Counted from the stretch's first letter, positions 1-64,000 are shown. The stretch: DNA of 64,000 nt from Isurus oxyrinchus (GCA_026770705.1 JANJGN010000034.1:3162001-3226000); one strand, 5' to 3'. The notes: generated from the sequence alone by a model not told the origin. Program-made: numbers and translations.

Positions 1-107
1 CAACGTTCTGCCATGCACTGTTCTACGCATCTCTGGTTCAATGTTATAGCAATCCAGGACTGGTAGTCCAGTACCGGGAGTGCAATTCTCAAATCAGTAA
101 TTTATTA

Positions 108-555
108 TTGAAAGGGCATTTTCCGAATTTGTTCCAAGAAAAACAAAAATATCTTCCTCTGCTGTACTTCGGCTTGCGTGCATCACAGGAAAAAAAAACA
201 TGATGTAAGGCGAGGTTCACTGTGCAACGCATAGCTTCTGAACCAAACAGTAATGAATGAGGATCCTCTTCAGAGATCTGAGCGCCACAACCAGGCTGAC
301 ATGCAGCACAGTACTGAGAGGTTGATGGTCTGTCAGACGTCTTCTCATGTTGATGAGAAGATGGAAAACCAGCTCGATCGGCTGAATTTAAACGAGTACA
401 AAGCACTATTGAGAATGACTAGGACACTGACTCCCCATTCTCATCGTTAATAATGAGATCAAAAGTGCGATTCCACAAACAGATCATTGACGTTCATCTT
501 ATCGCCATTTTGGAATCATCGTGTGTATGTTCCTTGCATTGTTTCAGTTATTGAT
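108..555. repeat. Additional duplicated block matching ~32496-32945
   Basis: Shared GCATTTTCCGAATTTGTTCCA...ATGAATGAGGATCCTCTT...GTTTCAGTTATTGAT; homology stops abruptly after 555/32945. Confidence 0.95.
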
Positions 556-1378
556 ATTCAAAATTTACTTCATTATAATATAAGAACTTAGGCATTAGTA
601 CACAATAACGATTTTTTTGAACAAGCATATTCATTTAAAATACAGATCAGCTATCGCCTGAATGATTATCAAAATATTCCAGATGAACAGCAAGACCGAC
701 TGTATTTCAATGTTCATATGTTCTGTTCATGAAACAATCATACACTGCCAGAAGGATCGTTAGCCCAAATACAGAGATATCAAATGATTGTAAAAATAAC
801 TAGTTCCTAAATGCGTTCAATTTAAAAAAAAATTCATTGACGTGTTACAACATGAAATTCTAGCACAATTCTAAAAAGAAAAAATGACGAATAGCTTCAA
901 CAGAAAACAAAAAGAAACAGTGGGCGTTGAAATATCAGGAGTGTTGGGCTATTTTATTGGCGCCTATGTGGAGCTGAGAATGTCACATTGAGCCGAATCT
1001 TGTCTGCCTGTACTGCATGATTCTACAGCAGCTGGCTTGAAGTCAAAGTTTGCCAAGGATAACGTTCACATCTCTCACTTAAATTCGGACATTTTAAAAC
1101 CATAAGTCATTGGCAGATCTTATGGTAACCAGTCCAAATATCTGCTTATGTGGCATGACTTTAAAGTTGAAGATGATAACTTTGCACTGAATTACTTTGA
1201 GGTCTTTTGGGCCCATTATTACTGGAAAGAGTTGACTTATGTAAAATAAAACATACCAACTGTCAGTTACTGGATCCTTTACCGGGGAACCAAGTGACGT
1301 GACAGGCGAAATGTATTTTCACTTTGTGTTGAGGAATAACCCTGAATGCATGGACAATTTAAATTAATATTATCATAC

Positions 1379-1405
1379 CTATCTTTGTGTCCTGTAGCAT
1401 TTTTT
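1379..1405 (-). CDS. Micro-exon A8, 27 nt, (E)KMLQDTKI
   Basis: tttgtttgtcactacag|AAAAAATGCTACAGGACACAAAGATAG|gtatga. Confidence 0.75.
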   Translation of the reverse strand, partial: KKCYRTQR

Positions 1406-2036
1406 CTGTAGTGACAAACAAAGTTGAATTAAAGAGCAACAAAAATACGGGTTGTAAAATACAACAATTCTACGTTTTAGATTTGCACATGAAACGAAAT
1501 CGCAGTTCAGCCCACTTGCCTGATTAAAATCTGATCCTAAAAAGGCGGAAGAAAATTTCACAGACAGCGCGTTTTTAGACATCAAGGACGAGAAACGTTG
1601 GTGTGGAAGTGGATTATAAATCAGAATACATTTCTTTTCCGGCTTGTGAAAGTGCCCCCAGAAACATGAAGTTGGTGAGATGGTAGAGGTGAAAAGCCAT
1701 TTACTGCACCGAAGAATGATTTTCTTCCCAGCACGCCAATTCTTTCCTCTGAAATATTGAGCCAGTCAATCTCCACCGATCCTTCCCTATAACACCAATC
1801 TCTCAGTTGTTACAGCGCGCTCTGCATGGGAATGTTCTTCCTCACATTCCCTACAGCTATTCTCATTAACTTGATATCTCTGCCACCCTTGTACTGATCA
1901 GATAATACAAGCGGTTTTTCTTTGTCCAATTTATCCAAAGGCGCCATAATATTTTACACTTCTATCACGTGTCTTCTTAATCTCCTTTGCTGCAAGGCGA
2001 AGCACCCCAGCGTTTCCAGCACTTGCATTTAGCTAA

Positions 2037-2106
2037 CCCCACACACACCAACCCCCCCACCCCCACCAACACACCCCCACCCCACCCCCCCCCCCCCCCC
2101 CCACCT
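2037..2106. repeat. C-rich/poly-C tract (G-rich on the minus strand; shorter in copy B ~36622-36660)
   Basis: Direct reading; explains the poly-Pro and poly-Gly ORFs. Confidence 0.85.
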
Positions 2107-2199
2107 TCCTGGAGCCAGCGTGGTATATCCCTGCTGCAAACTTTAAAGGACGCACATCCTTCCGAAAATGTGGTGACGGGAATTGAACTCAAGGCCCCA

Positions 2200-2470
2200 G
2201 TAGGAGATTTACTAAAGCTTCAAGAAATTTCAGCAGCAATTCCAAACTACTTTTACCCAATGCCTTTATTTACGAAGCAAGGTATTCCATATGCATTGCT
2301 TATCACACTCTCAGAATGCCCGGCCACCTTCTAAGATCGATGCACATGCGCCCCACTACCCTCTGTTCTCGTGCACACTTTAGAATTCTGCTATTCAGAT
2401 TGCATTGCCCCTACGCACATTTTCTGATAGAATCAGACACCTAACACTCCTCTACAATAAACAGCATACA
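2200..2470 (-). mobile_element. Highly decayed CR1-type RT fragment (copy B ~36760-37030)
   Basis: Remnant ...CCCACTACCCTCTGTTCTCGTGCACACTTTAGAATT...ACCTAACACTCCTCTACAATAAACAGCAT resembles antisense CR1 ORF2; boundaries approximate. Confidence 0.4.
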
Positions 2471-3129
2471 TCGCTTAAGCCTATCAAATCATTTAATTGT
2501 TCAAACACAGACAATATGTATGGAAAATGAGTGGACCAATATAAGGATCAAACATATAACGTCGACGCGAATGATTGCAACCTGTGAAGATTTCTCTTTT
2601 TAACTTAGAAAATGTTGATAATGTGTATATCTTTAACAGGAGTATGTGAGTGCAATGCATTAAACATTTTATTAGATATCAAAAAGGCATTCGAAGGATA
2701 TAGATTTATAAACTATTGTTGGCGATTCGAAACGAGTAAAGACGTTTGCAGTTCGTGCACAGCTTAAGCAAAAGCACACATCTCTTTGACTGAATGGTCT
2801 GTTCTTGTAACTTCAATCCTACAAAAGTCTGCAAAGAAAATATGCATCGAGCCTGATCTCACCAATTATCCACCGAGCTGGTTGCAATAAATACGACCCA
2901 ATTAATCACAATGAATAACTTCCCTCGCTTATTTAGATGACGCTGCTTTTTCAATGGGAATCAGGAAGCAGTCGGGAAGTTATTCAGACCAACAGGGCCA
3001 TTACATCGACGGCCTCCAAAACCCCATTATTTGTACATGATGCGGTTTTAACTCCATTATTCCAAATCACCAGTCGGTTCCCCTTGCTAGTTGTTGGAAT
3101 TCGTCTCACATACACGATGTATTAACATA

Positions 3130-3515
3130 GGTGGAGGCGTAGTGTTTTGATCATTGGACCGGTAATGCGGAGATCCAGGGTAATCCTCTGGGTACCCAGG
3201 TCCGAATTCCACCGTGACGGATTGTGCAGTTTGAAAACAGCATGAATCAATTTTTCAGGTCTACCACTGACGGTTAAAACCATCTTCGGTTGTCGGAAAG
3301 GAAGAAGCTCGTTGGTTTACTAATAACTTTTAGGGAAGTGCACCTGTGATTCTTACCTGGTACAGTTGCACACTGGAGTCCAGACCTACAGGAATGTGGT
3401 TCACTGCTAAACGTCCTCTGGAATGACCTATCAGGCCAATTTGTTCAAGGGAAATTAGAGATGGGCAATACATGCTGGCCGAGCCAGCGCATCGCACATC
3501 CCTTAAACGAATAAC
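3130..3515 (+). mobile_element. tRNA-derived SINE (copy B ~37680-38070; related copies ~25355-26150 and ~31965-32295)
   Basis: A/B-box-like head (GGCGTAGTG...GGTCCGAATTCC) and 3' tail TTCAAGGGAAATTAGAGATGGGCAATACATGCTGGCC...CACATCCC; similar tails at ~26085-26150 and ~32235-32290. Confidence 0.7.
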
Positions 3516-4033
3516 AATTGAACATAAAACGGTTTGGTCATACTCATCATCTTTCGCATTAAACATACTCTATATACTTTGCCAATGCACTATGTTGGTG
3601 CCTATTTTATGTGTATGACACCTCATTACGGAGCAGCCCAGTACAAATACATATTCTCCATGTCGCACCTTTAAAAAGCATTTCATAAAATTGGAACATC
3701 CAACAGGTGAACACAGGACTGGATTTTCTCAAGAAATCATATGCAGCATTTGAAACATTTCCTCTGAATTATAACCTAATTGGCTGCCAACTGTACTTTT
3801 CTCTAAGCTCCAATATCGAGCTGGATGGAGGATCGGCTTCGCACTCATCTTGGGCTTTGCAAATGTTTACGCGCTGCCAGGAGATGGAGACGAGTGGAAA
3901 GGCGCCTCATCAGCCAAAGGGGATACTTTTCAACGGTTTAAACACATTCTCGGCCGCCGTAGGATTTTGAAGATGCAGTGATAATCGAGTTCGTTTTGTA
4001 GAGTAGAAGGGTCATGCAGACTGGTAATATTCC

Positions 4034-4206
4034 GCTGAATTTAATCGGCCCGTAGCTGCTGATGCGGCGCCGTCTATTGCAGCGAGCCATCCGGAAGTCC
4101 ATTGACCTCGGTAGATTTCACATTCACTGGAAATCAATGGAGTTTAAAATGGTTCATCACATTTTACGGCCCAGTCCCAAACGCGGCTGGGCCGTAAAAT
4201 TCCATC
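4034..4206. mobile_element. Palindromic MITE-like element (copy B ~38581-38753)
   Basis: Imperfect terminal inverted repeats GCTGAATTTAATCGGCCC / GGGCCGTAAAATTCCATC; internal TCCATTGA...TCAATGGA; perfect 14-bp hairpin at 4161-4200. Confidence 0.6.
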
Positions 4207-4409
4207 TATTTGTTCTATTTGTCTCTCCACAGTTGCTGCTAGGCCCGCTGAGTTTATGCAGTATTTTCTCCTTTTAGGATCGGAATTGCATCGTCTGCAG
4301 TGTTTCTCTATTATGCACTTCATACAGTTTTGTGCTCTAAACGGATTCATTATTCTCCCCTTCACCGCTCACTCCGCCCCTCCCCCCCCCCCCCCCCCCC
4401 ACCATTCTG

Positions 4410-6530
4410 CAGACATAAAGGAAAGGCATGTAATAACATGGATTTGGGATTACCATCTAACTATATTGACGTTTTGGAGAACTACCTATTTGCAGGGCGC
4501 TGGAGCTCATTGAAGGGCATGAACGCTTTCTGATCACTGTTTGGTTGTAACTAAAACCAGAATCAAGCTGAAGAGGCTGAAGAAATAATCAAAGATATTG
4601 AAGAGATTTGATATCCGCCAACCCATTGACACCTTAGAGGATTTTCAAATAACCCTTGGGAACATAATTGGTGTTCTGGCTGACTGAGTGCCCGGAAGAG
4701 TAGATTGTTGGGAGGAAGTAAATCTTCAATGGCAGTAGCAGGGAACAGGCATTCTGACAGTAAGTTATTTTTTAGTATTCGCAGATAAGTGACTGAACAT
4801 GGGATATTTTCACATAAGCCAAAGTATTTCATTGGATAAGACAGAAAAATGAAACATGATGACTGCCTTCCATCAGGCCTATGGGAATTAAGATAGTTAG
4901 ACGAAAAGGAGTTCCCAACAAGGCAACGGATAATGGATGAAAACGCCAAGACACAAGAAAGCAGAGTACAACTCGGCCAAAATCACAAGATATCACTATT
5001 TCAAATCGGAAAGAATATTCTCCACGTTATGAAAGTAATGGTCGGACCAGTTATTGGGATGGATTGTACGCTGATCTCAAAAGGTGTAGGTGTTATCGTG
5101 GTGGGCAGAAAACCTCAGGAAAACCTGTAATAGACTTAGTCCATCGATTCCAGACCACGTCAATCAGCCACCAATTAAGCTTCCAGTAAGTGTAGAGAGG
5201 TTAAGTTGAAATCAGGTAGTTAAAGTAATTGCTTTACACAAGAAATAAGGGGATACCGATATAATTAATTTCGCTGCAGAAATGCTGAAGTCAGCAGGAA
5301 ATCAAGTGTCCTGCGGCTAATGAAAATTAGTAATCAAGTCGGGGAGACTTCAGTTGTTCCCCAAGACTGAAAATGATCCCCTCACTAAACGTGACACTTG
5401 AAGTGAGTTCTTTCCACTAAATTGCAGGCAAAGTCCATTGCTACATGACCTTTTACCATTTATCTGGACAGTGGGTAGAGATCATGGAGAAGGCCCGTTA
5501 GGTTTTGGAACGAAATAACATTTCACTTTGCAAAAGCCGCATCATTAAGAAATGCCAAGTGCATCTCGTCACCTTTGCAATCACCCTTCTTGAGTTCAGC
5601 AAGATGTATGATAGGCTTTATCGGTCCACACTCCAGAAAAAGAAAAAAAATATATTTAACTGGCATCACGCAGCAATGTTCAAAGTTATTGTAATGTTCT
5701 ATCAGAGTTCCAGAACCTGCGTTAGCACAGAGGGTGGTTACAATGATTGGTTCCATTTGCGGCCTTGTGAGGCAAGTGTACATCGTTTCTATCTTTGTTT
5801 TCTGCTGTTGCCATTGACTCGTAAGTAAGGAAGTCAACCATGGATACTATTGCAGTGAAATGGATTAATTATCGTCAGCTTGAAGCGTTGCCTTTTGTTT
5901 ATGACACAATTGCTCTGTCGGACAGCATAACAGGGCTGCAACACCTCATTGTACTTCTGTACAATCAGCCTGAGAAAGGGAGACTCACCATGAACGCCAA
6001 TAAGGCAAAAAAGAAAAAATGATAAAAATGACAGGAAGCCAGCAAAACCGATCAGCTATTTGTGCCAATCAAAAGAAGGATGACTTCGTAGTTCAAGTAG
6101 AGGAGTTCACATATCCACGCATTTCTATGACTACCATAGAGAAAGATATGAATTCGAGAATGGATAAAACATCATATGGTTTTAAACACCTGACAAATAC
6201 TTGGAAAAGCAAAACTTTTTCCATGTGAACGAAGCACAGACTTTAGACTGCAAACTATCCAGTAGTCTTGTGAAACTTGGAACCGGAAAACCTGCGAAGA
6301 AAGGAATCAGGTGACTTTGACAACATATGCCTTCAAAGGATTCTAGCCATAGACCTGTGTTACAGCTAGCCCAGCACTCAAGTAAGGGAATACTCAAAAG
6401 AGCCTCCAGTTTCAGCAGTCATGCAGAAATGAGGGATCCACTGGCTTTCTCGCATCACTGGATTTCCATCATGGCAGCCTGCCCATCAGACCCTCCAGCA
6501 GGCAGCTAAAAAAATATATATGTAAGTAAA
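4410..6530 (+). mobile_element. Decayed RTE-clade LINE (copy B ~38940-41100)
   Basis: RT remnants CVSTEGGYNDWF, PFVYDTIALSDSITGLQHLI..MNANKAK (degenerate YADD region) and VEEFTY..IEKDMNSRMDKTSYGFKHLTNTWKSK, typical of RTE-clade RT; 5' boundary uncertain. Confidence 0.75.
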
Positions 6531-6559
6531 GGCTGACTCAAGGTCAGCTAATGCAAAAC

Positions 6560-9500
6560 TGTCATCTCGTGAACAGATACTGGAGCGAGGCAAAAACATT
6601 GGCTTTGCACAAGGAAGAGTGCAATGGGCAGGTAGTGATGGGACAACAAAAGCTACAATTTAGTAGGAAGGGGCAGATTGTCCAAACTTAGTGCACGTGT
6701 AGAAAATCAAACATATTGCAATAATTACAACAAATACAGAATTTTAGGCTGTGCACCTGACGAGGTGCAGCAATCATTACAAAAGAGATGAATTGACAGC
6801 ACAATTGAAATTAACATCTACGATTTGGTCGGCATTAATTAACGTTGTTTCAAAGTGTCCAATGTTGTGATCTAAACATTCAAGGATGTTTTACATTTCC
6901 GAAGGACTGAAAGTAGGAAAACGTGACGGAGCACCTCTTTTAATTAAGAATTACATTGATGCAGTAGTGAGAGGTGAACATTGTTCAGCAGATCAAGATG
7001 TAGAATAATTTTGGGTATAAGTAAAAAATAGTAAAATAAGAGTTATCTTACGGAAATAATTCACAAGGACACAGTCAGCAGCTACACTGTAACATTGGCT
7101 ATGAGGGATATAAATATCTTGAGTTGCAAGAAAATTATTGTAATAATCACGCAGAATTATTTATTACCTCCCTTTAGTTGGGATGAATCAGATTTGCAAA
7201 TTTTGGCCAGATAAACAGTTCATAAGAGCATTGAAGCAATTTCTTAGAACTATGCTTTCAAGTGCCACGCAGGGCGAAAGCTACTTAAAACTGGCCCGTG
7301 TGCAATTAGACATGACTAATTAATGACTTCATAGTAATAGAGCCTGTATGCAAAATTACTCATAACAGAATCTGAATGTGAGAAGTATGGGTCAAAGACA
7401 AGTGTCTCAAACTGAAATAAACGTAATTAAAAGGACATGAAGAGTTGAAAAATGCAAAATATGTTTGAAAGTTGGACATTTAAAGACACAGTGTGATGGA
7501 CATTTGAGGAGATATTTCGTAACCTTGTATTTTATAATATTTTATACTGACAAATAAAGACTCTATGAGAAGTATGCACCATCCGAGGCTGGAAACATAT
7601 GCCATCAGTTACTATAGGAAACAACTTGAAAACTAATTTGAAATAAGGAAACTATTACATAAAGTGTGCCTCAGTCCCTTAGCAATTGACACTGGAAAAC
7701 CAATAATGGAAGAAAATGAGACGTTGAAAGCGTGAATACTTATTTACAGCCTGACTTCAGTGAGGAAGTGTAACAATCTTAAACTGAGGTTATCCCGGGA
7801 CAAGCCTCATCCCATAGTGGATCCCAGCTTGCTAGGGCCTAATGATTATTTCTTTTTTTAGCTATGTGGCGAGTAGCTAATGAACATTGTCACATGATTC
7901 AGCTGATATACTTTTAACAAAAGAATGAAACATTTATTTAACAAGAAAGGATGAACAATATTACAATGCTCCTTCATCATCAAATATACCTCTACAGATA
8001 TATACAGATTTTCAAGGAACACACACGTTACAAAAAGTATATTACACTACAACATTCACACTAGTACACAGTCTATTTACACCTATTATGACGGGTGACC
8101 AGGCACATCACTTTCCGAGGGCAAGTGATGGATGACATCTCAACTAATTGCTGTGCTTCTCTCCGGAACTCCAGCTAAACGATTTTCATATCATGAGCCA
8201 ACTTGTCTCACTGCACTACGTCTTTCACAGGAGGCTATCCAACCTCCACTCTCCAAGCCATTACCTTAAAATATTCACCCAAACAGGCATTTTCTTTCAG
8301 ACGCCTCCCACAATGGTTCAACTCCAGGGTTTTGAACTCTCTTTCCAATGCTCCTTTTCCTTCGGTCACCACAGGTATGTTTATCTGTCTTCTACGCAGT
8401 CTCTCTTGCTAAATCATTCAGTAACTGTACCAAAGCTTCGCATGCCCAAAGCAAGAGTTACAGACCTTCACTTCTCTCCTTGAACCTTCTTGCTCCTTGC
8501 AAGCTGTTCTCGGTTTAAATCTGCTTTCTGCAGTTCTTGTCTCTTTAAGTTTGAATTTTGAAGCCTTTCTCTCTGCTCCTCACTATTGACTTCACTAAGA
8601 AGACCTCTTCTAGGTTCTTGAACTTCCTTTGACTAAATGGTCTTCTTAAACCTTCCTCTTTTTCTATCTTAAGCCATTGGCCTTGGAACCTTGTGGTCCT
8701 TTTGGGAAATGTGCAGTTCCCTCTCCCATTGACGAGTATCTCTTGGGTTTTGGCTTCAAACCTCGCTGCACTCCAGCAGCTTCCTACCATAGTGCTTTTT
8801 TTGTAGCTTCTCAGTTTGTGTCTGTGGAAGGGATATACGTCAGTGGTTCCCTATTGCTCGACAAGAGTCCAATTCTTCTACGCTTGTTGGTTTACTTTAG
8901 GTTAAGTTGGAAAGCTCTCATGAAACATGCAAGCACATGTATAAAGTGAAACTAAAATCCGTGACACACGGATACAGCAATACAAATCAAACTTAAACTT
9001 TAAAGCTAAAACTCATTCCTAACACTGACAAATACCAATATAATGCACTTAAACTGTCTCGATTTCCGAGCAGAATGACATCCCAGATATTTAAAGCTCT
9101 AGATTTAAAACTGAGTGAAAAGCTTAAAACAATTGCAACTGCCACGGAAACAGCTGGAGAAATTATTACAACTAAATGTGTACAACCATCTGGACTCGCT
9201 GGCCAGCGTTCTAGGGCCCTAAAGAAATATTAGCTACCAAGATAGCAAATGCATTTGTTGTAATCTCCCTCAAATCTCCAGATTGAGGAAAATTCCTAGA
9301 GATTTAAAAATCACAAACGTTGCATTAATATTCAAGAAATGTGAATGACAGAAGTAAGGAACGTATACGGTTGATGTTCCTTTAATTATCACACGGCAAT
9401 TGATGGAATTAAATTTTAGCAAAGTCATAGCAGGGCATTTGGAAAATTGTAAGACAGTTCAACAGAGGCAACCGGCATTTGTGAAAGGGAAATCGTCATT

Positions 9501-10565
9501 CAAAATGTTCTTAGAGATCTTCGAGGAAGCAATATAAAAGGTAGTTTAAGTAGTTCTTGCAGATGTGATGGACTTGCATATCCAAAAGAATTTCCGTAAG
9601 GTGCCACATCAACGGTCGTGCACAAAATAAGAACTCATGCTGTAGGGGTAACATATTAGCAATGTTATTTGCTTTGTTAGCTAAATGGCAGCAGCGAGTC
9701 TGGATCAATTCTACTTTTTTGATTTGGCAGTGTCTAAACAGTGGAGTGACAGAGGGAACATGTGAATCTGTTCTATTTGCCAGGAAGAGCATAAAATAAT
9801 ATGTTGTTTTTATTACAAAGAGACGCAATAAAAACCTGAGAGCCAAAGGGATCTGGGGGTCATGGAGCATGAGTATAAAAATGGTATGTACGTGCAGCAA
9901 GTGATTACAGAGAGGAAATTGAACGTTGGTGTTTATTTAATGGTGAACCGTGTCTGAAAGTAGAGAATTGTCACTGCAAATGTACAAGGTACAAATGAGA
10001 GAGCAATTGGGGCACTGTGCACATCTTTGGTCTGCTTATCTAAGAAATGATACAATTCCATGAGAAGCATCTCAGAGAAACTTTAATTAGATAATACCTG
10101 GAAACATGGGTTTACCTTATGCATAAAGGTTCAGCAGGTTCAGCCCGTACTCAGTGCAGGGAGGTGATATTTTGAACTGCATAAAATCCTGAGGGAACGT
10201 GACAGATTGTATGCCGAGAGGTTGCTCCCTTTCTCTGGGTGTGGAACTAGCGTCACCGTTCCAAAAATAGGGCTTTTCCCATTTAAAATTAAAATGGGGA
10301 TTTTTATTTTTCTGTCTTAGAGGGTCGTTAGACTGTGGAATATTCTTCCCCAGGAAACAATGGATACTGAATCATGAGATACGTTCAAAGATGAGCTTTG
10401 ATTTCTTTTTTTAAAAAAAAAAAACAAAGGAATCATGGATTTCAGTCGCAGGTCGTAAATAAATAAATGAAGCCTCAATCCCAACGCTCTGGATCTAATC
10501 ACATGTTGAGGCAAGCTTGCGGCCCGAATGGCCTACCCCTCTTCCTAGATCTTTTGTCAGTGTAT
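6560..10565 (+). mobile_element. Old CR1 LINE ORF2 plus 3' tail, interrupted by a solo LTR (copy B ~41130-45125)
   Basis: Endonuclease start remnants (GATGAATTGACAGCACAATTGAAATT..ATTCAAGGAT); RT remnants (GGGAAATCGTCA.., AAGGTGCCACATC); CR1 tail GGCCCGAATGGCCTAC..CTTCCTA. Confidence 0.8.
7769..9072. mobile_element. Solo LTR of ~1.3 kb (copy B 42359-43658)
   Basis: TG...CA termini (TGTAACA...GAGCA; copy B TGTTATG...GAACA); imperfect GAAG/GAAT flanks; CR1 sequence resumes across it (CTTCAGTGAGGAAG|GAATGACATCCCAG). Confidence 0.7.
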
Positions 10566-10629
10566 TTATTGTTTCCTGATGCGCCACTTCGTGCAGAGTC
10601 TACCAAGTTCAACTAATTCCCATAGTAGC

Positions 10630-10860
10630 CAACTGTGGCACATTGGTTGGCTGTTGCCTCTAAGTCAAACGATGCTCATTTTGAAATATTTTTCCAGAGA
10701 CTTGAGTACATATTGGACCCTGATGTGCTTACTGTAGTTTCGATAGAATTCAATTTTGTGCAGTGCCTCATCGAATAGCCCCATCTTTCGATTATAGTTA
10801 ATGATGTGATCACATGGGACCGATGTCATTTAAAGGGCCCAGATTATTTCAGTTGCCTCC
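10630..10860 (+). mobile_element. Decayed tRNA-SINE, possibly DeuSINE/SacSINE-like (copy B ~45190-45420)
   Basis: GTGGCACATTGGTTGGCTGTTGCCTCTAAGTCA...TCCAGAGACTTGAGTACA head; family assignment from memory only. Confidence 0.5.
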
Positions 10861-11155
10861 TGCATAATATTATTTCTTGTTAAAACAGTGATCTCCAGCA
10901 TATGGAATTCCTGGAGCCTGCCTTTGTATATCAGTAATCAAATTCAGTAGTAGATGTTTACTTATCAACTGGTCCTGACGTTTTACGGAGCACCAACTGG
11001 TGGTTCCAGGCACCACACTTTGGATTTTTACATACTTGGACATACTGACCATGTGCAAAGTGTAGTGGAGCAGATATGCTATTAATGTCAAAGTCTAAGC
11101 TATTTAGACCCATCAAATGTGTTAATAAGCTGCCAAATATGCCTTTCTAATTTAC

Positions 11156-11191
11156 CTGTGTCTGCAAGAGCCTGCTTCACCTTGGCCAGCT
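11156..11191 (-). CDS. Micro-exon A7, 36 nt, (E)LAKVKQALADT
   Basis: tttttctttctttcgctcag|AGCTGGCCAAGGTGAAGCAGGCTCTTGCAGACACAG|gtaaat. Confidence 0.85.
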
Positions 11192-12589
11192 CTGAGCGAA
11201 AGAAAGAAAAATATCTTCAGTGGTTAGAAGCTCAATTAAATGAATGAAACAAAGAAAAGAGTGTCACAATTGGATGTGCTAGAAACTTCCGTTATCTCAG
11301 TGACTGTCCGTTTCATATCGCACTTCATATCCAGTTCCTTTAATGAAGATGGGTGGAGCAGACAATAGACAATTGCAGCAGTGGAATTTCTAGTGTCAAT
11401 TTGGATAAACAGAATTACATCGAATGCATAAAAGAGAAACTGCATTCGGCCACATTTTTGACGTCACAGCTAATGCTGCACAAAAACCTATTGATAATTT
11501 ATTCGATCCGAGTTTAAGCAGCATAATGTTTCTGGTCGTTTATCCCTCATTCACTTATCTAGCAGCCAAGTAAGTGCGCCTGTGCTAATCGCCTCGGCTC
11601 CTGACAGTAACCAAATTCACATTTCACTTCATTTTAAGGCAATATCTATGTTCCTTGAACTCGCATTCTCTTCATATGCAGTAAAGTTCATAATAATAGT
11701 TACAATTCTTGTTATCTCCCATGTGGGTTGATATCTGTTTTACATTTGCATTGTCAATAAGGTCATAATTAAAAGGAATGCATTTCAGTGAACCACCGCA
11801 TTCATATTATCTGCTTGAAATCGAGAATCAAATTGATTTATTTCATGCAAGGCCAATAAGAATGAGCGAAAAAAGTTATTTCGTTATCCCTACCTTTCTC
11901 CGTTCCAATGGGCTTCTCATTTAAGATTAAAATGAGAATTCAACATATGACAGAGAGACCGGGGCTAACAAATGCTTTCCTGGCCATTCTAAAAATGCCG
12001 GTGCTATTGCTTTCAAAACACATAAATATTGAATTCGATGCATAACAGCTCGTCGATGAAATTACACAACTATCACGTTAAAACATATTTGATTTTCTAC
12101 CCAGTGAATTTGTCAAACTTATTCGCTATTTGTTGCATCCAGCTGTCTGGACTGAGAAGATCCGTGACAATATCCAACAGCAATATTCCATCGAGCAGCC
12201 TGGTTCTCGGCAAAATGTTGGGCAAAGGTTTCGCTGGTGGAGACCATTTCATTATTTGCTTACATGTTCCTTGCGGTTGGTAGTCAGGGTCTGGGGAGCC
12301 AGAGGGTCTGTTATTCGCTGCAGAATGCTCAGCATCTGATCTACTCGTCCAGCACCTGCATTAGTTTGCAGGAATAATTCAGACCATGTCAATGCAAAAT
12401 GCATCATGTCAACGGTGCAATTTTAAATTACTTAACTACATAATTATCATGTCTCCCTCTCCCCCAACCCTTGATATCCTTGTCGCTCTCATATGTAAAT
12501 AGTATATAAAACCATTCTCAATAAATTTGTTAATTAAATTATTGGCTTGACATAAAATCTAAACTAAGTCATTAATATTCTTTATTATA

Positions 12590-12840
12590 TGGGAAAAGGA
12601 GCAGCAGTAGCAGATTATACTATTCGTCGAAGCTGCTCCACCATTCACCGTTGCCTGGTCCTCTGCCTTACCTTCAATTTCCTTCCCGCTGCATATATCT
12701 CTAGAAATCAATCGAGAGCAAAAATCCCTCCGTCTCACTTTTAAATATGCTCAAATCTAGAGTATAAACAACTGTCAAAATGTCGAAATACAAAGATTTA
12801 CAGCTCTCTGAAAGGAGAAATAGCTCCTCATCTCTGAACT
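12590..12840 (-). mobile_element. CR1 3'-end fragment (copy B ~47165-47415)
   Basis: AGGAGCAGCAGTAG..ATTCGTCGAAGCTGCTCCACCATTCA..GGAGAAATAGCTCCTCATCTCTG matches an antisense CR1 tail. Confidence 0.6.
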
Positions 12841-12844
12841 CCTA

Positions 12845-13525
12845 GAGTATCAAGAAGGCAATGAAGCTATTTGCCAGTGGCTGAAGGTTTTCCTCATCAG
12901 TGCCATGGCGTTCCACACACGTTATACATCACAGGTGTTGGACTCGGTTCACTGGACTACTCATATTTTTATCTATGCTACAGAAGGATGTGAAAGGTTG
13001 AGATTTCTAAGAAAACAAGCCGAAAGCTGTCCACCATCCAAATGCACAATTCAGACGTGTGTTTTAAACTCTCCAGTCGCCTGGGTGGGTGCAGTTCTAA
13101 CATCTCTGAAGAAGCTCAAAAACATCCAGGACAGAAATGTCAGCTTGATCGGCACATCTGATGCCATTTCAAAAAAATAGTCACTCCTTCCAACTATGAT
13201 GCAGATCATGCGGTAGATTTTATCATATGCAAGCACGGCAGTATCTCACCAATCTGCCTTCAAGACCTCCTTGTAACAGATGTATCTTCACCAATAGAGG
13301 AGCAAGGACAGCAGGCGCATGATAGCATCATCACATGCAAGTTCTCCGCTGACACACACACAGAAACTACCCTGACGAGGAACTAAATTACCATTCGTGC
13401 ACTATCACTGGCTTAAAATCTGTTCAAAACAGGAATATATGTACACAGGCAGTAAAAGGATTGCAATGGTTCAAGAAGACTCGCAATTTTGACCTTCACT
13501 GCAATGCTCATATCCCATAGGATAA
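12845..13525 (+). mobile_element. 3' fragment of a CR1/L2-group non-LTR element (copy B ~47420-48095)
   Basis: IQTCVLNSPVAWVGAVLTSLKKLKNIQDRNVSLIG resembles the post-RT motif (..EYSPLAW.GAA.T.LKKLD.IQ.KA.RLI); tail followed by (TAC/TAA)n. Confidence 0.65.
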
Positions 13526-14005
13526 TAATGATGATCATGGGGATACTACTACTTCTATAGTATTACTACCACTACTACTAATAATAATAATTACCTCCCC
13601 TGTTAAATATAGCACTGTGGCAACAAATGAGCTCGATGTTTAATTACAAAAATTTTGCAGTTCAGTCAAGCAAAACTGTTATGTGTCATACCATGAGACC
13701 TCAGTTTTACAATATATTGATAGGTGGTCTTATGATTCGGATGAGCGATAATTCTTCTCATTCGACATCTGCACCTAAGTGTAATTTAATGCAGTGCATT
13801 TGATAATGATGTTAAACTCCTCAGAATTTTGTGCAGATCAATTCAGAAAGAATACGCTGACAACTTCAACCTTTGCATCCGTGATAATTCTTATTTCATG
13901 AGAATAGCACCATAGTGCAATCTCTTCTCGTAGATTAGCCCTTCGATTTAGGGCGCTAGCCTTATCTATTTATGGGGGGTTCAAAATGAGGCAATGGCCC
14001 TTTAC

Positions 14006-14032
14006 CTTGGGGATTCCCACCTCCATCGAGTT
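14006..14032 (-). CDS. Micro-exon A6, 27 nt linker, (K)LDGGGNPQ
   Basis: ttttcctcatcccttgcag|AACTCGATGGAGGTGGGAATCCCCAAG|gtaaag. Confidence 0.75.
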
Positions 14033-15177
14033 CTGCAAGGGATGAGGAAAATTGAGTCAAATCATGGCCTTTAAATTCATTAAGAATATGATGAACAGAC
14101 TTTGCTGATGATAATTAACAATTCACTGGATAAATCTGAGCAGAGTTGTTATAACATGTGACTCTAAACGGTGTGCATGCGCATGGACTAACTATCTTTC
14201 TTATACAAATCGTCATTCCAATTCATGGTTTGTTAACGTGCGCCCCTGGCCTCAACTGCAAAAATGCTTAGAAGGCCTGAGATGACGAGGTATGGTTTGA
14301 AAATTGCGAGCAGCAAGAACATCTGGTCAGGTTAGCCAATGATTTGGCTGCAAATTGTTCTTAATTCCAATTAATCTTAACTGCCAGTTAAAATGCTCTG
14401 ATGATGTTGCCTCTTTGAACTCCAGGGACGATATTCAATTCTAGGGATTTTGGAACTTTCTGTTGCCACAAATGGACTGATGAAAAAAGAAAATGTAGTC
14501 ATAACCTTCTTGATGGGATGCGTGCCCTGGTATAGAGTTCATATCATTTGCATTTTAAAATGACAGGGCTGAATGTGATGTTGCCCATTATGAACGGAAC
14601 TCAAGAAGAAAACATTTGACCATATATTGCTGTTTTCTCGCCCCTGAACATACCAAAAGCCGATGTTTTAATGTTGGGGCAATTCTCCAGATTTAGTTGA
14701 AGGTCAATCCATGCAGAGAGCCATTGCACAAGAGTGCAAAACCATCAATATCAGACCCATCATACGTTACACTGCCCGCCAAATATTCAGTTTTAATACA
14801 GTTAATGCCAATTATTGGATATAAATTACAGAGAAATGGATTTCGGTTCTTAGCTCAAAATCAGGCTCCCTCAGCAAGCACATGTTGTTTCAGAAACTCG
14901 CTCAGCCATACTGGCTGTACGTTGAATTAGAATTTTGAGAGACTGTGATTTTTGTTAGGAAAGTGAGAATGATGAAAGGAACCTGGTTAGTCAGTTATCC
15001 ATGAAGGAGGCACGGAGCCTTGATTAGTTACCTCCTGTTCCTATGCAGTCAATTATAATAAAATGAAACAGAGAACTGTTAATAGAATACACTAAGGTGC
15101 ATCTGTGTGGGATTGGGTGGGTGGGTATGGTGATGTTAGTATTTTGTGAGGGTGGCAGCTCGACTTTACAAACTTAC

Positions 15178-15204
15178 TGCATTTCAGCTTAAGATCCTCC
15201 AGTT
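15178..15204 (-). CDS. Micro-exon A5, 27 nt, (E)LEDLKLKC
   Basis: tttttctttag|AACTGGAGGATCTTAAGCTGAAATGCA|gtaagt. Confidence 0.85.
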
Positions 15205-15778
15205 CTAAAGAAAAATGCAAATGCATCATGTTAAGCAAATTTAATCACTGGTAAGCTGGTTATTTACTCTATTACAGAAAGCAACTGCTCACACAGAATT
15301 TAAAATAAATAGAAAACCATCACAGCAGAAGGCGAGCCAGAACATTATTCAGCTTGCCCCGGCTCCATTCTTGGTGTCTCATTTGTTCCCTCTCCAATCG
15401 TTTTGCTCCCGGTCCTGCAATGTATTACATCAATGAATGTTTGCGTTTGTGAGGATAAACATCGTGATAAGAACCCTAGTGATATAGCAATGTAACATTA
15501 TTAATCACAATTGGTCCAATCACTGTCAATGCACTGGTAATTAGTAAGATAGTTTCGGAATGAAAATATAAGGAATTCAGCTGACTTGTCTTAACTGCCC
15601 AAATACTTCATCAATGATCAGAATATTAATACGTTGGAAATCATGGTTCCATTGTACAAAGCTGTGGTTAGAACTCATGCTGTGTTGTGGGGATTTCTGA
15701 ACACCACTATTTATGAAGTATGTACTGCTTTTGGACGGAGTGCAGTGCATTCTTATCAGCCTGATAACTAACGTCTAA

Positions 15779-15873
15779 GGGCAAAATCTTGTGCTTGTCG
15801 GGCAACCCGGGGTCGATCAGGGCTGGAAGGCGATTTCACACTGGCTGGCCAATTAGCTAGATAGATAGATAGA
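15779..15873. mobile_element. Truncated MITE-like end followed by (TAGA)n (copy B ~50387-50481)
   Basis: GGGCAAAATCTTG..GTCGGG..GCTGGCCAATTAG, then TAGATAGATAGATAGA. Confidence 0.4.
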
Positions 15874-16855
15874 AAACTTTTAAATACATAAGCAGTGAGA
15901 GAGATGGTTGAGTGGCCCATTTGTTAACAATGTGACGAGAATTTAAATCCAGTAACCCACATTTCTGTGAATCATTTTTTGTTCAGACTGACGTAAGGTT
16001 GTTCATTTCTCCCTCTTTTCCCCTGAAATTTAGCAAACGTCCAATAAACCTTTGGATCTGCATCTTGCTTTGTCAAAGCTGTTCGTTCGAGATTTCCAGA
16101 TCATACAAGAAATGATGCACAATGCAAAGCGCGCTTATCAAGTCATGAGACATCATTTGAGATACCATTAGATGGCCTGAATCTAGAGTTAAAATGCAGC
16201 ATTCACAAACCTTCTTGCCCCTTTCTTTTGTTACCCGGCATACCATCTCTTGGTCTGCATATTTTACAAGCATGATTCTGTAACATCTGCACCAGTGCAT
16301 CATAGGTCCCTAGGCCCAGTAATCCCCTCATAATTGAAAGTTGGGCATACACGAATGTTCCATAAACCTCGCCTCATTGATAGTATTTTACAGTGAAAGT
16401 CAGTGCAGAAAGCACTTAGATAGAAAAAATGGAAAGACCCCATTAAAGAAATAAAGTCACAGTCTATTCAAGGATGTCTAGCGATGAGCAACAGAGGTAC
16501 CTTTCACCACAGCAACGATATATACTACTTAGGCCAATTTAATCATCAGCATATGGAAATAATTGTTTTATGTTTATCCAACAGAGGGCGGTGGTGAGGA
16601 GTGACTGAAGTATTCTGGGGAAGTCACCGCAGCCACCGCGACTCAGGAGGGAATCGAGGAGGACCCACTGTCAAATAAAGGAATAGCCCTAAACATTACA
16701 TTGCTGTAGTTTTCCCATCCCTCCCTCCTCCTCACACCTAAAAAAAATGGAGAGAAAGGAAGAGGCAGTGTCTTCAGGAGTGCACCAGACCTGCGATGGA
16801 CACTCTTCTGTAAGTGTATTTTAAAGTAAAAGCAACTGGTTGGTGAGTATATCCT

Positions 16856-17053
16856 GGGAGCAGACTCGGAGGGAGGAGTACTGGAGCCGTGAGTATAAAT
16901 TTAGTTTACCTCGGGGATTTGCGGCCTTGTCTCCATGGGCCAGACTTGGGAGGAGGAGTACCAGAGCTGTGAGTATAAATCTAGCTTACCTCTGGGATTC
17001 GCAGCCTAGTGTCTAGGGAGCAGACTCACAGGGAGGAGCATAGGAGTGGTGAC
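16856..17053 (+). repeat. ~80-bp tandem repeat in the CR1 5'UTR (2 full units plus a partial)
   Basis: GGGAGCAGACTCGGAGGGAGGAGTACTGGAGCCGTGAGTATAAATTTAGTTTACCTCGGGGATT.. units start at 16856, 16937 and 17016. Confidence 0.85.
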
Positions 17054-20000
17054 TTGGGGGCTCAGAGTTACTGACGTCAAAAATGGAAAAGTGACTTCAC
17101 AGGAAAGCTGTGACCTGATTGGCTGGTAGGAAATCTACACCAAATTTGAAAAAAAAAAGCACTGCAAACTTAATTAATAAACTAATTATAGAGTTGGCTG
17201 GGAAGGGGATGTGCCGTAGCAGTACGATTTGGGGGGTCGCGGATCCCATTGCGAGCCGCACTGACTACATCTGCAGGAAGTATTGGTTACTGGAGGAACT
17301 CTGGCTCAGAATTGATGGGCTGGTGTCCGATCTCCAGATGCTGTGACACATCTTGGAGGGGGAGAGGTACCTGGGTGCTTTGTATGAGGAGGCGGTCGCA
17401 CCCGGTAGATTAAGAACCTCATGTCCGGTCAGTGGTCAGGGTCAGCAGGGTGTGACTGCAAGTGGGGCACGTAAAGGAATCCTGTTTTCAGTCCAACAGG
17501 TAGAAATACTTGCTCCCTGTATGGATGAGGAAGACACTTGCAGGGAGTATGAGCCTGCTGACTACGGCACCGTGTCACAGGAGGCCATTCAAGAGGTGAG
17601 AACAAAAAGACTAGTGGTAGTTGTAGGAGATTCTATAATTAGTGGAATTGATAGCTTCGTTTGTAAGCAGGATCAAGAGTCCCGCTTGGTATGTTACCTG
17701 CCCTGTGCCAGGATGAGGGATATCTCTGTCTGGCTTGAAAGGATATTGGAGAGGGAGGGGGATTTTCCACTTTTTTGTTCCATGTCGGGAAAAATAACAC
17801 AGCTAAGACTAGGAAAGGGGACATTTTGGAGATTATCAGGAAGTAGGAAATAAATTAAAGAACAGGTCCTCAAGGGTTATAATCTCTGGATTACTACCCG
17901 AGCCACGTTAAAATTGGCATAGGGCTGCAAGAATAAGGGAAGTAAATACGTGGCTGAAGAAGTGGTGTGTGAAAGAGGGTTTCCATTTCATGGGGCTTTG
18001 GCATCAGCATTGGAATGGGCGGGATCTATACTGTAGGGATGGTCTCCACCTGAACCGGTCTGGGACCAATGTTCTAGCGGAAAGAGTAAGTAGGGTGGTC
18101 AACAGCACTTTAAACTAGAAAGTGGGGGAGGGGGGGGGGGTGCATAAAACCCAAAGAATTATGAGTAATGGGAAACAAAGCAGCACGTTAGCATATGGGG
18201 TGGGGTGGGGGGTTGGATTCAACTTCATAGAAAATTCTGAAAAAAACTGAAATGAAAGGAGAGCCCGAGAGAGGCTCGTAAAGCCTCCAGAACACGAAAT
18301 AGGATAGAGTGTTTGGAAAGGGCTAGGAATCTAACTTCAAGCATATGAGTTAAAGGGACAACAATGAGAACAGAGACAGAAAATACAGGACTGCAGGTCT
18401 TGTGTCTGAATGCACGCAGTATACGAAATAATGTAAATGAGCTTCTGGCACAGATTGAAATTGGCAGGTATGATGTGATGGGCATCATAGAGACATGGCT
18501 GAAAGGGGATCAGGACTGGGAGACAAATATCCAAGGCTATGCATCCTATCGAAAAGATAGGTAGGTTGACAGAGCGGGTGGGGTTGGTTTGTTAGTAAGA
18601 AATGAAAGTAAACCGAGCACAAGAAAAGTTGTAGGGTCACTTGATGCAGAATCGGTCTGTGTCGAGATGAGGAATGGCAAAGGTAAAAAAAAACATAATG
18701 GGAGTCATGTACAGGCCTCCGAACAGTAGTCAGGATGTGGTGCACAAGATACACCAGTGGATGGAAAATGTGTGTAAGAAAGGCAATTTTACAGTAATCA
18801 TGGGGGATTTCAATATGCAGGTAGACTGGGAAAATCAGGTTGGCAGTGGAACCCAAGAAAATGAATTTGTGGAATTTCTACGAGATGGCTTTTTGTTGCA
18901 GCTTGTGGTGGAGCCTACTAGGGAACAGGCAATTCTAGATTTATTGATGTGTAATGAGGCAGATTTGATAAGGGAGCTTAAGGTGCAGGAATCTTTACGA
19001 GGAAGCGACCATAATATGATAGAATTTACCCTGCAATTTGAGAGGAAAGAGCTGGAATCAGATGTAACGGTATTACAGTTGAATAAAGGGAACTACAGAG
19101 GCATGAGGGGGGAGCTGGCCAGAATTGACGGGGAGATGAGCCAGGTTGGAAAGACAATGGAGTAATTTGGGAGACACAGCAAAAATTCATTCCTAGGAAG
19201 AAGAAGCATACTAAAGGGAGGAGGAGGCAACCATGGCTGAAAAAGGATGTAAGGGACAGCATTATAACTGAAGAGAAAACATACAATGTGGCGAAGAGCA
19301 GTGTGAAACCAGGGGATTGGGAAGCTTACAAAGACCAACAGAGGACAACTAAAAAAAGAAATAAGGAGGGAGAAGTTTAAATATGAGGTAAGCTAACCAG
19401 TAATATAAATGAAGATTGCAAGAGTTTTTCTTAGTTACATAAAGTGTAGGGATGAGGCAAAAGTGGACATTCGGCTGCCAGAAAATGACGCTGGAGAATT
19501 AGTAGTGGGGAATAAAGAAATGGTAGAGGAACTAAATATGTACTTTGCGTCAGTCTTCACAGTGGAAGACACGAGTGACATCCTCAAAGATCAAAAGAGT
19601 CGGCGGGCAGAGGTGTGTATGGTGGCCACTAACAGTGAGAAGGTGCTAGGAAAACTGAAAGGCCTGAAGGTGGCTAAAACACCTGGACCAGATGGATTAA
19701 ACCTCAGAGTTCTGAGGGAGATAGCTCAGGAGATAGTGGAGGTGTTTGTGGCGATCTTTCAGGAATCACTGGTGTCATGGCGGATCCCAGAGGACTGGAA
19801 AATCGCTAATGTAACCCCCCTGTTTAAGAAGGGAGTGAGGCAAAAGATGGGAAATTACAGACTGATTAGCCTGACCTCCGTTGTTGGTAAGATTTTACCG
19901 TCCATTATTCAGGATGAGCTTTCGGAATACTTGGAAGTGCATGGTAAAATAGGGCAAAATCAACATGCTTTCAATCAGGGGAGGTCATGCCTCACAAATC

Positions 20001-20091
20001 TGTTAGGATTATTTGAGGTGGCAACTAGTAGGTTAGACAAAGGAAAGCCAATGGCTGTTATCTGCTTGGACTTCCAGAAGGCCTTTGACAG

Positions 20092-20296
20092 GAAAGATGG
20101 CCACGGACACCTCCACTATCTCCTCAGCTATGTCCTTCAGAACTCTCTGCTGTAACCATCTGGTCCAGGGTATTTAGCCACCTTCAGGCCTTTCAGTTTT
20201 TCTAGCACCTTTTCACTGGTAATGGCCACCATTCACACCTCTTCCCCCCGACTCTCTTCAACTTTGGGGATGTTACTCGTCTCTTCCACTGTGAAG
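20092..20296 (-). mobile_element. Inverted ~205-bp CR1 ORF2 segment inside the copy A CR1
   Basis: Diverged reverse complement of ~19555-19760; absent at the equivalent site in copy B (54650-54675). Confidence 0.9.
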
Positions 20297-22337
20297 ATTG
20301 ACACAGGATATTGCTCATAACATAGGAGCCCATGGTGTTAACGGCAAAGTACACGCATGGATAGAAGATTGGCAGTCTGGCAGGAGGCAGAGAGTGGGGA
20401 TAAGGGGGTCCTTCTCAGGATGGCTGACGATGACTAGTGGAGTTCCGCAGGGGTCAGTGTTGGGACCACAAATTATCACTTTATACATTAATGATCTAGA
20501 TGAAGGAACTGAGGGCATCCTGGCTAAGTTTGCAGATGCTACGAAGATAGGTGGAGGAACAGGGAGTATTGAGGAGGCAGGAGGCTGCAGAAGGATTTGG
20601 ACAGATTAGGAATATGGGCAACAAAGTGGCAGATGGAATACAACATGGGGAAGTGTGAGGTCATGCACTTTGGGAGGAAGAATAGAGGCATAGAACATTT
20701 TCTAATTGGGAGAGAATTCAGAAGCCTGGAGTGCAAAGCGACTTTGGAGTCCTAGTCCAGGATTCTCTTCAGGTTAACTTGCAGGCTGAGTCAGAAGTTA
20801 AGAAGCCAAATGCAATGTTGGCATTTATTTCGAGAGGACTAGAAGATAAAAGCAGGGATGTGCTGCTGAGGCTTTATAAGGGTCTGGTCAGATCACATTT
20901 AGAATATTGTGACTAGTTTTTGGCCCCGTATCTCAGGAAGGATGTGCTGGCTCTGGAGAGGGTCCAGACGATGTTCACGAGAATGATCCCAGGAATGAAA
21001 GGCTTAAAATATGAGGAACGTTTAAGCACTCTGGGTCTGTACTCGATAGAGTTTAGAAGGATGAGGAGGGTTCTGGTTGAAACTTACAGAATACTGAAAG
21101 GCCTGGATAAAGTGGACGTGGGGAAGATTTTCCATTAGTAAAAGAGAATAGGACCCGAGGGCACAGCCTCAGAGTAAAGAGAAGACCTTTTTGAACAGAG
21201 ATGAGGAGAAACTTCTTTAGCCACAGCGTGGTGAATCTATGGAATTCATTGCCACAGAAGGCTGTGGAGGCCAGGTCATTGAGTGTACTTTAGACAGAGA
21301 TAGGTAAGGGGATCAAAGGTTACGGGAGAAGGCGGGAGAATGGGGTTGAGAAACCTATCACACATGATTGAAAGGCGGAGCAGACTCGATGGGCCGAATG
21401 GCCTAATTTCTGCTGCTATGTCTTATGCTCTTATGGTCTTATGTAAATATTCAGCATTAAGAAGGTCCACTAATCTAATACTAGGAATCATATCATTATC
21501 TTTAACTAGAAAGAAAAATATGCCACTGTGGACAATCGGTGAGTGGTGCATTATCTCTCAAGTTTTGCATTGCTACGCTGATACATGCCATCCACTAAAG
21601 TTAAACGTGTGTCCGAGTGTTACATCTGAGGTCTAAAATGGTTACACAATCCGCCGTTTTCCTCACGACAATTGTGGAAACCCAGCCATTGCTCCAACTG
21701 GAAAGGTGTCAAGTTCATATTGGATTATCTTACTATTTCCTTTGCCTTCAAGAAACGCCCAATTAATATCAGGAGCTGCATCTCCCTCAGTACCTTTCCA
21801 GATGTGGACCATTGAACATCTATGTCTTCGGTCAGGTCCAATTTAATAAAGCAAAAAGAAATGATTCACTTTTTAAGACAGGAGGCATTCGTTCCATAAG
21901 GTGCGCCTCACTCTTGAGCTGATCTTAGTCATTCACAAATCTAACTTCACTAGCTTGAATAAGTTATTTCTACAGTTCTAAATTATCTCCATCTAAAAAA
22001 TCTGCTTATTCTGTTCACATGATTTGGTGGTATCTGCATCGGTGTTGGATCCACCATTGAGCCGCTTAACAGGAAGAAATGCTTCACTTCAAGAAGAAGA
22101 CATGCCACCTCTTCAACAGGTGCAAGTTTGTTTAATAAGCCTCAACCTTACTAGAGACAACGGGATCAATGTTTCTGGTCAACTAGTGGTAAGCAAAACT
22201 CTGACTCAAAGATCCTCTATTTCCTAGACGCAAAAAGAAATTTACGATTTCCCTTTTACACGTTTGTATTAATAATAATGGAAATGAATGGAACCACGTC
22301 TAGACCTGCAAAGATAATAACTGTTCGATATTCTTAC

Positions 22338-22364
22338 CTTTTTCCCTGTTACTCAGTCTTTGTT
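22338..22364 (-). CDS. Micro-exon A4, 27 nt, (E)QRLSNREK
   Basis: ctttattatcacag|AACAAAGACTGAGTAACAGGGAAAAAG|gtaaga. Confidence 0.85.
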
Positions 22365-23062
22365 CTGTGATAATAAAGCCAGACAAAGTTAGTAATATCG
22401 CCGGGCAAATCCGTTTTTGAGAATGTTGAAACGTGTAATGTACAAACGTTAATAATTTGGAAATAGATCATCCCTGGGAGACCACAAAGTGCACTTTCGG
22501 CAGCCTGATATAATACACCTCTGATTTTCTCTCCCACCGACGTCTCCAGGGCTGAATCTAATTGGCACCATAGAGCAGTCACCATTGCCGATCTTTAGGT
22601 GTCAGGTTAATTAATTCTGCCCTTAACTCTGTCTGGTATCAATATCAACCTTATCTAATGCCAACATGTTTGCCTATTAACTGTGCTGTGTAAATGCTTT
22701 TCCGAATGTTTGCTACAATGCAAACCATTCAGCAGTTTGCAAGGAATCAGAAACGTGCCACAGGCGCAAGGGCAGCTGGAATGTGCTTGGAATTCTGCAA
22801 CTGCCAGTTGTGCACACATCAAGGGAAGGAACAGCATACTCCATTACCTTCTATAAGGGAAATTTGAGCAATCAGCCAAAGGTTTTGGCTGCATTGCAGT
22901 ATCGCCAGGAAACGTCCTTATGTGGACAATTGGCTTGGCTTGTTTAATCATTGGTAATGAGTAACCTGCATCACAAAGAAAAGACAGGCGGAGCTAAGGC
23001 AGATAGAACCAAATAGCAGGCGTCAATTGGAATCGCATGACAAACATTTTCTTCCCTCATAC

Positions 23063-23098
23063 CTGAACGTTCCAGAGCACCTTTTACGTTTTCCAGTT
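23063..23098 (-). CDS. Micro-exon A3, 36 nt, (E)LENVKGALERS
   Basis: gcgtgctttcag|AACTGGAAAACGTAAAAGGTGCTCTGGAACGTTCAG|gtatga. Confidence 0.85.
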
Positions 23099-23579
23099 CT
23101 GAAAGCACGCATAAAACCAAATATTTTATTCCATGAGCATAATAACATCAGGTGCAATTATCTAAAACAAAGGATGCAATTGAAAAATATTTATTCAAGA
23201 ACGTAGTGCACACAAACGCTCGTTACAGCTGATTGAATGTGATTGAAGTACAGCCACTTGTAATTATGAAACACCGTATCCAATTTAACACAGACAGTGC
23301 ATCCCACATCATTCAAAAAAACAGCTCTTTTTTTCCGCTCATGTTGCGGACCCTTCTTTTGTCAATATCCTTAAATCCGTGTCGGTTGGTTCCTGACTCT
23401 ACCGACAATAGCAGCAACATTTCATATTTACTCTTTCTAATGCCTTTCCACCTTTGTGCAGCTGCATGAAGTCTCCACTTTATAATCTCTTGTCCAACGG
23501 GAACAGCAGCAAATTCATTAGTCGGCCCAGGAAAATTAAGTTCATCATCCCTGAGCATTAGGTGTGGACCTTTTCTGCA

Positions 23580-24700
23580 CACTATCTAATGCCTCCTCAT
23601 CCTTCCTAAGGTGAAGTCTTCCCATGACTGAGTACAATATTGTCTTTGAGGCCAAACAAGTGTCTTAGAGATGCTTTCACTGAATTCGTGCTCCTTGCCC
23701 GTCTTTATAAACTCCGTGATCACCGATGCTTTATTCATTTTTTTACCCCGCACACTCCCCCCACAAAAGCACCACTTCAGCCATTTGGGCAGATAACGAT
23801 GTCCCTCTGTTCCTGTGCCGCCGTTCGAATTGTACCTGTTATTAAACATAGTTTCCCTCTTTATTATGAACAATTGAATCATTTGAGGTTTCTTTGAATT
23901 AAATGCATACTTCCACAAATTCCACCAGCCTGTCTATGCCGCCTTGAAGCTATCATTATCGCCATCACTGTTTACAATATTAAGCAGTACCCTGCATACC
24001 CTAAAACAGTTAATTAATGTAAAGATGTCGGGGAAAATATCGACACTAAGTAAGACGCCTGAGGAACTCCAGTATATTCCTTATCCAGTCAGCTAAAAAC
24101 AATACTTCACCACTGCTCTCTTCTTTTAGCTACTCAGTAAGATTTACATCTGTGCTACTACTGTTCCCTTTATTCATTGTGATATAATTTGCTTACTAAG
24201 CCTAACATGTGGCACTTTGTTAAATACTTTTTTCAAGTCCATTTTCAATACTTCAACCGCGTTAGAATCATTGTCCTTATTTTGTCTCATCAAAGTACTC
24301 AAACGATTTATTTGAACAAGATTTAGTCCAAAAACAAAATAGGTGCTGTCCTTCCTGAAATTTTTCCAGTGATCATGAATTTCATTCGCATTTATCATTC
24401 CTGAAAACGTCCCCTTCACTCTGGTTAAACAGGCTGGTTTGCACATACTGATACTATCCTTACAATGTGAGAACAAGGGCTTAAAATATGCGGATCCCCA
24501 ATTATCTGCACTGCCCTTGTAGGTAATGAGATTTGAACCTTTGTGGCTAGCACCTCTGCACTTGCCCTCTTGCATCCCTCGCCATCCTTGGATGCAAAAG
24601 CTGTCCCTGAGACTCAGCAACATTAAATGTAATCTAACTCTCAACTACCATCTGTTTGTCATTTTTTTTTTGCATCTAGTATCTCAATGACCCCAACTTC
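23580..24700 (-). mobile_element. Decayed CR1 RT fragment (copy B ~57945-59080)
   Basis: Minus-strand MDLKKVFNKVPHVRL (degenerate LDFxKAFDKVPHxRL) and KTLVWPQRQYCTQSW (degenerate KxLVRPxLEYCVQFW). Confidence 0.75.
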
Positions 24701-25479
24701 CACTATGCCTCACATAAGGTCTTATACATCCAGTTGCAACTGCACATAATTTGGGACTTGGAATGATCTTCTACTATCACTTAGGAATAAACAATCAATT
24801 CCTGTTATGCATCTACCATGCATAAACACAATTTTGCATTGTAATGTCACTGGATTTTAACATGGAACATTGCTATACTTGTCGTTAATGTTGTTAAATA
24901 CCATCAATAGAACAAACAGAAAATACTCTTGTGAATAAACAGCTTAAGTGAAACTGCAATATAACAAATAAGCTAGTACTTGTGTACACATTTCATTTCT
25001 TTAAGTGTCATCGTGTTACAATCCTGTATTTCTTTGAAGGTAGAAGTATAAGCAGGCACTTTTGGCCAAGGTTTTCATGATGAGGTGAATAAGAAAAACA
25101 TTTTCCTGCAGTTGCAATTACAAGTATCCAATAGCTGAAAATGAACAGTGCAAGAAGTTTCAGTGGTAGAATTATTAACTAGTGCTTCAACTGAGCGGTT
25201 AGAAACTTGGAATGACCTTTCATGATCAACATGTGACGTTGGATCACTGATGAGTTTTACAACTTGGAATTGTAGATCAGTTTTTGCAAAAAAAATAAAG
25301 GGCATGTTACAAGAATAACTATAGGAAATTCGGCCTAAGTCATTCATGACAGGGAGGCGGTGATGTAGTATTAATGTCCTTGCAGTAATCCATGAATTCA
25401 GGCTAAGGCTCTGGGGGCATATTTTCAAATCCCACCATGATTGCTAGGGAATTTGCATTCAATTAATTAACTCGAAGTA

Positions 25480-25830
25480 CGAGTGGACCATTCAGCCCGT
25501 CGAGCCTTCTCCCTCATTCATAAAGTTCATGGCTCATCATCCACTTCTATGCATTTTTCTCACACTACACCGAGATCCCTCTTGCAATTTATATTTAGGA
25601 CCTTGTGAATCACTACTACAAACAAGCTTTTTCGGAGACCTTAATTGTACAGTCAGCTGAGGTTAAAGACTGCAAAAACTTACATCACTCTCAGTGAGAA
25701 AAAAAAAACTAATCTGGGTCCAAATGCCATGAACATTCATTGCACTCCCTATATGGCAATGCTATAATTCCAGAGGTTAAGGGGAACATAACTACGCACA
25801 ATACTCTAGCTGTGGCCTTACCAATGTTCC
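25480..25830 (-). mobile_element. CR1 3' fragment nested inside a SINE (SINE halves ~25355-25470 and ~25830-26150; copy B ~59545-60340)
   Basis: GAGTGGACCATTCAGCCCGTCGAGCC antisense CR1 tail; SINE head TTCAAATCCCACCATG upstream; SINE body and tail resume downstream. Confidence 0.65.
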
Positions 25831-26151
25831 GGAATCTTTAATTTTGAACTAGTATCATTAATGGGGACCATGAAGCTGTCATTGATTTTTCTAAAATACC
25901 ATCCTGTTCACGAATGTGACATAGGGAAGGAAAATCTTCCACCCTCATATGATCTGGCCTATGTGTCATTCCAAACTCACAGCGAATGGTACTTAGTTAT
26001 CATTGATATCTGCTTACAAAGTAAGACCCAGAACAATATGGTTAAGTCCTTAAAGTCCTCTGAAATTGCCGAGAAAGCTACTCAGTTCAATTGCAATTAG
26101 GGTAGTGCAACCAATGTTGGCCCTGCCAGCGATGCCGAGACCATCGCAAAG

Positions 26152-26278
26152 AATGATGATGATTATGAAGGTGATGATGATGATGATGATGATGATGCTG
26201 GTGATGATGATAAGGATGATGGTGGCGGTAATAATATGCTTCTAATATTATTCTCATTAATAATAATAATAGTAATAC
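26152..26278. repeat. (GAT)n/(AAT)n microsatellite at the SINE tail (copy B ~60343-60445)
   Basis: Direct reading; explains the poly-His ORF 26087-26326. Confidence 0.9.
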
Positions 26279-27375
26279 ATCTCCTTGAATGGCTGAACAT
26301 TCTCGAGGAGTAAAATGACTGTCCATTGTTCCTATGTGCCAATGTTTCTATCAGCTCAGTGCAGTAACATCAGAATTGCCATAACTAGCAAACTTATATT
26401 CGAGGGCAAAGAACAAGGGGAGAGCTCAATGTTTGTGTGGATGGTTATTTCTCAACTGGCAAAGTTTGAAAATGAACATCATCCAAAATCATTAATTGGT
26501 GGACTTTAACATTGTTCTGGAATCTATCCGCTTCCCAAAAATGAGAGTTTATAGTAATCGCAATCGACGCCACCCCAAAAAATTGTAAGTGGCTTGTGGA
26601 TTGGAATAAATTAACCAATTTCACGTTTTTGTCTTTTCATTCCATATGCCCAATGATGAAACCACCGGTAGTATTAAGAAGTGTATCTCTTTAAGGACAT
26701 TCCCTGGTGCAGTCCATCCGTAAGCATCCTGTTTCTTTCAAGCGTCAATTCATAAAGCAGGACATAACTCTCAAATGACATGGTATTATTCGATGCTCCG
26801 TCAGACCATCAGAATGTTGAGTTGGTTTTAAAAGCCCCAAAATCTACTTCACCGCTGGTGGCAAAGCCCCTGCCTCCTGCTCCACTTTTCATTATTCCAC
26901 CTGTATGATTTGCTATATCTGCATTGATGCACATTGGTGCCAGTTCCCATTAATTGAAACATCCTTGTAAATACGTCAAATACACTGCATCTTAACTAGA
27001 TAAAACACATAGGAGCCATATTCTAACATTACTGTGTTAGCCTAATAGTCACAATGAATGCAGGAAGCCAACAAGAATGCACTTAATCATCCGAAAGGAA
27101 AATACAGATGTGTTATAATCGCCGTGCGTGTGAGCAATGGCAATGACGTTATTTCTTAGACTGTTGCTTGTGGGGTCAGCAGTGCCACATGCAAAATCAA
27201 TTGCAAGTATTTCCGTAAAATGAGTGAGATACATAAATTTACCTCGCTAACCATTAAACTGGAAGACGGAATGTGAAAGTTAAGATTTTTTCATTCACTT
27301 GTACAAACTTAACAATTGAGAATAATGGAAACCAACCGTACAATGACAGAAATAATATTGGTTTGAGGTCCATAC

Positions 27376-27402
27376 CTTTTTCCTTGCTAGCCAGTTTTTT
27401 TT
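27376..27402 (-). CDS. Micro-exon A2, 27 nt, (E)KKLASKEK
   Basis: cttataatcacag|AAAAAAAACTGGCTAGCAAGGAAAAAG|gtatgg. Confidence 0.85.
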
Positions 27403-28083
27403 CTGTGATTATAAGGCCGGAGATAAAATGTGGGGAAGTGTCTTGTAGGATACATCAAATATGTTAGGCTATGCAGTTATAGTTAGAAACAATTAATTGG
27501 ACGCAATTAATTGGACACTGTTAGAGTGTCTCTTTAGGAAATCAATATCAATCTTGATGTAAACAATAGCTCGATAAAATGCAGAGCTCAAAAGGAGCAT
27601 GGTTGCTCTCATTGGGTGCGGTCTATGCCTGACTCCAGTACAACAACATCCTAGTGCACTCATAATGTCGCTCATACATCGTTCTACTTGCCATCGAGAT
27701 GCGTCAAAGCAGATGTCAGTGGTGTAAAAAGCTATACCGTTGCAAGCACAAATAGGGGCTGGCAATAAATGCCGGTATTGACAGTGCCGCAAAAGAATGA
27801 AGGCTATGCGTCACATAATGCTTAAACAAACAGGCAGCAGGCGGGCTAAAATTTAATATGCTACAATTACTCATATTGGAGAGAGACAAATCATATGTTC
27901 AATAATATGAGTATATTCCTGACGTTTCGTTGTTTGCAGCAAATCTGATATGCAATCAATTGAGGCATTAGTATCATTGCCCATATTTTAGAATAATTGG
28001 AAAACAAAGATTTGACCCAGAAAAGATAGACTTCAGCCAAAAATGCCTAAAAGTACAATGAAAGACACAAGTGTTCCACGCAC

Positions 28084-28119
28084 CTGCAATCTCCAAAGCA
28101 GCTTTTAGTTCATCTAAAC
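28084..28119 (-). CDS. Micro-exon A1, 36 nt, (G)LDELKAALEIA
   Basis: ctttctgcattctcttag|GTTTAGATGAACTAAAAGCTGCTTTGGAGATTGCAG|gtgcgt. Confidence 0.85.
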
Positions 28120-28984
28120 CTAAGAGAATGCAGAAAGCGAACAATTAACTAAACCACAGATATTGTCACCACGTTCACCAAAATGAGAATGATGGAATTT
28201 TCATCTCCAAAAAGACAGCCTGAGATCAACACAGCTGTACATTTCTTAGGTGGGTAATTTGAAGATAATTTAAACCTTCCGCACCCTATAATCTCCGAGA
28301 GAACGCCTAACGGAAACATTTCTCAGTCATTGCATCTTTCTAGTGAATCATTGATTTTTATCAGGAGGTTTGAATGTTCTGGAAAATATGCTGCCAAAAA
28401 GGTGACGTTCAGTATTGCCGCTATCGCACATCAATGAAGCATGGTGCTTCCTACATAGGGACATGTGCACGTAATTCTTTAATATGGAAGTTGCTCCCAG
28501 AGGGGCACCATTTTCCATCTCAGCGCGGGAGTTTGAAATAACCCTTTGGGGACAAGCTTTAAGTTTTGCTAATTGTCCATTATTAAGGAGACATCCACAC
28601 AGAAAGCCTGCAAGCCTGTTATTTGCTGACGTTAAGGTCCCTATAGTCATTTGGCCAATTTGGATGTGAAGGTCATCACTGTTCTTTCTTTCCAATGCTC
28701 AAATTTAATCAAGTAAATTATTATCAAAATTAAAAGGTTTAAGATTTATATAGCTTTTTTATTGTAATCATCTTGGTTTTTTTATGAATTGGATTTGGAT
28801 GTGTCAGACGTTTGCAGGTTGTAAATTCAACTGTACTTTAAACATTGTTATCAAACAGTTATATTGAACCCGAATTTGCGAATTGAGTCCCTGGGTGGTG
28901 TGGTGTTGTAGAACTCGTCCATTGCGAAGGTACAGCATTTGCTGTTATTGCTTCTCCTTATTCAGGCAACATGTCAAAAGAAGG

Positions 28985-29270
28985 ATTTAGTTGACCATGG
29001 ACTTACAATGAATAGGCGTAGGTTTAAGATTAGCAAAGTACTGCGTTGGTTTGCCGTTGCGTTCAGCAGTATGGATGACCAGAAAACTCTCTGGCTTTTG
29101 CTGCTTTTTATGGGTGCAATGGAATGATTTACAGGCTGGTAATCAACCTGCTAGACGACGATATGAGCGCATCTCCCGTGGTTATTACATCCTGGAGTGG
29201 AGGTTGAACCCAGAACTTCTGGCTGAAAAAAATGTCGAGATTCTACCCTTTGCACCAGAGGACCTCCTGC
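28985..29270 (-). mobile_element. tRNA-SINE with RTE-like tail (copy B ~63125-63405)
   Basis: Minus-strand head GTTCTGGGTTCAACCTCCACTCCAGG; tail GGCAAACCAACGCAGTACTTTGC..GTAAGTCCATGGTCAA. Confidence 0.55.
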
Positions 29271-29379
29271 ACTCTGCAACGCTATGAAACTGCCTGCAAC
29301 TTCAACAGTTCCCAACATATGTAGGTTACAAATAAAATGAACATTATGCATTTGGCACCCTTACACTAAAAGAAAAACA

Positions 29380-29860
29380 CCTTGTCAGAATGTTTCATAT
29401 GTACAATTTTGTGGGATGGATTGGCATTGAATTGCACAGCCAATGTGTTCGACAGCCAAGGGCATGGCAAGTGATTACCTGAAAATGGAACACAGCTACT
29501 TCCTTGGACACCATCAGATTTAATGATGAGGGACCTCGACACGTTATCCTGTTGGTACGATTAGATAGCAATGGAAGCAGACAAGATCTATGCGATCCGT
29601 GTGGCCTTCAGTGGAGTTCTGTTGAAGGACAGTCGTGTGATCAATGTGCCAATGTCAGCAGACAAGCCCAGAATGATGAGCAAGTATAACGTACCGTTGT
29701 GGCCTGAAGGTCAGAAGGGGTTGGGTGTGGGGAGGAGATCGGTGAGTGATGTTAAACAGAGAATTTGAGTAAAGAAATGGGCCCAACTTTTGTGCCAACA
29801 CCACATTTAAGTGTTTTGCAGTGAAAAGGAAGTTTGGATTCGAGCCGATGTTTTATAAGA
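29380..29860 (-). mobile_element. Decayed L2-type RT fragment (copy B ~63520-64000)
   Basis: Minus strand LIILGLSAD/..TIDHT with a frameshift, resembling the L2 motif LVLLDLSAAFDTVDH. Confidence 0.55.
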
Positions 29861-30459
29861 GTGTTGGGGCCAAGCATTGGCTATGAGAGCAGAATTAAAG
29901 CCATCATAGTTGCATCCATAACCTCTACAATTCAATTAGAAACCTATTGCATACTTGGCTTCCTACATCTTCCCTGCATTATTAAAAGAGCTGCTACCCA
30001 AGGCCCTAATCGTAGCCATGTCCTTTCAACAGTCAGCACTGTTAGCATTGGTTGACATGGTCTTCAGACAAGCAAGATCTTGACCTTAGTATTTTTTCTA
30101 TAATTTATTTTTCTCGTGTATCTACTCTATGTCATCCACCCTCCTTCTCTATGTAACCTCCTCAGCTGGTACAACCACAATGGATTTTTCTGTGCTCCCC
30201 TAATTTCAGACTCCTGAGCAATCCACAAGCTAATTTCTTCCACATGGCTTTCCATGCCTTGGGCTGCCGAAGGTATTAGCTCAAGAATACGGTTCCAACA
30301 TCTCTTCGACTCAACATGTCGCTTAAAAATGTTCATCGGTAGTGCTTTGGTGCCTTTTTTATATAAGGTTGCTGCATAAATATAATTCATGTTTGTTTCA
30401 ACTTGTGAAGTTGAAGTTAAGAAGGTATGGACAGTTTGATGAGGGTAAGGAATGAGCAG

Positions 30460-30740
30460 CTGGTCTTATGCTGCAAAACTTAGGACCTCTACTTTTCGCC
30501 CAGAAGCTCCTGTTTCAATTCCCACTCCAGGAATTAGAAGCCACAGAAGATGCCCTCATAACTTGGTAAACAGACTTATCATCAGCCTGAAATCCGCCAG
30601 ATACACCAGATGGCAGGCGGGAAGAGCAGGAACATTTTCCTGTTAGCGATATTCCCGAAAACTGCAGCAAAGCCAGTGCAGAACTTCGCTGAGTACAATT
30701 ATGGACCAAAACAATGTAAGTCCATTGTCAAAAAAGGCCT
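30460..30740 (+). mobile_element. SINE of the same family as 28985-29270, opposite orientation
   Basis: CCAGAAGCTCCTGTTTCAATTCCCACTCCAGG..ATCAGCCTGAAATC..GTAAGTCCATTGTCAA. Confidence 0.55.
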
Positions 30741-31317
30741 TTTCGGGTGGGAGCAGAGATTTTTGAGACAGGAGGTTTAACGGGGATAACACCATAGCTT
30801 GAAGAGATAGAAGAATAGTTAAGGATATCAGTTAACACGGTGACCATTTTCCTAGTCTTTATTTAAATGAGCAAGATACTGGGGAACAGGTGACATCATG
30901 AAGTACAACGTGCAGGGAGAGGGAATGTAGGCAGTTAGAAGTGAAAACATCCATGTTGATGCAAGTTCAGGGTTTAGGGCTATTTGGAGACGTTCAGTGC
31001 TATCTTGTCCCCTAAACATATACTTTAGCCTGGATATTAGTGGAATACAACAGCACAGCAAAGGCCGCTGACCGGATGGTGCTGATTCCAATGATGAAGT
31101 AATTAATGAGTTAATCAGTCTGCTTATTAGCGGGCTGGACTGATGGGATATGACAGATAGACTTAGGTGACAGTTTATCGCAGGAAAGAAGCTTAAGCTA
31201 GTGGTTAATTTTTAATTCCAAGATGATATTTTAAGAATGGAAAGTTTTTTGTTTTTAGAAAGATCATAGATGACAGTGCACTATGTGTTACATTTAGATT
31301 GGCCGGCTTAACTGTAC

Positions 31318-31461
31318 CATATCCCTTTAAGACTATGTCGCTTGAAAATTTTACAGTGCAGATGAGTTCCACTACGCCTGACAGAGTGCCAGGGTGAGTC
31401 ATGATTTCAGTGGGCTCTATCATATCACAGGTGGACATGGGTCGCAGTTGGAAATCATTCT
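31318..31461 (-). CDS. Weak candidate 144-nt phase 1-1 exon, (E)NDFQLRPMSTCDMIEPTEIMTHPGTLSG...LKGY
   Basis: aattgcctgcag acceptor; open frame; weak donor gtacag; single copy. Confidence 0.25.
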
Positions 31462-33565
31462 CTGCAGGCAATTATGAGGGAATGGCAAAACACTGGGTAG
31501 CGCGTTATGTAAATGAAGATTGTAAGTGAATGAGGGAATAGTTCTTATCCTGGAGGAGATGCAGAACAAAAGCAAACAGGTTTGTGGCCTGGAAATGGGT
31601 GTTGGGGACTCTGATGCAAGGACTTGAAACCAAATAGCATTACCTATGGCTGATCAGTGCGCCTTGCGATATTACACGAGATGTTAGTGTGAAGCGGGTG
31701 GGCAAGAATATTTGCTGTAGAGTTTACATGGAGGAGCTTCATTAGGGAGGGAAAGCTGTTAAGTTAAAATCATGGCAACAATTATTAAGATCTGGTCTTC
31801 TACTAAATGCCCCACCACAGTCTGTGCTGTCAATCTCATTCCCCGCTACAGCAACAACCCTATCACACAAGCACACGATGCCCCACCCCCTCACCCATGC
31901 TACGACCACCGCGCTTCCTGGTCGATCAACATGACACAGAATTAGCATGTCACGGGATTTCTATTGCAGAAAGCTAGACCAATGTTCTGCAGACCTGGGT
32001 TCAAATCTTACAACGACAGCAGGCAGAATTTATATTCAATTAAAAAACCTGTATTTAAAAGCTAATTTCAGGAGTGCCGACCATTACAGCGTTCATGTAT
32101 TGTTAAAAATAATAATAATGTCGTTGACTAATTTCCTCGAGGAAAGGAAATTGGCTACTGTTACCTGATCTGGCCGATATGTGACTCCACTTCAACAACA
32201 ACGCGATTTACTCTGATTTTCCCGCTGACCTCAGTTCAAGGGCAATTAGGGATCACAATAAATGATGACGACGCTCATGTACCATGAAACAGTTTTTAAA
32301 AATGCTGATGCATGCGCATTTGTTGATCATTAAACGATTATTTGAAATATTTAAACTAAATGTTATACAAGTTTTAAAAAATAAGTCAATATTTCAGCTT
32401 CTGATTTCACCCTATGTATATATAGCCATCTTTAATTGAGTCGATGAGTTGAAGGGCTTCAGTTCTATTCCCTTGCTTCGTTGAACACGAAATGCTGAAA
32501 GTGCATTTTCCGAATTTGTTCCAGGAAGAACGAAAATATTATCTTCCGCTGTTGTACTTCGCCTTGCGTGCATAACAGGAAGAAATCACATGATGTAAGG
32601 CGAGGTTCAGTGTGCGACACATGGCTTCTGAATCAAACCGTTATGAATGAGGATCCTCTTTAGAGATCTGAGCGCAAGAACCAGGCTGACATGCAGCACA
32701 ATACTGAGAGGTTGACAGTCTGTCAGGTATCTTCTAATGTTGGTGCGAAGATGGAAAACCAGCTCGATCGGCTGGATTTAAAAGAGCACAACGCACTATT
32801 GACAGGGAGTAGGACACTGAATCCCCATTCTCATCGTTAATAATGAGATCAAAAGTGCGATTCCACCAACAGATCACTGACCTTCATCTTATCGCCATTT
32901 TGGAATCATCGTGTGTACCTTCCTTGCATTGTTTCAGTTATTGATCCTGGTAATTAACTTCATAGTTTTGAACTAAATCTGCGGCGAGAGTTGGACATTG
33001 TGCCTCTGCTCTTGAAACCCGGGCAAATGTAATTCTCTTCATCGTAGTCGATAGGCAATCTGTTTATGGCGATGTTGTAGGTTATTTTGCACTTAAATTG
33101 TTTTTCTTTGACATAAGTTACGCGATATATGCATCTCTTTAATTGACAAGGCGTCTTCAAAACATTGTTCTCCCTTATGAGTTTCAGTTTCTAATGATAA
33201 TATTGCTTACAGGACTTCTGCTTGTACAGAGGTTACTTGAGAACGAAGCATAAAGGAACTTGGACAATAATTTATTTCGAAATCCGTGCCTTTTGTATCT
33301 TTACTCTGGTCTTTGTCAATGGTGATAAATGAGCCTTAAACGTGAATTTACCTGTTATCTTTGCATTGATGTGTAAGATTAACCATTGTTAGATAACTGG
33401 CAGTAGTTCAACAGTACCAAAATTAGCGACAGCAAAACAGGTCCTTAATTACACCAATAGTAATGAAAATAAATTATTACTTATTAAGATTTCCAACAAG
33501 TTCCACTCAATAATGTTGCATTTTGGAGCACGCATAACCCCTCTGGTCTCTTTCAAATGACTTAC

Positions 33566-33652
33566 CGGGACGATGTCCAAAATGGATTTCAGGAAGATTG
33601 TTTGTACTAAGTGTTTGACATGAGATAACTTGAAGATCTGACTGCTTTTCAA
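33566..33652 (-). CDS. Candidate 87-nt phase 1-1 exon, (F)EKQSDLQVISCQTLSTNNLPEIHFGHRP
   Basis: ctcttgtattag acceptor and G|gtaagt consensus donor; open in the micro-exon frame; single copy, so no conservation test. Confidence 0.5.
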
Positions 33653-34313
33653 CTAATACAAGAGTATATGATATGATATGTCAGGGGGGTTGATTGCAAG
33701 GCAGGCGGGGAAAAATAAAAATAAAAATAGACATAAGGACTCCTCTTTTGCGGAAAGCTGTAGACTATAGAAGGGTCCCCATTTGCGAAGGTCGGGGATT
33801 TCACATTACGGGCAGAATTAGCTAATTCAAAATTCCATGCATATATGAATAAATAACCACGCTTTTGTGTACCTGAATTTTTGTTATGGAAGTTTCGTGC
33901 TAAATAGAACTGCCCTCTTTGTAATATTACCCAGAGAATCTGCAGGTTAGTTTTCCCCAAAACTAATTGAGTAACGTTTGCACGTGGATTGTTGCCGAAC
34001 ACTATGATAATAAGTGTGATTGTATGTTAAACAGGCAGATTTTATGGTGAAAGTGGAAGAACAACCAGGGACGCTGAACAAGCAGCATCTCATCAGATAG
34101 CCACCACGCTGTAGAAATTATGTTGTCCTTTCCAGAAGGGGCGCCAAAGAGTCTCCGGCCAATATGTGCCACTCCCATCTCCAATCGATATGACAGTAAT
34201 TATATAGGGCTGTTATAGCTTGTGGACCACTAGACAACAAGATTGTAGAATGATATTCCTCTTATGAAACTATTTCGAGAGCAACTAATCTGAGGTATTG
34301 CCGTTGTTTTTAC

Positions 34314-34340
34314 ATGAGCCGCTTTCATTTGAATCGAGCT
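34314..34340 (-). CDS. Micro-exon B10, 27 nt linker, (K)LDSNESGS (paralogue of exon 6)
   Basis: cttctttttgtcccttccag|AGCTCGATTCAAATGAAAGCGGCTCAT|gtaaaa; same LD start and same position after an ELEDL..KC exon as exon 6. Confidence 0.65.
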
Positions 34341-34956
34341 CTGGAAGGGACAAAAAGAAGAGTGTTGCACCTTTTTTGCCAAGTCAGTGGAGGACGATTC
34401 AGGGCTTCAATTGTTCTACTCACCGAATGGGCACAGCACTCAACTGGAGCTCAGAGTGTCTAATAATTATATTAATGCATGATGACATACACGGCTTTGC
34501 TCATTAATTCTTATAAGCTGACATGGATAAAGTTTGATAGATTGATCTGAGTGAGGGTTCGTGTGGAGCAAAAACACTGGCATCAAACCATTGGACATAA
34601 TACCCATTTCTAAATTGTATGTAAAGTGCATTCTCAGTTAGTTTGAGTTGTAGCTGATGCATGCCATTATTCGGCTGTTTTTTGTTGTTGTTTATTTTCT
34701 TTGGTTCACTGTTGGGTGTGCCATGACCAGGGTATGCCAGGAGTTTGCACCTCACTGGCATTTTTCTGGAATGGTATCAAATTGTATAGGTCGATATTTT
34801 TGAAGTGAACATGAATTGGTGCAATTGAATAGTGAACAATGTTCGGGGGAGGTAATGGCGTTCAAATGTTGCTAAGCATCCTTGTGCATTTACATGATAT
34901 AGCATGTCTGGTATTCGAACATGCTAAACTTCATCGTGCGTTATTTTACTACTTAC

Positions 34957-34983
34957 TGCATTTAAGCTGAAGATCTTCAAGTT
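34957..34983 (-). CDS. Micro-exon B9, 27 nt, (E)LEDLQLKC (paralogue of exon 5; no counterpart in copy A)
   Basis: ctttggtgtttag|AACTTGAAGATCTTCAGCTTAAATGCA|gtaagt; 8/9 aa identical to exon 5 although the flanking introns do not visibly align. Confidence 0.85.
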
Positions 34984-35962
34984 CTAAACACCAAAGGCAT
35001 GGTAAATGATTAGATACTTGCCGATCTCAATGCAAAAATTGTCTGAATTCCTTTTGTCACCAAGCAGGCACGAGAAATAATGCACAATTGATAACTTCTC
35101 GATGGAGTCAGCACAGACGCCAAGATATTCTATTCAATCAAGTCCTCTGCCTGCATTTAGCACATAGGAAAGGTCTTTGCTTTTGCAAGGAGAAAAGATT
35201 ATTTGTCAAACTGCCGCATTATTTGTCAAGCCAACAGCTTTGTTCCAAAGCAGTTTGTCTATTGCTGTTCGATATCTCTTTTGAACACTAAAAAAGAATA
35301 ACTGAATAAAGTCTGAGTTATTTTGACAGCCTTTTTCATCCTCTAGTGTGAACAGAGAAGAAACATTAAAAACACCTTGCCTAGGACAGGTTAATTGTAA
35401 AGGAAACAAAAAGTTGCCGGCTGAATAATCGGTGCTGAATTCGCTTGCACCTACTTTGCACTCTTTGCTAAAAGGGTAAAAAATGCCTCACCGAACCAGA
35501 ACATGAATCTGATATGAAACTTGGAGGATTCGGCTCAGTGGTAGGCTGATATTATATGCTTCTACACAAAATCTCCACTGCCCTACACGGTGCATGCGAG
35601 TTTAGACTGATAAGCAAAGTGACATTGCCTTTTTTGCATCACCACTTGATGAAGTTCCACTCTTCTTTCGGACATTTTAAAACCATAAGTCATTGGCAGA
35701 TCTAATGGTCACCAGTCCAAATATCTGATTATGCGGCATGACTTCAAACGTGAATCTGGTAACTTTGCAAAGAATTCCATTGAGGTGTTTGGGCTCATTA
35801 TCACTGGAAAGAGTTGACTTATGAAAAATAAAACAACCAACTGTCAGTTACTGAATCCTTCACCGGGGAACCAAGTAAAGTGACAGGTGAAATGTGTTTT
35901 TGCTTTATGTTGAAGAATAAACCTGAACGTATGGACAACATTTCAAATTAATATTATCATAC

Positions 35963-35989
35963 CTGTCTTTTTGTCCTGCAGCACTTTTT
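35963..35989 (-). CDS. Micro-exon B8, 27 nt, (E)KVLQDKKT
   Basis: tttgtcactacag|AAAAAGTGCTGCAGGACAAAAAGACAG|gtatga. Confidence 0.8.
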
Positions 35990-38900
35990 CTGTAGTGACA
36001 AACAAAGTTGAATTAAATAGCAACAATAATAAAGGTTGCAAAATTCAACAATTCTACGTTTTAGATTTGAACATGAAACAAAATCGTAATTCAGCCCATT
36101 TGCCTGATTAAAATCTGATCCAAAAAGAGTGAAACAATGTTTCACAGACAGCGCAGTTTTAGACATCAAGGACGAGAATCATTGGCGTGGAAGTGGATTA
36201 TAAATCAGAATCCATTTCTTATCCAGCTGTGAAAGTGCCCCCAGAAACATGAAGTTGGTGAGATCGTAGAGGTGAAAAGCCATTTACTGCACCGAAGAAG
36301 GATGTTCATCCCAACACGACAATTCTTTCAGAGGAAATATTGAGTCAGTCAATCTCCACTGATCCTTCCCTATAACACCGAGCTCCCGGTTGTTACAGCT
36401 CGCTCTGGATGGGAATGTTCTTCCTCACATTGCCCTACAACTATTCTCATTAACTTTATATCTCTGCCACAGTTGCACTGATCAGATAATATGAGCGATT
36501 TTTCTTTGTCCAATTTATCCAAAGGCGCCATTATCTTTTACACCTTTCTCACGTGTCCTCTCAATCTCATTAGCTGCAAGGCGAAGCACCCCAGCGTTTC
36601 CAACATGAACATTTAGCTAAACCCACACACCCCACCCCCCAAAACCCACCAGCCCCGCCTGGAGCCAGGGTGGTATATCTCTGCTGCAACCTTTAAAGGA
36701 TTCACATCCTTCTGAAAGTCTGGTGACTGGAACTGAATGCAAGGCCACAGTCGGGGATTTACCAAACCTTCAGAAATTTTCAGCAGCAATGCCAAACTAC
36801 TTTTACAGAATACCTGTATTTATGAAGCAAGATATTCCATATGCATTGCTTATCACACTTTCAAATTGATCGGCCACCTTCTAAGATGCATGTACATGCG
36901 CCCCACTACCCTCTGTTCTCGTGCACACTTTAGAATTCTGCTATTCAGATTGCATTGCCCCTCCACATATTCTGTACTAAAATTATAAACCTCACTCTCC
37001 TTTAAAATAAACTGCAAATACCGCTGAAGCCTATCAAATCATTTAGTTGTTCAAACAAAGGGAATAGTTATGGCAAATGAGCGGACCAATATAAGGACCA
37101 AACATATAATGTCGACGAGAATGATTGCAACCTGTGAAGATTTTTCTTTTTAACTTAGAAAATGATGATAATGTGTAAATCCTTAACAGAAGTAGTTGAG
37201 TGCAATGCATTAAACATTCTATGAGATATCAAATAGGCACTCGAAGGATATAGATTTATCAAGTATTGTTGGCGATTCGAAACGAGTAAATACGTTTGCA
37301 GTTCGTGCACAGCTTAAGCAAAAGCAAACATTTGTTTCACTTAATGTTCTGTTCTGGTAACTTCAATCCTACAAAAGTCTGCAAATAAAATATGCATAAG
37401 CCTGATTTCACCAATTATTCACCGAGCTGGTTGCAATCAATACGACCAATTAATCACAATGAATAACTTCCCTCTCTTCCATGGATGAACCTACCTTTTC
37501 AAATGTGCTGAGCAGGAAGCAGTCACGAAGTTATTCAGACTAACAGGGCCATAACATTGACGGCCTCCAAAACCGCATTATTTGTATATCTTGCGGTTTT
37601 GACTCCATTATTCCAAATCACCAGACAGTTCCCCTTACTAGTTGATGAAATTTGTCTCATGTGCGTGATGTATTAATATAGGTGGAGGCATAGAGTTTTG
37701 GTCATTGGACCGGTAATGCGGAGATTCAGGGTAATCATCTGGGCACACAGATCCGAATTCCACCCTGATAGATGGTGCAGTTTGAAAACAACAAGAATCA
37801 ATACTTTGAAGTCTACCAATGACCGTTGATACCATCTTTGCTTGATGGAAAGGAAGAAGCTCGTTGGTTTACTAATAAATTTTCGGGAAGTGCATCTGTG
37901 ATTCTTACCTGGTACTGTCGCATACGTGAGTCCAGACCTACAGGAATGTGGTTGACTCTTAAACGTCCACTGGAATGACTTATCAGGCCAATTTGTTCAA
38001 GGGAAATTAGAGATAGGCAATACATGCTGGCCTAGACAGCGCAGCGCAAATCCCTTAAAAAATAATAATTGAACATAAAATGGTTTGGTCATACTCATCA
38101 GCTTTCGAATTAAACACACTCTATATACTTCACCATTGCACTTTGTTGATGTCTATTTTATGTGCATGACACCTCGTTATGGACCTGCCCAATATGCATA
38201 CTTATGCTCCATATCACACCTATAAAAAGCATTTAATAAAATTGGAAGATCCAGCAGGTGAACACAGGGCTGGATGTTTCTCGAGAAATCATATGCAGCA
38301 TGTTAGCCATTTCCTCTGAATTATAACCTAATTGGCTGCCAACTCTAAGCTCTAAGCTCCAATATCGGACTGGATGCAGGATCGGCTTCGCACTCACCTT
38401 GGGCTTGGCAAAAGCTTTCTCACTGCCAGGAGATGGAGACGAGTGGAAAGGCTACTCATCAGCCAAAGGGGAAACCTTTCAACGGTTTAAACACATTCTC
38501 GGCCGCCGTAGGTTTTGAAGATGCAGTCATAATCGAGATCGCTTTGTAGAGAAGAAGAGTCATGGAGACTGGAAATATTCCGCAGAATTTAACCATCCCG
38601 TCACTGCCGATGTGTTGCCGTATATTGCGGTGAGCCATCCAGAAGTCCATTGACCTCGGTAGATTTTACGTTTCCATGAAATTAATGGAGTTTAAAATGT
38701 CTCGTCCAATTTTACGGCCCCGTCCCAGATCCGGCTGGGCCGTAAAATTCAATCTGTTTGTTCTATTGATCTCTCCACTGTTACTGCTAGGCCCGCTGAG
38801 TTTATCCAGTATTTTCTACTTTTAGGGTCGGAATTCCAAAGGCTGCAGTGCTTTTCTATGATGCACTTTATACAGTTTTATGCTATAAACGTACTCAACC

Positions 38901-41900
38901 TTCGCCCCCCCCAAACCGCCCCCCACCCCATCCCAATTCTACAGACATAAAGGAAAGGTAAAACAATAACATGGATTTGGGATAACCACAGAGCTCAAAC
39001 AAGAGTTGAACATCTAGATATAGAGACGTTCTGGAGAACTGTTTGTTTGCAGGGCGCTGGAGCACATTGAAGGGCATGAACATTTTCTGATCACAGTTTG
39101 CTTGTAACTAAGACCAGAATCAAGCTGAAGAGGCTGAAGTATTAATCAAAGATATTGAAAAGAATTGATATCCGCCAACCCATTGACACCTAAGAGGACT
39201 TTCAAATATGCCTTGGGTAAATAATTGGTGTTCTGGCTGACTGTGTGCCTGGAAGAGTAGACTGTTGGGAGGAAATACATGTCCAATGGCACTAGCACGG
39301 AGCAGGCTTTCTGACAGTAAGATCATTTTTAGGGTTCCCGGAAAAGTGACTGAACATGGGATATTTTCCCATAAGCCAAAGTATTTCATTGGATAAGACA
39401 GAAAAAAGAAGCATGAAGACTGCCTTCCATCAGGCCTACGGGAATTAAGATAGTTAGATGAAAAGCAGTTCCCAATAAGGCAACAGATAATAGATAAATG
39501 CCGAGACACAAAAAAGCAAAGTACAACGCTGCCAAAATCACAAGCAATCAATATGTTAAATCTGGATGATGATTCTCCACATGTGAAAGTTATGCTCGGA
39601 CCAATTATTGCGATGGATGGTACACTGATCTCAAAAGATGAAACCACGTTATGTAATTGTGGTGGGCAGAGAACTTCAGGGAAACCTATAATAGACTTAC
39701 TCCATTCATCCCAGACCACGTCAATCAGCCCTAAATTAAGCTTCTAGTAAGTGTAGAGAGGTTAAATCAAAATCAGGTTGTTAAAGTAATTGCTTTACAC
39801 AAGAAATAAGGGGATACCAATATAATTAATTTCGCTGCAGAAATGATGAAGTCAGCTGGAAATGAACTGTCCTGTGGCTAATAAAAATTAGTAATCAAGT
39901 TGGGCTGAATTCTGTTGTTCCCCAAGACTGAAAATGATCCACTCACTAAATGTGACACTTGAAGGGAGTGCCTTTCCACTAAATTGAAGGCAAGGTCCAT
40001 TGCTAGATGACCTTTTAACATTCATCAGCACAGTGGGTAGAGATCATGGAGAACGCCCGTCAGGTTTTGGAACAAAATGACATTTGACTTTGCAAGAGCC
40101 ACATGGTTAAGAACCGCCAAGCGCATCTCGCCAACTTTGCAATCAGCCTTATTGATTTCAACAAGGCCTAAGATAGGCTTTATCAGCCCCTACTCTGGAA
40201 AAAAATACAGGATATATTTACCTGGCATCATGAAGCAATGTTTAAAGTTATTGAGATGTTCTATCAGAGTTCCAGATCCTGCATTAGCGCATAGGGTGAT
40301 TACAATGATTGGTTCCATTTGCTGCCGGGTGTGAGTCAAGTGTATGTCCTTTCTATCTTTGTTTTCTGTCATCGCCATTGACTCGTAATTAAGGAAGTCA
40401 ACCATGGATACCATTGCATTGAAATGGATTAATCATCGTCAACTTGTAGCTTTGCCTTTTGTTTGTGAAACAATTGCTCTGTCGGATAACATAACAGGGC
40501 TGCAACACCTCAATAACCCTATGAACAATCAGACTGAGAAAGGGACATTCATGATGAATGCCAATAAGGCAAAAAACAAAAATGATAATCTATGACAGGA
40601 AGCCACCAAAACAGATCAGCAGTTTGTGCCAATCAAAAGAAGGATGACTTCGTAGTTCAAATAGAGAAGTTCACATATCCATGCATTTCCATGACAATCG
40701 ATGGAACCATAAAGAAAGATATAAATTCCAGAATGGATAAAACATCATAAGGTTTCAAGCAACTGACAAATATTTGGAACAGCAAAACGTTTTCCATGTG
40801 AACGAAGCACAGGCTCTAGACTGCAGAAGTGGTCTCCACCATCCTGTCGCCTTGTGAAAGCTGGAACCGAAAAACCTGCTAAGAAAGGAAACGGGTGCCT
40901 TTGACAGCATATGCCTGCGAAGGACTCTAGCCACAGAACTCTGTTACAGCTAGCACAACACTGAAATAAGAGAACACTAAAAAGAGCCTCCAGTTTCGGC
41001 AATCATACGGAAATGATGGATCTGCTGGCTTTCTCACGTCACTGGATTTCCATCATGGCAGCCTGCCCATCAGCCCATCCAGTAGGCAGCTAAAAAAACA
41101 TATAATTAGAGGCACACTCAAGGTGAGCTAACGCAAAACTGTCAGTTGAAATAGCCATCTCGTGAACACATACTGGGGCAAGGAAAAAATATTGGCTTTG
41201 GACAAGGCAGAGTGGAATGGGCAGGTAGTGACAGGGCTAACAAAAAGCTACAATTCAGTAGGAAGGGGCAGAATCTCCAAACTTAGTGCACAAGTAGAAA
41301 ATCAGATGTATTGCAATAATTACAACAGATACAGAATTTTAGGCTGTGCACCTGACGAGGTGCAGCAATCATCACAAAAGAGATGAATTGATAGCACAAT
41401 TGAAATTAACGCGTACAATCTGGTAGGCATTAATTAACGTTGTTTCAAGTTGTCCAATGTTGTGATCTAAACTTTCAAGGATGTTTGACATTTCCAAAGG
41501 ACTGACACTTGGAAAACGTGATGGAGCAGCTCTTTTAATTAAGAATTACATTGATGCAGTAGTGAGAGATGATCACTGTTCAGCAGATCAAGATGTAGAA
41601 TAATTTGGGGTATAGGTAAAAAATGGTAAAACTTAGTGTTATCTTATGGAAATAATTCACAGGGAGTCAGACAGAATCTATACTGTAGCACTGGCTATGA
41701 GGGATATAAATATCTTGAGTTGCAAGGAAATTGTTGTAATAATCATGCACAATTATTTATTGCCTCCCTTTAGTTGGGATGAATCAGATTTGCAAATGTT
41801 GGCCAAATAAACATTTCGTAAGAGCATTCGGGCATTTTTTTAGAACAGTGCTTTCAAGTGCCAAGCAGTATGCAAGCTACTTGAAACTGGCCTGTGCGCA

Positions 41901-44900
41901 ATTAGACATGACTAATTAATTATCTCATAGTAAAGGAATCTCTATGCAAAATTACTCATAACAGAATTTGAATGTGAGAAGTATGGGTCAAAGACAAGTG
42001 TCTCAAACTGAAGTAAACGTAATTAAAAGGACATGAAGAGTGGAAAACTGCAATTTTTTGGAAAGTTGGACATTTAAAGAAGCGGTGATGGTCATTTGTT
42101 TAGATATTTTGTAACTTAATATTTTATAATATTTTATACTGACAAATAAAGACTATGAGAAATATGCAACATATGGGCCTACAAATATATGCTACCTGTT
42201 GCTACAGGAAACAATTTGAAAACTAAGTATAAATAAAAAAACTATTAAATAAAATGTGCCTCAGTTCCTTAGCAACTGACATTGGAAAACCAATAATGGA
42301 AGAAAATGAGACGTTGAAAGCTTGAACAGTTATTTACTGCCTGAATTCAGTGAGGAAGTGTTATGACCCCAAGCTCAGGCTGTCCCAGGACAAGCCTCAT
42401 CCCATAGTGGAACCCAGCTTGCTAGGGCCTAATGATTATTTCTTTGTTTAGCTATGTGGAGAATAGCTAATGAACATGCTCACATAATTCAGCTGATACA
42501 CTTTTAACAAAAGAATGAAACATTTTTTAAACAAGAAAGGATGAACAATATTACAATACTCATTCATCATCAAATATAACTTTACAGATATATACAGATT
42601 TTCAAGGATCACACACGTTACAAAAAGTATATTACAATACAACATTCACACTAGTACACAGTCTATTTACACCTATGGTGACGGGTGATCACACACACCA
42701 CTTTCTGAGGCCAAGTGAAGGATGACATCTCAACCAATTGCTGTGTACCTGTCTTGAACAGCAGTTAAACGCTTTTCATATCGTGAGCCAACGTGTCTCA
42801 CTGCACTGCGTCTTTCACATGAGGCTTTCCAACCTCAACTCTCCAAGCCATCGTCTTAAAATAGTCTCCCAAACAGGCATTTTCTTTCAGACGCCTCCCA
42901 CAATGGTTCACCTCCAGGGTTTCGAACTCTCTTTCCAGTGCGCCTTTTCCCTGGGTCAACACAGGCACTTTAGCTGTCTTCTGCGCACTGTCTCTCGCCA
43001 AATCATTCATTAACTGTACCAGTGCTTCGCATGCCCAAAGCAAGAGTAACAGGCCTTCACTTGTCTCTTTGGACCGTCTTGCTCCTTGCAAACTGTTCTC
43101 GGTTTAAATCTGCTTTCTGCAGTTCTTGTCTCTTTAAATTTGAATCCTGAAGCCTTTCTCTCTGCTCCTCACTTTTTACTTCATTAAGAAGGCTTCTAGG
43201 TTCTTGAACTTCCTTTGACTACATGGTCTTCTTAAACTTTCCCCTGTTTCTATCTTAGGCCATTGGCCTTGGAGCCTTGTGGTCCTTTTCGGAAATCTGC
43301 AGCTTCCTCTCCCAGTGATTAGTGTCTCTTGGGTTTTGGCTTCAAACCTAGCAGCACTCCAGCAGCTTCCAACCAATGTGCTTTTTTACTAGCTTCTCAG
43401 TTTGTGTCTGTGGGAGGGATATACGTCCCTGGTTCCCTATTGCTCGACAAGAGTTCAATTCTTCTACGCTTGTTGGTTTACTTTGGGTTAAGTTGGAAAG
43501 CTCTCACGAAACATGCAAGCACATGTATAAAGTGAAACTAAAATCCTTGACACACAGATACAAAAATACAAATCAAACTTAAACTTTAAATTTAAAACAC
43601 ATTCCTAACACTGACAACTACCAATATAATGCACTCAAACTGTCTCGGTTTCCGAACAGAATGACATCCCAGATATTTAACGCTCTAGATTTAAAATTGA
43701 GTGAAAAGCTTAAAACAATTGCAACTGCTACGGAAATAGCTGGAGAAATTATTACAACTAAATGCAGACAACCATCTGGACTCGTTGGCCAGCATTCTAG
43801 GGCGCTAAAAAAATATTAGCTGCCAAGATAGGAAATGCATTTGTTGTAATCGCCCTGAAGTCTTTAGATTCAGGAAAGATCCTCGTCATTTAAAAATCAC
43901 AAATTTTGCGTTAATATTCAGGAAATGTGGATGGCAGAAATAAGGAACATATACGGCAGTTGGCCCAACATTTATCACATGGCAAATGATGAAATCAATT
44001 TTTAGGAAAGTCATAGCAGGGCACGTGAAAATGTATAAGACAGTTAAGCAGAAGCAACCGGCATTTGTGAAAGGGAAATCGTGATTCAAAATGTTCTTAG
44101 AGATCTTCGAGGAAGTCATATAAAAGGTAGATTAAGTAATTCTTGCAGATGTGATGTTCTTGGATTTCCAGAAGAATTTCTGTAAGGTGCTGCATCAAAG
44201 GTAGGGTACAAAATAAGAACTCATACTGTAAGGGTAACATATTAGCAATGTTATTTGCTTTGTTAGCTAAGCAGTGAGTCTGGATCAATTCTACATTTTT
44301 GAGCTGGCGGTGTGTAAACAGTGGAGTGACAGAGGGAACATGTGAATCCGGTCTATGTACCAGGAATACTATATTTATTTTATTACAAAAAGAGGCTATA
44401 AAAACCTGAGAGTCAGAGGCATCTGGGGGTCATGGAGCATGAATAAAATAATGGTATGCACGTGCAGCAAGTGATTACAGAGAGAAAATTGAACGTTGGT
44501 GTTTATTGTATGGTGAACCGTGTCTAAAAGTAGTGAAATGTCGCTGCAAATATACAGGGTGTAAATAACAGAGCATTTTGGGCGCTGTGTAGATCTCTGG
44601 TCTGCTTATCTAAGAAATGATACAATTCCATTAGTAGCATCTCAGAGCAACTTTAATTAGATTATACCTGGAATGATGTGTTTACCTTATGTGTAAAGGT
44701 TCAGCGGTTCATCCCGTGCTCAGTGCAGGGAGGTGATCGTTTGAACAACATAAAATCATGAGGGAATTTGACAAATAGAATGCCGAGAGGATTGCTCCCT
44801 TTCTGTGGGTATGGAACTAGCGTCAGCGTTCCAAAAATATGGCTTTTCCCCTTTAAAACTAAAATGGGGAGTTTTATTTTTCACTCAGAGGGTCGTTAGA

Positions 44901-45707
44901 CTGTCGAATATTGATCAGGAAACAATGGATACTGAATCATGAGATACGTTCAAAGATGAGTTTTGATTTCTTTTTAAAATACAAACGAATCATGGGTTAC
45001 GGTGGCAGGTCGGAAATAAATAAATGAAGCCTCAATCCCAACGGTCTGGATTTAATCGGATGTTGAAGCAAGCTTCTGGCCTGAATGGCCCACCCCTGTT
45101 TCTAGGTCTTTTGTTTGTGTATTTTTCTTTCCTGATGCGCCACCTCTTGCAGGGGCTACCATTTTAACTAATTCCCATAGTAGCCAACTGTTGCACAGTG
45201 GTTGGCTGTTGCGTCCAAGTCAAACGATTATCATTTTGAAATCTTTTTCCAGAGACTTGAGTACGTATCGGATGCTCAGTTGCTTACTGTAGATTCGATA
45301 GAATGCAATTTTGTACAGTGCCTCATTGAGTTGCCTCATCTTTCGATTATAGATAATGATGTGATCACGTGGGACGGATGTCATTTAAAGGGCCCAGATT
45401 ATTTCAGTTGTCTCCTGCATAATATTATTTCTTGTTAAAACAGTGATCTCCAGCATATGGAATTCTTGAAGCCTGTCTTTGTATATCAGTAATCAAATAC
45501 AGAAGTAAATGTTTACTTAGCAGCTGGTTCTGGCGTTTTACGAAGCACCAACTGGTGTGTCCAGGCACCAGTTTTTTACATAATTGGAAGGTTTTGCTGA
45601 CCATGTGCAGAGTGTAGTAGAGTCGATATTCTTCCAATGTCAAATTCTAAACTATTTAGACCCATCAAATGTGTTAATAAGGTGCCAAATATGCCTTTCC
45701 AATTTAC

Positions 45708-45743
45708 CTGTGTCTGCAAGAGCCTGCTTCACCTTGGCCAGTT
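45708..45743 (-). CDS. Micro-exon B7, 36 nt, (E)LAKVKQALADT
   Basis: tttctttcgctcag|AACTGGCCAAGGTGAAGCAGGCTCTTGCAGACACAG|gtaaat; 1 synonymous change vs A7. Confidence 0.85.
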
Positions 45744-48111
45744 CTGAGCGAAAGAAAGAGAAAGATCTTTAGCGGTTAGAAGATCAATTAAATAAATAAA
45801 ACAAAGAACAGATTGTCACAATTGGATGTACTAGAAACCTCTGTTATCTCAGTGACTGTTTCAATTCGTACTTCATATCCAGTTCCTTTAATGAAGATGG
45901 GTGGAGCAGACAATAGACAATTGCAACAACATATTTGTTACTGATAGCTCTGGAGTCGAATTTGACACTTGCAATTTGGACAAGCTGAATTACTTCGAAT
46001 GCATAAAGAGAAACTGTCCATTCGGCTCACATTTGGACGTCACAGCTACTGCTTCACAGAAACCTATTGATATTTATTCGATCCGAGTTGAGAAGCACAA
46101 TATTTCTACTCGTTTATCCGTCATTCACTTTAGTAGCATCCAAATAAATGGCCCTGTGCTAATCGCCTCGGCTCCTGACAATAACTAAATTCACATTTCA
46201 CTACACGTTCAGCCAATATCTATTTTCCTTGAACTTGCACTCTCTTCATTTCAATAAACTTAATATTAATAGTTGCAATTCTTGTTAACTCCCATGTGGG
46301 TTGTTATCTGTTTTATGTCTACATTTTCAATAAGGTTTCATAATTAAAAGGAATGCATTTCAGTGAAATATCCACATTCATATTATCTGCTTGAAATCGG
46401 GAATCAATTTGATTTATTTCATGCAATGCCGCTAAGAATGAGCAGAAAACAGTTATTTTGATATCGCTACCTTTCTCCGTTCCAATGAGCTTCTCATCTA
46501 AGATTAAAATGAGGATTCAACATATGACAGAGATCGGGGCTAATAAGCGCTTTCCCAGCCATGCTAAAAATTCCAGTGCTATTGCTTTCAAAACACATAA
46601 ATATTGTAGTCGATGCATAACAGCTCGTCGACGAAATAACAAACTATCACGGTAAAATATAATGGATTTTCTACCCAGTGCATTTGCCAAATTTATTAGC
46701 TATTGGGTGCATCCAGATGTCTGGACTGATAAGATCCGTGACACTATCGAACAGCAATATCCCATCTAGCAGCCTGGCTCTCAGCAAAATTTTGGGCAAA
46801 GGTTTCGGAGGTGGAGACCATTTCATTATTTGCTTACATATTCTTTGCGGTTGGTAGTCAGGGTCTGGGGAGCCAGAGAGTATGCTACTAGCGGCAGAAT
46901 TCTCAGCATCTGAACTACTCGTCCAGCACCTGCATTAATCTGCAGGAATAATCCAGACCACGTCAATGCAAAATGCATCATGTCAACGGGGAAATTTTAA
47001 ATTATTTAACTGCATAATTATCATGTCTCCCCCTCCCCCACCCCCTCGATGTCCCTCTCCCTCTCATATGTAAATACAGTATGGAACCATTTTCCATAAA
47101 TGTGTTCATTAAATTATTGGCTTTGCATAATATCTAAACTAAGTCGTTAATGTTCTTTATTATATGGGAAAAGGAGCTGCATTAGCAGATTATACTACTT
47201 GTCGAAGCTGCTCCACCATTCAATGTCGCCTGGTCCTCTGCCATGGCTTCAATTTCCTTCCCGCTGCATATACCTCTTGATATCAATTGAGAGCAAAAAT
47301 CTCTCCATCTCAGTTTTAAATATAATCAACTCTAAATTATAAGCATCCGATTGAATGTCGAAATAGAAAGAATTACAGCACTCTGAAAGGGGACATAGCT
47401 CCTCATCTCAGAACTCCCAAGGTATCAACAAGGCAATAAAGCTATTTGCCAGTGGCTGAAGATTTTCCTCATCAGTACCACGGCGTTACGCACACTTTAT
47501 ACATCACAGCTGTTGGACTCGGTTTAATGGCCTAGCCATATTTTTATCTTCACTACAGAAGGATGTGAAAGGTTGAAATTTCTAAGAAAACAAGCACAAA
47601 GATGTCCACCATCAAAATACACTATTCAGATGTGTGTTTTAAACTCTCCAGTCGCCTGGGTGGGTGAGGTTCTAACATCTCTAAAGAAGCTCAGAAACAT
47701 CCAGGACAGAAATGTCAGCTTGATCGGCACATATGACGCCAGTTCAAAAAAGTAGTGACTCCTTCCAACTATGATCAGAGCCTGCGGTAGATTTTATCAT
47801 ATGCAAGCACTGCAGTACCTCACCAACCTTCCTTCAAGACCTCCTTGCAACACAGATATCTTCACCAATAGAGGGGCAAAGACAGCAGGCGCATGGCAGC
47901 ATCATCGCATGAAAGTTCTGTGCTGACACACACACAGAAGCTACCCTGAGGAACTAAATCACGATTCGTGCACTATCACTGCCTTAAAATCTGTTCAAAA
48001 CAGGAATACATGTGCACAGGCAGCAAAACGATAGCAATGATTCAAGAAGACTCGCAATTTTGACCTTCACTGCAATGTTGAAATCCCACAGGATTATAAT
48101 GATGATCATGG

Positions 48112-48182
48112 TGATACTACTACTACTAATACTACTACTAGTAGCAATAGTACTACTACTACTACTACCTATAATAATAATT
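48112..48182. repeat. (TAC/TAA)n microsatellite, longer than in copy A (~13543-13592)
   Basis: Direct reading. Confidence 0.85.
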
Positions 48183-48595
48183 ATCTCCCCCGTTAATTAT
48201 AGCACAGTGGCAACAAATGAGCTCGATGTTTGATTATCTAAATTTTGCAGTTTGGTCAAGCCAAACTGTCATGTGTCATACCATGAGACCTCAGTATTAC
48301 AATATATTGATAGTTGGTCTTATGATGGGGATGAACGATAATTTCTCTACTCCGACGTCTGCATATAAGTGTAATTTAATGCAGTGCGTTTGATAATGAT
48401 GTTAAACTCCTCGGAATTTCGTGCAGATCAATTCAGAAAGAATACACTGACAACTTCAACCATCGCATCCGTGATATTTCTTATTTTGTGGGAAAAAAAA
48501 CATAGTGCAATCTCTTCACCTAGATTAGCCCTCCGATTTAGGACGCTAGCCTTATCTATTTATGGGTCATTCAAAATGAGGCAATGGCGCTTTAC

Positions 48596-48622
48596 CTTGG
48601 GGCTTCCCAGCTCCATCGAGTT
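48596..48622 (-). CDS. Micro-exon B6, 27 nt linker, (K)LDGAGKPQ
   Basis: tttcttgcag|AACTCGATGGAGCTGGGAAGCCCCAAG|gtaaag. Confidence 0.75.
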
Positions 48623-49784
48623 CTGCAAGAAATGTGGAAAATCGAGTCAAATCATGGCCCTTAAATTCATTAAGAATCTGAGGAACAGACCTTGCCGATG
48701 ATAATAAACAATTCACTGAATGAATCTGAGCAGAGTTGTTATAACAAGTGTCTCTGATAGGTATGCATGAGCATGGACTATCTATCCTTATTATAAAAAT
48801 CGTCGTTCTAATTCATGGATTGTTAAACTGGGCCTCTGGCCCAATCTACAAAAATGCTTAGAAGGCCTGAGATGACGACATATGGGTTGAAAATGGCGAT
48901 CAACAAGAACACTGTCATGTGGATGGGTTACCCCGTGAATTAGCCGCATGTTGCTCTTAATTCCAATTAATCTTAACTACCAGTTGAAATTCTCTGAAGA
49001 TGTTACTTCTTTGAACTCCAGGTACGGCGTTCATTTCTGGGGATTTTGGAACATGGTGATGCCAGAAATTGCATAAATCTGTACTGTTCAAAAAATAAAA
49101 AGTAATCATAATCTTCTAGATGGGATGACATGTGCCCTGGCACAGAGTTCATATCATTTGCGTTTTAAAACGACAGGGCTAAATGTGATGTTGCCCATTA
49201 TAAATGGAACTCAAGAAGAAAACATTTGCCCATATATGGCTCTTTTCTTGGCCCTGGACATACCAATAGCCGATGTTTTACTTTTGCGGCAATTCTCCAG
49301 GTTTAGTTGAAGGTCCATGCAGAGCACCAACTGCAAGGGAGTGCAAAACCATCAATATCACACCGATCATACGTTACGTTCTCTGCCAAATATTCAGTTT
49401 TAATATATTTAATACCAATTATTGGATATAAGTTACAGAGAAATAGGTTTAGGATTGTTGCTCAAAATTACGTTCCCTCTGCAAGCACATTTGATTTCAG
49501 AAACTCGCTCAGCCATTCTGGCTGTGCATTGAATTAAATTTTTGAGAGACTGTGATTTTTGTTAGGAAAGTGATAATGACGAAAGGAACCTGGTTATCCA
49601 ATTATCCACGAAGGAGGCACGGAGACTTGATTTGCCACCTCCTGTTCCCATGAAGTCCATTATAATTAAAGGAAACAGGGAACTGTTAATAGAATACAGT
49701 AAGGTGCATCTGTGTGAGAGTGGGTGGGTGTGTATGGTGATGTTAGTATTTTGTGAGGGTGGCAGCTCGACTTTACAAACTTAC

Positions 49785-49811
49785 TGCATTTCAGCTTAAG
49801 ATCCTCCAATT
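49785..49811 (-). CDS. Micro-exon B5, 27 nt, (E)LEDLKLKC
   Basis: tttttctttag|AATTGGAGGATCTTAAGCTGAAATGCA|gtaagt; 1 synonymous change vs A5. Confidence 0.85.
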
Positions 49812-51203
49812 CTAAAGAAAAATGCAAATGCATCATGTTAAGCAAATTTAATCACTGGTAAGCTGTTTATTCGCTCTATTACAGAAAGCAACTGCCCACG
49901 CAGAATTTAAAATAAATAGAAAACCATCACAGGAGAAGTCGAGCCAGAACATTATTCAGCTTGTCCCGGCTTCATTCTTGTTGTCTCATTTATTCCCTCT
50001 CCAAACTTTTTGTTCCTGATCCTGCAATGTATTACATCGACGAATGTGTGCATTTGCGAGGATAAGCATCGTGATAAGAACCCTGGTGATATAACAATGT
50101 AACATTATTACTGACAATTAGTCCAATCACTATCAATGCGCTGGTAATTAGTAAGCTGGCTTCGCAATGAAAATATAAGGAATTCAGCTGGCTTGTCCTT
50201 AACTGTCCAAATAGTTCATCAATGATCAGAATATTAATGCGTTCGAAATCATGGTTCCATTATACAAAACTATGGTTAGAACGCATGCTGTCTTGTGGAG
50301 ATTTCTGAGCACCACTATTTATGGAGGATGCACTGCTTTTGGAGGGAGTGCAGTGCATTCTTATCAGCATGATAATTAAAGTTTAAGGGCAAAATCTTGC
50401 CCTTGTCGGGCAACCTGGGGCCGATCAGGGCTGGAAGGTGATTTCACGCTGGCCGGCCAATTAGCTAGCTAGATAGATAGAAAACTTATAAATACATAAG
50501 CGGTGAGAGAGATGGTTGATTTGCCCATTTGTTACCAGTGTGACGAGAATTTAAATCCAGAAACCCACATTTCTGTGAATCATTTTATGTTCAGACCGAC
50601 GTAACGTAGTTCATTTCCCCCTCTTTTCCTCTGAAATTTAGCAAACGTCCAGTAAACCTTTGGATCTACCTCTTGCTTTGTCAAAGCTGAGCTTTCGTGA
50701 TTTCCAGATCGTACAAGAAATGATGCACAATGCAAAGTGTGCTTATCAAGCCACGAGATATCATTTGAGATTCCATTAGATGGCCAGAATCTGGAGTTCA
50801 AATGCTGCATTTACAAACGTTCCTGCCCCTTTTGTTGTGTTACCCGGCATGCCATCTCTTGGTTTGAATATTTTACAAGCATGATTCAATAACATCTGCA
50901 CCGGTGCATCATAGATTCCGCGGCCTCATAATTGAACGTGGGGCCTACATATATGTTCCATGAAACTCGCTTCTTAGATAGTATTCTACAGTGAAAGTCA
51001 GTGCGGAAGGCACTTAGGTGCAAATAATGGTAATCCTCCATAAAAAAAAGTCTACTCAAGGATGTCTAGGAACGAGCAACAGACATTCCTTTCACCACAG
51101 CAACGATAAATACTACTTAGGCTAATGTTTAATGTGTAAAAGGAGCTGCATGTCCTATTTAATCATCAGCACATCACAATAATTATTTTATTTTAATCCA
51201 ACA

Positions 51204-54200
51204 GACGGCGTGGATGCGAAGTGACTGAAGCATTCTGGGAGAAGTCATCACAGCCACTGTGACTCAGGAGGGAATCAAGGAGGACCCACTGTCAAAGAAA
51301 GGAATAGCCCTAAACATTACATTGTTGTAGTGTTTCCATCCTCTCTCCTCTTCAAACCTAAAATAAGTGGAGAGAAAGTAAGGGTCAATGCCTTTAGGAG
51401 TACACCAGACCTGCGAGGGAGACTCTTCTGAAAGTGCATTTTAAAGAAAAAGCAGCTCGTTGCTGTGTACATCCTGCGGGCAGACTCGGAGGGAGGAACA
51501 CTGGAGCAGTTAGTATATATTTAGCTTACCTCGGGGATTCGTAGCCTTGTCTCCAGGGAGCAGACTTGCTGGGAGGAGCACCGGAGCGGTGAATATATAT
51601 TTAGCTTACCTCGGGATTTGAAGGCCTTGCCTCCAGGGAGCGAACTCAGAGGGAGGAGCACTGGAGCGGTGAGTACAAATCTATCTTACCTCAGATATGC
51701 GTGGCCTTGTCTCTAGAGAGCAAACTCAGATGGAGGAGCGGTGACCTTGCCGCACAGAGTTACTGACGGCAAAATTGACAACGTGAGGTCACATGAAAGC
51801 TGTGACCTGATTGGGTGTAAGAAATTTGCACCAAATTTGAAAAAAAAACTACAAAGTTATTTAATAAATTAATTATCTAAATAGAGATGGCTGGGCAAGG
51901 GATGTGCTATAGCTGTATGATTTGGGAGGTGGCAGATCCCATTGCAAGCCACAGTGACCAGATCTGCAACAAGTGTTGGCTGCTGGAGAAACTCTGGCTC
52001 AGAATTGATGGGCTGGAGTCCGATATCCTGATTCTGCGACACACTGGGGAGGGGGAGAGGTACCTGGGTGCTTTGTATCAGGACAAGGTCACATCAAGTT
52101 TAATTAGTACCTCATGTCCGGTCAGTGGTCAGGGTCAGCAGGGTGTGAATGCATTGAGACAGGGAGTGGAATCCTGTGTTCAAAAACAAAGGCACCTCAG
52201 CTCTTTCCCTTGTCCAACAGCTATGAGGTACTTGCCCGCGGTGTGGATGAGGAAAAGGGCTGTATGGAGGATGAGCCATTTGACTACGGCACCATATCAC
52301 AGGAGGCCATTCAAGAGGGGGGACTAAAAAGACAAGTCGTAGACGTAGGGAATTCTATAATTAGGGGAATTGATAGCTTGCTTTTTAAGCAGGATCAAGA
52401 GTCCCGCTTTGTATGTTACCTGCCCAGTGCCAGGGTGAGGGCCATCTCTGGCCAACTTGAAAGGATATTGGAGAGGGAGGGGGAGCATCCAGTTTTTGTA
52501 TTCCACGTCGGGACAAGTAACACAGCTAACACTAGGAAAGAGGACCTGTTTGGGGATTATCAGGAACTAGGAACTAAATTAAATAAGAGAACCTCAAGCG
52601 TTATAATCGCCAGATTAGTACCCGAGCCACGTTGGCTCAGAGACACAAGAATAAGGGAAGTAAACACATGGATAAAGGAAAAAGGGTTTCCATTTCGAGG
52701 GGCTATGGCAACAGCTTTGGAAAAGGTGCAGTCTGTACCATTTGGACTTTCTGCAACTTAACTGATCTGGGTCAAAAGTTCTAGGCAAAGGGAAAATAGG
52801 AAAATTCCAAGAAGTATGACTAATGCGAAACAAAGCCGCAGGTTGGCGTGTGGGAGTTTGGGGTGGGTGGCGGGGGGGGGGGGGAAGTAGTGGGGGGGTG
52901 ATTGGATTCAACTTCATGGAAAAAAAATGAAAAAACTGAAAAGAAAGGAGAGCCCAGGAGAGGCTATTAAAGTCTCAAGAATACAAAACAGGACAGAGTG
53001 TTTGGAAAGGGCTAGGAATATAACTTCAAGCACATCAGATAAAGGGACAAAAGTGAGAAAGGGGACAGAAAATGCAAAACTGAAGGTGTTGTATCTGAAT
53101 GCGCGCATTACATGAAATAAGGTAAATGAGCTTGTGTCGCAGATTGAAATTGGTAGGTATGATGTGGTGGGCATCACAGAGACATGGCTGAAAGGTGATC
53201 CGGACTGGGAGACAAATATCCAAGGATATACATCTTACCAACAAGATATGCAGGTTGACAGAGGGGTGGGGTTCCTTTGTTAGTAAGAAATTAAATTAAA
53301 TCGATAGCAAGAAAAGAAGTAGGATCAGATGATGCAGAATCTGTGTGGGTAGAGATGAGGAATGGCAAAGTTAAAAAAAAAGGTAAAATAAAACATAATG
53401 GGAGTTATGTACAGCCTCTGAACAGTAGTCAGGATTTGGGGCACAAGATACACCAGGAGTTAGAAAAGGTGTTTAAGAAAGGCAAAGTTACAGTAATCAT
53501 GGGGGATTTTATTATGCAGTTAGACTGGGAAAATCAGGTTGGCAGTGGATCCCAAGAAAAGGAATTTGTGGAATTTCTACGAGATGGCTTTTCAGAGCAG
53601 CTTGTGGAAAAAGCTGGCATAAGATGTAAGGGTATTACAGTTGAATAAAAGCAACTACTTAGGCATGAGGAAGGAGCTGGCCAGAATTGACTGGGAGATG
53701 AGCCAAGCAGGAAAGACATGGGAACAGCAAAGGCAGGATTTCCTGGGAGTAATTTGGGAGACACAGCAAAAATTCATCCCGAGGAAGAAGAAGCATACTA
53801 AAGGGAGGAGGAGGCAACCATGGCTGACAAGGAATGTCAGGGAAATTTTTATAACTGAAGAGAAAGCATACAATGCGGTGAAGAGCAGTGGGAAACCAGG
53901 GGATTGGGAAGCCTACAAAGAACAGAGAACAACTAAAAAAATAAATAAGGAAGGAGAAATTTAAATATGAGGATAAACTAGCCAGTAATATAAAAGAAGA
54001 ATGCAAGAGTTTTTTTAGATACATAAAGAGTAAAAGAGAGGCAAAATTCGCCATTGGGCCGCTGGAAAATGATGCTGGAGAAGTAGCAATGGGGAATAAA
54101 GAAATGGCAGAGGAATTGAACAGTTACGTTGCATTAGCCTTCACAGTGGAAGACATGAGTGACATCCCCAAAGTTCAAGAGAGTCGGCAGGCAGAGGTGT

Positions 54201-55810
54201 TTATGTTGGCCATTATCAGGGCTAAGGTGCTAGGAAGTTGAACGATCTGAAGGTGGCTAAATCACTTGGACCAGATGGATTACACCCCAGAGTTCTGAAG
54301 GAGATAGCTGAGGAGATAGTGGAGGCGTTCGTGGCGATCTTTCAGGAATCACTGGAGTCATGGAGAGTCCCAGAGGACTGAAAACTCGCTAATGTAATAT
54401 CCCTGTTTAAGAAGGGAGTCAGGCAAAAGATGATTAGCCTGTCCTCGGTCGTTGGTAAGATTTTAGAGTCTATTATTAAGGATGAGGTTTCAGAATATTT
54501 GGAAGTGCATGGTAAAATCGGGTAAAGTTAGCATAGTTTGAATTAGGGGCTGTCATGCCTGACCAATCTGTTAGAATTCTTTGAGGAGCTAACCAGTAGG
54601 TTAGACAAAGGAGAGCCAATGGATGTAATCTACTTGGACTTCTAGAAGGCCTTTGACAAGGTGCCACACAGGACGTTGCTCAGTAACATAACAGCCCATG
54701 GTGTTAAAGGCAAGGTACGCACATGGATAGAAGATTGGCATTCTTGCAGGAGGCAGAGAGTGGGGATAAGGGGGTCCTTCTCAACATAGCGGACGACGTT
54801 GGGTGGAGTTCTGCAGGGGTTAGTGTTGGGACCACAACTTTTCACTTTATACATTAATCATCTAGATGAAGGAACTGAGCGCATTCTGGCTAAGTTTGCA
54901 GATGCTACAAAGATAGCTGGAGAGGTAGGTAGTATTGAGGACGCAGGAGGCTGCATAAGGATTTGGACAGGTTAGGAGAATGGGTAAAGAAGTGGCAGAT
55001 GGAAGACAATGTGGGGCAGTGTGAGGTCATGCACTTTGGTAGGAAGAATAGTGGCATAGACTATTTTCTAAATGGACAGAGAATTCAGAAGAGCATTAGG
55101 AGTCCAGGTCCAGGGTTTTCATAAGATTAACTTGCAGGTTGAGTCGCTAGTTAAGAAGGCAAATGCAATGTTGGCATTTATTTCGAGAGGACTCGAATAT
55201 AAAAGCAGGAATGTGCTGCTGAGGATTTATAAGGCTCTGGTCAGACCACATTTAGGATATTGTGAGCAATTTTTGGCTCTGTGTTTCAGGAAGGAAGTGC
55301 TGCCCCTGGAGTGGGTCCAGAGGAGGTTCACGAGAATGATCCCAGGAATGAAAGGCTGCACGTGTGAGGAAAGTTTGAGCTCTCTGGAAATGTACTTGAA
55401 GGAGTTTAGAATGATGAGGGGGGATCTGATTGAAACTTACAGAATATTGAAAGGCCTGGATGAAGTGGACTTGGGGAACATTTTCCATTAGTAGAAGAGA
55501 CCAGGACCCGAGGGCACAGCCTCAGAGTAAAGTGAAGACCTTTCGGAACAGAGATGAGGATAAACTTCTTTAGTCAGAGAGTGGTGAATCTATGGAATTC
55601 ATTGCCACAGAAGCCTGCGGAGGCCAGGTCCTTGAGTATATTTAATACCGAGATAGATAGCTTCTTGATTTGTAAGGGGATCAACCACTATGGGTGACGG
55701 CGGGAAAATGTGGTTGAGAAACTTATCAGCCATGATGAATGGCGTAGAAGACTCGACGGGCCGAATGGCCTAATTTCTGCTCCTATGTCTTATACTCTTA
55801 TGGCCTTATG
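51204..55810 (+). mobile_element. Near full-length inactive CR1 LINE, copy B (same insertion duplicated with the block)
   Basis: Same flanks as copy A; ORF1 MAGQGMCYSCMIWEV..QICNKCWLLEKL; ORF2 remnants; ~135-bp deletion relative to A near 53608. Confidence 0.95.
51476..51745 (+). repeat. ~80-bp tandem repeat in the CR1 5'UTR (3 full units plus a partial)
   Basis: Units start at ~51476, 51556, 51636 and 51716. Confidence 0.85.
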
Positions 55811-56703
55811 TAAAAATTCAGCATTAAGAAGGTCCACTAATCTAATCCTAGGAATCATAACATTATATTTAACTAGAAAGAAAAATATGCCGTTGTGGAC
55901 AATCAGTGTGTGGTTCGTTACCTCTCAAGTTTTGCATTGTTAAGCTGAAGCTTGCCATCCCCCAAAGCTTTAACCTGTGTCCGAGTGTTACATCCGAGTT
56001 CTAAAATGGTTACGCAATCCGCCGTTTTCCTCATGATGAGTGTGGAAAACCAGCCATTGCTCCAATTGTAAAGGTGTCAAGTTCATACAGGATTATGTCG
56101 CTATTTCCTTTGCCTTCGAGAAACGCACAATTAAGATGAGGAACTGCCTCTCCCTCAGTACATTTCCAGATGCGGACCATTGAACCTCTATGGCTACGGT
56201 CAGGTCCAATTTCATAAAGCAAAAAGAAATGATTCACTTTTTAATAAGGAGGCATTCGTTCCATAAGGTGTGCCTCACTCTTAAGCTGATCTTGGACATT
56301 CAAAAATGCAACTTCACTAGCTTGAATAAGTTATTTCTACATTTCTAAATTATCTCCATCTAAAAAAACTGCTTATTCTGTTCACATGATTTGGTGATAT
56401 CTGCATCAGTGTTGGATACAGCATTGAGCCACTTAACAGGAAGAAATGCACGATTTCAAGAGGAAGACACACCAGCTCTTTGAGAGGTCGCAGGTTTGCT
56501 TAATAAGCGTCAACCATGCTAGAGATAATGTGGATCAATATTTCACATAAACTAGCAGTAAGCAAAACTCTGTCTCAGGGATCCTCTATATCCTAAACGT
56601 GGAAAAAAGTTACGATTTCCCTTTTACACATTTACAGTAATAATAATGGAAATGAATGGAACCACTTCTACACCTGCAAATATAATGACTGCTCGATATT
56701 TAC

Positions 56704-56730
56704 CTTTTTCCCTGTTACTCAGTCTTTGTT
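56704..56730 (-). CDS. Micro-exon B4, 27 nt, (E)QRLSNREK
   Basis: atcatcacag|AACAAAGACTGAGTAACAGGGAAAAAG|gtaaaa; identical to A4. Confidence 0.85.
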
Positions 56731-57422
56731 CTGTGATGATAAAGCCAGATAAAATGAGAAATATTGGAGGGCAAATCCGTTTTTGAGAAAGTTGAAACGT
56801 GTAATGTACAAATGTTAATAATGTAGAAATAGATCATCCCTGGGAGACCAGAATGTGCACTTTCTGCAGTCTGATATAATCCAACTTTGGTTTTCTCTCC
56901 CACTGAACTCTACAGGGCTGAATGTAAATGGCACCGTAGAGCAGTCACCATTGCCGATCTTTAGGCATCAGGTTAATTAGTTCTGCCCTTAACCATGTCT
57001 GGTATCAATATGAACCTTATCTATCGCCAACATGTTTGCCTATTAACTGCGCTTTGTAATTGCTTTTCCAAATGTTTGCTGCAACGCAAACCATTCAACA
57101 GTGTGCAAGGAATCGGAAACGTGCCACAGACGCAACGGCAGCTGGAATGTGCTTGGAATTCTGCAATTGCCAGTTGTGCTCACATCAAGGGAAGGAACAG
57201 CGTGCTCCATTATCTTCTCTAAGGGAAATTTGAGCAATCAACTAAAGGTTTTGGCTGTATTGCAGTATCGCCAGGAAACGTTCCCATGTGTACAATTGAC
57301 TTGCCTTAGTTTATTCATTGGTAATGAGTAACCCGCATCATAAACAGGCGGAGGTAAGGCAGATGTAACCAAATAGTAGACGTCAATTGGAATCGCATAA
57401 CAAACTTTTTCTTCCCTCATAC

Positions 57423-57458
57423 CTGAACGTTCCAGAGCACCCTTTACATTTTCCAGTT
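57423..57458 (-). CDS. Micro-exon B3, 36 nt, (E)LENVKGALERS
   Basis: tgctttcag|AACTGGAAAATGTAAAGGGTGCTCTGGAACGTTCAG|gtatga; 2 synonymous changes vs A3. Confidence 0.85.
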
Positions 57459-60400
57459 CTGAAAGCAGGCACAAAACCAAATACTTTATTCCAGGAACAT
57501 AATAACATCAGGTGCAATTATCTAAAACAAAGGATGCATTTGAAAAATATTTATTCAAGAATGTAATGAATACAAATGCGCGATATAGCCGATTGAATGT
57601 GCTTTAAGTTCAGTCACTTGTAATTATGAAACACAGTATCCAATTTAACACAGATAGTTCATCCCAGGTCATTAAAAAAAAACAGCTGTTTTTTTCCCCC
57701 TCATGTTGCAGTCCCTTCTTTTGTCAATATCCGTAAATCTGTTTCAGCTGGTTCCTGACTCTACCGACAATAGTAGCAACCTTTCATAATTACTCTTTCT
57801 AACAACTTTCCAGCTTTGCGCAGCTGTATCAAGTCTCCACTTAATAATCTCTTGTCCAATGGGAACAGCAGCAGATTCATTAGTCGACTCAGGTAAATTA
57901 AGTTCATCATCCCTGATCATTAGGTATGGACCTTTGTTGCACATTACCTAATGCCTCCTCATCCTTCCTATGGTGAAGGCTTCCCATGACTGAGCACAAT
58001 ATTGTCTTTGAGCCGAAAAAGTGTCTTATAGATGCTTTCACTTAATTTGTGCTCCTTGCCCATCTTTATAAACTCCGTAATCACAGATGCTTTATTCATG
58101 TATTTACCCCACACCCTCCACCCCCATGCATAACTTCAGCCATTTGTGCAGATAACTATGTCCCTCTGTTCCTGTGCCACCCTTCGAATTGTACCCGTTA
58201 TTATACATAGTTTCCCTCTTTATTCTGAACAATTGAATCACTTCAGGTTTCCTTGCATTAAATGTAATCGTCCACTATTCCACAAATTCCACCAGCCTAT
58301 CTATACCCCTTTGAAGTTCTCGTTATCGCCATCACCCTTTACTATATTTAGCAGTACCCTGCATACCCAAAAACTGTTAATTAATGTAAAGATGTCAGAG
58401 AAAATATTGTCGCTGACTAAGACGCCTGTTGAACTCCAGTATATTCCTTATCTACTTAGCTAAAAACTATCCTTCACCACTGCTCTCTTCTTTTTGCTAC
58501 TCAGTAAGATTTACATCTGCGCTGCTACTGCCCCTTTATTCATTGCAATATAATTTGCTTAATAAGCCTATTTTTGGCACTTTGTTAAATACTTTTTTCA
58601 AGTCCATGATCACTACTGCAACCATGTTAGAATCATTGACGTTCTTTTGTCTCATCAAAATACTCAAACAATTTATTTGAACATGATTTAGTTAAACAAC
58701 AAAATAGGTGCTGTCCTTTCTGAAAATTTTCCAGTGATCATTAATTTCTTTCGCAATTATCATTCCTGAAAACGTTCCCTTCACTGTGGTTGAAAAAGCT
58801 GGCTTGCACGTAGTGATACAATCCTTACAGCATTCCAACAAGTGCTTAAAATATGCAGTTTCCCAATTATCTGCACTGCCTTTGTAGCTAATCAGGTTTG
58901 ACAGTTGGTGGCTGGCACCTCTACACTTGCCCATCTTGCGTCCCTCGCCATCAGTGGATGCATAAGCTGTCCCTAAGACTCAGCAACTTTAAATATAGTC
59001 TAACTCTCAACTACCTTCTGTTTGTCATTTTTTTTTTGCATCTAGTATCTCAATAACCCCAAACTCCACTCTGCATCACATAAGGTCTCATGGAACCTGT
59101 TGCAACTGCACATAATTTGGGACTTGGAATGATCTTCTACTATCATTTAGGAATAAACAAGCAGTTCCTGTTATAGAACTACCATGCATAATCACAATTT
59201 TGCATTGCCATGTTTTGGCTTTTAACAGGGAACATTGCTATAATGTTTGTCGTTAATGTTGTTAAATACCATGAATAGAGCAAACAGAAAATACTTTTGC
59301 GAATAAACAGCTTAAGTGAAAGTGGAATATAACAAACAAGCTACTACTTGTGTACACAATTCATTTCTTTAACTATCACTGTGTTAAACTCTTATATTTC
59401 CTTGAAGGTAGAAGAATAAGCGGGCACATTTGGCCAAAGTTTTCATGATGAGGTAGGTAAGGAAAACGTTTTCCTGCAGTTGCGATTACAAGTTTCCAAC
59501 AGCTGAAAATAATTATATGAAATTCGGCTGTAAGTCATTCATGATGGGAGGTGGTGATGTAGTATTAATGTCCTTCCAGTATTCCATGGATTCAGGCTAA
59601 GGCTTTGGGGGGCATATGTTCAAATCCCACCATGATTGCTAGTGGAATGTGCATTCAATTAATTAACTCGAAGCACGAGTAGGCCATTCAGCCCGGGGAG
59701 CCTGTTCCCTCATTCAAAAATTTCATGGCTCATCATACACTTCTATATATTTTTCTCACACTACCCCGAGATACCTTTATGACATTTGTATTTAGGAACC
59801 TCTGAATCTCTACTAAAAACAAGCATACTCGATGATGTTGATTGTACGGTCTGCTGGGGTGCAAGACTGCAAAAACCTACATCACTCTCAGTGAGAAAAA
59901 CAATCTGATCTAGGTCCAAATGCGGTGAACATTCGTTGCACTCCCTATTTGGCAGTGCTATAATTCCGGAGTATAAGGGGAACACACCTACTCACAATAG
60001 TCCAGCTGTGGCCTAATGTTCTGGAATCTTTAATTGAAAGCTAGTATCAATAATGGTGACCACGATGCTGTCATCGATTTTTGTAAAATACCATCCTGTT
60101 CACGAATGTGATGTAGGGAAGGAAAATCTTCCGCCCTCACATGGTCTGGCCTAAGTGTTATTCCAAACTCACAGCAAATGGTAGTTGGTTATCATTGATA
60201 TTTGTTTACAAAGTAAGACCACAACAATATGGTTAACTCCTCACTGTCCTCTGAAATTGCCGAGAAATCTACTCAGTTCAATTGCAATTAGGGTAGTGCG
60301 ACCAATGTTAGCCCTGCCAGTGATGCCCACAATACATCAAAGAATGATGACGGTTATGATGGTGATGGTGATGATGATGATAATTACGATGGTGGCGATA

Positions 60401-61547
60401 ATAATACTAATAATAGTATTATTCTTATTAATAATAATAATAACAATATATCTCCTTGAATGGCTGAACATTCTTGAGGAGTAAAATGACTGTCCATTGT
60501 TCCTATGTGCCAATGTTTCTATGAGCTCAGTGCAGTAACATCGGAATCGCCATAACTATCAAGCTTACATTCGAGGGGAAAGAAAAAGTGCAGAGCTCAA
60601 TGTTTGTGTGGATGGTTATTTGTCAACTGGCAACGTGCGAAAATGAGCATCATCCAAAATCATTAATTGATGTATTTTAAAATTGTTCTGGAATCTATCC
60701 GCTTCCCAAAAACGAGAGTTTATAGTGCCTGCACTCGACACCACCCCAAAAAATGTACTGGCATTGTGGATTGGAATAAATTAATCAAGTTCACGTCTTA
60801 GTTTTTTCTTTCCATATGCCCAATGACGAAACCACCGGTAGAATTAAGTACTGTCTCTCCTTCAGGACATTCCCTGGTGCGGTCCATTCGTAGGCATCCT
60901 GTTTCTTTCAAGTGTCAATTCATAAAGCAGGATATAACTCTCAAATGAGAGGGTATCATTGGACGCTCCGTCAGACTATCAGAATGTTGAGTTGGTTTTA
61001 AAAGTCCCGAAATTTTCTTTACCACTGGTGGCAAAGCCCCTGCCTCCTGCTCCACTTTTCATTATTCCACCTGTATGATTTGCTACATCTGCATTGATGC
61101 ACATTGGTGCCAGGTTCCCATTAATTCACACATCCTTGTAAATACATCATATACACTTCATCTGATCTGCATAAATACACATAGGAACCCTATTCTAATA
61201 TCACTTTGGGAGCCTAGTAGTCACAAAGAATACAGGAGGACAACAAGAATGCATTTAATCATCTGAAAGGAAAATAAGGATGTGTTATAAACGCCGAGCT
61301 TGTGAGCAATGTCAATGACGTTATTTCTTAGACTGTGGCATGTGGAGTTAGCAGTGCCGTATGCAAAGTCAATTAGAAGTATTTCCGTAAAATGAGTGAG
61401 ATACATAAATTTACCTCTCTACCCATTAAACTGGAAGATGGAATGTGAAAGTTAAGATTTTTTTATTAACTTGTACAAACTTAACAATTGAGAATAATTG
61501 AAACCAACTGTACAATGACAAAAATAATATTGGTTTGATGTCCATAC

Positions 61548-61574
61548 CTTTTTCCTTGCTAGCCAGTTTTTTTT
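61548..61574 (-). CDS. Micro-exon B2, 27 nt, (E)KKLASKEK
   Basis: taatcacag|AAAAAAAACTGGCTAGCAAGGAAAAAG|gtatgg; identical to A2. Confidence 0.85.
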
Positions 61575-62227
61575 CTGTGATTATAAGTCCAGAGATAAAA
61601 TGTGGTGAAGTGTTGTAGGATACTTCATATATGTTAGGCTATGCAGTTATAGTTAGAAAGAATGAATAGGATGTAAATGAGTCCTGTTAGAGTGTTTCTT
61701 TAGGAAATTAATATCAACCATGATGTAACCTATAGGTCGATAAAATCCAGAGTTCAAAAGGAGCATGGTTGCTCTCATTGGGTACGGTCTAGTACAACAA
61801 GATCCTGGTGCACTCTTATTTATGCATCGATCCATCGAGATGTGTCAAAGCAGTTGTCAGTGGTTTAGAAAGCTATACTGTTGCAAGCACAAAAACTGTT
61901 TGGCATAAATGCCGGTACTGACAGTTCCACAAAAGAATGAAGGCTGTGTGTCACACAATTCTTAAACGAACAGGCACCAGGCGGGTTAAAATTGAACATG
62001 CTACAATTACTCATATTGGAGAGAGACAAGATCATATGTTCAATGATATATCAGTATATTCCTGGCTTTTCGTTGTTTGCAGCAAATGTGATATGCAATC
62101 AATTGAGACATCAGTAGCATTGCCTATATTTCAGAATATTTGGAAAACAAGCATTTGACGCAGAACAGATAGACATTAGCCAAAAAAAGCACTAAAGTAC
62201 AATGAAAGACAGGCCTGTTCCACTCAC

Positions 62228-62263
62228 CGGCAATCTCCAAAGCAGCTTTTAGCTCATCTAAAC
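62228..62263 (-). CDS. Micro-exon B1, 36 nt, (G)LDELKAALEIA
   Basis: ttctcttag|GTTTAGATGAGCTAAAAGCTGCTTTGGAGATTGCCG|gtgagt; differs from A1 by 2 synonymous changes. Confidence 0.85.
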
Positions 62264-64000
62264 CTAAGAGAATGCAGGAAGCGGAAAATTAACTAAACCA
62301 CAGATATTGTCACCACGTTCACCAAAATGAGGGTGAAGGAATTTTCGTCTCTGCAAAGACAGCCTGAGATCTCATAGCTGTATATTACTTAGGTGCATAT
62401 TTTGAAGATAATTTAAACCATCGGCACCCTATAATCTCCTAGAGCACGCCTAATGGAAACGTTTCTCAGTCATTGCATCTTCCTAATGAAATCGTTGCTT
62501 TTTATCAGGAGGCTTGAATGGGCTGGAAAATGTGCTGCCAAAAAAGGTGACATTCATTATTGCCCCTATCACACGTAAATGAAGCACAGCTAGTTCCTAC
62601 ATAGGGACATGCGCAGGTAATTCTTTAAAATGGAAGTTGCTCCGAGTGGGGCACCATCTTCAATCTCACTGCGGTAGTTTGAATTACCCATTTGGAGACA
62701 AGCTTTAATTTGCGCTAATTGTCCATTATTAAGTAACTTCCACATAGAAAGCTTGCAAGCCTGTTATTTGCTGACGTTAAAAGCCCTATACTTATTTGGC
62801 CAAATTGAATGCGGATGTCGTCACTGTTCTTTGTTTGCAATGCTCAAATTCAAACAAGTATATTATTATCATAATTAACTGATTTAATATTTACATAGAT
62901 TTTATTCTAATCATCTTGCTTTTTTATGAATTGGATATGTCAGACTTTTGCAGGTTGTAAATTCAAATGTATTTGAAACATGATTATCCAACAGTTATAT
63001 TGAATCTGAATTTGCGAAGTGAGACACCAGGTGTGTGGTGTTGTAGAACTCGTCCATTGAGAAGGTACAGCGTTCGCTGTTATTGCTTCTCCTTCTTCAG
63101 GTACCATGCCAAAAAAAAGGATTTAGTTGACCATGGAGTTACATTGAATTGGCGTAGGATTAAGCTTAGCAGGGCACTGCATTGGTTTGCCGTTGCTTTC
63201 GGCAGTTTGGTTGACCAGAAAACTCTCTCGCTCTTGCTGCTATCTATTGGGTGCAATGGAATGATTTACAGGCCGGTAAGAAACCTGCTAGAAGACGATA
63301 TGAGCGCATCTCCGGTGGATATTAAGTCCTCCAGTGGGACTTGAACCCAGAGCTTCTGGCTGAAAAAATTGTCGAGATTCTACTCTTTGGACCAGCAGAC
63401 CTCCTGTACTCTTCGCAATGCTATGAAACTGACTGCAACTTCAGAGGCTCCTGGCATATGTAGGTTACAAGCAAAATGAACATTACTTAGATAGCAACAT
63501 TACTCTAAAAGGTAAAGAGCTCGTCAAAATGTTTCATATGAACAATTTTGAGCGATGGATTGCTATCGATTTGCAGAGCCAATGCCTTCGATATCCGAGG
63601 GCACGGCAAGTGATTACCTGGAAAGGGATCACAGCTACTTCTTTGGAGACCATCAGATTTAATGGTGGGGGACCTCGACACGTTATACTGTTGATACGAT
63701 TAGATAAAAATAGAAGCAGACAAGATCGATGTGATCCGGGTAGCCTTCAGTGGAGTTCTGTGGATGGACGGTCATGTGATAAATGTGCCAATGTCAGCAG
63801 ACAAACCCGGAACGATGAGGATGGATAATGTACCTTTTTGGCCTCATGGACGGAAGGTGTTGGGTTTGCAGAGGGGGGCGGTGAGTGGTGTTAAACACAG
63901 AATTAAAGGAAAGAAAATGGGCACAACTTTGTTGGCAACACCACATTTAAGTGTTTTGCAGTGAAAAAGGAGTTTGGATTCGAGCCAATGTTTGATAAGA

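Follow-up and report, generated by a model that had tools for sequence, protein, structure and literature searches.

Known coiled-coil and B30.2 proteins

In the cited parts of the literature, butyrophilins are described as carrying heptad repeats followed by a B30.2 domain (PMC4046983, PMC8813856, PMC12841164), and the coiled-coil tail of chicken BG as encoded by 13–36 exons of 21 or 24 nt, with a length that varies by exon number (PMC4046983); the relation of BG tails to orphan B30.2 domains is presented as an open question (PMC8813856). A coiled coil followed by B30.2 is also found in the TRIM/RBCC-B30.2 E3 ligases. The enterophilins of guinea pig combine an extended leucine zipper with B30.2 in the absence of RING or Ig and are much shorter than the predicted product of the gene analysed here. 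Enterophilin-1 binds SNX1 and alters the surface level of EGFR, according to the cited part of PMC13749957.

The gene analysed here, termed gene B, encloses the entire window (1..64000, minus strand), i.e., the whole 64,000-nt stretch of Isurus oxyrinchus DNA under study. It shares with butyrophilins the small phase-1 heptad exons and the C-terminal B30.2 domain, but butyrophilins have Ig exons and few heptads, whereas in gene B no Ig exon was found and about 167 exons are organized in 27/36-nt units. Like chicken BG and the BG-derived zipper protein, gene B is predicted to build a long coiled-coil tail from tiny exons. By contrast, chicken BG has an IgV and no B30.2 domain, whereas gene B ends in B30.2 with no Ig found, has about five times as many exons and a unit of 12+9 instead of 7 residues, and includes hinge exons. 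Compared to TRIM/RBCC proteins, its coiled coil is more than ten times longer and encoded by micro-exons; RING/B-box queries had no matches in the 1.5 Mb around gene B, whereas the same queries yielded 13 matches (best 2e-107) in a 70-kb control region on C21. An analogy with the stalk of CD23, drawn in the first-pass annotation, had to be abandoned, because CD23-type lectins have a C-terminal C-type lectin domain, whereas the array of gene B terminates with a B30.2 exon that contains the stop.

Micro-exons of the window

The window contains 19 AG..GT exons of 27 or 36 nt on the minus strand, all phase 1-1 and separated by introns of 616–9,750 nt. They are listed here together with one decayed copy and are named in the text by their higher coordinate.

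62228..62263, minus: 36-nt exon of type A, encoding 12 aa with core positions 2, 5 and 9; upstream duplicate
61548..61574, minus: 27-nt exon of type B, with Leu at position 4; A and B together make 21 aa, or 3 heptads
57423..57458, minus: 36-nt exon, type A
56704..56730, minus: 27-nt exon, type B
49785..49811, minus: 27-nt exon, type C (in register, Cys-terminated)
48596..48622, minus: 27-nt Gly/Pro linker exon, register reset
46471..46497, minus: 27-nt exon, type B, weak acceptor; the 11920 copy lacks AG
45708..45743, minus: 36-nt exon, type A
35963..35989, minus: 27-nt exon, type B, final exon of the upstream duplicate
34957..34983, minus: 27-nt exon, type C (Cys-terminated), opens the downstream duplicate
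34314..34340, minus: 27-nt Ser/Gly linker exon, acceptor strong, donor weak; the copy past the window (+68,481) lacks AG
28084..28119, minus: 36-nt exon, type A, duplicate of 62263
27376..27402, minus: 27-nt exon, type B, duplicate of 61574
23063..23098, minus: 36-nt exon, type A, duplicate of 57458
22338..22364, minus: 27-nt exon, type B, duplicate of 56730
15178..15204, minus: 27-nt exon, type C, duplicate of 49811
14006..14032, minus: 27-nt Gly/Pro linker exon, duplicate of 48622
11894..11920, minus: decayed duplicate of 46497 (acceptor AA, Leu to Pro), likely skipped
11156..11191, minus: 36-nt exon, type A, duplicate of 45743
1379..1405, minus: 27-nt exon, type B, duplicate of 35989

The first-pass annotation had listed 18 tiny exons with polypyrimidine-AG acceptors and GT donors. 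Phase, strand and the two lengths were correct, but the count was one short, and acceptors or donors are weak at 46497, 34340 and 34983. The missing exon is probably 46497, because the earlier numbering fits only if it is omitted. The chain of 189 codons is free of stops, and both Leu/Cys registers quoted earlier are reproduced by the computed translation: joining 62263, 61574, 57458, 56730 and 49811 places Leu at 1, 8, 15, 22, 29, 36 and 43 and Cys at 50, and joining 45743, 35989 and 34983 places Leu at 1, 8, 15 and 22 and Cys at 29. As a control for chance, at a generic splice score of at least 5, the window holds ten 27-nt and six 36-nt candidates on the minus strand versus none of either on the plus strand; the other 44 lengths amount to 33 versus 35.

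The register survives the A-B-A junctions, as had been claimed, but is reset at 48622, 34340 and 14032. The position of the resets at Gly/Pro/Ser linker exons indicates a segmented rod and not a single zipper, so the original description of a leucine zipper spread over 60 kb overstated its continuity; it also understated its size about twelvefold.

A tandem duplication within the gene

The window represents two copies of a 34.5-kb head-to-tail intragenic duplication, which are 87% identical overall and 95% identical in their exons.

1084..35669, no strand: downstream copy of the 34.5-kb duplication
35667..64000, no strand: upstream copy, extending beyond the window end to +69,916

Because the exons are copies of the duplicated block, the 18 exons listed originally are not independent observations. 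Between the duplicates, 257 of 270 exon nucleotides are identical, compared to 29,014 of 33,376 elsewhere (p = 5e-6), and five duplicated exons show no amino-acid change. The residue-altering differences (6 of 13 changed codons) cluster in B exons and linker exons, and one acceptor has been lost reciprocally from either copy, which suggests that parts of the rod are relaxed. The duplication with its reciprocal acceptor losses illustrates how such a rod grows.

Extent of gene B

Beyond the window, gene B and its upstream boundary were located on contig C34.

2,712,861–3,430,467, minus: micro-exon array, about 167 exons
2,708,632–2,709,152: terminal B30.2/SPRY exon (L078)
3,438,617–3,438,692: candidate 76-nt hydrophobic exon, uncertain (L034:2617-2692)
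near 3,474,116–3,474,636: B30.2 exon of the upstream paralogue A (L037), which bounds the 5' end of gene B

The array comprises about 167 exons and 1,700 codons over about 720 kb, with a median intron of 3.4 kb. A scan of 664 kb gave 44 hits of 27 nt and 35 of 36 nt on the minus strand versus 3 and 0 on the plus strand, with 0–10 at other lengths; 21-nt exons were not enriched (3 versus 3). Models trained solely on paralogue A accepted 131 of 5,475 candidates on the minus strand versus 1 of 5,383 on the plus strand, and 165 of 5,522 versus 1 of 5,440. In the list of 167 exons, which includes some false calls (one creates a stop) and omits some exons (e.g., a 36-nt exon at +221,361), 110 of 166 junctions are in register, compared to a mean of 57 and a maximum of 78 in 10,000 shuffles. 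Hydrophobic pairs across junctions are enriched at spacings of 7 (z 6.3) and 14 (z 8.4), and the A-B alternation is ordered along the entire array. The architecture of gene B, a micro-exon array ending in B30.2, is highly probable, and the array and the B30.2 exon are likely one gene of about 730,000 bases. No further B30.2 exon is present between that of paralogue A and that of gene B.

The terminal B30.2 domain

An inspection of the flanks of the window for exons of additional domains had been proposed, and a B30.2 exon is present there; an Ig exon was not found, and a hydrophobic exon is a weak candidate. The terminal B30.2/SPRY exon, about 450 kb downstream of the window, is an intact open frame ending in a stop. 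It matches the Pfam model of SPRY (E 6e-15) but not that of PRY. The best sequence match in the PDB is the B30.2 domain of BTN3A1 (2e-26), and the fold matches are the B30.2 domains of TRIM11, BTN and TRIM7. The His-Tyr of the phosphoantigen site of BTN3A1 aligns with Thr-Trp in gene B. The AlphaFold model (mean pLDDT 64, residues 1–42 unresolved) is too poor for judging a ligand pocket.

The genome of I. oxyrinchus encodes seven B30.2 exons of this kind, which group with proteins of chimaera, sharks and rays, apart from TRIM and butyrophilin domains. In the underlying tree, which is midpoint-rooted without an outgroup, includes 'sub' rows picked by the same profile, and excludes the multi-B30.2 proteins topping the searches for relatives (in one search, most carry RING/B-box), a 100/99 branch separates 18 rows from the shark BTN/TRIM domains. 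The domain of gene B lies outside the BTN/TRIM side, on a long branch of its own, and no match is a clear orthologue. A single-sequence search for longer B30.2 relatives returned four generic TRIM-type matches among 294 candidates.

Relatives in cartilaginous fishes

The relatives are chondrichthyan models that combine a coiled coil with a B30.2 domain of the same group: XP_042192744.1 (P0075; Callorhinchus, 1,697 aa, 'nuclear-pore anchor-like'), XP_038668997.1 and XP_038672308.1 (Scyliorhinus, 'TRIM39-like'), XP_069775385.1 (Narcine, 'zinc-binding protein A33-like'), XP_055510696.1 (Leucoraja, 'TRIM69-like'), and P0189 (Scyliorhinus, 945 aa). Like gene B, they possess SPRY only, without RING, B-box or Ig, whereas their names imply domains that are not present. 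Most models, with 101–945 aa, fall far short of the genomic array and lack a hydrophobic stretch at their start. The two chimaera models P0075 and P0276 are set apart by 16 blocks, five of 9 aa and five of 12 aa, and isoforms of Narcine, Scyliorhinus and Callorhinchus vary by 9-aa blocks. When the relatives served as short-word tblastn queries on 1.5 Mb, matches at best covered single exons (best E 0.001).

Gene B likely belongs to an old family of cartilaginous fishes, of which databases hold only short or misnamed models. The initial suspicion of a mis-annotated, repeat-expanding coiled-coil gene with micro-exons resembling those of butyrophilins and BG is supported. Among the open-access titles and abstract beginnings listed for TRIM, BTN, BG and enterophilin, none mentions a chondrichthyan long-coiled-coil B30.2 family; supplements or gene tables of genome papers could list the loci.

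The 5' end

The 76-nt hydrophobic exon, chosen among eight hydrophobic candidates in a 44-kb gap, is a weak candidate for the N-terminus. Compared to run X5 of a related organism, it shows 3 differences in 76 positions versus 39 in 308 in the flank (Fisher p 0.017), and the splice dinucleotides are retained; all three differences fall within two codons and change both residues, and the donor is weak (score 1.0). Five of eight possible RNA runs were aligned: X11 and X13 had no reads on this exon, and X9, X10 and X12 provided mainly repeat-derived cover on window positions 44,000–63,000, with no exon joints among those listed, which speaks neither for nor against splicing. No RNA run was listed as containing the terminal B30.2 exon.

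The N-terminal parts of six fish BTNs had no tblastn matches in the 49-kb 5' gap or in 1.5 Mb. No Ig family was recognized in 27 minus-strand frames of at least 85 aa in the 5' gap, which were picked by eye with one tile-edge frame excluded; the control of the Ig search was a protein (P0232) and not a genomic Ig exon. An in-frame ATG further upstream (+276,767) was rejected as the start of a first exon, since it is altered in X1 and X5. Where A and C adjoin (C34 3,994,007–3,995,751), an inverted repeat was rejected as a source of shared first exons, because it derives from a decayed LINE-like element that matches at least 40 places in the genome. The N-terminal region of the chimaera protein was unmatched in the genome of I. 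oxyrinchus and in the ESM Atlas, and a protein search recovered only itself and its older model.

Proposed product and alternatives

We assign a probability of roughly 0.5 to the reading that gene B is one gene encoding a hinged coiled-coil rod of about 1,900 residues, a tail like that of butyrophilins and BG, in which a long distance would separate B30.2 from the likely membrane anchor at the N-terminus. The array would be spliced into one mRNA and encode parallel oligomeric coiled-coil segments, in which 36+27 nt make three heptads; the segments would end in Cys and be linked by Gly/Pro/Ser hinge exons. Fully extended, the rod may reach about 250 nm (1,700 x 0.1485 nm). Tandem duplication of exon blocks presumably accounts for its growth, and exon skipping, which symmetric exons permit without a frameshift, may tune its length. 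The least certain steps are that the rod faces the cytosol on a short hydrophobic anchor, i.e., as a butyrophilin/BG-type tail minus the Ig ectodomain, and that it would act as a long tether or spacer. Given the architecture, the odds of an anchored cytosolic topology are about even.

It is rather unlikely that the same gene encodes a soluble cytosolic rod that lacks an anchor, as in the BG-derived zipper protein or the enterophilins of guinea pig, and acts on cytoskeleton or trafficking. Such a protein would agree with the models of most relatives (P0157, P0161, P0189, P0163), which start directly in the coiled coil, with the lack of a common hydrophobic 5' exon in paralogues A and C, where no exon matches the candidate, and with the number of N-glycosylation sequons in the array (5 versus 6.5 expected). 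However, these models are probably 5'-truncated, as judged from their length relative to the genomic arrays, the candidate hydrophobic exon is conserved, and the first residues of P0075 form a hydrophobic stretch, behind which basic residues follow.

The same basic residues bear on an extracellular rod and B30.2 domain, in effect a stalked recognition domain, for which the hydrophobic exon would encode either a type II anchor or a signal peptide that is cleaved off, and core Cys would form inter-chain disulfides. According to the positive-inside rule, basic residues beside a membrane segment favour the cytosolic side, so those of P0075 favour a cytosolic tail. Although a phase-1 hydrophobic exon that leads straight into the rod is reminiscent of a signal exon, the hydrophobic core is short, and Cys occurs at segment ends and core positions (position 9 of six 27-nt exons; positions 9 and 12 of four and five 36-nt exons), Cys makes up just 1.4% of array residues, sequons are not enriched, and the nearest B30.2 domains are intracellular, which renders this arrangement quite unlikely.

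Short models with several alternative starts (P0155–P0158), the loss of two acceptors within the duplication of the window, and the scarcity of exon calls from +185 to +144 kb would fit a locus that is not one transcript but yields short 3' transcripts from internal promoters or A+B read-through with alternative B30.2 ends, with many middle exons as decaying passengers of duplication. This is improbable in view of the constraint on window exons after about 13% intron divergence, the ordered A-B alternation, the 1,697-aa chimaera model, and the stop followed by AATAAA in the B30.2 exon of paralogue A. It is highly improbable that the exons are splice-like sites that arose by chance, an artefact of the assembly, or parts of a dead gene: although the splice joints are predicted from genomic sequence, the strand bias is 165 versus 1, the B30.2 frame is open, the duplicates are, with only 87% identity, too divergent for a haplotype duplication, and reads of a related organism (DNA run X1) fall in all 30 bins of window positions 44,000–63,000.

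Evolution and significance

With about 167 exons of 27–36 nt amid introns with a median of 3.4 kb, gene B offers a strong test of how micro-exons are recognized in splicing and would rank among the most exon-rich vertebrate genes, with titin and nebulin as comparison. Genes of this kind escape ORF scans, and annotations mostly truncate or misname them, so that catalogues of shark immune genes may count them as TRIMs or butyrophilins. Gene B takes the heptad-exon design of BG and butyrophilins to an extreme, with a 12+9-residue unit, a retained B30.2 and no Ig found, and bears on the relation between BG tails and orphan B30.2 domains.

It is possible, if doubtful, that cartilaginous fishes have maintained, ever since chimaeras and sharks diverged, a family of giant genes (0.7 to >1 Mb, well over 100 symmetric micro-exons each) for length-tunable hinged rulers of hundreds of nm, with a B30.2 sensor at the tip and without Ig or RING. 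Exon skipping and duplication of blocks would determine their reach, and they would represent a third deployment of B30.2 beside TRIMs and butyrophilins, possibly extracellular.

A hint of a further gene downstream was not upheld, as no array is present in C34 2.56–2.70 Mb. Six tiles upstream of two members on C21 contain 0–2 plus-strand micro-exon calls each. Paralogues C and D also include heptad exons of 21 nt.

A probable hinged coiled-coil gene ending in a B30.2 exon

The first-pass annotation described a minus-strand gene of 27- and 36-nt micro-exons encoding a leucine zipper. This feature is real and represents a variant of the known tail design of butyrophilins (BTN) and chicken BG proteins. 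Both leucine registers quoted were exact when the joined exon sequences were re-checked, but the stated extent was too small, because the array continues far past the window. The 27- and 36-nt exons emerged on the minus strand from scans for AG..GT-bounded segments with an open phase-1 frame, and the final set in the window comprises 19 exons (62263 to 1405, each named by its 5' position), which are separated by introns of 616–9,750 nt and provide 189 codons without a stop. With a generic splice score, the two lengths together yielded 16 segments in the window on the minus strand vs. none on the plus strand; the other 44 lengths yielded 33 vs. 35.

Among the tiles examined (2.56–4.16 Mb of contig JANJGN010000034.1, here C34, in a genome of 4.98 Gb), the array extends from +268,467 to -449,139 (signed positions lie outside the window and are contig positions minus 3,162,000). 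Over 664 kb, a clear excess is present at two lengths only, 27 nt (44 minus, 3 plus) and 36 nt (35 minus, 0 plus). Exon models trained on a neighboring paralogue and applied to the candidates of this gene accepted 131 of 5,475 minus-strand vs. 1 of 5,383 plus-strand candidates in a first scan and 165 of 5,522 vs. 1 of 5,440 in a second. The merged list, which includes two window exons added by hand and lacks some true exons, contains 167 exons (66 of 36 nt and 101 of 27 nt) with 1,701 codons and a median intron of 3.4 kb; the single stop in the chain is the product of one false exon call.

The terminal exon, located 3.7 kb past the last micro-exon, begins in phase 1 and comprises 173 codons ending in a stop. 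It matches the Pfam family SPRY (6e-15), its best sequence match in the PDB is the B30.2 domain of BTN3A1, and the best matches of its predicted structure are B30.2 folds. No continuation of the array past this exon was found in the downstream tiles. Further downstream, open frames of 145–314 aa occur on both strands at C34 2,643,400–2,644,200 (tile L168), and the plus strand at 2.05–2.51 Mb (L177, L179, L180, and L181) carries repeated single-exon frames of seven-transmembrane receptors, which we take to be GPR139-like.

The 36-nt exons (type A) encode hydrophobic residues at positions 2, 5, and 9 in 92, 82, and 92% of cases, and the 27-nt exons at position 4 in 68%. One type A exon and one 27-nt exon of type B together encode 21 residues, equivalent to three heptads. 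In-register junctions (A–B, B–A, and B–C) account for 110 of 166 (shuffled mean 57, maximum 78), and pairs of hydrophobic residues that span a junction are most frequent at separations of 7 and 14. The type C exons, also 27 nt long, maintain the register and often have Cys as their last residue; the exons that come next in the window are Gly/Pro/Ser linkers, which shift the register at 48622, 34340, and 14032. The predicted rod is 45% charged (K 17.3, E 16.1, D 7.3, and R 4.0%) and contains 15.8% L. Judging from sequence, the product may consist of coiled-coil segments chained through hinges.

Internal duplications

Self-comparison revealed a head-to-tail repeat of 34.5 kb (1,084–35,669 and 35,667–69,916), whose copies are 87.0% identical over aligned positions. 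The nine exons paired between the copies are identical at 257 of 270 nt (binomial p 5e-6); their changed codons are silent in 7 cases and non-silent in 6, with exclusively silent changes in the five exons 62263 to 49811. Because, in addition, X1, a DNA sequencing run from a related organism, covers 30 of 30 bins between 44,000 and 63,000, the duplication is old and real, and constitutes an internal test of exon constraint. The unit comprises 11 exons with 108 codons, of which each copy retains 99, as each has lost a different 27-nt exon (11920 and +68,481) by a change of the acceptor AG to AA; both of these exon copies are predicted to be skipped. The loss is reciprocal between the copies:

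Window 11,894–11,920, minus strand: acceptor-dead exon copy adjoining a hinge
+68,455 to +68,481, minus strand: acceptor-dead exon copy adjoining a hinge

Just beyond the unit, older copies of the exon pair 57458/56730 at +71,365 and +70,557 represent a smaller, earlier duplication. A second intragenic tandem duplication of ~71 kb (-189,193 to -333,944; C34 2.83–2.97 Mb), with copies that are 85–89% identical, is similar in age to that in the window; its fuller copy contains 20 exons (210 codons, 30 heptads), and the other copy yielded 18 exon calls.

A high-copy repeat with very high read depth and RT-like pieces, probably a LINE remnant, lies at about 51,000–56,000 and 16,800–21,000, associated with an 80-bp tandem repeat (51,480–51,739 and 16,852–17,038); because it is found in both copies, it predates the 34.5-kb duplication. 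The introns also harbor a degenerate tetranucleotide satellite of 5.7 kb (-27,975 to -22,198) and remnants of retroelements that retain long open frames; these lie on the plus strand from -46,616 to about -41,000 and on the minus strand at, e.g., -70,462 and -316,914, the latter being presumably Penelope-like.

The 5' end

The upstream side is bounded by the B30.2 exon of the neighboring paralogue A near +312,600, and a gap of 44 kb therefore remains 5' of the array. The N-terminal parts of ten shark TRIM and six BTN proteins had no matches in this gap or in the whole 1.5 Mb; the same TRIM queries yielded 13 matches on contig C21, which served as positive control. Likewise, none of 27 long gap frames searched against Pfam matched an Ig, RING, or lectin family. 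The best candidate for a 5' exon is:

+276,692, minus strand: 76 nt, phase 0-1, encoding a Cys-flanked hydrophobic stretch

The candidate differs from X5, a sequencing run from a related organism, at 3 of 76 positions vs. 39 of 308 in the adjacent sequence (p 0.017), with the splice dinucleotides kept; none of the three differences is silent. No counterpart was found in paralogues A and C. Upstream of the candidate, a possible exon carrying the ATG has a strong phase-0 donor at C34 3,440,839.

Proposed function and comparison with known systems

By their membership criteria, the gene belongs to none of the butyrophilins, chicken BG proteins, or TRIM proteins. Known here from genomic sequence, it can be likened to an enlarged BTN/BG tail, and we take the enterophilins to be its analogue.

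A single mRNA would join the micro-exon array to the B30.2 exon; the rival possibility is that the array is transcribed in fragments. If the full chain is translated, its coiled-coil segments would be oligomeric and hinged, with a length of about 250 nm when extended. Our guess is that the product is an anchored, Ig-less cytoplasmic tail of the butyrophilin/BG type, fixed at its N-terminus, which would present the B30.2 domains and keep them at a distance; alternatively, the rod might be soluble or secreted. The anchored tail would have a predicted role as a tether or sensor. Such a rod would grow through block duplication, and exon skipping might tune its length because any subset of phase 1-1 exons keeps the frame. 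For enterophilins, a link to SNX1 is reported (PMC13749957).

Chondrichthyan relatives and paralogues

A profile built on the seven close B30.2 exons of this genome ranked proteins of chimaeras, sharks, and rays first among single-domain matches. These top-ranked relatives possess SPRY but lack RING, B-box, and Ig domains, and carry database names such as TRIM39-like, A33-like, butyrophilin-like, and nuclear-pore-anchor-like. In a midpoint-rooted B30.2 tree of 43 rows, picked via the profile with exclusion of multi-B30.2 matches, a 100/99 branch separates the 18 family rows from 15 TRIM and 9 BTN rows; the closest named proteins to the B30.2 paralogues of this genome are from Cetorhinus and Carcharodon. 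Two versions of a ~1,700-aa chimaera model differ in 16 blocks, and ten of these blocks measure exactly 9 or 12 residues; blocks of 9 residues also distinguish isoforms in three species. Assuming that the database models rest on RNA, these differences indicate indirectly that relatives may splice exons of the same sizes and that the design may be older than the chimaera–shark split. Titles and abstract starts in the open-access literature yielded no description of this family.

Five close B30.2 exons are located on C34 (2.71-, 3.47-, 4.82+, 6.40+, and 7.50+ Mb, with strand). Paralogues A (minus) and C (plus) start head-to-head near 3.98–4.01 Mb (region 3,974,000–4,010,300; L133, L152–L155); between them lies an inverted duplicate of a 430-bp LINE-like fragment (88% identity). 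In paralogues C and D, the 27/36-nt exons are interspersed with runs of Cys-containing exons that encode one heptad each and are 21 nt long, which is the exon size of BG and butyrophilin (C34 4.07–4.15 Mb; L185). Two further close B30.2 exons lie at 89.72 and 91.35 Mb on C21, within a large B30.2 cluster that is a possible place of origin of the gene family. This cluster (82.9–118.2 Mb) comprises at least well over 100 B30.2 exons and also contains TRIM genes.

What the first reader, a model, noticed from the sequence alone, without database searches (positions are those of the whole stretch)
1379..62263. Duplicated micro-exons show purifying selection in both copies
Hand count over the 8 exon pairs (243 nt) gives 12 substitutions (~5%), against ~10% in one 120-bp intron spot check. 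Zipper exons 1-5 and 7 carry 6 substitutions, all synonymous (GAA/GAG, GCA/GCC, AAC/AAT, AAA/AAG, CTG/TTG, GAG/GAA). The 5 replacements fall only in linker exon 6 (G/A, N/K) and exon 8 (M/V, T/K, I/T). All AG/GT dinucleotides are intact in both copies. Inference: both sets were, and probably still are, translated.
Basis: seen in the sequence. Interest (0 to 1): 0.72.

Follow-up and report, generated by a model that had tools for sequence, protein, structure and literature searches.

The report
Self-duplicating giant shark micro-exon rod gene
The tiny exons in this duplicated stretch have changed less than half as much as the DNA around them, and they lie in the middle of a 720,000-base gene of a cartilaginous-fish family whose roughly 160 tiny exons likely spell a very long helical rod with a binding domain at its end, a rod that likely grew by copying whole blocks of itself.

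Summary
Observation confirmed. The 8 exon pairs differ at 12 of 243 bases (4.9%; 7 silent, 5 replacements) against 13.1% in introns; P about 3e-4 by matched random windows, dN/dS about 0.2. The duplication is not two genes: it is a 34.5-kb head-to-tail repeat inside one 722-kb minus-strand array of about 164 phase-1 micro-exons (27/36 nt) ending in an intact B30.2/SPRY exon. No RING, B-box or Ig exon was found upstream. Three exon pairs were missed. Two have lost the acceptor (AG>AA) in one copy each, so 'all AG/GT intact' holds only for the chosen eight. A related organism has both copies and keeps the one acceptor I could test. A second, 72-kb duplication of similar age in the same gene repeats the exon conservation (33/585 against 11.3%) but not the silent bias (dN/dS 0.64-0.84). 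Much of the constraint therefore probably acts on splicing signals. Translation of both copies is inferred. The family is annotated only as short 'TRIM39-like/A33-like' models, and my searches found no paper on it. This scan found the same gene family before on other DNA.

The parts
1084..35669 (-). Copy A (3' copy) of the 34.5-kb head-to-tail intragenic duplication
   Evidence: Self-BLAST and global alignment, 13.0% mismatch to copy B over 33,600 columns
35667..64000 (-). Copy B (5' copy); continues past the window to window-equivalent 69916
62228..62263 (-). Copy B exon 1, 36 nt, phase 1 (a 30-nt alternative acceptor is also possible)
61548..61574 (-). Copy B exon 2, 27 nt
57423..57458 (-). 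Copy B exon 3, 36 nt
56704..56730 (-). Copy B exon 4, 27 nt
49785..49811 (-). Copy B exon 5, 27 nt, ends in Cys
48596..48622 (-). Copy B exon 6, 27 nt, Gly/Pro linker
46471..46497 (-).
45708..45743 (-). Copy B exon 7, 36 nt
35963..35989 (-). Copy B exon 8, 27 nt, last exon before the junction of the two copies
34957..34983 (-). Extra 27-nt exon, first of copy A (partner at window-equivalent 69192-69218); one silent difference
34314..34340 (-). Extra 27-nt linker exon, AG intact in copy A; partner in copy B (68455-68481) has AA; both copies keep AG in the related organism
28084..28119 (-). Copy A exon 1, 36 nt
27376..27402 (-). Copy A exon 2, 27 nt
23063..23098 (-). Copy A exon 3, 36 nt
22338..22364 (-). 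Copy A exon 4, 27 nt
15178..15204 (-). Copy A exon 5, 27 nt
14006..14032 (-). Copy A exon 6, 27 nt, linker
11894..11920 (-). Copy A partner of 46471-46497 with the acceptor AG changed to AA; probably skipped
11156..11191 (-). Copy A exon 7, 36 nt
1379..1405 (-). Copy A exon 8, 27 nt

Best explanation
The window holds a 34.5-kb tandem duplication inside one array of about 164 tiny phase-1 exons, which likely form a single 722-kb gene predicted to encode a coiled-coil rod of about 1,660 residues followed by a B30.2/SPRY binding domain. Shown: the duplication, the exon array, its frame and splice sites, the terminal B30.2 exon, the lower exon divergence. Inferred mechanism: every exon begins and ends in phase 1 and is a multiple of three long, so unequal crossing-over can copy any block of them without breaking the frame. 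Here a block of 11 exons (108 residues) was copied before the split from a related organism, and both copies were kept in the same message, making the rod longer. Selection since then has acted on the splice sites and on exon sequence (probably enhancer motifs, which would fill much of a 27-36-nt exon between kilobase introns) and, more loosely, on the helix. Single 9-residue exons can drop out by one acceptor mutation without a frameshift, as has happened once in each copy. The protein most likely works as a soluble, probably dimeric spacer or scaffold that holds B30.2 ligand-binding heads at the end of a long stalk, like the cytoplasmic half of a butyrophilin or the tail of chicken BG; ligand, tissue and oligomer state are untested.
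For: Exon against intron divergence 4.9% against 13.1%, P about 3e-4; conservation falls to background within about 80-160 bases of the exons. Silent excess in the window's 9 intact pairs: 8 of 13 against 2.9 expected, P 0.0035. One-copy-neutral model P 0.005-0.02. Replicate: second duplication of about 72 kb at 85-89% identity, 19 exon pairs with 33 of 585 differences against 11.3%, P 1.6e-6, all splice dinucleotides intact; radical or nonsense changes 5 against 10.9 expected, P 0.014. Splice dinucleotide changes over both duplications: 2 of 120 columns against 14.4 expected, P 7e-5. Array: only sizes 27 and 36 rise above the opposite-strand control (92 against 4; 59 against 3); 5 of the 151 hits of these sizes carry a stop, against 3 of 7 on the control strand. 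The 164 exons and the B30.2 exon join without a junction stop. Hydrophobic residues at positions 2, 5 and 9 of the 12-residue exons in 96, 86 and 96% of 56 exons. Terminal exon: Pfam SPRY E 4.6e-15, best solved relative BTN3A1 B30.2, E 2.3e-26. Related organism: copy-B-like contigs in 30 of 30 bins in two runs, listed pieces 3-8% different; two contigs of about equal depth, one like each copy, at 34230-34381 in 3 of 4 runs. Database relatives are coiled coil plus SPRY only (6 of 6 scanned), up to 945 aa, and RefSeq isoforms differ by single 9-residue cassettes in three species.
Against: In the second duplication dN/dS is 0.64-0.84 and not significantly below 1, and a one-copy-neutral model is not rejected by replacements alone there (P 0.32-0.43). 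Pooled over both duplications the silent excess is weak (15 against 9.7, P 0.045). The window's test rests on 12-13 changes. Two of 11 duplicated exons have lost an acceptor in one copy (2 of 44 columns against 5.8 expected, P 0.06 alone). One borderline exon-like hit with a stop codon lies at about -393044. No first exon or promoter was identified in the 44 kb between the upstream B30.2 exon and the first array exon, so the 5' boundary of the gene is open. The exon list comes from a splice matrix trained on the same array, and stop-free frames were a scan condition (tested separately). The longest database relative I saw is 945 aa, well short of 1,830.
Confidence: 0.72

Rival explanations
1. 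The exons are conserved mainly as splicing signals and the encoded helix is only loosely constrained; the window's dN/dS of 0.2 is partly small-sample luck. This is compatible with translation of both copies but changes what is under selection.
For: Second duplication: silent sites are as slow as replacement sites (pS 0.065-0.079, pN 0.052-0.054, intron 0.113); 7 silent codon changes against 6.7 expected. PMC2374712 (abstract read) reports splice-related constraint near exon ends in intron-rich genomes.
Against: In the window pS equals the intron rate and the silent excess is significant. Radical and nonsense changes are depleted when both duplications are pooled (7 against 15.3, P 0.004). Differences are not concentrated away from exon edges (8 of 168 at edges, 38 of 687 inside).
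Confidence: 0.35
2. The duplicated blocks are alternative cassettes: a given message carries one block or a subset, so the duplication adds isoforms, not length.
For: All exons are symmetric, so any subset keeps the frame. RefSeq isoforms of relatives differ by 9-residue cassettes. Each copy has lost a different acceptor.
Against: The annotated isoform differences that I compared are single exons or different starts, not blocks. The linker exon at 34314-34340 ends in T and would make a TAA stop if joined to the second exon after it, not the first, which fits ordered inclusion. No mechanism for exclusive choice between 35-kb blocks was seen.
Confidence: 0.15
3. This array and the upstream array are one transcription unit of more than 1.1 Mb with two alternative B30.2 last exons, and any Ig, transmembrane or RING exons lie further upstream than I read.
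For: Same strand and phase; no first exon, CpG island or domain exon found in the 44-kb gap; the upstream array was still running at +641,668, the end of what I fetched.
Against: Each of the five related B30.2 exons on this contig has its own micro-exons upstream. Database relatives start with Met in coiled-coil sequence and have SPRY as the only Pfam family. The first array exon holds an ATG at its third base.
Confidence: 0.15
4. One copy, or the whole gene, is dead; exon similarity reflects gene conversion or old constraint.
For: Two acceptor losses; in the related organism five sites near the linker exon are alike in both copies where our two copies differ, which could be conversion.
Against: Conservation is confined to the exons and splice sites and spares silent sites, which conversion tracts would not do. 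The B30.2 exon is intact. Off-size and stop-bearing exons are at background level.
Confidence: 0.07

Closest known systems
Annotated but unstudied coiled-coil + B30.2 models of cartilaginous fishes (RefSeq names 'TRIM39-like', 'zinc-binding protein A33-like', 'TRIM69-like', 'TRIM58'; e.g. XP_038668997.1, XP_069775384.1, XP_038672306.1, XP_042191566.1, XP_055510696.1)
   Same: One B30.2 clade with this gene and its four neighbours (23 rows, SH-aLRT 100, quick tree of 58 of 178 domains); SPRY is the only Pfam family in 6 of 6 scanned; isoforms differ by 9-residue cassettes.
   Different: The database models I saw are 200-945 aa; the genomic array here predicts about 1,830 aa. The names imply RING or zinc-binding domains that these proteins lack.
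Chicken BG (B-G) genes and the zipper protein (PMC5938342 and PMC4046983, passages read)
   Same: A long helical tail written in many tiny exons, variable in number, alternatively spliced, with signs of selection in the tail; expansion by unequal crossing-over is proposed there.
   Different: BG exons are 21 (some 18 or 24) nt and number 13-36 per gene in the B12 haplotype; BG has an Ig-V and a transmembrane exon and no B30.2. Here the exons are 27/36 nt, about 164, with a terminal B30.2 and no Ig or transmembrane exon found.
Butyrophilins (BTN3A1; PMC12841164 passages read; structures)
   Same: Heptad repeats followed by a C-terminal B30.2; BTN3A1 is the best solved match to this B30.2 (E 2.3e-26).
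   Different: Butyrophilins have IgV, IgC and a transmembrane segment and few heptads; none of the three was found here. All 12 MHC class I hits lie on contig C21, not on C34.
TRIM proteins with B30.2 (TRIM21, TRIM7, TRIM58, pyrin)
   Same: Coiled coil plus C-terminal B30.2; soluble.
   Different: No RING or B-box found upstream or in relatives; the coil is far longer than in TRIMs (recalled) and is split into micro-exons.
Guinea-pig enterophilins (recalled: long leucine zipper plus B30.2; I saw only a table row and a reference naming enterophilin-1 in PMC13749957)
   Same: Recalled architecture: soluble heptad rod plus B30.2 without Ig or RING.
   Different: Not tested for homology; recalled as far shorter and mammalian.

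Membership tests
Butyrophilin (BTN/BTNL) | C-terminal B30.2 (PRY-SPRY) after heptad repeats | tested here: met
   SPRY E 4.6e-15 (Pfam PRY was not reported); BTN3A1 best PDB match over residues 2-160; last micro-exons precede it in frame
Butyrophilin (BTN/BTNL) | Extracellular IgV/IgC exons | tested here: not met
   0 of 120 minus-strand frames of 58 aa or more in the 44-kb gap hit an Ig family; 0 of 6 relatives. Holds only if the gene starts in that gap.
Butyrophilin (BTN/BTNL) | Transmembrane exon | tested here: inconclusive
   No AG..GT phase-1 exon of 60-400 nt in the gap reached a 19-residue hydropathy above 1.62; weak or differently phased exons could be missed
TRIM (RBCC) | N-terminal RING and B-box | tested here: not met
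   None in the gap; none by motif in the clade's database proteins or by Pfam in 6 of 6
Chicken BG | 21-nt heptad exons | tested here: not met
   Sizes 27 and 36 dominate; 21-nt hits are at background, 4 against 3
Chicken BG | Ig-V plus transmembrane exon, no B30.2 | tested here: not met
   B30.2 present; Ig not found
Chondrichthyan coiled-coil + B30.2 clade (unnamed) | B30.2 falls in the clade with Scyliorhinus, Narcine, Leucoraja, Cetorhinus and Callorhinchus models | tested here: met
   SH-aLRT 100 on a long branch in a quick tree without bootstrap; names
Chondrichthyan coiled-coil + B30.2 clade (unnamed) | Micro-exon array spliced to the B30.2 exon in one mRNA | tested here: inconclusive
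   Frames join without a stop, and RefSeq models of relatives join coil and B30.2; for this gene the joins are inferred

The most novel reading that the evidence does not exclude
Cartilaginous fishes carry an undescribed class of genes, each hundreds of kilobases to a megabase long, in which a soluble B30.2 sensor sits on a coiled-coil stalk of about 250 nm written in 150 or more 9- and 12-codon exons; stalk length is an evolving trait, raised in steps by 35-72-kb tandem duplications that are kept whole and trimmed by single acceptor mutations, and this array may be joined to the upstream one in a unit of over 1.1 Mb with a choice of two B30.2 heads.
Probability: 0.3. Interest if true: 0.82.

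Novelty: new variant of a known kind. Interest (0 to 1): 0.55.

Why it matters
That duplicated exons change more slowly than introns is ordinary. What is unusual is the host: an array of about 164 micro-exons over 722 kb that the database models I saw hold only as short, misnamed proteins. The two duplications of similar age give the nearest thing to a functional test that sequence alone allows: 30 duplicated exon pairs kept 118 of 120 splice dinucleotide columns, so the array is under selection as a spliced unit, and it grows by block copying. It offers a natural system for asking how a spliceosome chains more than a hundred 27-36-nt exons across kilobase introns, and whether the length of a B30.2-bearing stalk is under selection, as has been argued for chicken BG tails.

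Tried and rejected
Sequencing-run search with the B30.2 exon: no RNA holder listed; this says nothing on expression. Two RNA-guess runs laid on 45600-62400 had depth mostly in repeat-rich bins, and none of the listed joints ran between exons; the difference table there showed only 40 of 705 rows, so a per-copy exon test against the related organism was not possible. A two-copy fold of a database relative gave no verdict; the oligomer state is open. A first search for longer relatives with the single domain gave 1 teleost multi-B30.2 protein. Polarising the window's changes with older paralogues in the array worked for only a few silent sites. The careful tree did not finish; the quick tree is used. 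Assembly artefact (two haplotypes side by side) rejected: 13% divergence, and both copies in a related organism. Two separate genes rejected: no B30.2, start or other exon class between the copies. Four low-scoring candidates were dropped from the second duplication before counting (23 listed, 19 counted); three had a stop or a broken splice site in one copy and one had weak sites in both, so the 'all intact' count there depends on their being false. Paper searches for the family found none that held all terms: 'B30.2, heptad repeats, exons, shark' and 'leucine zipper, B30.2 domain, enterocyte differentiation'; some searches listed only general papers (listings seen). The library lacks most subscription journals; no supplements were read.
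Full report
What was checked. The window is 64 kb of a 4.98-Gb genome, contig C34, bases 3,162,001-3,226,000. Self-BLAST shows a direct duplication at 77-87% identity by piece. With flanking DNA the unit is 1084-35669 against 35667-69916, head to tail, with 4,356 mismatches in 33,600 aligned columns. Coordinates outside 1-64000 below are window-equivalent.

The observation. All eight exon pairs are there, on the minus strand, each between AG and GT, each phase 1. Introns differ at 13.1% of 32,742 columns. Random gap-free intronic windows of the same sizes give 30.9 differences on average (P 2.4e-4), and windows within 1 kb of each exon give 27.9 (P 3.2e-4). pS (0.114-0.135) equals the intron rate, pN is 0.027, dN/dS is 0.18-0.23, Fisher P 0.005-0.013. 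If one copy had drifted freely from the start, about 12 replacements would be expected; P 0.014-0.021 for the eight pairs and 0.005-0.008 with a ninth. Conservation is back at background by 80-160 bases upstream and about 7 bases downstream of the exons, which argues against long conversion tracts.

The unit has 11 exon pairs. One extra pair (34957-34983, 69192-69218) is intact with one silent change. The other two have lost the acceptor in one copy each, both AG to AA: the linker exon is intact at 34314-34340 and broken at 68455-68481; the other is intact at 46471-46497 (weak splice scores) and broken at 11894-11920. Contigs from runs of a related organism cover copy B in 30 of 30 bins in two runs, with listed pieces 3-8% different. 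At 34230-34381 three of four runs give two contigs of roughly equal depth, one like each copy, and the fourth gives the B-like one; none shows the change at 34341. So the duplication is older than the split from that organism (inferred to be another species from its divergence), and this acceptor loss is recent, or an allele, or an assembly error. The other loss was not tested.

The host gene. A splice-site matrix trained on clear exons finds the same kind of exon for hundreds of kilobases on both sides. Between +270,000 and -450,000 only sizes 27 and 36 rise above the opposite-strand control (92 against 4; 59 against 3). The scan gives 146 exons; 18 more were added by hand from lower thresholds and a profile search, 164 in all, 4,983 nt, 1,661 codons. 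The array ends in a B30.2/SPRY exon at C34:2,708,632-2,709,152 with an open frame and a stop, 722 kb from the first exon, and all joins are free of stops. The peptide is 17% Lys, 16% Glu and 16% Leu; the 12-residue exons have hydrophobic residues at positions 2, 5 and 9 in 86-96% of cases, and 12 plus 9 residues make three heptads. At about 0.15 nm a residue (recalled) a full rod would be some 250 nm. Upstream lies a second B30.2 exon (+312,119-312,661) with its own array of at least 68 hits that was still running at +641,668. Three more related B30.2 exons on C34 also have micro-exons before them. In the 44-kb gap before the first exon, 0 of 120 frames matched an Ig, RING or B-box family and no convincing transmembrane exon was seen. 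No first exon was identified.

The family. The B30.2 domain groups with database models from Scyliorhinus, Narcine, Leucoraja, Cetorhinus and Callorhinchus (SH-aLRT 100, quick tree, 58 of 178 domains; names). That the window is from a shark or ray is inferred from this. These models are named TRIM39-like, A33-like, TRIM69-like or TRIM58 but have SPRY as their only Pfam family (6 of 6); the longest seen is 945 aa. Their RefSeq isoforms differ by single 9-residue cassettes in three species (P0154/P0155, P0157/P0025, P0159/P0028), which fits 27-nt exons that are really spliced in this family. The best solved relative is the B30.2 of BTN3A1.

A replicate, and a caution. The same gene holds a second tandem duplication, about 72 kb, at 85-89% identity. 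Its 19 counted exon pairs (4 low-scoring candidates dropped) differ at 33 of 585 bases against 11.3% in introns (P 1.6e-6), and all splice dinucleotides are intact. But dN/dS is 0.64-0.84, with no silent excess (7 against 6.7); only radical and nonsense changes are depleted (5 against 10.9, P 0.014). Pooled, the silent excess is weak (P 0.045) and the lack of radical or nonsense changes is clearer (P 0.004). Splice dinucleotides changed at 2 of 120 columns against 14.4 expected (P 7e-5). So constraint on the exons as DNA is firm; how much of it is on the protein varies along the rod or is overstated by the window's small sample. Splice-related constraint near exon ends is described for intron-rich genomes (PMC2374712, abstract read).

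How it most likely works. Inferred: symmetric phase-1 exons let unequal crossing-over copy any block in frame; an 11-exon block and a 19-exon block were copied at about the same time and kept, lengthening a coiled-coil stalk; single 9-residue exons can drop out by one acceptor change. The product would be a soluble rod with a B30.2 head, working like the cytoplasmic half of a butyrophilin or a chicken BG tail (PMC5938342 and PMC4046983, passages read; PMC12841164, passages read). It is not a member of BTN, TRIM or BG by the features tested. Ligand, tissue and oligomer state are unknown; a role as spacer or scaffold for a ligand-binding head is my best guess.

Novelty. The statistical pattern is ordinary. 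The gene family was not found in my paper searches (listings only; most subscription journals are not covered). Notes of this scan describe the same family in other genomes and elsewhere on this contig; I had reached my reading before opening them, and they are not independent support. What this window adds is the record of growth by block duplication, a matched replicate, and the two acceptor losses. Score 0.55.

Noticed in passing
window-equivalent -333944..-189193 (C34 about 2,828,056-2,972,807): Second tandem duplication of about 72 kb inside the same gene, 85-89% identical, 19 exon pairs.
   Followed up: yes
window-equivalent +312119..+641668 (L045 and upstream): A second micro-exon array of at least 325 kb on the same strand, ending in its own B30.2 exon; its 5' end was not reached. 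It shows short older repeats (about 5 and 10 kb period, 64-71% identity).
   Followed up: partly
G000:C34:4816506, 6395824, 7496447 (+ strand): Three more B30.2 exons of the same clade, each with micro-exons upstream; the last two are near-identical in exon order.
   Followed up: partly
34314-34340 and 28084-28119: The linker exon is the only one of 146 that ends in T; the next exon is one of few that do not begin with AA or AG, so the join avoids a stop codon, while skipping it would make TAA.
   Followed up: partly
28084-28119 and 62228-62263: Exon 1 has two possible acceptors six bases apart (36 or 30 nt), both in frame and kept in both copies.
   Followed up: no
window-equivalent -33447..-33473: One array exon appears to use a GC donor.
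   Followed up: no
window-equivalent about -393044: Exon-like 27-mer with AG/GT and an in-frame stop at its end, score just above threshold; a decayed or poison exon is possible.
   Followed up: no
17100-21000 and 51200-56200: A decayed retroelement (reverse-transcriptase-like fragments; label from recall) is shared by both copies, so it is older than the duplication; it is preceded by an 80-bp tandem repeat at 16852-17038 and 51480-51739.
   Followed up: no
window-equivalent -494371..-477806: A 16.5-kb tandem array with a period of about 25 bases lies 25 kb downstream of the gene's B30.2 exon.
   Followed up: no
109-573 and 32496-32963: A 465-bp inverted-or-direct repeat copy at 89% identity outside the main alignment; probably a short mobile element inserted after the duplication.
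   Followed up: no
G000:C21:82-118 Mb: A very large cluster of SPRY exons (most of the 150 scored hits) on the contig that carries the MHC class I hits.
   Followed up: no
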